Assembly: GCF_006345805.1 (NCBI RefSeq)
Contig: NW_021832124.1
Location: forward strand, 124,001-188,000
DNA from: Octopus sinensis
Lineage: Eukaryota
Length of the DNA stretch: 64,000 nt
Direction of reading: 5' to 3'
Shown: piece after piece, positions 1 to 64,000 of the stretch
Layout of the letters: each line of letters opens with the position of its first letter
How positions within the stretch are numbered: position 1 is the stretch's first letter
Translations under genes and position numbers: made by a program
Notes under the pieces: generated by a model
Seen by the model: the letters and a program-made list of their open reading frames with translations, nothing else
Told to the model about the DNA's origin: nothing
The model's database searches: none

Positions 1-240
1 TTTAATTCGCATTCGATTATGGAATTCTGGATTTCTGTTATTAATGAATATCCAATCTTAAGTGATAATTTCCTTTCCAACCACTTATTTATGTAAAATG
101 GCAATGTCTTGTCTTGTTATTCTGAAAAGTAAAGTTCGTAACCTATTTAAGGTGGAGGACGATATGAAAATGGCACTTACCAACATTACCAAAAATTGAA
201 CAGCTAGTTTCTGAAAAGCTGGATCAAAAATCACACCAAC
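1..240 (+). mobile_element. C-terminal remnant of a hAT (Charlie/Buster, ZBED5/SCAND3-like) transposase, frameshifted
   Basis: Translated pieces FWISVINEYPILS...LKSKVRN..VEDDMKMALTNIT..IEQLVSEK..KSH match the hATC dimerisation end of Charlie-type transposases. Confidence 0.75.
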
Positions 241-249
241 TCTAAATAC

Positions 250-1680
250 TATGATTTTTTAGTTTTGTTAGCTTTTTTATTAAATTGTTTTGTTACTGGT
301 GGTCCTCAAAAAAATTCAACAGACTAAAGTGGTCCCCGGTCAAAAAAAAATTAAGAAACACTGGCTTAAATGGTTCAGTTCTTGCTCCAAAATTAATCAA
401 AATTGGGGGAGCATATTTATAATGTTCAGCACAATTCTCCAAAGCGAGTTCAATATCTACAGTTGAAAGAATTTTCACAACATGCTGGGTCCATTAGATT
501 CGCAAGTAAGTGAAAAGGTTTTAATGCTTGATCAGCTTGAGTTTTCACTTTTTCTAAATAGCCGTACATTCATATTCCATATAAGTTTGTTCAAATTCCT
601 TCCAATTTTTCAGCATGGCAAATCTTCGTAGAATCATTTTGCATTTTGTCTAAAGCAACAGCAATTGATTTAATCAACCGCAAATATTCTTCAACACGAC
701 ATTTTAGGCAAATATTTAGGACTTTGGAAGCAATATCTGTATCAATATCGGATCTGTGTTTTTCACAAATTCTCAAAATTTTTTTTTATAGAATATCGGA
801 TAATAATCCAAAGAAAAATAGAGAAGAGAAGTTAACTAATTTAGATGAGTCGCCGAGCGGATGGACAGGCAATTTCCACGTAATATCGCGAACGATATCC
901 GCTGAAAAAGCCAGCTCGTTTCACGACTGTCGTGACTCCTTCTCGAGATGATTAAACCAATCTCTGAGAGGAGTTTGAGGGCTTTGGGTCCAATTATCCC
1001 ACTGGTCTCGAAAGCCAGGGGAATGAAGCAGCAGGTATCGGTCAAAGAGGCATATTTTGCAGTTTTCCTGGATTCGGCAAGGACAGATGCAGATCCAGGA
1101 CGAGTAGCGGAGTCAACCAACGATGATGGAGAAAATGAGTCTACGCAGGTAACATCCCACACGAGTGCCATTCCCTTCCTGAACGGGAATAAGGTCGACC
1201 CGTCAGGGCGTTTTCCGATGTTACAACCGAAACACATTCTCAAAATTGTAGACCAAATTATCCAGAAAGATTCAAAACAATCCGATAAAGTGTTCCAGCA
1301 AACATCAATCGAAAGACAAGTTTTTTCTGTACCATGTAACTGGAAGATTGACATTTCGAAAGTATTTATTTATTTTGTTTCTTTAACGTCAGCCACTTCT
1401 ACATCTTTTGCAAAAAAGTTTAGATAATCTGCCGAGCAACCATATGTAATATTTTCACTGTCATCTTGCATCATTATCCCCCTCCTTTTAGCCATGTTGG
1501 CAGCATTGTTCGTCACAAGACTCCCGATTTTACATCGGCAGACATGGCAGAATCTAATGCAACAGATTGAAGATACTCCGCAGTGTGTCTGTGTTCAGAA
1601 ATGTCCACAGTGTCAATTAGATGGCTTTCTCCATCTGATGTTACAATCGAGTTTTAATACGTATCTAGCGAGTTTTAATA
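250..1680 (-). mobile_element. Degenerate hAT transposase (DUF659/ZBED1-like), interrupted by a CRE retrotransposon
   Basis: Motifs LIDTVD..HTAEYL, LVTNNAANM, GCSADYLN, DVCWNTLSDCFES, IAVALDKMQ, QALKPFHLLANLMDP. Removing 781-1235 plus one TSD rejoins STILR|ICEKHRS. Confidence 0.8.
781..1235 (-). mobile_element. 5'-truncated CRE-clade non-LTR retrotransposon (RLE domain) with poly(A) tail
   Basis: GKRPDG..LVWDVTCVD..AESRKTAKY..PLAFETSG..FQRISFAILRGN. T-run at the 3' junction. 12-bp TSD attctcaaaatt at 769-780 and 1236-1247. Confidence 0.9.
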
Positions 1681-1699
1681 TAAAAACAAAAAATATTTA

Positions 1700-1768
1700 A
1701 TATATTTTTATAATTTTAATCGGGCCGCACCAAAATTGTGGCGGATGGGCCGTGGTTGAGAACCGCTG
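1700..1768 (+). mobile_element. Right terminus of a Charlie-type hAT element
   Basis: ggttgagaaccgctg (1754-1768) is the reverse complement of the Charlie-type TIR CAGCGGTTCTCAACC. It is followed by gcctaaat, which fits an nnnTAnnn target. Confidence 0.65.
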
Positions 1769-1794
1769 GCCTAAATAATAAAAAACAAAGTGAG

Positions 1795-2020
1795 TTTGAT
1801 CAGTAGGAGGGCAATTTAGCAGTTTTTCGATGAATTTAAAGTGAGTGAGGAGCATGTGCCTGCAGCAATATTTCTTGAGCAATAGAATGTCCAAAGCACC
1901 ACATCAATTGAGATGCCTATTGTACCTCTCGCTGTATCTACATGACAACAATGTTATATACTGCACCCAATTATTCCCTATCACTTTCCCACACGAAAAA
2001 CATCTAATCGGAATAAACGA
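1795..2020 (-). pseudogene. POLR2L: RNA polymerase common subunit RPB10 pseudogene
   Basis: [20 protein letters not shown]|..[25 protein letters not shown]. No ATG. A remnant intron at the conserved EG/DALD position has lost its AG. Confidence 0.85.
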
Positions 2021-2824
2021 GTGATGTCACATGATTATGTTGAGAGTAAAGACTCTGTCTTGAGAGGATCACCCTTATACAGTGGACGAACATGTAATAA
2101 GTTGATGTGAACATTTCGATAAAGAAATTGACACATATCGTTGACAGTGGTATAAGTAGTGTGTTGTTATAAAGTATGGCATAAGAGTAGACAGGCTGGC
2201 ACTGATGACGACTTTGCTGATTACTTCTACAATAAACAACGCAGACACACAAGTCTCTCCTCTCTTCCTTTACTCCATCACATTCCTCGCCTCACACTTG
2301 GCCACCAGGTTGCCTCTATTCACACATTTGTCCCTCCAACACCTCACTCCTCTCTATATCCGACTTGAGAACCTCAGGTTTGGTGCTCTTTACCCCAAGT
2401 CCCTTCCTTTGCACGGAACGTCTGAGGAGTCGATTCACTTACTGACCATCACCTACACCAAGTCCGCGTCATCATCACTGCCTCCTCCAAAGGGCGACAC
2501 TCCTGACCGGGTCCTTCTCCTTACATTCCAGTCTCATTCACAGTGATGGCTCCTCCTTTTTCGTTTTCGCCACACCTTACGACGAGTCTCATTCCACTGA
2601 AGTGGTCAGGTCTACTCATGGTTGGTCTCCTCCCAGTTAATGTCGACACTCAGTGCAGTCCCTCCTGTTCACTCCTCGGCCAATTTCGTCATTCTTCCAG
2701 ACTGAGTATTCACAGTCGGATTGTCCCATCACTCCTGCGAGACACACTCATGTACCCCTTCATGTAGTCAGACCCGCCGTTGACCGTAATTGTCGTTAAT
2801 CAAAAAGAGATTAGTGAAGTGAGA

Positions 2825-3070
2825 ATGGAGAGATCTTGCAAGGTGATTCTTTATCGCCGCAAATCTTCGTTCTTATCCTGGACCCCTGAGTAGAAGATTA
2901 AATGCGAAATTCCCAAATGTGCTAGTGGACAACTCTGCCAATAGTCCTTGAATATACTCAAAGAACCACTTGTGTTGTTCATGGACGACATAAAATTGTT
3001 TGCTCGGAAGGAAGACACTGTAATAAGGATAATGGCTGAGGTTGATCAATTCTTTCGTTTGAATCCAAAA
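2825..3070 (+). mobile_element. Reverse transcriptase fragment of an R4-like non-LTR element
   Basis: QGDSLSPQIFVLILDP(L)SRRLN and LFMDDIKLFA, with frameshifts. Confidence 0.75.
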
Positions 3071-3225
3071 CAGTGAGTTAAGGTGTCCAAAAAGAGTTGA
3101 TTAAGTTTATGTGGATAAAAAGCAGGTGTAAATTCATTTATATTTAATAGTTACGAGTTAACACTTAAAACAAACCGGACTTGACGCCGTTTTAATTAAA
3201 AAAGACGCAAATTCGCAAAAATTGC

Positions 3226-3257
3226 CGTAATTTACGTCTCCACGAACAATATAAATA
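3226..3257 (+). promoter_or_regulatory. Putative core promoter CGTAATTT-N16-TATAAATA of ETS copy 1
   Basis: cgtaattt at 3226 and tataaata at 3250, ATG at 3297. The same architecture occurs at 5450 and 36252. Confidence 0.6.
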
Positions 3258-3296
3258 CGTGCTGTGCGTTCTGCGGATGACAATTACTACTTGGAA

Positions 3297-3701
3297 ATGA
3301 AGACTTGTTTATACCAATTTCTTATTGAAAACCTAAACAAGAAGTGTCCGTATCTCACGTGGATTGGGATGTCGAATTCGTTTCGCATCACCAATCCACC
3401 AGAACTTGCAAGAATGTGGGGGGAATTGAAAAACAACCCTAAGATGACGGTTGACAAGTTCAACCGCGTCTTAAGGTTGTACTACAACAACCCCAGGATC
3501 TTAAAAAGGGAAAAAGGACCAAAAAATACCTATACTTTTTATCATGATGTCCCATATCAATCTACTGAAGAATATACTTACTCGAATGCATATGAGCCCC
3601 CACTGACAGAAATTCAAAACCACTTTGGGGAGTGGAGTTATGAGGAACACCTCTTTCCGCAATATTATGATGATCTTTCAACTTATAACTTCTTTTATTA
3701 A
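3297..3701 (+). CDS. Intronless minimal ETS-domain transcription factor, copy 1 (134 aa)
   Basis: LYQFLIE..LTW..F.ITNPPELARMWG..KNNPKMTVDKFNRVLRLYY..TYTF is an ETS winged helix. Acidic/Tyr-rich tail, TATA upstream, AATAAA downstream. Confidence 0.9.
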   Translation: MKTCLYQFLIENLNKKCPYLTWIGMSNSFRITNPPELARMWGELKNNPKMTVDKFNRVLRLYYNNPRILKREKGPKNTYTFYHDVPYQSTEEYTYSNAYEPPLTEIQNHFGEWSYEEHLFPQYYDDLSTYNFFY

Positions 3702-4559
3702 AATTCTTTATTTTTTAAATAAAATTTCTACATGTTAATTGTTACATTTACACAAAAGTAAATATTAGGTCGAGAAAGTAATTATCGATTGTTTATCGAG
3801 TTCCTAAACATCGATTTTTTTACTTAGATCTGACCCGAATTTATTGATTATTGAATTTTTTATTGATTTTGATTTTTAAAATTTGTTAATACAAAAAATA
3901 AAAGTTTTAGTTGTTAATTAATTAAACTTTGTTAAATTGCTTTAAAACAAAACATTTTTTTAGACTGGTTTGTTCCCACAGTTATTAATAAAAGAAACTA
4001 ATTAACTAATTAATTCCTAACTAACTCCTAAGCTTTCGATGTGAAATTTATTGAATTTCCAATTTCTTTTACTTAATTAATTTACGTGTGCTATTTAGTC
4101 TTTCGTCGGTTGCTAAAGTTTTTTTAGTTGTTGAGTTCTGCTGTTTGTCAACACGAAAAGAACAAGAACAAACTTCGATTGTCGAAATCAACTAATTCAA
4201 TACAATATACCTATTATGAATATTTCCGAAAATGCGTATTAATAAAAAAGGTTTACCACTCTTGTTGTAATGGCATGTCAAGAACATTGGAGTCTTGTCT
4301 ATGTTGCTATTCCTGCTAAGTGGAAATTCGCAATCTTTCGTTTTTTTATACATAGAATTGGAATTCCATATTTTAGTTTAGGTCGGTCTTTAGAACATCG
4401 ATGGACGCTGTCAAAACCCTTAAAGATATGTCAATGGAAGCTATGACTGTTTGTTTTGGCGGTTCCTCTCATTGAAGCTGTCCAGGACAAATTTAAAAAG
4501 AGTTGTTAAAAAAAGTTGTTAGGTTTCGTTTTCATGTCCTGTTTGGAAACGTAAATATA

Positions 4560-5153
4560 TTATATGATTGACAAAATTTTAAAACTGATTTGAATCTGAA
4601 AATTTTTTAAATCGAATTGTTCCTTCAATTTGCTTTGATGTCTAATCTAAATTAAAAAATTTACATATTAATTCATTGTTGATCACAACGTGGTCTGCTC
4701 TTAGATCTCCATGAACCAACTTCTGTCGATAAATGTAATGCATTCCACTTGCGACACAACAAAGACACTATTTAGACTAAAGAAATCAACTTGTATTTGC
4801 TAACATGTTGACTTTGATAGTTTTTCTTTATCTTTTGCGAATTACGTCCCCAACGTGTCCTTGCTTCATAAACTCCTCTTCCATAAACTCACGATCCTTT
4901 ATTTTTTCGGGTAAAAACTTTTATAACTGACAAAAAATTCTATCAAAGGAAATATCTGATTTTCTTTGATGTAATAATTCTCGACTCCTTTGTTGTAAAC
5001 AGTACAAATTTTACGATGTTTGACGGCCATGAAGATTGCTAATTCGGAAAATTGCTGGTTGATATTCATATGACTGGTTGACATAAAACAAACTTTTTCT
5101 ATTTTAGGAAATGAAGATTTCGATTCCAAATTAAAAATTGACTCATCGGCCAC
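4560..5153 (-). pseudogene. Degenerate tyrosine-kinase-like gene fragment
   Basis: KHRKICTVY..LIEF, EFMKQG, VASGMHYIY.QKLVHGDLRADHVV..ELICK. Stops present, no DFG seen. Confidence 0.6.
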
Positions 5154-5449
5154 ACTACAAAAGAAAAAAAAGTTAAAGGACTTCGTTTGGATTAGTTAGT
5201 TCTTTGGTAACATGTTCTCTGTTTGTCTTGAGCAAGATGTCAACATGTCGTTTAAAACTTGCGGTAGGGAAATTTAAAATTTTTACGTGTCCAAAACAGC
5301 TAAATAGATTTTGGTGAATAGGAAAACAAACTCATTACCACAGAGAGCAGGTGTAAATTCATTTATATTTAATAGTTACGAGTTAACCCCGAAAACAAAC
5401 CGGACATTGCGCCGTTTTAATAAAAAAGACGTGAATTTACAAAAATTGC

Positions 5450-5481
5450 CGTAATTTACGTCTCCACGAACAATATAAATA
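5450..5481 (+). promoter_or_regulatory. Putative core promoter CGTAATTT-N16-TATAAATA of ETS copy 2
   Basis: cgtaattt at 5450, tataaata at 5474, ATG at 5521. Confidence 0.6.
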
Positions 5482-5520
5482 CGTGCTGTGCGTTCTGCGG
5501 ATGACAATTACTACTTGGAA

Positions 5521-5925
5521 ATGAAGACGTGTTTATATCAATTTCTTATTGAAAACCTAAACAAGAAGTGTCCGTATCTCACGTGGATTGGGATGTCAAA
5601 TTCGTTTCGCATCACCAATCCACCAGAACTTGCAAGAATGTGGGGGGAGTTGAAAAACAACCCTAAGATGACGGTTGACAAGTTCAACCGCGTCTTAAGG
5701 TTGTATTACAACAACCCCAGGATCTTAAGAAGAGAAAAAGGACCAAAAAATACCTATACTTTTTATCATGATGTCCCTTATCAATCTACTGAAGAATATA
5801 CTTACTCGAATGCATATGAGCCCCCACTGACTGAAAATCAAAACCACTTTGGGGAGTGGAGTTATGAGGAACGCCTCTTTCCGCAATATTATGATGATCT
5901 TTCAAATTATAACTTCTTTTATTAA
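5521..5925 (+). CDS. Intronless minimal ETS-domain transcription factor, copy 2 (134 aa)
   Basis: Intact ORF with 4 amino-acid differences from copy 1. Confidence 0.9.
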   Translation: MKTCLYQFLIENLNKKCPYLTWIGMSNSFRITNPPELARMWGELKNNPKMTVDKFNRVLRLYYNNPRILRREKGPKNTYTFYHDVPYQSTEEYTYSNAYEPPLTENQNHFGEWSYEERLFPQYYDDLSNYNFFY

Positions 5926-7269
5926 AATTTTTTATTTTTTAAATAAAATTTCTACATATTAATTGTTACATTTATACACAAAAGCAAATATTAGGTTTAG
6001 AAAGAAATTATCGATTGATTATCGACTTAGAAATTATCGATTTTTTACTTAGATCTAACCCGAATTTATTGATTATTGATTTTATATTGATTTTAGTTTT
6101 TTAATTTGTTAATTAATTAAACTTTGCTTTGATGTTAATTAATTAAACTTTGCTAGATTCCTTTAAAAAAATTTTATGAACTGTTTTGTTTTCAAAGACA
6201 GATACCCCGTCTCTTGGGAACTGCTGAGTTAAATAATTGTCTGGAAATCTTAAAGTTATTTACTTTCATTAAAATTGGAATGTTTGTGTAAATCGTGTGT
6301 TTTTTGTTGACGTTTAATCCAAATTCGACATGACTCAGTCAGGAATAAATAAAAATGTTAACTAGGCGACTTCTAGTAAATTTGCTAGTATTTTAGTTTG
6401 AGAATAAGGTTTTAAAAATGGCTAGCGAATTCCAATGCTCACAATCCTACAGCCTAGAATTTTGTGAGTCGGACAAATATGAATATCAAACTGTTGTTTA
6501 AATAAGGTGCCCACTCGGACCAGGATATGCGCAACAGAGATGTCCTTTTAAAATTACAGTCCGACCCCCCAATAAAACCCCGGCCTTGAGGGAAAAAACT
6601 TTATCTGCAATTTCTCAACAAAATGCTCATGTTCTCAACAAAACGAGCACCAGAGTAGCGAGTTAGCCCTATTCTTGCAGGTTAGCAAGATATTAAGTAG
6701 ACATCCCTACTCTCTGAGAATTGTTTCTTCCTCCTTACGGATCGCAGAATGACGCGAAATAGGTAATGAAACCGAAATGGAGCTTGTGGTGAAATCATTA
6801 CACAAGTTTTCACACGGAGGAGTAAATAAAATTGAACATGAATGTAGATATTTCACTGTCAAGAATGAGATTATCAGAAAAGTAATTTGAAATTGTAAAG
6901 TTTGCAAATTTTTGCTCCTTTAAAAGTTCAAGATTTTTTTTAATTGGACTGGTGCCCGTCTCCTGAAATCAATTCCATCCTTGTGCGGCAGAATGATTTC
7001 TGTCAACCTCCCACCTTTTTCACGCGATTTACTGTTCTCGGCAAGCTTAAAAGCCTTAAATAAAGCGATGGGGGAATCAGGCCCATCAATGTGGGTAACA
7101 CATTCGGGAGGCTTGTTGCAAAAATCATTCTTAGTGATGTTTTTCCTGATCTGAGCTTTCATTTGCTCCACCTCAGTTCGGCGTTGGGTCCAAGCAATTT
7201 ATCCTTCCACGTATTTCCAAACCTTACACTCTTAGAAGAAGTCTCTTTATCTTCTCGGGTGAGAAGTCC

Positions 7270-7920
7270 CTTTTCATTCAAGACATTCACAGTCTCGGCC
7301 ATAGAACTGTGCATTGCAAAGATATTGGTGTACTTCCGACGACTCGACGCACTTTCCGTTGTTACTGCAGCTGACGGACTCGCAGTCGTTCACTTCTAGA
7401 AATGAGTATTACATGAACTTGTGCACTCGAATTCATTCCCTTCGAAGTCATGACTGCACTCACAAACATACGAGTCTACCACTTTACTGCATTTCGCATT
7501 CTCGTCGCAAACAATCTTGCATTTGTTTATTTCTGGAATATTTCTCATCATCACCTTCACAAAATGTTTTGTTTTTTCTGGTCACTCTTGCATAGCCGTC
7601 CGCACACTTGCAAGCAAACGATTCGGCTATATTCCCACAGTACGCTCCGTCTATTTTCAGAAATTCTTTCGCACCATCACTTGCACATTTGGCGCCAAAA
7701 TGGGTGATTCAAAAATTTTTTTCCGCCAGCACTAAGAATGCACTTGTAACCTTTCCCGCCGTAGGGCGAAGAATAAGTTTTGTAGATTCGAACGCACTTT
7801 GCCCCACGTGGACAGCTGTGGAGGTTTTCCTTCCAGGGGTCAACAACTATTGGGGTCATAGATGAGGGGCTACCGTGGCACGCAAAGAAGGCGGAAAGAT
7901 TTGCAAGATTGTTTGCCAAG
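7270..7920 (-). pseudogene. Fragment of an EGF-repeat (fibrillin/Notch-like) gene with tiny introns
   Basis: FACKCADGY..FCE|EINKC..CDENAKC..SYVCECSHDFEG..ECT|EVNDCESVSCSNNGKC..CNAQFYGRDCE. Introns gtgatgatgagaaatattccag (22 nt) and gttcatgtaatactcatttctag (23 nt). The upstream repeat is degenerate. Confidence 0.75.
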
Positions 7921-8046
7921 TCAATATCAAAGTGAGCGTAATTCTTGAAAAGAGATAGCCAGTTAAAATGTCACCATGTGTTCACAAATAATGAATGTTG
8001 CCTTGTTTAGTCTGATTTTGAATTCTTCTTGAGCCACTTCATCTAC

Positions 8047-8182
8047 GAAAAAAGAAAATCCATTGAGAGAAGTCAAGATTGTCAAGCTCTGTCTTAATAT
8101 TTCTGTTGGTCAGTCTGAGGATAGATTGACAAGAGCGGCCAAAGTAATGGAACAAATGACTGGCCAAAGACCTCGCTTTTGA
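8047..8182 (+). pseudogene. RPL11: N-terminal fragment of 60S ribosomal protein L11 (uL5)
   Basis: [43 protein letters not shown]. No start codon, truncated. Confidence 0.9.
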
Positions 8183-8559
8183 AATACTATTTTATATTCC
8201 CAAATTTGGAGGCGTTTATCATAAGGAAGGCCCGAGCAATCAAGCACGTTTTGTTCACTAAAACTAACCAATTTGGTATGTTTTGTTGACTTTCTAGACT
8301 GGCAATCTGAAGAGTAATTATTTATTTACAAACCGCGCTAAATATATAACATGATCCACAATCAAGCTGATTTTTAACATTTGTGACTAAATTTTAATTT
8401 CTCCAGTCAAAAGATAATGGAATTTCATAGTTTTCCGCAAAATCTCTTTCATTTTTTAAGAAAAAAGATGTTCCATAATCATTTGTATCAAATAATTTAA
8501 TTGGTGTAGATTTGGAAGTTCATTCTCAGTCTGGGAATATTTTTAGCAGAAAAATATCA

Positions 8560-9022
8560 TATCTGTAAACGAGTTTATTTCTAGTTGGAAGGGCAAGGGG
8601 TCACATTCTACTTTCTTACTAAAATACAAAGATGAAAAATGTCGAGACGTAATCAGTCAACGAAGTAACTGTCCTAAAGAAAAATTTATTTATTATATAT
8701 TTTGGAGTTTCAAGCAGTGATCCAATCTACGCTTTTAAAGAAAATTTGTCTTATACATAGGTTGATACTCGTTGGTCATCTTGAGGCCTTTTGTAATGAG
8801 AAATAAATTCAATTCGTGAGAAAAAAAATAACTACACCTTTTTACGCATATGGATGGATCAGACTTAATTTTTGTCTCTTGTATACATAGAATAAAAACT
8901 TTATATATTTTAAGGTCTGCACAGAGAATATTTCTTGACTGAGGATTAAATACTTCTTTTGCATTAAACGTAAGAATCTTTAGGACAAGCATATTCTCCT
9001 GTATCTTCTGCTTTCTAGACAT
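8560..9022 (-). mobile_element. AP-endonuclease remnant of an RTE-like LINE
   Basis: LKILTFNAK..ADLKIYKVFILCIQETKI. Confidence 0.65.
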
Positions 9023-9039
9023 TTTTCTTGACAGTTATA

Positions 9040-9270
9040 CGGAAAAAACGAGGCACGTCACACCCTCGCCCCTCTTCTAATGTAGAACGCTTTTGTGGAA
9101 GATCGAGAACTACCCTCCCGATCGTTTTACAAAAAGATCTGAAAATCATGAAGAAAGCATTAGCATCTGGTTACAATCTGGACTCTCTAAGGAACCTAGC
9201 TAAGAACAGGAAAGGTTTGAGCAATCTAATTAATTCTCTAATATCTTTTCCTGCACATGCGGGTTTATAA
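9040..9270 (+). mobile_element. 3' end of an RTE-like LINE ORF
   Basis: GRSRTTLPIVLQKDLK..LDSLRNLAKNR resembles the RTE C-terminal RGRPRTTL..L..LA.DR motif. Confidence 0.6.
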
Positions 9271-10382
9271 ACATTATAAAAGTGCTAATAATTTAGTAAT
9301 GTAATATTCAATATTAGTCTGTCGACTTTTTTCTCTTTGTATTTTAAGGCAATAATGACACGTTGATTGTGTTTGGGCAACGAGGCAAAACAATTTATGT
9401 GGGAAAAGTAGTTGGAGAATATTCCACAAATTACGTCTTCTTCAGAGACAAGTAGATTGGGTAATTGTCCTGGGCAAGAAGGAATCCGATGGTCGTTTGG
9501 GGGACTTGAGTGGCGTTCTGAGTGTCCGAAATAGGCTTCTCATGGTTTTGGCCAAAAACTTTTGGGGTTTGTAGGTAAGCTTTTCTGAATCTCCCAATAG
9601 GTTTTTTGAGAAGAATGTGCGCAAGTTCTTCTTTACTAATGACGTCTCTTCTTTCCCTCTTCTATGCACAGTGTGAATGGAGCGAAGCAAGATAGTCGTA
9701 ACCAATCCTCAGAGTCGTCCGAAGAAAGTGCCTTTTTGATACACTCACATAGACAGTCCGCGACAGATATACGGGGAGCTTTGAAATCCTGATCAGGAGT
9801 ATTCGTGTATGTGTCAGGTTTGAGATCAAATATTTCCTGATGGTCTAGTTGGGCATGTTTAGAAGGGTAGCATATGGAAGAGTTTGTCGCATTATCTGGT
9901 TGGAGACATTCCCGACAATATCAATCAAAAATACCGCCAGGGGTCTTTTAGTCATTCCGGAACAGGACATGTGGAAGCCACAGAGCAGGCCGTGCAATGG
10001 ATCATTCTCCTTCTTTTGTTCATCGTGCTGCATCTTCTTTTGCAGTTTTTTGCATGTTCTTTTCAGATTTTTTTTTTCTTTTTCTCTTATTTGTTTTCTT
10101 CTTCACACCACAATACCACAACAATTTCTTCGTAAATTTTCTTATATAATAGATTTGGATATTTATTATTTTTATGATGAAACAGCACGCAGTATAAACT
10201 CATTTTTTGAATTTTTTAGGCCACTGTAACTTCAAAAAAGTACACATTTTGTGGAATTCTCCTTGCAATAATCTTTTTTCCAGTCGGACTCACTTGATGT
10301 TATTTAATGGCTGACGATAAAATTGTCACTACCCAACCAGTTCAGGCCTAACTAATCGAACATTTCATTTTCTTGTTATTTA

Positions 10383-10503
10383 ATGTCACAGTCCAGACGT
10401 GCGTCACGCCGGACGTGAGTCACTTTTTAAAAATTTATAAAAATAAATAAAAAATAACTAAATAGATATACGTCCGGCGTGACTCACGTCTGGACTGTGA
10501 CAT
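10383..10503. mobile_element. 121-bp MITE with ~35-bp TIRs
   Basis: atgtcacagtccagacgtg(c/a)gtcacgccggacgt inverted at both ends, AT-only core, flanked by tta/tta. Confidence 0.85.
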
Positions 10504-11559
10504 TTAATAACAATTTTGTGGATTTTTAATTTTTTAACATGCTCTCAAAGTTAAATCCGTGATTTGGAATTCGACGGGACAATTCCTGGGCGTGGGAGCC
10601 TTCGACAAGACAGTTGTTGATTTCCCGCCACTTTTAAGGCTAGTGCCCAGTGACCTCAATCTAGCCACTTCTAAGACAGGCACCCGATTTTTGCAGTTTT
10701 CCCCGAGGACGTGTATCTCTTGTCAGTATTTGGAGCACTTACATTTCTAACGACTATTTTATAGCAGTTTATTCAAATTTCTACCAATAGAATACTAAAT
10801 TAAAAAATTATTGGAGCACTGGTGTTTTCTAAATTTCGGATAAATATTAGTCCGAATATTATTAACAAATGTCCTAAAAAATTTTCCTACATCATCAAAA
10901 CTAATGCTTGATGAGTCAACACGAATGCTTGCACTTTCAACGTTAAAGCTCGGAAAACCCCATAAAAATCATTTTTTAATCAGTAATTACAAATTAAAAA
11001 AAGATTAGATGCTAGCTAGGATATGTGGCTGAAAGAGTAGTCAAGATCTTAAGGGTCAGCTCAATGACGCCACACTGCGTATTGAATGGCAGTTTCAGCA
11101 GAGGAAGGCATCGAGATTTGCTGAAAGAGCCCGCTTGTTTTTTTCTGGTCGTTTGTTTTAGAAGAAATTCTTCTAACAATGTCAGTGAGGAGTTGAGTGG
11201 CGGCCTTACCGACGATCTCTGAGGTTTCGAAGGCAAGAGGGGCAAACTCAAAAGAGTCTGAAATACACGGATATTTACACTGGCAAAAAATTCGAATTAA
11301 TTATAATAGAATTAAAATTAAATTATCGAATTTTTATTTGAAAAATAAATTTTAATGTCAGAAGCACGCTTCGTGCTTGTTGTTTTTGTAGCAATATATT
11401 TTTGTTATATTTATAATTAAATTTTTTTGATATTCACAGTTAATATTTGTATTAAAATTAATTAATTGTATTTTCGATCTGTAGAATCTCTTATTATATT
11501 TGATTTTCTGCAATCTGATTGGTAATATTATACAATGATTTAATTTTTTTAATTCAAAT

Positions 11560-12130
11560 ATCTCTTCTTTTGTTTATACTACATATTATCTTATTTTCTC
11601 TGGTCTGATATGAGATTTCAACTACTTTTAAATTATCCATACACGTCACTCCAATCTCTATTAGCCATATCTGTTTTATTTTTTTGTCGTATACGAAAAT
11701 GTCCTGCTTGTTATATTGAATTTTTGATTCGGTAGGAACAGTAGTGTCATTTCAGCACGATTGTTGGTAATTCCTTTTTGGATAGAATGAGTCTAACCTT
11801 TTTGATTTTTTGAATCCAAATTTTCTGCATATGTGCATGTTATTAACAATTTCGTTATGTCGCTTTGTATAATCAGAATTAAACATTCTATTGCATGAGT
11901 TGCCAAATGGTCGACTGTCTTATTAGAAGTTTTGCAACATGGACATTTCAGAGTAAGGAGCTCTCACCTCATGAACTTCCTCCAATTATCGTCTGATATT
12001 TGTCCAAGCTTGACTAGAGGCAAAAGCCTCAACTCTTGAAGGAATGGGATTGTGTCATCAAATTTCTCTATGATGACTTTTAACCTTTCAAGATCATAAT
12101 TCATCCAGGGACATTTGTACATCTTTAAGA
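11560..12130 (-). mobile_element. Degraded R4-like non-LTR element (zinc knuckle + RLE)
   Basis: CPCCKTSNKTVDHLATH..DYTKRHNEIV..QIWLIEIGVT. Confidence 0.75.
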
Positions 12131-12137
12131 TGTTTAA

Positions 12138-12380
12138 TTATGACATAACAAATGGCATGAATCGACTCGACTGTCCCACTAAATTGTATAAATGACGGTG
12201 TACTGCAAACCCCAGACCATAGTGTCGACAAGTGCCGGCCAGTGTGATGTTTTCCTCAGTCGTCTTCGTATCTTGGAGACAGCAGACACTGACATGGTGA
12301 TTCCAGAGATCCCGTGCAAGTTGTTGCTGCTTGTAAATGAATTTCAGTCTTGTGGGGGACGTCGCGAAAGTTGTAAAACG
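12138..12380 (-). mobile_element. AP-endonuclease remnant of an RTE-like LINE
   Basis: KQQQLARDL..VCCLQDTK..CRHYGLGFAV. Confidence 0.7.
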
Positions 12381-12737
12381 CGAAAAAGACATATAACAGA
12401 CAGAGGTACGTCACCACCTCAATCAAAAATTTTTATATCGTGATTTACAAATATTCCGAGATGGAATCAATTTATAGAATATTCCTGTGTCATCCAAATT
12501 GTAAATATTATCCGACGAGTTACTCTGTGAAACTTCAAATTTTTTTAAAAATTGAAATGAAATAAGAGCGATTCTGCATCATTTAATATTGCATTTATCG
12601 TCCTCTTTGAGATTGTCTTTTTAAAGATTGTATAAAATCTGCTGCAAATTGTCTGACATGAAGCAGACATATTACTTTCTTTGTAACGCAATATTTCCAC
12701 TTTTGAGCAATTGTAAGTCTATACAATTTTCAGTTCA

Positions 12738-12900
12738 AGTTTGACAATTTTATATCAATTTTGACAATGTGATGTTCAATTTTGACATTTATTCCATCAA
12801 TTTTGACAATGAAATAAGAAATATTGACATGATATTTTTTACATTAGTTCGACAATGCGATATTCAATTTTGACATTTTTTGGATCAATTTTGACAAATA
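12738..12900. repeat. Cluster of caattttgaca direct repeats (probable transposon subterminal array)
   Basis: About 5 near-perfect caattttgac(a) units plus degenerate ttgaca copies at irregular spacing, next to the 3' side of a DDE transposase. Confidence 0.6.
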
Positions 12901-12930
12901 TTTTTATAACGGACACACATAAGGACTTTT

Positions 12931-13353
12931 CTATTCGGCTAAATCAAGATGTTGTATTCTCACGCCTTCAAAATTTCCTTGTTTTTTATGGATTGGAGCA
13001 TTATCCATATAAATAATTATTTCCTCTCCAGCTAAACTGTTAGATAATGCCGTCATAAAATTGCTAAATTTCGATTTTATAGATTCAAATCTCACAATTG
13101 TTCCATTGTCACCAATTGCCAAAATAACGTTAAGATTCACTCCTTTGCTTGCCCCTACTGGAACTATCGCACGTTTTTCTATATTGGATCGGCCGAATTT
13201 TTTTAACGTAAAAAGATTAAAATTTGTTTCGTCCAAATGTATTTTTCTATTTGTATTACGTTGATAATCCAATGAAAATATTTTTCTTTTTTCCATATTT
13301 TCCGGACTATTCCTAGAAATTAGTTCTCTTAGCAGCATTTTGTTGGTAATCAA
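12931..13353 (-). mobile_element. IS630/Tc1-like DDE transposase remnant
   Basis: IHLDETNFN..SKGVNLNVILAI..IYMDNAPIHK. Confidence 0.8.
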
Positions 13354-13438
13354 TCAATGACAATTTATTTATTTTACTAAATACTTATTTTGAAATAACT
13401 ATTTGAATACATCCTTTATTAAAAAAGAAACTAATTAA

Positions 13439-14005
13439 CTAAGTAATTTTACTAAGTCCAGAGCCTTCGAAGTGAGCAGAAGGTGGCACTCCACGCACCT
13501 CCTCCCCTTCTTCCTCCTCTTCTCTGGCACTGTAGACCTTCGAGAAGGTGCAGTCCAGCGCCTCTCGCTGACTAAACGTCAGGAAAGGGCTGGATCGGCG
13601 AGCATCAAACGAGACACTTTCCAGAGTCCTCTTAAGAACAGTTGACTGTATATAAGCCTGTAGAGACTTATCTACATCCAACTGTCTTAAGTACCGCTTG
13701 TGGTATTTGGTGACCAGTCCATCCCATGTCATCACACACGGGATGACATGGACTTTGCACTGGTGCATCAGTCCTAGCTCGTTTGCAAGGAGGTCATACT
13801 TCCTCCTTTTCTCCACTTCCACTATCTGCAAACGGTCTAGGCACGTGATGCCCACCTCCACGATAACAATCTCCCCGGTGACCTTATCGTGGACCACAAT
13901 GTCGGGTCTGTTGTGCTGGACAACAATCGAGGTGCGTATGGGGGTATCCACCTTAATGCACACCCGCGAGTTCTCACACACCGATTGAACTCGATGGGTT
14001 CGCAA
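13439..14005 (-). mobile_element. 5'-truncated R4-like non-LTR retrotransposon (RLE domain)
   Basis: NRPDIVVHDK..IVEVGIT..EKRRKYDLLANEL..WDGLVT..YIQSTVLKRTLES. Confidence 0.9.
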
Positions 14006-15713
14006 CTTAAAATAACTACAGTTAATTTATTTGAAAAGTCCAGAAAAAATTGATTTTTAATTATTGCGTCTGCTTTCAGTCGATTCTCCCCCTCTTCGAA
14101 CCCGAGCAAATGTCTTCGACGGGTACACTTATCCATTTTACAGGGCAGGCCACTTTTGTGGTTGTTCTCGAGTCCGATTTAATTGCATGCTTCGCCGCTG
14201 TAGGAAAGAGTTTATACTCCGGGCGCATGCTTTCCAATTTTTTCTAAATAATTTTTAAATAAAAACTTTATTTGCGTTAAATTTTTTTTGATTAATTAAA
14301 AAAAATACGAACTATTTTACGATATTCAAAGAATAAAACTGCCAGTTCTAGCAACAATCACTTTGAGATATTCTGGTTACTTCCCGATCAGCTTATCTGT
14401 TCTTAAGGTATAAAACTAGACCTAATTTTAATTGGATTGAATCTACAGAGAAAAAATTACTTAATTAATGGATTGTTCAAAAAATAGTCAAGAGATATTG
14501 CAACTAGACATTTCCACCGTCTGAAAAGCCTAAAGTTATGTTTGTTTTGTTTGTTTATGGCTATATGACTGCAAAAAGAATAAATATTTAAAATCTAGTC
14601 GGTAATTAAAGACTTAATACGGATTAAAAACAGTTAAACATCTGCTTACAAAATTCAGCAAGGATAAAAATGCTTAAAATTAACCCGAAGAAGGTTCTAT
14701 AGGAATCTATCCGAAAATAATGCTGCTAAATTCAACTTTAAATACTGAAAATTCATCAGTTTCTGAAAAAACGACTTGGGTATTAAAATGTAAGCTTAAA
14801 TTAAATGTAAGCCTCCAAATTCAATGTGGCTCCTACTTTGTTAAATTTAAATACTATCTATGCTGGAAAATGCGCATATGAAGGCTTTATCAACAAGACT
14901 TGACTTAAAAGTAACTGGAAAGAGTCAATGAAGAGAAAACTCGCTAAAATTAAACTACATTAGGTCCAAACTGATATGAAACGATAAAGAAATTCACTGA
15001 CGAAAAGTGTGACACTTTGTGCTCATATAGTTTCAAAAATCAAAGTACAAAAAATCAAAACTTAATTAATATGGTCTCATGTCAAATCATATCAGACATT
15101 TGAGATAAAAATATATAATGGGAAAATTTTTCTTTTATTTTCAAAAAAAACTTCGAAAAAAATAATTCATTCATTTTTTCCTCTCTGAACCACATTTTTT
15201 TTCTTAGAGATTGAAAGAGTAGATAGAATAGATATTTGTTTATAGTTATCTATTTGAAATTCAAATTTGGAGATATCTTGTAGTTGGGCTCTGATTTCAG
15301 CCTTCTCTTAATAGAAACGCATAAAAAATGCGTTTTAACATTCATGCTTTTCGATTTCTTTTGAAGCACGACCAAGCGGATATGTGCCATGGTTGCTTTT
15401 TCAATTCCAAATAGATTTTTTAGTAATTTGAACAATTATGTTCCATTTAAGCAGAACAGGAATTATTTTCTTGATAAACCATTCTCTACAACAGATAGGA
15501 ATGGGTGGATTTTCAGTTTATTGGGCTTCATAAAACTCTTGTAATTCCTTATACGATGAGATAGGACGAGCTGGTCACAAAATGAGTTACTTAAGAAAAT
15601 TAAGTCAATAAGGTTTATATGAGAACAAATGATCTTGTTGGGAAGTATCTCGTCTAATGCTCAGAAAAAAGTCCCTTCCTGATATTTACTGAGTGTTAAA
15701 CCTTTTTGTAAAT

Positions 15714-16310
15714 TCAGAAAAATAACCCAAATTTAAAATTTTTTATCGACTCGTCAGAATTTATATTTCTCAACGAAAACATCACACGATATCTTCGATA
15801 GAGATCCTCCTTGTCATCTAAAAAAATGTCGCCAAGTTCTCCCAGTGAATATTGTCCATCATCAAAGGGATATGCCGGGTCGATCGACAAATAATATGAA
15901 TCGGAAGGTCTTCTTGATCCTCCACTTCTTACAAAATTCAATCTATCAAGGGCCAATTGACACGTTTCTGCCAACTACAGTCCATTCAATATAAAGCTTC
16001 AATCAAATCAGATTTCGACATATTTTAAGGACACAAATAACTTCAGAGTTGATAATCCGATCGCCCCTAATGCCTCTGATGAAAGAAAGCCACATTTGTG
16101 TCTTGTTATTACATCTTGGTTTTCGTCCTTTAGGTTTTTGATGAGAACTTGTATGGCAATTGATTTTTGTGTTTGCCTAAAAACATAGGCTCATTCGTGT
16201 TTTAGAAAAATTGACTTATCAGAAAATAATTTTGATATTGCTTCGATTTTTTGTTCTGGAATAGTTCCTAGTTTAAGCAGAGTTGAAAATCTCTCGGAAA
16301 AGACATGATA
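15714..16310 (-). pseudogene. DOHH: Deoxyhypusine hydroxylase pseudogene/fragment
   Basis: IFLKHE*AYVLG..TRH..EALGAIG..AETCQLAL..LSIDPAYP..LYRRYRVMFSLRN. In-frame stop, and the last HEAT repeats are missing. Confidence 0.85.
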
Positions 16311-16739
16311 TCTGAAATTGGTGGAAAACTAAACTCGCGATAAAGTTGGGCGCAGCCAGGCAGAAGGCATGGAAAGATTTGACCACATAAACCCAAACTT
16401 CTGGGACAGTTTCAAATAGGTGAAAATCTCGGAGGAAAATCCTCTCCGCAGAGGTTGTGGAATCAATTCGGCATTTTTGCTTCGACGGATGAGATTCAAA
16501 ACATATTCGCGGAACACTTGGCGAAAATTCAAAAAGCCTGTCTACGAACGTCGTAAAGTCGGGAGGCAGAGCCATTACCTTCGCAGACGTGACTTAGGCT
16601 ATTTGTTCGGCATGAAACAACGCACTGGGCCATTAGAAGCTACTGATGCTGCTGTTCAAGTAAGCCTCAATGTTTTTGGCTTGAAATGGGGTCACGTTTA
16701 AAAAGAATGAAAAATGTCTGAGGTCCAGATTATCAGAAA

Positions 16740-17350
16740 GCCTGCAAAAGTCCCGTCTCAGTCCGCTTCTATTCAACTTGGTGATGAGCAGTTCGCCTCA
16801 CTTCAATTTGCTCGTTTTGGACACTTCGATAAACACAAATGCCTTCAAATAACGTCTTTCCATTTACATTGAGGAGATAAAAGAGTGGATCAATAAGCGG
16901 CTCCCTTTGGCCGTGGACAAATCTGCCTATCGTCAAATCAATGCAAGAAAATCACCAGATCAGAGACCGGGGCTTCTGGCGGAAATGGCTCCCCCTAACT
17001 GTATACGCTACCTGGGGCTCACAAATGATGCTAACTCGAAATACTATTTGCATATCAAGCAGAAAAGAGGAAAAGCCATTACTGCTTTCAGCCTTTATAC
17101 GACTGGATCAAAGCACCTTCATGCTCGTTTTCCAAGAAGTGATCTCAAAAGACCGACGACTCCATCTAGCACGACATAGATGTAGAAAGAGGATCTCCTA
17201 CCTTCCCTTAATCACATTACCAATGAAAAATCTCCATTATGTAAAACTCTTCCGAAAACAAATGATGTGCGGTGAGAGGCTGAAAATGGGAACTGGGCGA
17301 ACCAGATATTCCCCACCTCTCTTTGGATCCGGAAGGCTGTATTGAAGATT
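16740..17350 (+). mobile_element. Degraded LINE reverse transcriptase, 3' half
   Basis: LSPLLFNLVM..VDKS..IRYLGLT..LHIKQKRGKA. Confidence 0.6.
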
Positions 17351-17607
17351 TGGAGGCTAATGCTGATCGGCACAGACAGTTCCCTCTTTCCTTGGCTTCT
17401 CCATTCGATTAGTTAGCTGTGACTGTTTGTGCTAGGTTTGCTATGCAAGCTTGGGGGGATAATAAATGAACCATTAAAGATACCGTTTATTCGTTTAATG
17501 TGATCAAAAATAGGCTGAATTAATCCATTTCCACAAAATATTTTGATACGACAATAAAATAAGGAAAAATACAAAATGCTCAAATATTTGTATTAAAAAT
17601 AAATTGT

Positions 17608-20357
17608 TTACGAATTGGCAGTCATATTTGCAACTTGAGTTTTCCTCATTTCAATTCCAATCAGCAATTCAATCTCCTCGATTGGAACACGGACTCGAAT
17701 ACCCTTGTCGGACATGACACCGACTACATCATCCAAGTTTTCAGGAGAATACTGCAAGTAATCCATGTACAAGTCCTGTGAGAGTGACCCACATTAGTCA
17801 ACCTTACACCAAGGACATATCTGAATGGCTCGGTAGTAGACTGATTCCAAATGTTTCCTCGTGCCATGATCATTCTACAATAATTGCACTCCAAACCTCA
17901 AATTTCATGAAAGCACGCCAAATGAGAGGAAATGAGCGAGATTGAGGAGACATGCAGTAATCATTAAACAATTTACGGATTCGATTGACCAGTCCAGGTC
18001 GACTCGAATCCTTCAGGAATTCCATCTCATACAAAATAGACATCATGATGGTTTTAACAGAGTGAACCAAATGCCAGGAACTGAGGAACATATGTCTCGC
18101 TCTGTCAAATTATAAACAAATTTAGCACCTTTGAATCCCAAAAAACGACGAATTAAGCTCCACAACAAAGTTCAATAAATACAAATCGTCGGGAATAATC
18201 GACAGACATTGCAACAAAATGGAACAAGATTTTGTACAAGTCATTTTACGATGAAAGTAAAGACTGCGGACAAGGGCAATGAAATGTCGAACAAGTGGCT
18301 TCAAATGAGCATAATTAGTGATATAATTCATATAAATATTGTGACAACTCTCCCACCCATCCACCAACAGACTGAACAGTCCATGACAGTGACATAACAA
18401 AATATCACTCACATTTGGAGACAAATTGGAGAATATTCGACCAGTCTGGAGAAGACCAGTGGACATGCTCCCACCAGTCAGAATACTCGACACTGAGGCT
18501 GACAGATTAGTCGGGACACATGTTTTCTCAGCATTATAAATCAAGGCTACAACACAGAGACCCTCCAGGGCTTTGTCAGTGTTCCACCTCTCATTATAAT
18601 CCCCCCGTTTGTAAAAGAGGGAAGTAAACCCCAATTCCAATTCGACCCCCAAAGTCACAAAATTGTAGAGATCAGACACATTCTTTAGTCGATCGACAAA
18701 CCCACAGGTCACTGATCGGTAAAGTTTTCGAGCCACGTTCAAATTTTCATCACAAAACTCACAAAACAAGTAGAACGTATAAAATGGGAGTGAATTCCGG
18801 AAAATTGGTTTACTTAACAGTTTTTTGGCCATTTGCTTCACTTTAGTCGGTCGGAGACCAGCAGAGTCAGCAGAAACAAACTCCCTGAGCAGAATATTCA
18901 GATAGAGGGGAGTAACACTGTCCACATGGGTTTCCAAAGAGTCGAGAATATTAAAAACAAATCTCTGCCACCCAGTGGGGACAGTGTGGTTCAATTCAAG
19001 ACGAGAAATGAGATGATTGGAATACATCACATCAAAAGCATTCTCAGAACTGAGGAGTGGAGGGTCGAATAGGAATTGTAATGTGGACAGTAAGACTGAT
19101 ATATACTTTTGTGTTCTCAATTGGCAGAGAACTGGCTGTATGTCTTGGAACGACACAATACGGTCAACATCCTCACATTCATCGGCCACTTCATATCTGG
19201 AGGAGGGTATCCAGTGACTCCGATCTCGCAGTCCTTCGAGGTACAACCAGAGCCTTTCTCGACTAGCATCATCACTCATAGGCAATTGTTCAGTCACTAC
19301 CCTACTAATCATATAATACCTTCCATTGGAGTATAAACAAGATTGTTCGAAGAGTCAAAGTTATTCCACCCAGGAGAACATTCCAGTCCAATAAATGGCA
19401 CTTCCGACTGAAAGAATTGCTCAAAGTGAAGAATATGTTCTGGACTGACCGTCTCCCCCAGACAGGATGGGACACGCAGATTAAATTCAACCAGACTTTG
19501 TATGAGTGTGACTGCCCTTTCCAAGTACCCAGCACTCACCAAGAACTCAATATAAGAAATAAGCAAATCTACATCCATAAAAATGCTATACCGAATAAAA
19601 GCGTGTCTTGTGAGTCCATCTGCCTCCCTCTGGTAGTCAGGAGTGTGGAAAATGCCTTTTCATATAGTCGGACTGTCCTGGCAACACTGAAATCACTAAC
19701 ACTACTACTCTACGACTAGATTGACAGCACTACCTTGACAAATTGGATATATCTGTGCCAAAATAGAGGCTGATGTGTCTGAGATAACAATAGTTGGTCG
19801 TATTGTCGTCGGACGGTCACATGGTCTTGGATTTGAGGCATTAAAAGCAATCTGTCGAGTAATAATTCCAGGTTTTGAGGATTGCTGTGAATCGCTCTGT
19901 CAAAAATGGCCACTTTCCTCTCCACAAGGCGACGATTATTCATTCCTGATTGTTCAGAACTATCCCAATGTCTCATATCCTCAATATCCTGCTGTCTGAC
20001 TAGTTCCATCCATTTTTGGATGTCTTGGGGAGATTCGAGGCAATCTTTGTTCAGTTTTTGGCAATAAAGTGACATTTGGCCCTCATTTCGAATTACTTTC
20101 TCCCAATTTGATGAAAAATATCGGAAATGTTTAGGAACCAGGTCTTGTGATGTCGTGGGGGTTTTGAGGGTCTTTGATTTGGCGGGAATCTTGTAGTCGG
20201 GGATGTCATATTTGTAGATTCCTCCGAGGTTTGATTTTATTCCCTTTTTGTTGATTTCGTAATCTTCTGGTTTGTCAGCTAAAGGGACTGTTTGTGTGTT
20301 TTTTAATTGTCCTTTTACTCGGGATGGAGTATAACTGGTGTTTACTAGCCAATTCAT
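17608..20357 (-). CDS. NRDE2: Nuclear exosome regulator NRDE2, multi-exon
   Basis: MNWLVNTSY; LNKDCLESPQDIQKWMELV; FLVSAGYLERAVTLIQSLVEFN; FIWRAFMKFE; C-terminus SDKGIRVRVPIEEIELL. Introns such as gtagtgctgtcaatctagtcgtag (24 nt) and gtatagcatttttatggatgtag (23 nt). Confidence 0.9.
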
Positions 20358-20649
20358 GTTTGGAATTTCTAATTTAGTATTTAATGTTTAATACCTGAAC
20401 TTATTGGATCTGATTCGTTGTCACAACTCATGGCACCACAAGAACATTCTTTAATTAAACTTTTTTTATTTTAAATAATTATGAAAAAATATATATTATT
20501 AATACACTTATTAATTATGAGTGATTCAGATTCAATAAATAAGTTAAATGGACTTGAGATTATTTTTCCACAGAAAACCATTTGATTTTATGTCAGATTG
20601 TAAAAATTTCTACTTTGTCAAACCTAAAATATTATTTTAAATATTTAGC

Positions 20650-20925
20650 GAAATTTCAATAAACCAGATATTTTTGTCCATGACAAGATGAGGAATACAA
20701 TTACACTCATTGAAGTTGGTATTACCTCACAAAATTGCCTAAAGCAAATTGAAGTGGAAAAGTTCCACAAATATGACCTTTTGCAAATGAATTAGGGGCG
20801 ATTCATCGGGCTAAAGTGAAGATAATCCCTGTTGTACTTACTTGGGATGGAATCGTCTCAAGATTCTTCAAAAGTCATCAGGATTCTATCGCAGTGGAAG
20901 ACAGAGAGAAGGCATATATCCAAAA
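20650..20925 (+). mobile_element. R4-like RLE-domain remnant
   Basis: NKPDIFVHDK..LIEVGIT..EKFHKYDL..VLTWDGIVS. Confidence 0.85.
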
Positions 20926-21138
20926 AATGCTATTACTTTACTTTTTGTGTATTTCATTTGCAATTCCATGATATTATTTAATTTAGCAAAATTTGTGAAC
21001 TAAATCATAGTTCCTGTTTATTAATTGTTCAATTATGTAATTGTTTTTATTAATAAATTAATTTAATTTATGTAAGGAATTATGTAAGAAATTACGTTTT
21101 AGAAAATAATAAAACCCGACTTGTGACGTTTTTTAGAA

Positions 21139-22163
21139 ATGGATTCTTTTTTTAACCCAGTAGTTTCAAACTCTAAAAATTTGTACATTCCTAATTATTT
21201 TTACCCCACTGTTGATAACCAATATATTTCCGATTTTTATCTAAATAATTTAAACTCGGTCAATTATTTTGAAACTGTTCCTATTAAAATGTCAAACAAC
21301 GTATTTGCTTCATTCGATACTCCAAATAACGGTTCTTTCTTATTCCACACCGAAAGGCCAATAAATCATTTTTCAGGATTCAATCACCCTGAATTTATGT
21401 TTTACGACAATCAACAAGAAATTGGAAATTCTTATTGTCCCTTTGATGGCTGTATATATAACTCTTCATATATTCATCCTTCCGAGGTTCATTATGACGA
21501 TGTGTTCTGTCCTTCTGAAATTCAGATTAATCCTTATACATATCCGCAATTTTATAAACCTCATATTATCGACTATCCACAAACAAATAGACAACCATCT
21601 CCTTTTTTGAAATACAAAATTCAATCTTTACCAAAAACTTCACAAATAAATAAAAACTCCACTATTTCATCTGAAATCCAAACCCCCTCTAAAAACATTG
21701 ATTTAATCCCAAGTACTTTTACTAATAATTTGAAACAAGTTTGTGTCACCTCTGAACAGTTTGACACGAAAATTTTGAGTGAAAACAACCGTTCTCCTAC
21801 CAAAATAAACTTTAAAGACAGAAAGCCGGCCGAATTATCAAATAAAGATCAAAACAGTTTGGCAAAGTAATATTTTTTGATACTTTATTGTTTAGGATTG
21901 AAAAGAAAAGAAAAAATGCACTTCGTATGAAAATTCTACGACAAGAAGAACACAAACAAATAAATGAATTAAAGAAGAAGTTGAATATCACCAGTAAAAC
22001 CCAAGTGGAAACCTTAACAAAAATAGCCGCGGGATTGGAACAGACAAAAGAAACAGTTATGGAAAATATGCTGCATTCTTTTATGAAAATGGGGGCTTTC
22101 ATAAATGAGATACACGGAAATAGCCACGATGAATACAAGGACAAACAGGACTTATTTTTATAA
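21139..22163 (+). CDS. Divergent bZIP-like transcription factor (2 exons, 331 aa)
   Basis: A 29-nt intron at 21867-21895 (gtaatattttttgatactttattgtttag) joins the two ORFs in frame. KIEKKRKNALRMKILRQEEHKQINEL has N-x7-R-x9-L spacing. The N-terminus is low-complexity N/S/P/Y/F. Confidence 0.6.
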
Positions 22164-22398
22164 TTAGTTTTGTTATTTGCGGTCGTAGATAAAATATTAG
22201 ATGTGTATAAAGTTTTAAACTACTTAATGAGTGCCTGAATGGATAAGATCACTATTTGAAATCAGATCAAAACAACAAATATTTGTAATTGATTAAATTC
22301 AACTTATTTAAGCGAAACCAACAACAAAGTTAAAAAAACAAGAAATAAGAAAAGCTATTTTTTAAGAAGCCAATCGATACTGAAGACTGGAGGATCGT

Positions 22399-22908
22399 CT
22401 AAAATATAATTTTATTTTTGTCAAAAATACCGTTTTTGTCATCTTTCTTATACTCTTTATCTTCTTTTTGATCTTCGTCGCATCTCTTTTGATCTTTTTC
22501 TTGGTCTCGAAGTGCTTTTGGTTTTCTGTTGACACACACTTTTGGGATTTCCAAATTTCTCATAAAATTTGTATATGTCCGTCTTTTATCGACGACATCT
22601 GATAAAATAATTGTTATACTAATCAAACAATATATTTGGCAGTCATCAGTTGTGATAGGGTCTGGTAGTCTTATAAATTTGGCTCTTGGATTATCCCATT
22701 GACGCATAGCTTCTCTCTCGATATCTAAAAACGCATCCCAACGTTTGCCCCAAATGTCATCATTCATTGTATTTGAATCGTCCCATTCTCTCCACAGAGA
22801 TTGTCTTTGTGTCTCATTTTGGCTATTCCTGTTGATGTCTGACCACTCATCAGCTTTACATCGACATGGAATTCTCATGCAAGTACAGTTGTGATTATCT
22901 TCAGGCAT
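22399..22908 (-). CDS. Intronless orphan protein (169 aa; CxC..CxC N-terminus, Trp/Asp-rich core, charged tail)
   Basis: Intact ATG-to-stop ORF with TATAAATA about 34 nt upstream. No recognised homology. Confidence 0.55.
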   Translation of the reverse strand: MPEDNHNCTCMRIPCRCKADEWSDINRNSQNETQRQSLWREWDDSNTMNDDIWGKRWDAFLDIEREAMRQWDNPRAKFIRLPDPITTDDCQIYCLISITIILSDVVDKRRTYTNFMRNLEIPKVCVNRKPKALRDQEKDQKRCDEDQKEDKEYKKDDKNGIFDKNKIIF

Positions 22909-23873
22909 ATTTGATCGTTAACGCGTAAATAATATCGACTGTATTTATAGTCGATTTGGGGCGTTTCGGCTTAATAAAATTAGAAAATCAAGAAAAAATA
23001 CGGCATTGACGCGTAATTTACCTTTAAAATAGTAAGAAAATATATTTTATTACTAATATTTTTTCAATATATTATTAGTAAAAAAAAGAATCCTGAAACA
23101 GTTTTTATTTACTCTCTTTGCATAACACAAATTCTTGAGTTTAGCCATTTCCTCAATTGCTTGTAAAAGACTATTGACTGAGTCTTTAAATAATAATTTC
23201 AAATTACCTTAGTAGTTCTTTTATCTTTAGACTAATGAAAACCAGCAAATTTTGCTCAAAAACTTGTCTTGCTATATAGACAAACACTTCAGTTAAGGCA
23301 AACACATTTATTTATTATAGAGAAAAATTTTGATGAGAATATAATCTCCAGCTACTTCTTGTAGTAATTCTACTTCCGGTTGTATAAAAATGGGAAACAT
23401 TTTTTTAAACACATGTTCCATCATTTCTATACCACAATGTACCAGTCAGCCAGGCGCCGCTTACAAATCTCTTACACTGACCGTTACACTGACCTTCAAT
23501 TAAGGTTAATCTGTGAATTTATCGATAAACTTCAAACAATCTTATTAAATTCAAATAAATATCATTGAAAAAAAACCTTATTATTGAATTATCAAATGCA
23601 AAAATAATTAATTTAATTAAGCTTTTTAATCCTGTCCATCCCGACTATAGACTTTCCCCCATTTGAGTGTTTAATCTATTAAATAAATTTAAAACTACCT
23701 CTACGCGATTATTCGACAAAATATTTATTATTTCAGCTGGTGGATAGTACTGTGATTCGAATTTATCCAGTCGCAACGAAGGATTAGTTCAAAATCAAAA
23801 CAAATTTTCTTTATTTCCTGATTCTTAAACTCAGACTCATTATCTGACAAGAATTTGACATGGCCGTTAAAAT

Positions 23874-24414
23874 TTTTTTTGCAATTTAAAATATTATTGA
23901 AAAACAAAGAGATAAAAGAAAAACGTTAAGTCTCAGCGGCAAGGACGCAGTGTGCGTTGCCGCGAACAATGGCCAGACCGATGCGCTGGCAAAACCAGAG
24001 GCCCCCTCTCGGATCCTTGAGCCTCCTTCCAATGGACTGCCCGACCTAATTGAGGAACGAGTCAGTCTCCTTTCCCGCGGCTCCAGCGGTCTCCAGGGCG
24101 ATTGGCGTAACGTGGTAGCGGTCCGCGAGGGAAGAATATTTTTGTATTTTGATCTTTTCGGCGTGGTTTGCAGCCGAACAAGGGTTCGCGGCGGAAGAAT
24201 GGATCCTCGACTTTGAAAAGGTATCCACAACGGTAACATCCCATACGGGGGCCTTCCCCGACGAGTATGGGAATATTGTCATCCCGTCAGGCCGTTTAAA
24301 TAAAATAATGATTTTAAATTTTCCGATACTTCTTTGCCCGACTTATTATAAAGAGGCCTGAGGAAGGCAAATCTATAAAGCTTGTTTTAACTAACAAACC
24401 TGCTATAGACATCA
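23874..24414 (-). mobile_element. 5'-truncated CRE-clade non-LTR retrotransposon
   Basis: KRPDGMTIFPY..VWDVTVVDT..ALETAG..CQRIGLAIVRGN. T-run at the 3' junction. 14-bp TSD atggccgttaaaat at 23860-23873 and 24415-24428. Confidence 0.9.
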
Positions 24415-24599
24415 ATGGCCGTTAAAATCCATTTAAAATCATGATTAACAGTTGAAATCTTTTTAAGTCTATAAGATCTATCTGAAACCGTTCAATTGAT
24501 GTTCAACATGTACACAAAAAACGACGTTGATAGAAAGGACATGGTGTAGATCCATTTGAGACTTGGGGATCTCTTAAAATATGCAACTAGTAGAGCTAT

Positions 24600-24710
24600 A
24601 TGGGACCTGGGATTCAGTCTGACGAAGACGCATAGCGGATCGAGAGGCAGTTTAAGCGTAGAATAGAGACCGAGACGTGATGGAGAGCCAGCTTTAACGA
24701 CCCCAACTGC
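24600..24710 (-). mobile_element. Very degenerate CRE-like 3' remnant
   Basis: HVSVSILRLNCLSIRYAS resembles the CRE C-terminal RISFAILRGNCLSIRSA of the copy at 781-1235. Confidence 0.35.
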
Positions 24711-25094
24711 ATCTGGTCGGCTTGCGAGCCATATTAGTATAAAATGGATCACACTTTCGTACGGATTTTAACCTTTTGGAGATAAAACTATATAAATAAA
24801 TTGTGAATGGGCGGTTGGATACCCATCGCCAACCGGTTGCATTTTACCTTAAAAAATTTCAATTTAAACTTGAACAAATCATCCTATTTTAATCATTAAC
24901 GATTAATGTATTTTAACAAAAAATATTAAAATTAATTATTTTTTCAATCTTTTAAACTTGGAAAATTAGAATCGCCTAAATATAAATTCAAAGTTAAAAT
25001 ACTTGAAATTTCAATTGAATCTAAATTTGAACAAAAGTTTAAATTTTCAAAATGATTTTTAATATTTACTAAGAAAATCTTAATAATAAAATGG

Positions 25095-25158
25095 TATGGT
25101 GTGTGTCTGTCTGTATGTTGTCTGTCTGTCTGTCTGTGTGTCTGTCGTCTGTGTGTGC
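25095..25158 (+). repeat. (GTCT/GT)n microsatellite near the Helitron 5' end
   Basis: gtgtgtctgtctgt... Its mirror (CAGA)n is at about 29032-29080. Confidence 0.9.
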
Positions 25159-25182
25159 ACACCAACTCAAATTGGCCATACG

Positions 25183-26050
25183 ATGTCCTCGACTTACATG
25201 ATGAGGTCCTTAAAACCTTCCCCCCAAAAAAATTAAAAAAAAATTTTCTGCATTTTGGTTAAAATGAACAACTACAATGTCCTCGACTTACATGATGAAG
25301 TCCTTAAAACCTTCCCCCCAAAAAAAATTAAAAAAAAATTTTCTGCATTTTGGTTAAAATGAACAACTACAATGTCCTCGACTTACATGATGAAGTCCTT
25401 AAAACCTTCCCCCCCAAAAAAATAAAAAAAAATTTTCTGCATTTTGGTAAAATGAACAACTACAATGTCCTCGACTTACATGATGAAGTCTTAAAACCTT
25501 CCCCCCCAAAAAAATTAAAAAAAAATTTTCTGCATTTTGGTTAAAATGAACACTACAATGTCCTCGACTTACATGATGAAGTCCTTAAAACCTTCCCCCC
25601 AAAAAAAATTAAAAAAAAATTTTCTGCATTTTGGTTAAAATGAACAACTACAATGTCCTCGACTTACATGATGAAGTCCTTAAAACCTTCCCCCCCAAAA
25701 AAATAAAAAAAAATTTTCTGCATTTTGGTTAAAATGAACAACTACAATGTCCTCGACTTACATGATGAAGTCCTTAAAACCTTCCCCCCAAAAAAAATTA
25801 AAAAAAAAATTTTCTGCATTTTGGTTAAAATGAACAACTACAATGTCCTCAACTTACATGATGAAGTCCTTAAAACCTTCCCCCCAAAAAAAATTAAAAA
25901 AAAATTTTCTGCATTTTGGTTAAAATGAACAACTACAATGTCCTCGACTTACATGATGAAGTCCTTAAAACCTTTCCCCCAAAAAATCAAAAAATTATTT
26001 TCTGCATTTTGATTAAAATGAACAACGCGAATGTCCTCGACATTAATGAT
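25183..26050 (+). repeat. Tandem array of ~94-bp units (about 9 units) in the outer Helitron
   Basis: Unit aaaatgaacaactacaatgtcctcgacttacatgatgaagtccttaaaacctt-C6/7-A7tt-A8/9-ttttctgcattttggtt, period 93-96 bp. Confidence 0.97.
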
Positions 26051-26519
26051 GAGGTCCATTAAAACCTTCAAGGCAAAAATCTCACGTATTAAGAATATCC
26101 TTGATGAAAACGACAGCGAGAATATTAACAATGATGAACTCAAAATTATTCGCGATAAAGAAATTCAATTCATCCTATGTTTTTCTCTTTAAAATTAAAT
26201 GCATATATCATTATCGACCATGAATCAAAATTAAAGCTATTATCATATTTGACTTTGACAGAATGTGCAATCACAGATTGCACGACTTGAATAGAGTGTG
26301 CAAGTAACAGATTTAGAAAAACCACTTTGATAGTTGAAACCACATTAGCACAATCATTAACACAATTTACCACCAATTGACGCACGACCTTGAATAGAGT
26401 GTGCAATTAACAGATTTTGAAAACACTTTGATAGTTGAAACCACATTAGCACAACCATTAACACAATTTACCACCAATTGACAGCGCAATCAGAAGAATT
26501 TGCGTAAAAATATTAACTA

Positions 26520-29100
26520 CTAGCTCGGCAGCTCGCTTCGCTCACCGCGACCTAGCTCCTGCGGAGGGCCTGTTTCATCAAACAACTATAAGTTTATGTA
26601 GATGTATAAAACTACCTGGTTTAATGTAACCCTATTCTATCGCCTGTTGATAAACGATGTTGTCGTCCGTCCTTCCTTGGCATATATGAATAAATTTTCT
26701 CTTCTGCCTACCCTCGAGCATCCCACATACAGCTGTCCATGTGAAAAGCACTCACTCTCTAAAAATAACCCAACTACCTTTAATGACTGTCCCTGGGCCT
26801 TGTTTATTGTCATTGCAAAACTCATCCTCAAGGAAATTGCAGCCTTTTAAATCTAAATGGTAATTCATCAGAAATTATCGGAATTCGTGGAATATAAACA
26901 TCCTCACCTCAATACTTACCTGTTAATATCGTCGCCTCTATTACGTTAGCCATCTTTCTTCAGCTTCATTTTTCCTCCTTCGGTATCTATTTAAAAATTA
27001 TTTTTGAATAATAAAAAATATTAGGAAAAGAGGCATACAGAAAATAATTCTATCTTACGAAAAACTTCTTTTCTTAAGGTCGTCTTCCCTCTTTCGGTTA
27101 TCTATTGAAAAAAATTTTTGAATAATAAAAAATTTAGGAAAAGAGGCATACCGAAAATAAATTCTATCTTCACGAAAAACTTAACTAAATAGCTAATATT
27201 TTTACGCAAATTCTTCTGATTGCGCTGTCAATTGGTGGTAAATTGTGTTAATGATTGTGCTAATGTGGTTTCAACTATCAAAGTGTTTTTCAAAATCAGT
27301 TAATTGCACACTCTATTCAAGGTCGTGCGTCAATTGGTGGTAAATTGTGTTAATGATTGTGCTAATCTGGTTTCAACTATCAAAGTGGTTTTTCAAAATC
27401 TGTTAATTGCACACTCTATTCAAAGTCGTGCAATCTGTGATTGCACATTCTGTCAAAGTCAAATATGATAATAGCTTTAATTTTGATTCATGGTCGATAA
27501 TGATATATGCATTTAATTTTAAAGAGAAAAACATAGGATGAATTGAATTTCTTTATCGCGAATAATTGGGAGTTCATCATTGTTAATATTCTCGCTGTCG
27601 TTTTCATCAAGGATATTCTTAATACGTGAGATTTTTGCCTTGAAGGTTTTAATGGACCTCATCATGAATGTCGAGGACATTCGCGTTGTTCATTTTAATC
27701 AAAATGCAGAAAATAATTTTTTGATTTTTTGGGGGGGAAGGTTTTAAGGACTTCATCATGTAAGTCGAGGACATTGTAGTTGTTCATTTTAACCAAAATG
27801 CAGAAAATTTTTTTTTAATTTTTTTTGGGGGGGAAGGTTTTAAGGACTTCATCATGTAAGTTGAGGACATTGTAGTTGTTCATTTTAACCAAAATGCAGA
27901 AAATTTTTTTTTAATTTTTTTGGGGGGGAAGGTTTTAAGGACTTCATCATGTAAGTCGAGGACATTGTAGTTGTTCATTTTAACCAAAATGCAGAAATTT
28001 TTTTTTAATTTTTTTTGGGGGGGAGGTTTTAAGGACTTCATCATGTAAGTCGAGGACATTGTAGTTGTTCATTTTAACCAAAATGCAGAAAATTTTTTTT
28101 TAATTTTTTTGGGGGGGAAGGTTTTAAGGACTTCATCATGTAAGTCGAGGACATTGTAGTTGTTCATTTTAACCAAAATGCAGAAAATTTTTTTTTAATT
28201 TTTTTTGGGGGGAAGGTTTTAAGGACTTCATCATGTAAGTCGAGGACATTGTAGTTGTTCATTTTAACCAAAATGCAGAAAATTTTTTTTTAATTTTTTT
28301 TGGGGGGAAGGTTTTAAGGACCTCATCATGTAAGTCGAGGACATTGTAGTTGTTCATTTTAACCAAAATGCAGAAATTTTTTTTTAATTTTTTTGGGGGG
28401 GAAGGTTTTAAGGACTTCATCATGTAAGTCGAGGACATTGTAGTTGTTCATTTTAACCAAAATGCAGAAAATTTTTTTTTAATTTTTTTGGGGGGAAGGT
28501 TTTAAGGACTTCATCATGTAAGTCGAGGACATTGTAGTTGTTCATTTTAACCAAAATGCAGAAATTTTTTTTTAATTTTTTTTGGGGGGAAGGTTTTAAG
28601 GACTTCATCATGTAAGTCGAGGACATTGTAGTTGTTCATTTTAACCAAAATGCAGAAAATTTTTTTTAATTTTTTTTGGGGGGAAGGTTTTAAGGACCTC
28701 ATCATGTAAGTCGAGGACATTGTAGTTGTTCATTTTAACCAAAATGCAGAAATTTTTTTTAATTTTTTTTGGGGGGGAAGGTTTTAAGGACTTCATCATG
28801 TAAGTCGAGGACATTGTAGTTGTTCATTTTAACCAAAATGCAGAAAATTTTTTTTTAATTTTTTTGGGGGGGAAGGTTTTAAGGACTTCATCATGTAAGT
28901 CGAGGACATTGTAGTTGTTCATTTTAACCAAAATGCAGAAAATTTTTTTTTAATTTTTTTGGGGGGGAAGGTTTTAAGGACCTCATCATGTAAGTCGAGG
29001 ACATCGTATTGCCAATTTGAAGTTGGTGTGCACACACAGACAGACAGACAGACAGACAGACACACAGACAGACACACACCATACCATTTTATTATTAAGA
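26520..29100 (-). mobile_element. Non-autonomous Helitron (inner copy), same family, opposite orientation
   Basis: 5' TCTTAATAATAAAATGG at 29100 and 3' CTAG at 26520-26523, inserted at an A|T of the outer copy. Helicase remnant [33 protein letters not shown] at about 26637-26960. Confidence 0.92.
27650..29005 (-). repeat. Tandem array of the same ~94-bp unit (about 14 units) in the inner Helitron
   Basis: Reverse complement of the outer array with more units. Confidence 0.97.
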
Positions 29101-29729
29101 TTTACTTGAGTTTTTCGTAAAGATAGAATTTATTTTCGGTATGCCTCTTTTCCTAAACTTTTTTATTATTCAAAAATAATTTTTTAAATAGATAACCGAA
29201 GGAGGAAAAACGAAACTGAAGAAAAAACGGTCAGCTTAATAAGGTAATTAATTAAAATCTTTTTTGTGTGTCGCTTTCTTGCCTGCCGCATTCCGCCTGC
29301 CGTATCTCCCCCTGCCCCATTTCCGCCAGTAAAAAATAAAAAAAGAAAAAAAAGGAAATTACAAAGGAAAAATGAAAAAAATAAAATAAAAAAAAAATAA
29401 ACCACAAAAAATGAAAAAAAAGTTTGCAATGACAATAAACAAGGCCCAGGGACAGTCATTAAAGGTAGTTGGGTTATTTTTAGAGAGTGAGTGCTTTTCA
29501 CATGGACAGCTGTATGTGGGATGCTCGAGGGTAGGCAGAAGAGAAATTTATTCATATATGCCAAGGAAGGACGGACGACAAACATCGTTTATCAACAGGC
29601 GATAGAATAGGGTTACATTAAACCAGGTAGTTTTATACATCTACATAAACTTATAGTTGTTTGATGAAACAGGCCCTCCGCAGGAGCTAGGTCGCGGTGA
29701 GCGAAGCGAGCTGCCGAGCTAGTAATTTG

Positions 29730-30130
29730 ATAATTATAATTTGCAACAACAGTGTTTATTCCGCTTATCCCTCGATCTTTCAAAAGGACTCTGATTTGAA
29801 AATGAGTGTACAGCCTTGTTATAACAATACACTGCATTTTCTAAAATTTCCAGCCACTTTTTTTCATTTTTGTCTATCATTTTGGGAAGTTTTTGGTGAT
29901 AATTTGATTAAACGTTCTACAAACCCCTGTGTACGGGGATTGTTTGGTCTTCCATGTATCTGAATTACGTTGAGCTCTTCACAAAGATTTCTTAGAGACA
30001 CATTTTTAAATTTTGGGACATTATCAGATTACAAAATTTTTCACGGTTCGTATAAGTAGAAGAGCGATCTTAAGTTGTTGCATACTTCTTTTGAAGATTT
30101 ATGAAAAAGTGGTCTGACAAATGCATACCT
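29730..30130 (-). mobile_element. Degraded retroviral-type integrase (Ginger/KRBA2-like), disrupted by the Helitron
   Basis: SDN..FKN..LCEELNVIQIHGRPNNPRTQG.VER..AVYCYNKAVHS..SPFE. Confidence 0.75.
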
Positions 30131-30879
30131 GAATTAATTGTTTAAAAACCCACTATAAACATTGAAGACTGTTAAAATCCATTTTTAATCATTTAAATCT
30201 GAAAACCCTTTTAGATCTACAAGATCCAGCTGAAATCTTTCATTCGGAGAAAGAAAAATATGATGATTCATATCAAAGTACATAGTGAAACGAAACATAA
30301 GATACAAACTTTAAAAGTTTAAACAACATAATGTATGTGTATATGAAAGCTCATATAAATTATATTAATTTTGTTGTATTTAAAATTTTGCGACGCACCA
30401 AACTATGTCTAGCGACACAAGAGTGCTTTTTTTCCAAGAAAGACGGCGGTGTTTTAAGCTAATTAAAACGAATTCGGGTTTGTAAAGCTCGAAGAAATCC
30501 TGCCCTTTCAGAGAATACAAACATTTAATGCAACACTGAACCGACTCAAACAAAAGCCAAAGGAATAGCCTACACAAGAGTCATTGAAGTGAACAGAGTA
30601 TTCAACGGGATTGAAATGAGTAGTGAAGAAGTATTGTCATTTGTATTAATTGAAAGTTACTTTGGAAGCATATACTCACTCCCAATGGAATATCACTGAG
30701 TTACTGGGTGGCGAATGTTCGAGGATAAGTGGTTTTTGTATGCCAACAGCTATTTCACGGATCGATATTAAAATAATTAGTTAGTTTACATTATAAAATG
30801 CATACAAGCCTTTCTACATGGTAAATAATTACAATAATACTGTATCAGTGATCAAAATACATTTTATGGGTGATTCTGA

Positions 30880-31760
30880 AAAAACAATTCCGCAGAAACT
30901 TGATTTGTGCCCGACACATATTATGCATGTCCAATCAATTTCATTTCTTTCCAGGATGCCAATTAGTGTAGTTCATAAAATAAATTGATATATATTAGAT
31001 CAACCATACCATCAAGTCTTCCATCAATGTCGAATCTCGTTCTTTTGTTATGACTCCAAATTCGAGAAGCTCTAACTTACATTGTATATGTGAAAGTCAA
31101 TTTGTCTATTACGAGCTTCAAATTTACAATTAAAAACTTCATTCTCTTGTAATAAAGACAATCCCTCTTGAAAGCTGAAATGGAAATGGATAATTAGTCC
31201 CAACCTTTGACTGTAATTAAAAAAGAGGACAAGTCCACATGAAATGACCGCAAAAACCCACAGACTTTCCATCCGATTTGTTATGTTAGAAAAAATCAAA
31301 CCAACTACAATCAGTCTCTGATGAATGGACAGCTCGTTTCCAACAGAATTACTAGCCCGACAGGTGTAGATTCCCTGTCTATTAGGCAGAGTGGTGCCAC
31401 GATCAACTTCCATATGCGGAACAAACAGCTTTCATTGACAGGGAAATAAAATTTAGCATTTCCGTACCCTCCGCGGGGGTATAAGACAGGGGAACTCACG
31501 TGCGTGGAAACTACTCCAATCTCATTAAGGAATACGGGCAAAGCAATGGAGGATGACGGACAGCACAATACTGTTGTCAGAGCCAAGACAATCGAATATT
31601 CCGCTGTCGCTGGAAACGGAGGGCCTGGTAATGAAAACGGACGAATTGACAACAGCACGTCTTTGCTCCAGGAAACCCCCGAAAATGGGATGTTATATGT
31701 TCTGTGGTATGGATGAAGAATGTGGGCCTCTGGCATCCCCTTCATCACTGTTCGTTTAAT
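30880..31760 (-). pseudogene. Fragment of an Ig-superfamily receptor gene (Ig domain + TM-like segment)
   Basis: LPNRQGIYTCRASNSVG (Ig C-terminal motif) followed by a hydrophobic stretch LWVFAVISCGLVLFF. Broken frames. Confidence 0.5.
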
Positions 31761-32019
31761 ACAGGGGTCGGCAGGATTTTTGTTTTCGCGGGCCAAAATT
31801 TTATTTTTTGTATGCGATCCGGGTCAAACGAGAAAAAATCCTTATCGGTCGCAAAAATAACGATATAATAAAATCCTCTTGGCTGAGACAGAGGATCTCG
31901 TTTCGTTTTCAATCGTGAACGGTAACGCACAAACTATCTGTTTTGCTTGGAACGAACCGTTCCAGGGCAACGCTTGCAGATTTATTAGTTAAAAATAATT
32001 ACAAAGAAGTGAATTTATT

Positions 32020-32200
32020 TTAGTCATTAATCTTACTAGTTGCTAAACGTAATATATCGTTAAGATGTGAATCAGTCATCCTCCTTCTCAGACAATTTTT
32101 TACATTATTCATTTTGGAGAATAACTGTTCACATAAAAATGTGTTTCCAAATTTACAAGCCATTTTCTTAGTATTACGGTTAATTTTGGATATTTTTTGA
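32020..32200 (-). mobile_element. hAT (SPIN/GTF2IRD2-like) dimerisation-domain remnant
   Basis: FGNTFLCEQLFSKMN..RRRMTDSHLNDILRLATS. Confidence 0.8.
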
Positions 32201-32339
32201 CACATACAAAATTTTTGTAGAAGGTTAAAATATTTAATTCCGAAAAATATTTTGATTAAACTGTAGTGTCGCATTGAATTTAAGTAATTCCATTTGATAA
32301 CAACCTGGTACTGTCTCAATTTCAACATCAAATGGGATT

Positions 32340-32860
32340 GATTGTTGTTGTTGCGTAACCCCAATCTCACCTTAGATTATAAGACCAGCAGCTTGCAGAA
32401 ACAACAGCGCTCTCCCAGGTTGCTCCCATAGGACCTCCGGGGAGTGAATGACAAATTTTTTGCGGAGCGAAAGAAGATCAGGACAGCGGAATAGATGGGC
32501 AGTTGTCTGTTCGTCAGCACAGCAAATGGGACAAAAGGGGGAGATCGACATGTCCATTCTATGTGTATAGTGGTTTAATGAGGAGTAATTACCAGAACGG
32601 AAACGAGCCAAGTTTGTCTGAGTCGAACGATCGAGAAGCAATTCAGAAGGGTGAACGTCAGGAGGAGGTTTATTGAGTACAGAGTTCGGAGTCAGCTTAA
32701 GAATTGCTGACGTAGATATCGAATCGTGAATTCTCTTTATTAGATATGGACATTGGTCCAGGCCATCAATAATAGCAATGATCCGGGAATATAGATTTGC
32801 CAGCGTGTTCTTCACTGAACAAGAATTTCCGTTTAGCACATGTAGGGCAGAGCAAGGATG
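32340..32860 (-). mobile_element. 3' end of an I-group-like LINE with a (CAA)n tail
   Basis: PPPDVHPSELLL..LARFRSG..CPICCADEQTTAHLFRC..LWEQP, then ggggttacgcaacaacaacaa. Confidence 0.8.
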
Positions 32861-33156
32861 ACGAAAATTTCCAAATTACACAACATTACCCCAACTCCGC
32901 TTGACCAACTTATTAAGAAAGATGGAAAGGGTTTCTTAGCCATCCAACAAGACCACCTGCCAAAAGACTTTAACAATCAGAAGCACATCACCCCGATTCA
33001 ATTCCTCACAAAACTGCTCCCCGCCCGTCCCGCACTTGCGTTGGGTCCAGAGTCCAACATCGGGAAAAGCTGAGAAAGATTTTGAGGATTGTTAGAATCA
33101 CCTAATTAATTACCCTAATTAACTGTTGGTGATTCTTGGGTTAAAATAATAAAATA

Positions 33157-34625
33157 CAGTAAAACCTCTGGTGCTCGCCATTTTCGGGACCGAAGAAAAA
33201 ATGGCGAGCAATAGAATTTGGCGAGCAATGGAAATAATCAATAAATTTTTTGACTTTGAAATTTTGAAAACATCTCGGTTTTCGATACTTTCCGATCATA
33301 AGTGAGCTTTCCAACTCATATTTGAGCAAAGAAACAATGAAAATCGAAAGAAATTAAAAGGAAAAAATTAACTAAAAAAATCTTTATAGTTTTTTTTAAT
33401 TCAGCCATATCTCTAATAACGGTGTCAATTAGTTCTAACGAATTTATATCAAAATTTTCATTTTGATAAAAGAATGACTTTATTCTTTTCAACATTTTCA
33501 AAGCCTTTTCTGAATTCACATGAGATTCGTCATTATGAGTATTTTCATCGTCATATTTTTGTGGGAAAGAATCTCCAGCAATATTAAGGTAATCTTCAAT
33601 TTCATCTATTTCGGTAAATTCATGATTAATAAAATCATCTTTATCCACCGGGTCCAATATTTTCAAGATATTTACCATTTGATCATAATTATCAATTTCA
33701 ACAGTTGGTCTTTCGAGTTGATTTTCACATTCGATCCATTTTGAATTTCCGAAACAATTTGTAATTGTTTTGGTCGCTACTTTTTTCCAGGCAAAATATG
33801 TAAAAAGAAAACCGTCTTTTAAAGTTAATTTTTTATGAGCTTCCAGTGGATTTTCTCCATTTTCAATTTTTTCTAACATAAACTCAAATTTAAGTTTATT
33901 AAAATTTCCTTTGAAGGATCTAATGATTCCTTGATCCATTGGTTGTAGAATTGTTGTAGTCTTCGAAGGTAGGTAAAGAACTTCAATTGACTCTAAATCA
34001 GCGTAAAGTTGATGGGATGGGCATCGATCCACAACTAAAAGAATTTTTCGTTTTTTAGATGCCTATCCCATGTTAAAAGCCATTCGTTAAAAATTTTACT
34101 TGTCATCCATGCTTTTGGTGAATGACAGTAATCGACAAAATTTTCGACTTTAAAATTTTTAAAGCAGCGAGGTTTCTGGAACTTTCCAATCATAAGTGGA
34201 TTTTTTGTCTGTCTCAGTCATATTTGAGCATAGCAACAAAGAAAATCTGAAAAATAAATAAAAATTAAACCGTTCTTTAAGGATTTTATGTCCATATCAA
34301 ACCTTCTGACAAACACTTTTTAAAGGGATCGATTTGTAAAAAATCCCAGTTTCATCAGCGTTATAAATGTTTTCAGCATTATATTGTTGAATCTTTGCAG
34401 AGATCAAAGAAGTAAATGCATCAATTTCTTGTTTCTGATCAACTTTTATATAAAAAATAGTTTAACCAAAAAAAATATTATTAAAAATTAATGGCGAGAT
34501 TTAGAAAATGGCGAGCAATAGAATATTTATCAAAATTTACTAGAAATTTTTAATTTTTTGAAAAATATGTGGCGAGCAATAGAGGTGGCGAGTAACAGAG
34601 GTGGCGAGCACCAGAGGTTTTACTG
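33157..34625 (-). mobile_element. pogo/Tigger DNA transposon (DDE_1), N-terminally deleted
   Basis: Perfect 24-bp TIRs cagtaaaacctctggtgctcgcca, TA TSDs and ggcgagcaataga subterminal repeats. NIYNADETG..KER..LPSKTTTILQPMDQGII, with a stop and a frameshift. Confidence 0.95.
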
Positions 34626-35879
34626 TAATAATGTTGCGGAAGACCTAAGAAAGCATGCAAGCCGAGACAAGGCATGGGTAATCGATGCCTGTTGAAGAGG
34701 TGGCCCCTGAATCTAGACTGCGCATGAATGAATCCGCCCATCCGTGCACTCAACGTGGGCCCTAAGAGGTTAAAATTGATGAAATAAAACACTAAAAAAA
34801 ATGAAAACGGAAACTGAATAACTATTAATTATAATTTATGTTTGGTTAAGAGGGATAGTATGTATAATCTGTTCAGAATTCTTAAAAACGTTCTTAGAAA
34901 TCAATCCTATAAAAAAGTATGGAAATGGGTCGACTCTCCGTGAGATACATCAAATGGCTTTTTGTTCTTTGATCCACGTTTTTTGAAGCTCACAGAAAAC
35001 TGGAACGGCAGTTAAGTGTATATTCTCGGAATATTACAAGAAAGTCGAGAAACCAGAAAGTATTTGCCAACTGCCAGCGTGATTTCCTAGAAAAGATTGT
35101 GTTACAAAATACTATTAAAAGTATTACAAACATCCAGCTTAAAATATAAAAGAAATGTCCACGTAATTTCTTAAACCCGTAGGTTTACCGGAGATTTGAC
35201 ACTAGCACAGTGCATACACCACTGCATACCTTTTTCTTGCGCTATTGAGACTCTCTCCATGAGAGACCTGCGTTAAAATTTAAATTTTTTCTAAATATAC
35301 AATATAATCAGATTGAAACTAATATTGAAATGTTTAGTCTTCAAGCAGGATAATTCCTGAATTTAGTTTATATAACGCATACAGTCTTATGTGCAGTACC
35401 TGACCTTAAAAAACCCTGAAAAGTATCTCCTTTTGTGTTTGAATTAGGCGATAATTGTTGGGATGCACACATAAGAATGTTTTCAGAATCATTGAGGAGG
35501 ACTAAAATGATGTATGTGAGCTTTATCTTTGTGCGTACTAAGAATATTGTCATTTAATTAACTATTTAATAAATTTTTGATCGCTGTAACCTTTTGACTC
35601 AAAAAAGCATTTTTTAATTTCAATATCTTCAATGATAAGAGTTTTTAGAAATTATTAAAATCAAATGTAGTTATTGTCTGGTCAAATTACATAATTAAAA
35701 AGGAGAACTTAATTATGATTCCCGAATAAAAACGATTTTTCTATAATCAATATTAACTTCCGAACGATAATTACTCAAATCTTTTTTCCCAGATCATAAA
35801 GTCAAATATATTTCGACGTATTAATTAAAAAAAACTTACAATTATTTATTTAAACCCAAGGAAATTGTTAAAAAAAACC

Positions 35880-36085
35880 TAGCTATTAAGTACTGGCTTG
35901 CAGGATTGAAAGACAATTCCCGCGTAAAACAGCCAGCGAGATCCTCTGAATAAGGAATATAAATTCCCTGAGATCTCTGGAGCGATAGGTGCACAGACGG
36001 CCAAGCTTTTTAAGATGAGCAAGCGTATTGGCCCCAAAAACACAGGAAGTCTCGACGGCAATTGCCCAAAAACAATGCATCATTA
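35880..36085 (-). mobile_element. Short 3' fragment of a CRE element
   Basis: AIAVETS.VFG..LIQRISLAVLRGNCLSIL. Confidence 0.75.
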
Positions 36086-36251
36086 AAAAAATATTTGATC
36101 TTGAATATTAAAATCAGTCGCAATCAGTGAAAAATTAGGATTAATAAAAATTAAAGGTCGTAAATAAACAAAGTTTTCATTAATTGATAAATCACAAAAT
36201 ATTGTTTATAAGATAAAAAAAGAAGTATTGGAAAAGAAATTTAACAGCGAA

Positions 36252-36282
36252 CGTAATTTTCACTAATTAACAAGTATAAATA
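36252..36282 (+). promoter_or_regulatory. Putative core promoter CGTAATTT-N15-TATAAATA
   Basis: cgtaattt at 36252, tataaata at 36275, ATG at 36321. Confidence 0.55.
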
Positions 36283-36320
36283 CTGTATCGGGACGGGTTA
36301 AAATCTAACCGAATCAAAAA

Positions 36321-36470
36321 ATGGAACAGATTGTGGCTATAGAAAACGAGGATTTTTACGAGATTGAAGATCTATATTGTTTTGCGGAAGAGAGGTCTCT
36401 GGACCAATTATTTCAGCAATTTTCCAATGATCAGGAGGAACAATTAATCCTCTACAATTATTATGACTAA
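36321..36470 (+). CDS. 49-aa acidic/aromatic micro-ORF
   Basis: MEQIVAIENEDFYEIEDLYCFAEERSLDQLFQQFSNDQEEQLILYNYYD*. aaaaaATG context, TATA upstream, AATAAA about 30 nt downstream. Below the length cutoff of the ORF track. Confidence 0.55.
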   Translation: MEQIVAIENEDFYEIEDLYCFAEERSLDQLFQQFSNDQEEQLILYNYYD

Positions 36471-37289
36471 TTTTTTTGATTACTGTTTTTTAAATTTGGA
36501 AATAAACTATTTTTTTTATAAAGCCTGAGTTTTTCTACGTCCATAAAACTCATAGATTGTAAGTGCTCTGAAAGTCAGTGGATCTACAATAGACTTCTTA
36601 AAAGTGTTCCGAACATACATGACAGAGAATAATTGAAAAACCAGAGTGTTTTCTATGTCGAGTCAGCTTTGTTTTCTTACAGTGAATGCTGTAATTTGTC
36701 GCGTATTCAAAAATGAGCCTCAACAAATAAAAGGCAAATGAATTTTAAATTCAAACGTGACAATTCCACAAGTCAATATAAGCTATGATTCACGGATCCT
36801 CTGGGCTATGTTCCCTGAGTGATGAACGAACGAAGAAGATTTAGCGCTTTGTCTAATAGGTCCTGTGCTCTGTCTGGACTGCTCTCGCAGCCAATGAGAC
36901 GTCTGGTAACCCGACTCTTACATTTTGAACAATAAAGCGCATTTAGGGTCGCTTGGTTGTGCTTAGGCGTAAAAAGGTGAAAGGTCTCTTCTGAATTTTT
37001 TTACTTTTCAGTTTGTTGAGAAGACTTCGGGATTTTTTTTGTTAGAAAATAATGATGTTTTCTTTGTAATTGACTAGACGTTTTCTTGTTGAAACTTTAT
37101 TGATTGTTAATTAACAATTTAAATCCAAACAGAGAAAAAATTATTTCGAATTATGTAATGCAATTAATAATTGATTGTGTCTCTAGCGACCATGATGCCC
37201 TCATACTTGATAGGGTGAGTTGAAATTTCTAATAATTACTTAATAGTAATATTACAAAATAAAGGGCGATACAAAAATGAAGGGACGAA

Positions 37290-37470
37290 TAAAATCGTCG
37301 GCTTTTCAGCACATCGATTCTTATAGGTCGCGAACTGCACTCATTAAATTTATCTATGTGCCCAATATATATCAACGATTCTTCTTAACTGGTTTCTATA
37401 GAAAGAATCCAACGACATAAATGATTTTTGGTAGATCCCCAAGTACCGGCGTTGTATAGAAGCATTGGCG
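37290..37470 (-). mobile_element. RTE-like LINE C-terminal remnant
   Basis: LLYNAGTWG.TK..FYRNQLRRIVDIYW..SRPIRIDVLK. Confidence 0.65.
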
Positions 37471-37669
37471 GCGACGGCAGCTAACATTTTTCATTATTTT
37501 AATTTTTTAAATTTGGTCACTTAGTAAATTAACTAATCTGCTAAAAAATTGAAATTAGCATGTTATTTTATACATTTTAGAAAGCCAATTCTTAGAGAAC
37601 TAAATCAAAGTAGAAAGATCAGAATTTTGCAAGAATATAAAGTCTGGTCATAAGAAAAAATTATTGACA

Positions 37670-37815
37670 TTTTTAATTGACAATGCAACTTGTTATGCGG
37701 TTTTTGTCAAACTTTCAAATCTTGATGTAATATTTTTTTCCAAAAAATACAACTTCCTTAGTTCAGGCATGTGATCAAGGAATAATATATGCATTTAAAA
37801 ATCATTTCAATAACT
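37670..37815 (+). mobile_element. pogo/Tigger DDE_1 remnant
   Basis: FLIDNAT..FFPKNTTSLVQACDQGII.AFK. Confidence 0.75.
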
Positions 37816-38286
37816 GAATGATGAAGAGTATTATCTATAATTAAGTCCTGCAGGATGAATAGATGAAGAAATACAATGCCCGAAAAAAAATTCGATTCGA
37901 TTCTTCCAATGAATGATTTTTTGGGGCCTATTCCAGCCATTCATATCTCCCGCAAGAAAGCATTATTAGAGTATGATAATTCTGAGTTGAATTTTCTAAT
38001 TTTACCGGGGTTTTTGACTACTCGTCCACAGTGTAGTGCAAAGACATTTATGATAGTTAATAAACTCTTGGCATTGACATATTTCGTTTAGTTGAACTTG
38101 TAGAGCGCATATTTGGCCATTGACTCTCCAATAGCGATTTAGTTTTTTGAGGTAATCCACGTGTAGGAAAAATTCCATGAAAATCCCAAAAATTTATTGC
38201 TTTCTTTACGTCAAAAGATTTTTACTGTGTATAATTAAAATTATTTAATTAATAAAATTACTGCATTTTCTTGTTAGTGTGGTAAA

Positions 38287-39304
38287 ATGCAACTTTTTAT
38301 GTTGCGTCAATTTTCAACAACCGGAAAACTGTTTCGTAGATCCATAAAGAGCAGAATAGCCCTAAAAGCACAAAATCTCAACAAACCTGAGCAAAACCCA
38401 GTCAATCTACTCTTTAAGACAGGAATCTTTGCCTTTACAGTTAACTGTCTGACTAACCTCTAGGTAAGTGGAGTCGCATTTGTCACCTCCACTTTGTGGG
38501 AAGACAGAACCCAAAGAACAAGATATTGGGATCTCTGGAGGACTCTAATCGAGCAAGAACCATCTCACTGGGAAAGAATAAGCGATTCTAAAAAGGCAGT
38601 CTACTCGATTATGGCTGTCAATATCCTCGTTTTTTTACTCTGGAAAGTCCCTTCTTTAAATTCGATAATGACCCGACATTTTGTGTCGATTCCTCTAATG
38701 AGTATTCGTGAAGGTTTCATTTTTTGGAAGTCCTGTCCACACTGTGTTATCCAGTGTATTCAGTCATCAGACATTCCTCCATTTGTTTGTCAATATGTAT
38801 GTTCTCGGACAGTTTTCTCAAGGAGTGATCCGCCATTTGGGAGTTGCGGAGTTCTGTTCGTTCTATATTTCTGCGGGTGTTAACTTTATCAGTCAATTTA
38901 GGGGTTTTTTCGATTTTTGGAAGCGTTTTGGGGAAATTGTTGAAAGGCAGTGTGGCCGGAAGTATGGGGGCGGTACACTAAGGTCAATTATTTATAGTCT
39001 GGTGCGATTTTGGGGCTCTTTGGTGTGCATGTGTCTAGTAATCCAAATGGTCGGTATTCGATTATTGGAGTGGATATGCTTATTCCTCATTCTTTTTCGT
39101 CAGAGCAGATATTGACGGGGGTTTTGATATTGGAGAGCATTGGGATGTTCTTTCGGAAATCTCCCATCGACCATTGTGGCCATTTGACGGGAGTTTTGTT
39201 TGGATTGTTGTTTTATTTTGGCGTATTTTAGATGGTATTTTAAATATGGCCATTCAATGCTCCAGAAACACAAAAAATGGGTTTTGGACACATTTAACTT
39301 TTAA
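38287..39304 (+). CDS. PARL: Mitochondrial rhomboid protease PARL (5 introns)
   Basis: AVNILVFLLWKVPSL, SVFSH..HLFVNMYVL, GA|SGA (catalytic Ser across an intron), DHCGHLTG, WYFKYGH. Four clean introns of 24-25 nt and one apparent 1-nt frameshift near 38730. Confidence 0.9.
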
Positions 39305-39739
39305 ATTAATTATTTTTGAGTCGTTTTGAGGACAGGGTGGAAAATATCTTTTCTGGGTCACTAGCCATATTTTTACTGATCTGTTTATGATATTCTTCTT
39401 AAATTTGATTCCTTTTTATATTTTACAGAAAAGAAGGAGAATTAAACTAATATGTATAATTAATTATCTTTTTTCTCATATAAGTTGTTGCTCAACATTT
39501 AAAAAAACACTTGAATAAATTATTAAAGTAACTAAGAAAATCAAAAAATATAAGAAAAAATATCTTATCATGATAATTTTGCTTCTACCTTCCTTCTCTT
39601 TACTATTGATCTGCCTCCTACCGACAGATTCATGGTTCGGAATACAGCGTCTGTATTCTTGACAGGTTTTTCTGGTGTCTCGTGATGGCTGCTTCCTTCA
39701 CTTAGTTTTTTATTGATTGAATGCTTTGCCATTGTAGGT

Positions 39740-39900
39740 AAGAGTTTTATTCCGTGCCCATGCTCTGGAGTGTTTTTTTGATCACGATTGTTTGAACATA
39801 TACACGCGTTGAGTCATGGACTTGTAGAAAGTTTTGGTAGTCCTTGTAAAATTTGGATGTTATTCCATCCCAATAAATCAAAAATTTTGTTAATATTTGA
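39740..39900 (-). mobile_element. R4-like RLE 3' remnant
   Basis: IYWDGITSKFYK..YVQTIVIKKTLQS. Confidence 0.7.
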
Positions 39901-39952
39901 TAATCCCGGGGCCACAAAGCTGAAAATTACTCAAATATAAATTTCGTATATA

Positions 39953-42900
39953 CACCCCTCGACATTAAAATCCGGACAGTTAATAAATCGTCATTTTTAT
40001 TATCAATTTTATTAAATAAAAACTTAAGCATGCTAATATCATCTATATTTTTTAATTTTATAATATTTATCCATAAATCTTTTTAAAATATTGAGAATCA
40101 AGCAAAAACCTATTTTTTAAAACAAAAATTCCGGACTAATGTCAAAAAATAAAATATCAGTAAGGAATATGGTTTCCTCTAGATTTATATAACTCTAAAC
40201 TACGAGTTTTTATCAAATTTATTAATTTTCGAATAAAATCATTAGGAATTTTATTCCAAATTTCTAATATTTTATCCTTTTGTTGATGTTTATTTTTTGG
40301 TCGATTTTCTGTATTATCCCTCGATAATTCATATTTAATTTTTGACCAAATATGTTCAATGGGATTCATATCGGGGGATTGTGCCGGCCAATCGAGTAAA
40401 TTAATTTTTTTGCAGAAAAATACTCCTTTGTTGCATTCGAAGTATGACATGGGGCATTGTCTTGCTGGAATATGAAGCTGTTTAATTCCATTTTAATGGC
40501 TGATTTTTCCAGATTGTTAGCAAGAATGTTTATATATTATCCTGAGTTTATTTTTTCATCAATGAAACATAACGAACCCATTCCAAAATATGAAAAGCAT
40601 CCCCAGACCATAATTTTGCCGCCACCACACTTAACAGTTGGGTGATAATTTGAATTTTTGAATTCATTTCCCCTTTTTCAATATATTATTTTTCTTTTTG
40701 GTACATAAAAAACTTCAAAAGTACACTCGTCTGAAAAAATGACAGATCTCCATGGTTCATCATACATACCAACGAATATTTTCAATATTTCATATCTTTT
40801 GAGTATGTTTTTTTTACTTAACAATAATTTTTTCTTTGCTACTCTTCCAAATAAACCATTTTATTTAAATTGCGGGTAATTGTTCGCGGGGAAATTACTT
40901 TTTGAGTGATGGTTTCCATTTCTAGAGCGAGGTCTTTAGCAGATTTTTCACTATTGGCTTCAGGAAGTTCCAATAATATTTTGATTTCGTTTGTATTGAG
41001 TAATCTTGGTCTTCCAGACCCACTTTTTCTATAAATGGTTCCTGAGTTTATGTATTTTCGAACAACATCGAAAACGGTCGATTTCGGAACTCAGAGGACA
41101 TCAGAAATTCTCCTATAAGAAAAATTTTGCTGGTAATAAAAAATAATTTGTCCTTTACAAAAAGAATCCATTAATTTTTTCTAAAATATTTGAAAAAAAT
41201 TAGCTCTTTAAACTATAATAGCAAAAGTGTCCGGAATTTTACGCCACTGAAAACACGTTTTATGCTTTTAAATATCGTTTTATAAAACTTTTATAAATAT
41301 ATTTTTTTAAATATAAAAATATAGAAAAAAATATTATGCTCAAAGGTTTTTTTCTAAATTTGATAATAAAAATGACGATTTATTAATTGTCCTCGACAAG
41401 GCCATTGGCTTCTTCTCGAAGAGCATTCTGGAAGCAAGAGCAATGGCTATTTCTAAACATCCACCTCACGCTGCTTGTAGTCGAAGGATACCCGGTCTGG
41501 CCAATGAGAGAAATCGCCTCAAAAAGGCAAACCGAATGTCTTCTGACATAATTACCCGCATCCTACATTTAAACAAGGAATTGAAGTCCAATGAACTCAG
41601 GCACACCTATTTGAAATGGAATCGCATTCTTTCTACCGTGAACCGCAATCGTTCAACCGGTGAAGTGTGGAAAGCCATTTGGCACGTGGCCAGGGGGGAC
41701 GCCCCCGAACTTTTCGAAAATTTTGATAAAAAAGACGTGAACAACCTCATGAATTTCTATGCAAAAAATGCACACAAAGAGCACAGGAAATCCGACTCAC
41801 TCCCCTCCAACAGAAGCCTAAAAAACGGGCTGAACCGCTCCTCCTCTCGGTAAAGGAGGTGGAAGATACTTGCACTCAACAAAATCTTCTTACTCTCACG
41901 GCCCGGACAAAATCCCGGTGATTCTATTAAAAAACCTTGGCGTCGAAGGTGTCAGATTCCTAACATCCATTTTCAACTATTCTATCAACAACAACGTGAT
42001 TCCGGCAATATGGAAACAGGCCTTAATAAGGCCAATACTGAAGCCTGGAAGACCAAGAGGGGACCCGACTTCTTTCAGGCCGATTTCCCTGTTATGTTCG
42101 ATGTCAAAAATCCTGGAAAGACTGGTTCTTGGCAGAATAGAAGATTTCTTACCCGAAAGACATTTTCAACATGGGTTTAAGAAGGCGAAGTCCACTTCTT
42201 CGTACCTCCAATCCTTGTCAAACTTCATCTGTACCAGTTTTGCCAGCAAACCGAGGCACCAAAAGACAGTGCTCTGCTCCGTCGACATCCATAAAGCCTT
42301 CGATTCCGTCTCGAGGAAGCTCCTCTCAAGGAAGATATTCCAATCCGACTTTCCTCTGAAGCTAAAAATATGGATTACCAACTTCCTAAGTGGACGAAGG
42401 GGTAGGGTGTGCCTCGGTGGTCTGAAGTCCAAATCTCGTCTTCTACCCAACAGAGTACCTCAGGGTTCCCCCTTATCCCCGGCCTTCTTCAACCTATTTT
42501 TGGAAGACCTCCCTCGCTCCCTCGACAACAATGACATTGTTCTCTCATACGCGGACGACATCGTACTAGCCTCACGGGACCGGGACATCCAGAAGGCCTC
42601 TGAAAGGCTCAAGCTAACTTGGATCGGCTGAACCTATGGCTAACGGACAACCGGCTCGTAGTAAACGCGGCGAAGTCCGCCACGTCCCTCTTCACCTCGG
42701 ATAAATGATTGGGAAGGACGTCAGTCGACTTAAAGCTGAATAATATATCCGTTCTTTTCTGCAGGAGGCAGACGGTCCTAGGGGTAACCCTCGACATGCA
42801 TCTCTGTTTCTCCCCTCATGTGGACAACCTCCTTCGCAAATGCGAACAAAAATTGAACATACTACGAACTCTATCTGGAATATGGAAAAACGGGTCGCAC

Positions 42901-43301
42901 CCGGTACTGGCGAATATCTACCGCCAGTACTTCGAACCTTGTATTGCCTACGCTTGCAGATCATGGGGTCCGCGGCTATCGTGGTCCAACAGGAGGCGAA
43001 TCGAGGAGCCCCAACAAAGGGCCCTCAGATTAACCGATCGTTGGTCACATGATAGCCAACGCCCCGGTCCAGCCTCTCTGGAAGACCTCATCAAGCTGAA
43101 CCTGGGCCCGTCAGCGATTGCTCCGCCAAAAACGGCCTGCCGCCCTGTGCGATCTTGTGTGGGCTCGTGGAAAGATCACCGAGCGAGGATGAGGTCCCTG
43201 GTGGAATACATCGGGATCACGTGACGTTTGTTTGGTTTTTAGCGTGGTCTTGGTGATTTAATAAATAAATAAAATTGTCCGGATTTTAATGTTGAGGGGT
43301 G
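39953..43301 (-). mobile_element. Tc1-family transposon (IR/DR type) with a LINE inserted in its 5' TIR
   Basis: TA|cacccctc(g/a)acattaaaatccggaca ~55-bp TIRs. Transposase 41171 to 40157 (QQDNAPCH, WPAQSPDMNPIEH), disrupted. Inner repeats aaaattccggac at about 40125 and 41228. Confidence 0.92.
41393..43272 (+). mobile_element. 5'-truncated I-group/jockey-like LINE (RT domain), disrupted
   Basis: GPDKIP..FRPISLL..QHGF..VDIHKAFDSV..PQGSPLSP..SYADD. (TAAA)n tail. 8-bp TSD aattgtcc at 41385-41392 and 43273-43280. Confidence 0.92.
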
Positions 43302-44642
43302 TATATTTATGTAAAAATACAATTTTCAAATGGTTACTTGGTAGTTTATAAATTTGTTTACTAAGTTTATAAACATTATAAAGTAACAATATTTGATCAA
43401 ACAAAAAACCCCTGTTTATTAGATATCTTCACCTTTTTAAACACTTCGCTTTGGGGACAGAGGTTCGACTGTATATTTCTTGATATTTCTTTTTATTTTA
43501 AAAGAAAAAATATATTTTTCAAAAATTTAGAGACGAACCAATTTCAGTTTAGGACAATCTTCACCGTACTCTTGTGATTTAATTGTAATTCACTTGCTAA
43601 AATGTCGCATTTAACCAGTTTTTCTACTTCTTCTATTATGAAATTGATTTAAAAGAAAGAATGTATGAGATTTATAAACGACGTAAAATGTTACGTCATT
43701 TCAATCAATTTTTACTTATAACAAAGTATAATCATAATATGACTAAATGGAAAATAAAGAAAATGAAATTCCAACTGTATCATGTAATAAAAAAATATAT
43801 TATTCTTAGGGATTGATTCCCGTCTAGCACAGAGTTGCGAGAATGCCCAAAAATGGAAAGCCAAAGGTTGCCAACTCGTTTGACCCGCAGAAAACAATTT
43901 TTGGAAAAAAAGATATTTGGAAGAATGTGAAAGTGGAATTGTCGTGGCTCTAAAAGTTAGCAAGTTTATAGAAGAATACAAAAAACTCTGCAAAAAATTG
44001 TTAAATCAGATTAATGAAAGTTTAACTATTGATTCTACATTTGTTGAAATCAGAAGCAATCGTTGCATTGCATATTTCAATTTAATGTTTATTTTTTAGC
44101 AAATGGAATGGAGAAAAATCAAAGAAAATAACCATCAAAAAAAGATTGACACTACTGAAGTCTTGGAAAAATTGCAAGAATTAAAAGAGGTTAAAATTGT
44201 GGAGAAAATTTAGAAAACTAAATTTGAAGTTGAAAAAATAGAAGAATTTAAAAGAGTGTTAGAATTATTGGATAAAATTTCTAATTCGTGAATCGTCTTC
44301 AAAAATGAATAAACTGCTGATCGTGGTCACATTTATTAACCCACTAATACTAGTTATTGTAATTAAAAATTATTTGTTGATAATGTAATTTATCTGACTG
44401 AATGACAGTTTATTTTCGTATTACAAAACGTTTTGAAATTCAACAAAACCAGTCGAATGAAAAGTCACTAACTAATAAACATAAAAGTAAAATTGAATGC
44501 GAAAATCACTACCACATTAAATTAAACGAGAAGTGAAATCAACAATTTTCTAAATTAACATTCTATTTTACTGATGGATATACGCCTGAAATTACTCTCA
44601 TTACAGTTTATTTGTTAATAAAGAAACAGTTTATCTTCAAAA

Positions 44643-47336
44643 TCACACAAAAAAAGTATCAAAAAGTAAATTAAGCTTCAACTTTCGACTCTCAGCAGAC
44701 GTAACCTCTTTAGTAACAAACAAAACAAAATAAGCCAAATCCGGATTCAGTCGACACAGCCAACCAAAGCTCTCCTTCAGTGCCTACCATCACACCTCAT
44801 TCCTTACCTCATGCACATCACAACATAACAAACTCTTCAACACACCCTCTGCCACTTCCCTCCGAACTTTAACAAAATAACAGATCAGGCCAATGTTCCG
44901 ACATATCAACTCGTTTACACGATTTTCCATCGAATCCAATCGTGGAATAAAATCAACAATTTTCAAACGAGGCAAAATATCCTTCTCAACTCTCCGACGA
45001 ATGAAGCGTCCACAAACCACACTGAGAACCACCAACGTATCCACCGCAGCCATCAACAGGGGTTTATCCCCCCAATCAAAACAAAGCACAAAAGCCGGCC
45101 ACAATTTATGCACAAGAGGAAACAGACTGCCTGTACTCACATTGATAGAACTCACCCTTATTGTGACATATTATTTTATCGACTCTCTGATTATATTTTG
45201 GACTTTGATTCGACTACCACACAAACATCTTAGCCAATTTACACTCCTTTCCAACAACAGGACTCCCATTTTCACTGGAGGGGGTAAATCTTGGGAGGAT
45301 TCGGAAGAGAAATCCCACTCCTCTTCCCCCTCCTTACCCAACTCACTTATCAGGACTTGAAAGTCTATTTTATTCGTCAAAAAAGACAAATCCAGGACTG
45401 GTTTCTACACAAATATAGTCATTCTTCACATTGTAATGAGAGAAATAAACGGCAGTCCTACTCACAATGCAATCCACAACTCTAAACAGCCACGTAGAAC
45501 CTTCTTCCTCATGAAAGTCGATCAAATCAGCAAGCTACTGATATAGCAGGAGAATACCTCGATGACCACATCAGTCATACAACACATCACTTCAGCACTG
45601 CCCATAAAAGCAGTAATACAATCAAGGACATGCTTTCCTTGACCAAATTTGAGATCATAAAGCACTCGATTGACCACAAATTCAGCATTCTGTTCAACCA
45701 GTCTCATCACATCACTATTAAACACATTCTATCATCAACTCACCCACACTGGCACTGTTCAGCCATTTTTTTCAACCCAAAAACACCCCAATCGGAGACA
45801 ACACATTCACTACTCCCAGACAATGTCAAAAAATAGTACAAAAAATGACTCCATTGGTGACAAAACCAGTCAGACTACAACTCTCTCAGTACACCACTAA
45901 CATATATCAAACAACACAATAAATCAGCCACAACACACCGCTCAACATTCTCCTCCCTACACATTAACCAGACCAGTTTTTTGGTCAACAAATCAAAAAA
46001 CTGGTCCCTCTTGGACTGACTGAGTCTATGAACAATTGAGGAAACCAGTCCAATCATTGGAAGACACTCAACTCGATTCGACGCCTCAATAAACTCAGCA
46101 AATGACACTAACAATACTCACCACCCACAACCATTTTCGATGACTATTTCCAATATTTGACACAAAACGTGTTTGAATGAAGGAGTAGACAGAAAACAGT
46201 AATGAATGGAAGGAGACTGACTACAAACCGAAGACATGCTCGATTTATTATCGACTGTGCATAGCCTTACAAGACAGGCCACCAATTTCTCCCCAAAACA
46301 GCCGAAATGATGCATCCCAACAAATGAGGACAAAACAGGAGACTCCTTCTCCCCCAAAAGCACGTAAACACAACCAAGAAGTCTTTCCAAATGCAATTTT
46401 TGAGGACTATATTAGACACATAAACACACCAATCAGCCTTGAGGAGAGTAGAACACGTTTCAATAGTCAATTCCACTATAATTTGTTCATTCTCTGCCAG
46501 AATCTGTCTCAAAACAGGAAATTCACCAGCCAAACAAACAGAAATGTGCACAATCGACGAATCGAACCTTTCAAACTAGAATATAACAAAGAAAACTTAA
46601 TTTTCGTCAATTCTTGAATAATTTCCCCCAGAAGTGTCACCAGTCCTCTGTTCCCAGCAGTCAACACCCACCCGAGATGCCCCACCAACTCAAACAGTCT
46701 GTCCATTGCAGTCTCCACATACAATTTATCTCTTAAAAGTAATCCTTCTGAGGCCATTCCCTCCTCATCTGCCAATTTTAGACTATTTTTGGACAGGACA
46801 AACGAAATTAATGATTTTAGGCCATTTAGCAAGTCCTAAACAGATTTTGAGTGATATATATACTGCTATCAGTGTGTGAGAGTGCTCTATTCCACGAGAT
46901 ACCAAAACTTCTCGAACATTCGAGACTATTCCAGGCAGAAATGAACCCAAAATCTGAGCGGCGGGGAGTATTGGAGACTCTTCTGAGGGGATGATGAGTT
47001 GGAGACATTTTGCGGAGAGTTTTTTCACTTTTTTGGAATCAGACTTGAGCATGGACAGCAGATTGTGGACACAGACTCCGATGATTGTGAAATTGGCTTT
47101 GGAATAGAACATTCTGAGTAGATTAGATGAAAGTACGAGGTTGGAGGGCGTCTTCGAAGGAGGATTATGAGGCAGTTTAATGTCCTGATTGATGTGTATT
47201 CATATTCTGAGGCGTTGTTTTTAGAATTTATTGTGAATATGATTTGAATTCCTTTTAAATATGATATAAAATCAGTCAATGTAATTTTTTGGTCGATTAT
47301 ATTTGATATATAATTAAGCAACTTTAGGTCGGCCAT
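44643..47336 (-). CDS. TTI1: TELO2-interacting protein 1 (TTT complex), multi-exon
   Basis: ILGSFLPGIVS..HSHTLIAV; LFPLVHKLWP; CGRFIRRRVEKDILPRL; last exon LCRLNPDLAYFVL after a 24-nt intron at 44784-44807. Confidence 0.8.
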
Positions 47337-48339
47337 CAAGCTCCAACATAATTTATAAATTCAAATATTTTTTTAAATCTTTTATTAAAAATAACTAATA
47401 TTTAAATATAATAAATTGAAAAGTAAATAGGTTGAAATTAAAAATACAATTTAAATGGCAAAAAAATTATACAAACTGGCCTGGCCTTGGAGAGCAAAAC
47501 AGTACGAGAAAGTGGAGATCCTTGTAGTGATATTAAAATCAAAATTTAATTATTTTACTTTATTAATATAAAATAAAATAATAAAATAAATTATAAAATT
47601 TTAAATAAAGATTATGTCAGTCACACAATGTGCTGTGAATTTAATATCTGAAATCGAACTCATATCTTTGTAAAAACATTTTAACTACATCTAGAGAGTT
47701 TATAAACGTTCTATACTTTGTAAACGAGGAAAGAATTGGCCAAGAAAACTCTGAAAACTACCTAAACACATTATTTACCATTATTGAACAAAAAGAAAAG
47801 GAATTACAACAAGAAATATTAAAAAGTAAATTAAACAAAAATAAAAAAAAAATAAAAGTCCAGGAAAACCTAAAACGTCGCCAGCGAGTGAAGGCAGTGC
47901 TCTCCGTTCTCGATATGAAGGACAAGAAGATCAATTCAGTTTACTCCCAACTGCATAAACTGCGTTCTTGTTTGGTTGTGACTATTTCTGACTGACAGGA
48001 AAATTGTGTTTTTCAACTTCATCAAAAATTGTTGTCGATTGAGGAAACAAACGGAAACGTGGACGTGGATTCGCTTGTACGGTATTCCAGTCTGATCAGT
48101 TCTACCTACGCAGTGGCAGCCCCAGTCAATTATGACATGAGTTGACTGAGTTTGCATATTTTAGACTCGCGACAACTCCGGCCTTTCCCGACGGACTCTG
48201 AATTGTGTAATAGTATACTCAATCAGTTGAAGGATGTTTGATTGATATATTTTGTGAGATTGGTTTTTTAATAAAAATGTCTACTTTTTACTCGCTTTGT
48301 ATCAAATGAAGTGAATTTAGAAAGTAGACCCGAAAAGTA

Positions 48340-49322
48340 CAGTAAGGTCTTTTTAATCCGCCAATTATAACTAATAAATTCTCCATTATCGAATCCGGAG
48401 GATTTTTGTTAACGAATCCTCCATGTTTCTCAATCTTAAATAATTTTTTAATTGATTTTACGGGTAAATGATTAATTCATTGTTTATTGTCTTTTTTATG
48501 AAATGTAACTGTACACGATTAAAACACAAACAAAAATTGTCATTTTAAAGTTCATTAAATCGAATATTGAATTAACTTTTATAAAAATTTTGGAAAATAT
48601 TTTTGAATAATATATTGTACTTATTTCTCTTAGATCTATTAATGATCTGAAAAATAAGAGAGGAAATGTGTTGAATAACTTAAGTTCTGACATTTCTCGT
48701 AAATAATATAACTTAAGTCGACAATGACACGATTTCTTGGATTAATCCAATGAATGCTAAAAGAGCTATTTTAAACGATGAAATTATTATCAAGAAAGTC
48801 ACATTATGCATAGAACAAGATTGATACTTCCATAATATTCAAATGCTTCACACACGCAAAATGGATTCAAAACATTGAAAGTATAAATTATGTAAACCTT
48901 GTCATTGAACATTACGAATATATTCTAGAAAAATGAACATATATATGATTCTTTAGAGGAGCGACTATATCGAAATTAACCATAAAAATGAAAAATTTGA
49001 TTTGAATGATTTCGAGACAATAGAAATTGATAGTGAAGAACCCCTAGAGGAAAATGTAACTCTTAACGAGGCCCTTCAAGCTTTAAATAAATTAAATTAA
49101 TTCTATAATCAAGAAGAATTCTTCGATGTCGAAAATCCCGAATCCATGGAAAATCTTGGATCCTCAATGATCCGCACTTTAAAAAACAAATCGAAAATTA
49201 CTAATTCTTTTGTTAGACATTTTTGTTGCTTTAAATTATTAATATATAAAAAATCGATAATTCTCTCGAATCCGCCGGATTTTACCGATCCCCGAAATTG
49301 ATGAATTCGAAAGACTTTATTG
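48340..49322 (+). mobile_element. Degenerate pogo/Tigger-like element
   Basis: TA|cagtaaggtcttt ... aagactttattg|TA imperfect TIRs. Acidic C-terminal remnant NVTLNEALQALNKL..SKITNSF. Confidence 0.6.
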
Positions 49323-49491
49323 TAGTTGTTTTGTCTAATTTTGTTTTTTTGTAAAGACAGAGTCTGTTGGATTAAAATAGAATTAATTAGTAAGATAACA
49401 TCGGTTTACAATAATATAGTATATCGATCGCCTTTGAGTTTATATAGCAAATTTAACGATATGTAAAATGAGGCATAGCAGTTTAATGTAA

Positions 49492-50617
49492 ATGATTGTG
49501 ATAATTGCTTCTGTTCGATTAAAAAATGGGACCGAATTTTGTCAGTCATCCAAAGTTCCGTTATCATCAGAAGTGTACTATTCTAGTCTCGCTTGTTTAA
49601 TTGTTGCTTTTTGCGGAATGGTGGTATTTTACATAAGTTTTAGCAGTTTTTGAACATAATTACATTGACTACATTGATAAAAATGAAATATTCCTCAAGT
49701 AACTATACATATATGCTAGCTCTCTCTGTATCCGATTTACTTCACGTATTGTGCTCTTCTGTTATTCATGGTGGTCTTTTGTTTTATGGTTCTACTTTCA
49801 AAATATCGATGAATTTTTATCGGCTAGGGACCTTTTGGGTTTTTCATGCATTTTCCTCGATGTTTCGGGTATTGGGTTATTACATATACACAAGTTTGCT
49901 TCTGTCTGGATTACGATTGCATTTACTGTCGACGGGTACATCATGATTTGCCACCCATACAAGGCTGAAATTTTTTGTCAGAAAAAAAGTGCAAAATTTA
50001 AGATTATGATTATTTTTGTAATATCCTTTGTTATGTCAATGCCACAATTTTTCCAATTTGAGATTATTCCTATTCATAATCAAACATGCTATAGAAACCG
50101 GATGAGTGATTTTGGAAAAAGTTCTTTTTACCGCCACATATATAATTTCGGTCTTTACTTTACATTCGTGGCGATCATCCCTTTCTTTGTTCTCGTTTTA
50201 TTAAATTACAAAATATGGCGGGCTGTTGTAAAGTGGAAACAAAGCCAAGGTTTAACATGCCAAAAAGTGTTTATTTGACTTATCATGTACTAGGAATTAA
50301 CCCACGTGAATACAGCGGCAACGTTGACTACGATTGTCATCATTTTTGTATTCTGTCAATTCCCCTCCATTGTGAGGACTATCGTTTACTCTTTTAATTC
50401 AAAATCTCTCCGAAAAGCACGTCACATTGCATTTGCTATACAAATAAGCAATCTGTTGCTCATTCTGAACAGTGTAATTAACGCCATTCCTTACTACGTA
50501 TTCAACCGACGGTTCGAAAAACAGCTGTTTTTGCTTTTAAAATTTTCCAAAAATCAATTTCCTGAAGCAAATGTTAGAAACTTTTCTTATGACGATTCAA
50601 TAACAAACACTCTTTAA
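49492..50617 (+). CDS. Class A peptide GPCR (FMRFamide-receptor-like), 3 introns
   Basis: GM|FLNIITL, YMLALSVSDLL, FR|FASVWITIAFTVDGYIMICHPYKA, IIPFFVLVLLN, FVFCQFP, NSVINAIPY. Introns 49621-49646, 49869-49894 and 50267-50293. Start codon uncertain. Confidence 0.88.
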
Positions 50618-51019
50618 TATTAGAATAACAAATTTCCATCCAAATTGCAGTCAGAATTAGCCTGAATACATTACAAAGTATCACAGTTTAACCAAATTTT
50701 TAAATAATTTCTTATTTTTTCTTTGTATTTATTTGAGATACTTTCGATATTTTCAATTATAAGATACCGAAAGAAAATTAATCTTTCCGTAAACCCAGAA
50801 AAGTAAAAAGATTTTATGGAGGCAGTCCAAATGGAATGGAGACTTTATCCCAAATATCAGCAAATTTCCTAACCTAAATGGAAATTAAATATTTAATTAA
50901 AACTTAAATTCTAAATGACTTAAATTTTGAATGAAATAAAGTGTTTTATTTGTATATAATCGCAGATATAATATTTTTTTAATATATGATTTATTTATCT
51001 TCAATATTTAGTTTACATG

Positions 51020-53520
51020 GAGATAGAATGGAAACGTCAACATCAAATAAAGCTCATCAAGAATTAATTGAACGTCTCTTAAAATTAGGAAATTCCCACA
51101 TCAACAAACGTGGAGGTCAGTCTTTAATTAAATAATAATCAGCCGAAATAGCAACGTGCAATAATCTGGAAACAGCAGTAATTAAATTGGATTTAATTAC
51201 AGACAAATACCTATTCAAATCTCTCAGCGGCACTGGAGGAAAGCTTAAGATATCTAGAAAACGCAGAAGAGGAAATCCTTCGAAGGACGCAAATTCAAAA
51301 CACGTGGAAAGATAAGATTAAAGAATACAATGAAGATATACATCACCTCACTGAACAAAAAAACATAAAAATTCCATTTTTGATCCACAAAGAAACGGAA
51401 ACTCGTATCAGAGATTTACTAGATTTACAAACTAATTTAAACGAAGGCAAGCGAAGAAATGAAAAATTAAAAGTATATCGAAAACAAGCAACAAAAATAA
51501 ATCAAAATCTGAAAGCCGATCTTGACCTTGTCTCCGATTATTTGTAATCTTAACCGGTTCTGATCAAAGGTCCTTAATTGACTCCAAACTCGTGGAAATC
51601 GATGAATCCGAAAATATATTAACAGTGGAAAAGCAGAACGTATATTTTGTAAAAAAATTCCAAGGTTTCCGAATCTCTGGACAACATAAGGAGGCAGGTA
51701 AATGCTGCACAAACAAAACTTGAAATGATGAATAACCAATTGTTGGAAAGACGCTCTTTTATGAAAGAACAAGAAAATAATTTGGAAAAAGAAATTGCTA
51801 ACAAGACGGCGAGACTCCAGGAACTCAGACAAAATAAAGTTTTTGAAACAAAAAGAAATAAAAAAAGCCACACTCTGTTCGTAACTAAAGAGAAGGAGTT
51901 TTTAAATTTAAAAGAACAGCTCGAAATTTCTCAAAGTGAAAAGAATACGCAAATTAAAAAGGTTTATTATTTCAAAAATTAAAATCAGTATGAAAAAATT
52001 GAATGCCAATTTCAAAATGCACAAAAAGATGAACAAGATAAGCAAGAATTACTAAATCGAAAGGAACTTGGATTACAAGAAACGGTGTAATTACAAAATA
52101 TATTTATCAGGAACGGAAATGCAAAGAAAACAGTTTGAAAATGGAAGAAAAAACAGAACAGAAAAAAATAAAACTCGACGGTCTCAAACGGATAGAAACA
52201 GACACAAAAATGAAAATAAGAGAACTCAATCTGAAAGCAAATAAACTGTATTTAAACCACACTTACGTAGACATGAAGACAAACAAGAAAATCTCAATTT
52301 AAAAATACATTTGGAATCAGAAATGGACGAATACGTTAATTTTATAGACGACGTGTCAAAACAGCTGCTATCTCTGCTTGAAATTAGGGATAATTTGCAA
52401 GATAATTTTTCACGAAATTCCACTGGAAGTAAGAACGAAGAAGAAGCTATAAAGGCAAGTGGGGTTTATTATTTTAGACTGAAATCGTTGATAAAAAAGA
52501 ATCGCTTAGGTCGGTTGTCGCCAGGAAATCCATGCTCGAAGCAAACATGGAAGAAAACGCGAGAAAACACACACTTTTTATAAAAGAAAATGACATTCGG
52601 ACTAAATTGGTTTTACTATTTATTATTGTAGTTATGTAATAAACTCCTAAAAAATGAAAGTCGCCAAAAAGAGGCAGAACGTCAAAAAAACGAAGAGCAA
52701 AACAAATTGGCAGAAATTCAACAAGTAACATATATTCTTCAATACATAGAGAGTTGATGACTTGGAGTTTCAAATGAATCAGGTGATTGATGAGAAAAAT
52801 GAAATATATGCCATTCCACGTAAGACAGTCAATATTTTAAAACAGCAGTCAATTCATCTTCAGGTACACCACAACTTATAATATTAGGAAATTCACGCCC
52901 GTCAACTAACCAACGTTGGGCATTTGGAAGAACACATAATTAGTCTCAATCAGGACATTTCCGAAAAAGAAGAAAGCATTAATGGCATGAACTTACTGAC
53001 CGACAAGCTGCATTTAGACCTAATCAAAGCCAAGTAATCACATGACTGTTTTCATACAAGTTACCTCGTCGAAAACCTTAAAGAACAGTCCGAATGCAGT
53101 GAAAGACTCCTAAATGATCTGAAATGTCGTTATAATTCACTTTTGGACAGAGTTTCAAGTTGTGAACAGTCGCACTGTGAGGCAATGACAGAACTAAAAA
53201 TGCAGAACAACGAACTTTGTGTATTTTGTTGACTTAAAATAAGCATAAAATCGAATTAAATTTGACAGAGAATGAAGCAATGGCTTCTGAGTTTAGAAGA
53301 ATGAATTTAGAAATTTCCGACAGGCAAATAATGGCTGGAGAATTCTACGGACTTTTATTTGAAATAATCAGACGGGACCAATTAGCTTCCGAGGCAACCC
53401 CACATGCCTGATTTGGGTAGATTAGGTTCTTGGTGGAACAGTGGCTGGTCGAATTGACTGATTTGGGGGAACTCAATGTTGCTGGGATGACCACGGAGTT
53501 AAGCAATATTTTGCAAAAAA
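51020..53520 (+). pseudogene. Long coiled-coil protein gene with many stops/frameshifts
   Basis: Continuous E/K/Q/L-rich heptad-like translation in shifting frames, with short intron-like gaps. Family not recognised. Confidence 0.4.
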
Positions 53521-53714
53521 TTATTTTGAATGATGGAAATGTATTTTATGTGATTATATGTTAAGATTAAGTATATTGTTGACTCTCTGTCGGAAAAATC
53601 GAACTCACTTTTTGAATATTTAAAAAAACATTAATTTTTTAACACATAATATATCTAATATTATAATTATATTTTAATATTTTTTTAATAAAAAAACATT
53701 TATTCCAAATTAAA

Positions 53715-54592
53715 ATGAATTCAAGTGGTACTGAATTTGAGCATCCCCGTTTTTCAAAATACAAATACACCGGCAAGCTAATAGAAGACCAAGAAAAAAG
53801 AAGAAATGCTTTTTTAAAAGAAAGAAAAGAGTTAGTCACCCGAGAATATCCCTTAGCCGTTTTGACATGAAATGTCGCATTAATCGAATGATGGACCAGA
53901 ATACAGATTCACAAGACATTGAAATGGACACAATAAACCCTCATTATTCAAACCAGCTTATGATGAATGAATGGATGTTAGAAAGGCCTAAGGACCTGAT
54001 AAACTGGCTGGCTATTCCATGTCCCTACGGAAAGCGATGTTTGGTCGTGACTGGCCGAGTAAATCAAATTCTTTCACCTCCAGGCCCGGACCCGAGTATT
54101 TCTGAAGAACGGAAAGTTGGCAAAGTCGTTGACATCTTCCCTTCCCGGCGGTGGACCGAGGAGACCCTCTTCGGGTATATTTGTATGTTTGAGGCCAGGA
54201 TGTGTGTTGGATTGTATTATGGGGGATAGAATGCTCTATGTCCTCGATTGCATGCAATGGGGAGATATTCCTCTCTATGAGACTGATGTCTTCTCTTTCT
54301 TTACTTTCTAGTTCGAGTTTAGGGCTTCGTGGATTGCTGCCAAATTTGCAGACGAGCCAATATGTTGTGAGTGGCCTATTTCGCTGTTGAGTCCTCATGT
54401 ATGTAGTGATGAGTCGATTAGAAGTATTCTTCTTAGTTATGATGATAAAAATGTAAGTTTTGTGGTTAGTAGGGGTAGTGTGATGGAGTAATCTTTCTTC
54501 ATAAACAGGCACATTACACTGTAGGGATTTCTCCTCTTTCATGTTGGCTCAAACTTGGGATGATACCTCATATTCTTAATATTACAGTATGA
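53715..54592 (+). CDS. SNUPN: Snurportin-1 (m3G-cap snRNP import adaptor), 5 introns
   Basis: HPRFSKYK..DQEKRR (IBB-like), YSNQLMMNEWM..CPYGKRCLVV, SSLPGG, VLDC..W, CDGVIFLHKQAHYTVG..WLK. Introns 24-26 nt. Confidence 0.92.
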
Positions 54593-54868
54593 TCCTGTCT
54601 AATTTATATTTTGATACATTTTGTATAAATAAATTTGTTTTTGTGTAAGCTAACTAAACGGTTTAAATTGATTGCAAGTGGACTGTTATATCAAGATAGT
54701 TCAAATTTAATGTCATTTTTTGTGATGGCATAAGTCGATTGGATACTCAAATATTTCGGGAGGTTTTAACAAATATGCAATTGAGGTTTTGCTAATGAAT
54801 TGGCTTTTTGTGGTTGTTTGCCGATAAATATCAATTTATTTTGAATTTTGACGATTTTGGTTAATAGA

Positions 54869-56305
54869 ATGAATTATTTGTACATATTTTGTTAGTTTAA
54901 TTTTAGTCTTTGTCGTTCAAAACATTTTCCTATCAGTTTACTCGGTAGAGAATTATATGTAAGAAAGAATTTTTGCATTGATTCAAAAATGGAAGAAAAA
55001 AACATTTTCGATAAACTTTCGAATGCCGGACTGTCTTCATATTTAAGTAAACAGTCATTCGGATATATTTGTCGTAATTTAATAATTATGGAGTATTGTT
55101 CTAAAAAACTACTGGTAACCAACAGTGAGCGGATAATGACTTTAACTCAAAAACTTTTTGGAAAACGTTTGTTTAATTTCGTTATGAAAAAAACATTTTA
55201 TAAAAAATTTGTCCTTGGAGAAACCGAAAATGACATTATTCAGACTATAGCCAGTCATCATTCAAAAAATTTGCACACGATGATAATGATGAGCTACGAA
55301 AGTGACCTTGGTACCTGTTCTGAAAACGAATATAACAATTCTCTCTTTAAAAATCAACAAGAGTTTATAAAAATGATCAAAATATTCAAAAATAGAAATG
55401 AGACCCAAGTTATGATGCATTTCAAATTAACCGGCTTTTTTCCTTTATCCACACTAAGAAAACTTTCCAATTCAATTTCTACTCATACAGACTATATTGA
55501 TGCAATTCTAACATTAAAAGATATTTTTCTTGAAAACAAACAAACAAATGCTTCAGTTTTAGATAATCTCAATTATTTGGATAAAAGATATTTATTAAAG
55601 GGAATTAATCATGTTAAAAAAGTGATGGACCATGTACACAATTCAGACATTAAAATACTAGTCGACGCCGAATACACGGACATTAACGAAGGAATCAATG
55701 CAATAACTGTCGCAATGATTATGATTTATAATCTGCAGACGCCGACTATTGGACTCACTTTTCAATGTTATCTAAAAAATTCGATGGACTTAATTCTCAG
55801 GAACTTAGAAATAATCAAGCAATTTGACCTTTGCTGGAGCTGTAAAATAGTAAGAGGAGCCTACATGGATTGGGAAAGAAAAAATTCTAATCTGCTTAAA
55901 CAGCAGAATCCAGTTTTTGATTTGTATGAAGAAACTAATATAAATTACGACAAAATTGTGGAAATGTTTTTTAAACACGACTTCATTAAGAAATATTCGA
56001 TTATGATTGCCACACACAATTTAAACTCAATTCAGAAAACCTGCAAACTTTTAATAAATCACACAAAACCCTCAAATGCATTCAAGTTTGCCCAGTCAAT
56101 GGGAATGTCAGATCATATTAGTCTCCAACTTGGCTCTCTTGGTTACCTAGTATATAAGGGGTCTCCTTATGGAACAGTGGAGGATACTATTCCTTATCTT
56201 GTGAGACGTGTTTACGAAAATTCTTCAATTTTTAATAACGTAAAAAACGACAATTCACTTTTGAGGAAAGAATTTTTATGTAGAATAATACCATTTCGTT
56301 ACTAA
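54869..56305 (+). CDS. PRODH: Proline dehydrogenase family enzyme, possibly PRODH2/hydroxyproline type
   Basis: VDAE, TFQCYLK, KIVRGAYM, IATHN, GMSD, VYKGSPYG, IPYLVRR..ENSS. A 27-nt intron at 54880-54906 adds an upstream ATG and a transit-peptide-like N-terminus in frame. Confidence 0.93.
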
Positions 56306-58330
56306 AAGCATATTAAATTTTTCGGGAATAAAAATTTGATTATTTTTATACTCTCCATTCGTTAGAATAAATTGAAACCAAAATAACATCACAAAAATAT
56401 GTATTCCAACCAAACATTACGACTTTGTTTTTAGAATTTATTTTTACGCATTATAAATTATTTGTAAATCTGTCTTTTTAGTACATAAACTTGACCATTT
56501 ATCATGTGATTATATTTCATAAATTTTTATACAAAATTAATGTCTAAAATATTGAGGATAATTTAGTTGTTATACACCGGACTTGATTATCTCTAATTAC
56601 TGGAAATCTCAGTTCTTTAGAAAATCAATGAACGCGTTTTTAAGTTTTGGCGGACGATACAGTATTTCGGTTTAGTTCACTGTAGGTCGTGCTTTTTGTT
56701 CAGAATAGTTCGCAGTTTTATTTTATAATTAATTTTGCTAAATCTTGTGTGATATTTGTATAATTCATTCAAAATGAAGAAATGTTCATCTAGTCAAAGT
56801 AACCGAAGGCAATATTCACTAATGCTCAGCTTTCATAGACGGTACTGAAGTGTTCTTGTTCGCGCGTATTTCCAAGTCAGAAGGGTCCCCTGGTTGGCAC
56901 TCCAGTACTAATCACCACTACGAAAACCAAAATATTTCATTGCAATTTGTATGCTCTCGAACGTTTTTCTTAATACAAGTGTTTGCCTTCACTCTGCCTA
57001 TCACGTCGATGGCTTCTAGATGACTTTTTAAGAATCTTAAGACACTTCCATCCTAAAAGAGTACAACAGGAATCACCAACTTACCCAACTACATTCGTCA
57101 AATACATAAGAAACTTAACAATCCCAAGAGTCAGGGAGTTGTCGAAAGATTTAATCAGATCATCACTGAGTTTATTTTATTTATTTTGTAATTAGCAAAA
57201 AGCTTCTTATTCAGAGATATTATGTGACGATTACTTCTCTTTATTTACAAAAGTTCGAATATTCATACTGGTAAAATGTAACTATTGTTTCAAAATTTTC
57301 TAACAATTTTGTGACGGTTTAATGCAGTGAGGAGTATTTTTATAATAAATAGTCGTTTATTTTTGATTTGACAATGATCAACATTTATGAAATTTATCAT
57401 GATTGATTTGACAATGATCAACACTTGGCTCGGTTTCACTCTCGCCACATATTACAAACGAAAAGATTAGAATTAGATATTCATTTCTGTGTCTTGAGCT
57501 CACTATTCGTTTTTAAAAACTAGAAAAAACTTTTCTAATACCAGAAAAATGATTCGTCTCTTAATTCAGATGCCATACTGAGTGCTATCTATATTATCTC
57601 TTGATGCTCATTGATTCAGTCTTTTATTGATATTTACTTAGAGAATGTAGCTCTATTGAAAAAATATTATGAAATTTGTCTTTCTTTAAGTCAATTCCTG
57701 GCTGGCTTGACTTTCGAGTGTTTTTAAATTACAAAACCTATAAGTTGGCACATTTAGAAAGCTTAGTCAACGCATTATGTAGTAAAATGATTACATAACT
57801 ATTGATCAGCTCATGCAGTGTAGAACCCATTCAACAGCTGGCTAATTCGGAATCCGTGGAAAGAGTAGCAAAGTCTGAAACATATTGAGCCGGTGGAAGT
57901 AGAAGTGAGCTTGTAACTGGAATGTTCAGAACACCTCAGAAGAGTTGGATAATGGTTTGAAGATTGATGACAGAAATGATAAGTGACATTTTTGGAAAAT
58001 GCAATTTTGCTGAACAAATTAATTATTCATGCCCTAATATTGTTTCTGTAAAATTAGAGTTTCTAAAAGTCGGAGTGTATTCAAAATGATGATCTCCGAA
58101 ATACCGTCACATTTATAGGTCAAAAATTTTGGGTCTAATTCAAATAGCGTTTTCAAATTTAAATTCTTAATCTTAGATACCTTGATATCGTAACAATGTC
58201 CCTGACAAAAAAGGATATCTCATTTATAAGTAATCAACAAAAACACAGCTAACAGAATTTTATGCATTTTCCTATCAGTCGATAATCAACAAAGACAATT
58301 TTGACAATAAATATTATTTCAAAGAAACGA

Positions 58331-59143
58331 ACTAATTAGCCTGTCTTTCTGGAAATAAAGAGGAAAAAAATAGGACGACAAAATCGACCAATCTCCTCAT
58401 CATTGAAATTTGTTGGACAACTTCGTCACCCCTTTCAACTCCCCTTCCCCTATAAGCAACCACACGTCTGAATAAACTGCCAATTCTCACCCAATCACTC
58501 ACATTGCTCCTACATAAACAAGTCCAGTGAGAATCAGCAAATTCTTGGCAGCATCAAAAGGCAAAATGAGCAATATGAAACACAACTTGACCAATAAAAC
58601 TGCAACTACACGTCCAAATCCCCGGAATTGTTCAGAAATAAATCCCATTCTTTGAAGAGTGTTGTGTAACCCACCCAAATTTGTACTAGATAGTCCCATT
58701 CTTTAATTTGAGAATAAAAATCACATTTTCTTTTGTTCTTTTACAAAATTCTGCCACAAAATCACTTGGCCCATCGCGTACTGCAGTTGAAGCTCTCTCA
58801 GCTTTCCAAGAAAGGCCTCCGTCGGCTGATTTCTGCACTTTAATGAGGCAAAATACTCTTCGGGTATTTCTGGTATCTCAATTGAAGAACTGCCTATGAA
58901 AAGAAAGAGTTCGAGAGATTGGCTGGTAAATGCACACAGAGAATCTTTATCTTGCAATATTTTGCCGTTTAAGAGAAGAGTTTGAAGTTTTTCTGACTAC
59001 ACGAGTTATTCTGAATTTATTACAGGATGGAGACAGTGCTTCTCTCGGATTGTTGCTTTAAGTTCAGAAATTCTGGAATCGTTGTCACAGGTGATTTGTA
59101 AATCCTCATGTGAGTCGCCAACAGAACGGACAACAACAAACAT
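58331..59143 (-). CDS. HERPUD: HERPUD-like ER membrane ubiquitin-like-domain protein, 3 introns
   Basis: N-terminal UBL (VVRSVGDSHEDLQI..LKATI..LLLNGKILQD), TM segments, C-terminus VLFFSSLFPERQAN*. Introns 58997-59023, 58701-58724 and 58477-58502 splice in frame. Confidence 0.75.
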
Positions 59144-59441
59144 AATTAATTTATTTTATTGTGTTTATATTTTTCAATCATACTTATTTTTTTAAGCTAT
59201 ATCTATTCACAAATAAAGAATTTTGATAAGAATTTTAAAATAACTTGATTTATAATTTTATATTTTAGGATAGAGAGAACATTTTTAAAAACTGTTTTTT
59301 CTCCAAAAATCAAAAATATCTTTAAAAATTATTTGTTAATTATTTAATAAATTATTGTTTAATTTTAAATATTTTTAATAAATATACATATTGACGTGTC
59401 CTTGTCGTCTGTGGGTTTATATTTAACATTAATAGAAATTT

Positions 59442-59681
59442 ATGGTATCTAAAAGTTCAAAGAATTATGTGGCAACTGCAATAAAACAGAAACGTAATAA
59501 ACAAGATTCGACACAGTCTGTTCGTACATCAAAGACCCCCACTGTGAAAAAGAGGAAGGAAGCTTCATTCAATCCTTACCTAATTGGATTCCTTCTCTTC
59601 ATTTTGGGAGGATCAGGTTTATTTTAAGGATTTTATTAATCATTAGCAATTCTTCAAATTTTCCAGCTCTTTATAAATTGA
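59442..59681 (+). CDS. SERP1: Stress-associated ER protein (SERP1/RAMP4)
   Basis: PYLIGFLLFILGGS|AILQIFQ after removing the 30-nt intron gtttattttaaggattttattaatcattag. Confidence 0.8.
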
Positions 59682-59949
59682 TTATATTTTCGTCTAATTA
59701 ATGTAGTATTAATAATGACTAATTCTTTCTTAAATAATGTGTTTTAACATTGATATAGTCGCCATATATATTATAGAAGTTTTACAAAATATTATTTGAA
59801 CGTGTCTTTAAAGAAAACAATAATAAAAAAATCAATGATAAAACCTGTTTGTTACATTCGAAAAAAATTTAAGACTTGTTGGAAAATGACATTGCTTAAA
59901 AAGTTATTTTTATTGCTCGGTCGTGTCGGTTTTGTTTTTCGGAAATTTT

Positions 59950-62782
59950 AAAAGATTTGTGTGACTACTTTTCTAATGCTGTTAACGAATTATTAAGTTA
60001 TGATACTCACCTTCGAAGATTTGATTTCAGAAAAAAACCACAAAAATATTAGAATTTATTAATAAATAATTTCAATTAGTCATTATGTAAAAGATTTATT
60101 CCAACTTGCATATTTTGATGTTTAATCTTCATAATTGTTTGTTCTAAGCGAAATACTTGTTCTTCCAGATCTGCCGTCTTCCTTTCTTCCATTCTTGTAT
60201 AAATAAACAAATTCCTCACATTAGTTCTTTCTGCTTGTAGTGTATGTGGCATATTTCATTATCGACTGTGTCGCTTACCGCGTCAGAGACCTCCGAAATT
60301 GAAAAGTTCTGAATGTGCCCATTATTTCCAAGATAAAATATTTCAGTTTTTTCCATAAAGTCGCCAAAAACTGGTTTCTTTGGTAGTTTAGAGTGCATTA
60401 CTTGGTGCAGGTCTTGTTTATTTTCTAGCAGGTCCACCTCTGAAATGGCTGTCGATATCCAATCAGAACAGCTCTATAAAATTTAATTGAATATTTTTAC
60501 TTTCTGCATTTCATTGACGCTTTCTTGTAGAGAAGTTTGCTTAAAGTTTTTAATATTTCTTTTAATAATAAAAAATAACAACTTGATTAGAGATTGATTA
60601 AGAGTTTCGAGGTTAGAAAAAAACTTTTGAATAATATCTCTGAGTGTGGTCGGTGGATGTACAATCTTTTCAGCCTTGTCGAGAATTTTTCTCGAAATTG
60701 ATTTCACATTGGGAAACAAGTGTAAAGAAAGATTCATATTTATGTAAACCATTTCATTATAACACTCGGAAATCTTAAAATTTATTTCTAAACTATACTT
60801 GATGGAACTTTGATTTGGCAATTATTCCGTCATTAAACGAGGCGAAAGCAAATTCTAGTTTTTTATCAAACACAATCAATTTGTTTCTGTAACTTAGAAA
60901 AATGAAACATACAAATCTACTCCTGCGAAATAATAACTTGAAAATTCTTGGATACTAATTTTTTCATTGCCAATTTTTAATTCCAATTCCTGAAAAAATA
61001 AATCGGACTTGAAATTATCTTTCTCGAGTTTGACTATAAGCTGACTGGAAATAGTCGACAACTCTGAATAAATATTATAGTTACTACCACAGTTGACTAT
61101 AAAAATATTTCTCAAATGTTCAATATAATCAGATATTTCATTTTCGAGTTCTGCAAACGTGCTTTCGACTGAAGAGAATTCATAGGATTCACTTTTGTAG
61201 CGATTGTTAAGACTAGACCATAATTCTGTAAACTTTGATAACAAATCCTTGATATCTTTAATGACCTCATTTGTAGCAATCATCGATGAGCCAGAAAATA
61301 GGCTAAACATTTCATGAGCGTCCTTTATATTTAATGTACTGAAATACCAGTAATAAACCATTTTTCAAAATTCCGCTGCTGGGAAACTAAAATACAACTT
61401 GATTATACGAATTAGTTTCTTTAAGTTTGATAGCTAATGATTTCAGTATTCTGAACGAGTTTTTCAATTGGTTCTGCAGTCGGTTGTGCAGGTCTTGGAT
61501 TTTTAGTGAAAGTAAAGACAAAGTCTCTTTACAACGATTCAGGTCTTCTGATGCCGAAATTTGATTGGCAGAAGCAATTTTTAAAGCCTCCTCATGCCAA
61601 GCAGTCTTGAGATGATTGAGAACTTCTACACTATCGTATTTACGCCCAGAGATAATCTAATTAATTAAAATAAATTAATACTTTTTTGAAAATGGTCCAA
61701 GCAACGGAATCCCAAAAAACACATTGCCGAGAAATGTTTTCTGCTTCCAATTCGATGATTTTACGATAAAACGAATTAGTCGTTACTGCCTGTGACATTA
61801 AGTCGCTGTAATTGGCAGAATCGTTTAGACTGAGTTTGAACTTAGTGTAACTAATTTATCGGTGTACGTCATTTATTTTTGACTGAAGCCCGCATCTCAG
61901 ATCACTGACATTGTCACGGTCTTGCTGTATTTGCCTGAAAATAACTCAAGTTTTCAAACCGAAATATTTCTTTATTAAAAATTAAATATTCTTGAACTTG
62001 ATCTCGGACTTTGTTTTCTACCATTTGCTTTGCAATAAGCTTTTCGTGGAATCTTAGATTTATAAAAGAAATATACTTTTTTACAAATACAGTAATATTT
62101 GAAATATCGCTTAAAAATTTGTTTCGTAGACTTGAAAGCAGTTGTCCTCTCTCAATACAATTCACGGTGATCTAAAACGTGCAAAATTGTCAATTAACCT
62201 GTCTGATCAACTCGTACATCACTTTGTTGTACATTTCCTGTTCATTTCGCGTGATTTCGATCAGTTCGTGAAGCTAAAAGTTCAATCTCGTTGCTTTTCT
62301 TACTACTGACTGAAAATTTGTCGGACAAGACACTTCAGTCAGTTCATATATTTTCTCTAATTTTTTAACTTGTTGTCTTCCTGGAGGACGACTATTTGTA
62401 AATTTAGCTCAATAGCTTATACAGAGAAGGGACTACCGTGTGATGGGACGCGTGAGAGATGGGAATTACTGTGTATGGTCTACAACACACAAATTAGATC
62501 TTTACTCTTTATGTAGTTCAATTTTTTCTGATTTTTTGTTGATAAAAAATATCATGTCGTCCGGGCTGAGTTCAAATTCCTAAAAGAAAATATAATCACA
62601 AACTTGTGAAGAATTTATTTTGCTTGAAATGTACGATGCAGGACATACAAAAGAAATATCATCTCTTTGCATTTTTAGTAAAAACTTTACTTTCCTGATC
62701 CACAGAAGCAAATCGAATTCTCCAACAAATGAAGAAACCTTTCAATTGTTGGAAAGTACCAGGCTTGATCCCTTACGCTCAT
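59950..62782 (-). CDS. AXDND1: Axonemal dynein light chain domain-containing protein 1-like, multi-exon (ends approximate)
   Basis: EQEMYNKVMYELIRQ|V.MNCIERGQLLSSLR matches the Ax_dynein_light domain, followed by coiled-coil exons separated by tiny introns. Confidence 0.65.
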
Positions 62783-63586
62783 TTTAGTCTAACAAAAATA
62801 TGTAAATATCTAATCCTTAGGAACTATAAAATACAGTCATTTTTTAATTTTTGAATAATTATTGTTTTTTGATAGTTTTTAAATTAATAATTTTTTTTCA
62901 AAATTCGACATAATTTTTTATTAATAAAGCATTTTCGGAAAATATTTATAATCGGTATATTGTAGTGAATTAGTTAATTTAAACAATCTACTTTTTTCTT
63001 GTTCTTTCATGTGTATCTTATCACAGTTAAAGATATCCTTGGTAGAATATGCTTTCATATTATTATTATAAGTTTTAAAAAACTTTTCTAACATTGATGT
63101 GTGGCATGATTTTTTTCACCAGAAATTAAAAAAAGTTGATGCTGTATCTCTAAACGATCAGGCCACTCATTGTAAGCTTTAAATTCGAATAAATTAAAAA
63201 TTTGAGTTAGTTTTTAGCGGAAATTGTAATAATAGTCATTAAAGTAATGTCAACTCAAAAAATAATCTTAAATTAATTTTTTCATTTTGTTAGATCTTGA
63301 ATCTCATATTTAATCTGCTTAATTGCTTTCAACAATTGATACAAGTTTAATCGAATAAACAAGTCAAGATTTCAAAATAAGACAAAATCGTTCTTAGTAG
63401 AAGACTTTAGGATAATAACCAATGATTGCTCGATATGACTAGGAAACTATCATGTCACATCAAAAAATAGTTCTAACGGGGAATCACATGAATTTGACAA
63501 AATTAAATATTTTTTGTTAATTAAGTAAATTATTTTGTGTTTCTAATTTTTAAATACTTTTGTCCAGTGTGCTCGTATTTGGCAAT

Positions 63587-63846
63587 ATGAAAATTGACGA
63601 AAAATCAGATGCAATTGCCCCTTCGAATGTCACAGCTTACGACCTGATCAAGATCACTGGCTGCGATAAATTTTATGATGCCGTACAAGTAAGAACCACT
63701 TTGTTGTAAATCCAGGATTGTTATTTCGAGAATGACAAAGACTGGAGACCATGTCAGTCAAAGTTAAAAGAATTTCAAAACTGCATGATTGTATATCTCT
63801 ATTATATTTCCAGAACTATCAAATGAATAAAGATAAAAATAAATAG
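63587..63846 (+). CDS. COA4: Cytochrome c oxidase assembly factor 4 (twin CX9C)
   Basis: DLIKITGCDKFYDAVQ|DCYFENDKDWRPCQSKLKEFQNCM. Introns of 27 and 23 nt. Confidence 0.85.
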
Positions 63847-64000
63847 TCTAAATTTTAACTTCTTTTGATATTAATTGGAATTCAAATTAACGGCCACTTT
63901 CTCTTTTTTAAACATTTTTGTAAATTAAGTTAACTTACTTTACTTGTCAAAATTACAAAATTTGTAAAAAATATTGCAAAAATTTATTTATAAACGCATT

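Follow-up and report, generated by a model that had tools for sequence, protein, structure and literature searches.

The split between TATA-box and TATA-less promoters, which runs along the line between regulated and housekeeping genes, is general from yeast to mammals. In snRNA-type promoters (PSE–TATA in animals and USE–TATA in plants), an upstream element additionally stands at a fixed distance from the TATA box. Dicyemids, from which the DNA studied here probably derives to judge by its short introns, are ~30-cell parasites with four life-cycle stages and genomes among the most reduced of any animal; to our knowledge, nothing is known about how these stages are specified.

We analyzed a 64,000-nt stretch of the Octopus sinensis assembly, hereafter the window, in which the octamer CGTAATTT recurs ahead of a TATA box in two ETS genes and a 49-aa open reading frame (ORF). 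As in focused TATA-box promoters elsewhere, a TATAWAWR match (TATAAATA) lies at a fixed short distance before the gene start. The box is carried by small, lineage-specific genes in the window (ETS being the one gene tested for lineage specificity), whereas it is missing from the intron-containing NRDE-2, TTI1, rhomboid, snurportin and GPCR genes and from the single-exon proline dehydrogenase gene. These promoters differ from the known type in sharing an identical 9-mer in all members and in their very short implied leaders, since transcription starting ~30 nt past the TATA start would leave only ~10–17 nt before the ATG. With snRNA-type promoters, they have in common a short upstream word ~1.5–2 helical turns from the TATA box at unrelated genes, but here protein-coding ORFs followed by AATAAA lie downstream and the spacing rule applies to two independent promoters. 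An snRNA-type reading was dropped, as a search of the window against Rfam yielded neither an snRNA nor any other RNA family.

A TATA-box promoter class

Across the window, the 9-mer TATAAATAC is found at just four sites, before ETS1 (3250–3258, plus strand), ETS2 (5474–5482, plus strand), the 49-aa ORF (36275–36283, plus strand) and a 169-aa orphan gene (22941–22949, minus strand), each time 41–47 nt ahead of an ATG beginning an ORF of 49 codons or more. Such an ATG stands at +41 to +47 from 1.4% of window positions, and the probability of this placement at three independent sites is 2.7e-6 for a class that was itself defined after looking at the data, independently of the octamer. At 3250, 5474, 36275 and 22949 (minus strand), TATAAATA(C) fits the TATAWAWR consensus, and the 8-mer TATAAATA is found 15 times in the window against 6.3 expected, a count reached in none of 100 shuffles. 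The TATA-box promoter class is real.

The octamer occupies plus-strand positions 3226, 5450 and 36252 and TATAAATA positions 3250, 5474 and 36275, exactly where the original prediction had put them. Its distance to the TATA box, also as predicted, is 24, 24 and 23 nt from start to start (gaps of 16, 16 and 15 nt) for ETS1, ETS2 and the 49-aa ORF, and their ATGs (3297, 5521 and 36321) follow 47, 47 and 46 nt past the TATA start. The composite CGTAATTT-N15–16-TATAAATA is present three times in the window against 0.00 in shuffles, for a word chosen post hoc; by chance, the strict composite would be expected ~0.03 times per Mb. What had been proposed as one shared fixed-spacing promoter divides into two parts: the TATA–ATG architecture is stronger than claimed and the octamer spacing stands in two independent promoters, while in the orphan and a 331-aa gene the octamer is inverted and lies at other distances. 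AACAA, a further shared element before the TATA box, was treated as TATA context only because its spacing from the octamer varies by 2 nt from promoter to promoter.

In the 49-aa acidic ORF (36321–36470, plus strand), the octamer (36252–36259) lies 23 nt ahead of the TATA start, and AATAAA follows at 36501, 30 nt past the stop. No Pfam family was found for it, and an exact look-up returned no gene call on record; the same look-up for a 155-aa ORF close to the right-hand end of the window also found no record. The idea that it is a paralog of the acidic, aromatic ETS C-terminus (EE.L..YYD) received no support from tblastn. Retroelement remnants adjoin this ORF at 35842–36123.

For the orphan gene (22399–22908, minus strand, 169 aa, ATG at 22908), the TATA box begins 41 nt ahead of the ATG, its TATAAATA part reading from 22949 to 22942. 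The octamer (23012–23019, plus strand, antisense to the gene) lies 63 nt upstream of this box, and the match widens to the 10-mer CGTAATTTAC, shared with ETS. The encoded protein has a Trp-rich N-terminal half and a Lys/Asp/Glu-rich tail; a Pfam or PDB match was not found, and a single-sequence AlphaFold2 model (pLDDT 41) was unusable.

The neighboring 331-aa gene (21139–22163, plus strand) consists of exons 21139–21866 and 21896–22163, and removal of the 29-nt intron at 21867–21895 yields one open 331-aa frame. Here, the octamer (21089–21096, minus strand, antisense) ends 43 nt ahead of the ATG at 21139 and a canonical TATA box is absent. Both reverse-orientation octamers thus exist as predicted. 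Retroelement remnants also lie next to this gene (20700–20930).

The ETS pair and its invariant upstream block

ETS1 (3297–3701, plus strand) is a single-exon gene for a 134-aa protein with the ETS domain at residues 4–81 (Pfam Ets, 64.6 bits, E = 1.1e-17, cut-off 26.9). Among PDB sequences, its product comes closest to FLI1, ERG and ETS1 (E = 2e-15), with which it shares a full-length ETS domain. Both recognition-helix arginines are retained (KFNRVLRLYY versus KLSRALRYYY), preserving the R-x-x-R-x-Y-Y of the FLI1 alignment. Unlike those proteins, the one encoded here comprises just 134 aa, starts its domain at residue 4 and lacks a PNT or other domain, and its gene is intronless and tandemly duplicated. 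An exhaustive HMMER search of 1.84 billion representatives recovered generic ETS domains only, at no more than 43–48% domain identity; a word-indexed search for orthologs and paralogs matched solely the protein of the window itself, and a metagenome scan for relatives found nothing.

ETS2 (5521–5925, plus strand, 134 aa) is 97% identical to ETS1 in protein sequence, and the 12 differences among 405 coding positions comprise eight synonymous and four non-synonymous changes. The two copies had been called duplicates, and the alignment of 3121–3974 with 5346–6190 at 92% identity bears this out. Their differences are unevenly spread. The ETS1 core-promoter and leader block (3217–3296, plus strand), which contains the octamer, the TATA box and a presumed short 5′ untranslated region, shows 0 of 80, against 11 of 96 in the distal upstream region and 49 of 275 in the 3′ flank (Fisher p = 5e-6). 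This identical block starts 10 nt ahead of the octamer and runs up to the ATG, whereas flanking noncoding DNA is 11–18% different. Within it, the ETS1 octamer (3226–3233; duplicate copy at 5450–5457 in ETS2, both plus strand) forms part of an 11-nt palindrome, CGTAA-T-TTACG (3226–3236), whose arms CGTAA and TTACG are, by direct reading, perfectly complementary. The 0 of 80 count, with the ETS pair as the one comparison, suggests purifying selection on the octamer-bearing block.

A recent short gene-conversion tract would also explain the identity and would make it uninformative on octamer function. Conversion acts readily on tandem paralogs such as these, separated by 2.2 kb, and the difference-free run from 3216 to 3304 (89 nt) is unbroken, as a single tract would be. 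Such a tract, however, would have had to match the TATA box, leader and upstream element exactly and end after the first 9 coding nt, beyond which synonymous differences reappear (3305, 3314). The rest of the ETS unit has diverged by 3–18%, so conversion is not homogenizing the copies generally, and we regard this explanation as markedly improbable.

The octamer and the role of chance

In the window, CGTAATTT occurs nine times against 4.3 expected, a number reached by 3 of 100 shuffles. Four copies had escaped the original prediction: 9428 (minus), 35162 (plus), 55073 (plus) and 55942 (minus), the last two inside the proline dehydrogenase coding sequence. None of the ATGs of NRDE-2 (20357), snurportin (53867) and proline dehydrogenase (54989), all three provisional and taken from ORFs, has an octamer within the preceding 150 nt, and a scan of an extra 6.6 kb of upstream sequence (L001) found no new motif instance. 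Flanks are alike between promoter and nonpromoter copies.

Comparison of the 80 nt preceding each of the three independent TATAAATAC boxes yields a single shared 8-mer, CGTAATTT/AAATTACG, and four control windows placed 80–400 nt further upstream contained no shared 8-mer. Within the TATAAATAC class, such sharing has p = 0.001 for words of this rarity, 0.016 for any word and 0.009 under an order-3 Markov model. The constrained ETS block contains 26 8-mers; comparing these with the sequence at matching offsets (±1) in the remaining two TATAAATAC promoters gave p = 0.0036. These values suggest that word sharing within the class, defined post hoc, is nonrandom.

They also weigh against the possibility that these promoters share nothing but the TATA box and that the octamer is a post hoc coincidence in AT-rich promoter DNA with no common regulator, as does the location of the octamer within an ETS block free of substitutions. 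Several observations speak for coincidence. Once post hoc gene choice is allowed, the significance of the shared word drops to ~0.15–0.36: in 36% of random 14-site sets, some two sites have an 8-mer in common at ±1 offset; the real data hold a second, meaningless pair of this kind (24791/41292); and the four-promoter result of 1.5e-4 becomes ~0.15 when multiplied by the ~1,000 ways to pick four of ~14 gene starts. Four of the nine octamers lie away from promoters, and one-mismatch variants are not enriched in the window (87 versus 106 expected). In two of the four genes, the octamer is oriented and spaced differently, and the 49-aa ORF promoter has neither the palindrome nor the 10-mer. With three independent promoters in total, two of which agree in fixed spacing and orientation, we hold coincidence to be a substantial possibility that stops short of being probable.

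Descent of the promoters from one copied promoter, for instance as transposable element cargo, would be another route to a common word, and the retroelement remnants beside the 49-aa ORF and the 331-aa gene fit it. Against this, local alignment detects AACAA(G)TATAAATAC only (z = 2, p = 0.04) and no homology between other pairs, a self-BLAST of the window finds no repeat joining the loci, and the orientation and placement of the element remnants leave the octamer outside them. As the promoters lack homology elsewhere, the word did not arrive by promoter copying, an origin that we find hardly credible. A shared upstream site is probably present at these promoters, and a single co-regulated gene set is plausible, if unproven.

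Candidate factor site and contig origin

The reading we prefer, and to which we give an even chance, is a TATA-promoter class in dicyemid genes with the octamer as the site of one factor. We take the promoters to be TBP-dependent core promoters of RNA polymerase II, of the canonical focused TATA-box kind. Their class is defined by TATAAATAC at 41–47 nt before the ATG, and its genes appear to form a small set, compact, single-exon and fast-evolving, in an animal genome that is itself very compact and most likely that of a dicyemid. The functional ETS promoter appears to be tiny: constraint sets in only 33 nt ahead of the TATA box, and at the center of this stretch lies the palindrome CGTAA-T-TTACG. 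This palindrome is most likely the predicted site of a sequence-specific activator bound about two helical turns upstream of TBP. At the neighboring 331-aa gene and in the remaining two TATAAATAC promoters, the octamer is probably, not certainly, the same predicted site. If the site is the same in all, the genes would be targets of one factor; we infer factor binding, co-regulation and stage specificity.

As for the kind of factor, CGTAATTT holds a TAATT core, which we take to be that of Antp-class homeodomain sites, and three of the four promoter octamer copies have an ACGTAA flank, presumably a bZIP half-site; either kind of factor could putatively read the word. The TAATT core occurs very frequently in a genome of 34% GC. 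The 331-aa gene had been labeled bZIP-like, a label that did not survive Pfam analysis of its spliced C-terminal 122 aa (bZIP absent at E ≤ 10), and a bZIP identity was also rejected in the PDB (no match at E ≤ 10). A homeodomain signature (WF.NRR-type pattern) is absent from all six reading frames of the window, and a Pfam search of the 140 open frames that reach 75 aa or more detected no homeobox and, of this kind, only the transposase HTH_32. With the bZIP label unsupported and no homeodomain found in the window, the proposed module of small transcription regulators comes down to ETS, the one member demonstrable as a transcription factor.

A broader version, in which the composite of CGTAATTT, 15–16 nt, TATAAATAC, ~45 nt and ATG marks a genome-wide dicyemid battery switched by stage through a single factor, seems to us unlikely. 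Such a battery would consist of tiny, intronless, fast-evolving genes, including the ETS-domain-only factor and the 49-aa acidic microprotein. Were the module real, dicyemids would have their first described cis-regulatory code; a 60-nt promoter readable from sequence would permit genome-wide prediction of stage-specific gene batteries, and the ETS-only factor and unannotated micro-ORFs would be candidate regulators. As it stands, the locus offers an ordinary TATA-box promoter class and a statistically suggestive shared word.

A more immediately useful by-product is that a 303-kb Octopus sinensis reference contig, VCDQ01000438.1 of GCA_006345805.1, appears to be parasite DNA, probably of a dicyemid within the octopus assembly. 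Homology searches with window proteins returned no proteins from a sister genome. A synteny search with NRDE-2 produced no match, the protein of the window itself included, and the best matches to the retroelement reverse transcriptase were at most 49% identical and came from unrelated metagenomes. An assembly of Dicyema japonicum is available as RDEW00000000 (PMC6736024), and RNA-seq resolved by stage (nematogen, rhombogen, vermiform and infusoriform) has been published for this species (PRJNA496385, PMC6854800). Spliceosomal introns of Dicyema are mostly shorter than 30 nt, with a median of 27 bp (PMC6543705). The window contains introns of this dicyemid-like type, one being the 29-nt intron of the 331-aa gene and another a 27-nt intron at 50267–50293, whose removal joins one 7tm_1 match and raises its score from 47 to 74 bits. 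Many more 23–29-nt intron candidates occur in the ORFs of conserved genes, for example in the TTI1 region at 44.8–47.4 kb.

Promoter architecture at the ETS genes and the 49-aa ORF

The octamer CGTAATTT lies on the forward strand at 3226, 5450 and 36252, upstream of the tandem duplicate ETS-domain genes ETS1 (3297–3701) and ETS2 (5521–5925) and of a 49-aa ORF (36321–36470, +), and is followed on the same strand by the TATA octamer TATAAATA at 3250, 5474 and 36275. The two words start 24, 24 and 23 nt apart, and the ATGs (3297, 5521 and 36321) follow the TATA starts by 47, 47 and 46 nt. All these coordinates and TATA–ATG distances match the original prediction exactly, and the observation of a shared octamer–TATA arrangement is confirmed. 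The inverted octamers described for two further genes were also present: one at 21089–21096 (−), 43 nt before the ATG (21139) of a 331-aa gene (21139–22163, +) whose promoter contains no canonical TATA box, and one at 23012–23019, which is antisense to the orphan (a 169-aa gene, 22399–22908, −) and precedes that gene's TATAAATA (22949–22942) by 63 nt. The proposed fixed-spacing promoter, with its constant orientation, is limited to two independent promoters, the ETS pair counting once, and does not extend to the orphan and the 331-aa gene, where the word is inverted and stands at other distances.

The longer TATA 9-mer TATAAATAC is identical in ETS1, ETS2, the 49-aa ORF and the orphan and has no other copies in the window. 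In all four cases, an ATG opening at least 49 codons follows 41–47 nt downstream, a placement found for 1.4% of window positions, giving P = 2.7 × 10^-6 for the three independent sites. The same placement speaks for the 49-aa ORF being a genuine transcription unit. AATAAA occurs 30 nt past its stop and 16 nt past the ETS stops, although in AT-rich DNA such a signal counts for little. This is a real promoter class, somewhat better defined than originally described, and represents a fresh instance of a familiar promoter organization in an unusual, poorly studied organism. Separately, a 95-nt inverted repeat (4157–4249 versus 62914–63007, 86% identity) carries a TATAAATA site in its right-end copy (62943–62950, −).

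Chance and constraint in the upstream word

Four octamer copies absent from the original prediction were found at 9428 (−), 35162 (+), 55073 (+) and 55942 (−), two of them within the proline dehydrogenase coding sequence. The latter two lie on opposite strands with GT directly 5' (GTCGTAATTT), and the gene itself (54989–56305) is apparently one 438-codon exon. The window total of nine copies compares with 4.3 expected (at least nine in 3 of 100 shuffles); one-mismatch versions in the window were not enriched (87 versus 106 expected), and 6.6 kb of extra upstream sequence yielded no new instance.

How strong the octamer sharing appears depends on the post hoc freedom granted. For the 14 independent TATAAATA sites, a pair sharing an 8-mer at the same offset ±1 turns up in 36% of random sets, and the real data contain a second, meaningless pair of this kind. 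A rare 8-mer common to four fixed promoters has p = 1.5 × 10^-4, which free choice of four from ~14 gene starts (~1,000-fold) raises to ~0.15. We defined an objective class as all TATAAATAC sites, three of them independent. The constrained ETS block contains 26 8-mers, and a match of these to one of the remaining two promoters at an equal offset (±1) had p = 0.0036. AAATTACG is the sole 8-mer that recurs in every one of the 80-nt stretches preceding the three boxes. Such sharing has a null probability of 0.016 when any word counts, 0.001 when the word must be this rare and 0.009 with an order-3 Markov model; four control windows farther upstream of the boxes contained no common 8-mer. The compared promoter regions have no homology besides the shared word, so its inheritance through a copied promoter is very unlikely. 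An 11-nt palindrome and the 10-mer CGTAATTTAC are common to ETS and the orphan and missing from the 49-aa ORF. Overall, we regard the shared upstream word as suggestive and consider it about as likely as not that the octamer marks a genuine site common to these promoters.

Comparison of the ETS copies addresses the same region from another side. Within the duplicated unit (3121–3974 versus 5346–6190), the copies differ at 11 of 96 distal upstream positions (3121–3216), at none of 80 in the core block (3217–3296), at 12 of 405 coding positions and at 49 of 275 in the 3' flank. The core block departs from the remaining non-coding DNA of the unit (Fisher p = 5 × 10^-6), and 0/80 would arise by chance with a probability of ~5 × 10^-4 even at a 9% neutral rate. 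Against the diverged flanks, this identity suggests that constraint sets in just 33 nt before the TATA box. The ETS1 octamer sits mid-stretch as part of the perfect palindrome CGTAA-T-TTACG (3226–3236), and these patterns point to a function of the octamer region in the ETS genes. A short gene-conversion tract exactly matching the promoter would also leave an identical block but is less likely, because synonymous differences return 9 nt into the coding sequence. Four of the 11 distal differences are packed into 8 nt (3208–3215 versus 5431–5438; CGCAAATTCGC versus CGTGAATTTAC) directly 5' of the invariant block, a sharp upstream edge of constraint.

Gene products and the regulon proposal

ETS1 and ETS2 are intronless and encode 134-aa proteins with a complete ETS domain at residues 4–81 (Pfam E = 1 × 10^-17), differing by eight synonymous and four non-synonymous changes. 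Among solved structures they come nearest to FLI1, ERG and ETS1; the arginines of the recognition helix are retained. A search of 1.84 billion representative proteins gave no relative above a generic single-ETS-domain score, with domain identities of at most 43–48%. Both members of this ETS-domain-only pair have an acidic, aromatic C-terminal tail. The bZIP-like label given to the 331-aa gene was dropped, as neither exon nor the spliced C terminus matched a bZIP model or solved structure. Searches including Pfam returned no matches for the orphan or the 49-aa ORF, nor did PDB for the orphan, whose structure prediction was too poor for use. The N-terminal half of the orphan contains regularly spaced tryptophans (W22, W38, W41, W53, W57 and W71), several 18–19 residues apart; the spacing resembles Myb/SANT or MADF repeats, although no profile or PDB entry matched.

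In the likeliest mechanism, TBP/TFIID on TATAAATAC would set initiation ~30 nt downstream, giving leaders of 10–17 nt, and a sequence-specific factor bound some two helical turns farther upstream, at the CGTAATTT element, would govern the timing of firing. The word contains TAATT, a candidate homeodomain core, and most copies also give ACGTAA, a candidate bZIP-type half-site. No homeodomain signature motif occurs in any of the six reading frames of the window, and a Pfam scan of its longer open frames gave no homeobox match. The regulon reading is a reasonable hypothesis from sequence, but one stage-specific regulon of transcription regulators goes beyond the evidence, since ETS alone is a demonstrable DNA-binding protein.

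Origin of the DNA and its repeats

The window does not look like octopus DNA, being gene-dense, with tiny introns and 34% GC; CpG is not depleted. Over 64 kb it carries NRDE-2, TTI1, rhomboid, a rhodopsin-type GPCR, snurportin and proline dehydrogenase, together with LINE, Tc1 and pogo remnants. A 29-nt intron (21867–21895) links both exons of the 331-aa gene, a 27-nt intron (50267–50293) lets two GPCR fragments be read as a single uninterrupted 7tm_1 match (47 to 74 bits), and many 23–29-nt candidates interrupt the frames of other conserved genes, for example, in the TTI1 region (44.8–47.4 kb). Introns of this size are a known mark of dicyemids, with a median of 27 bp (PMC6543705); for Dicyema japonicum, genome GC content is 36.7% and repeats make up 49% (PMC6736024). 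This species inhabits the renal sacs of O. sinensis (PMC6854800). The ETS protein is recorded on VCDQ01000438.1 (303 kb, GCA_006345805.1), of which the window covers bases 124001–188000. From its tiny introns, gene density, GC and repeat richness, together with the host link, we infer that this contig is probably dicyemid parasite DNA within the host Octopus sinensis assembly.

Degenerate C-terminal ends of one retroelement protein family, with motifs such as ...VIP.V.TWDG... and ...LRGNCLSI..., occur at 836–1354 (−), 13439–14005 (−), 20700–20930 (+), 35886–36083 (−) and 56984–57073; two lie directly beside a promoter, one at the 331-aa gene and one at the 49-aa ORF, with the octamer outside them. 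A 94-nt satellite forms two inverted arrays at 25179–26069 (9.4 copies) and 27642–29008 (14.4 copies) with 95–96% matches, bordered by an inverted pair of 99% identity (26515–26819 versus 29423–29727) and by smaller tandem repeats of 101–114 nt. Together, these satellites and flanking repeats make up a palindromic block of ~4.5 kb with strong GC skew.
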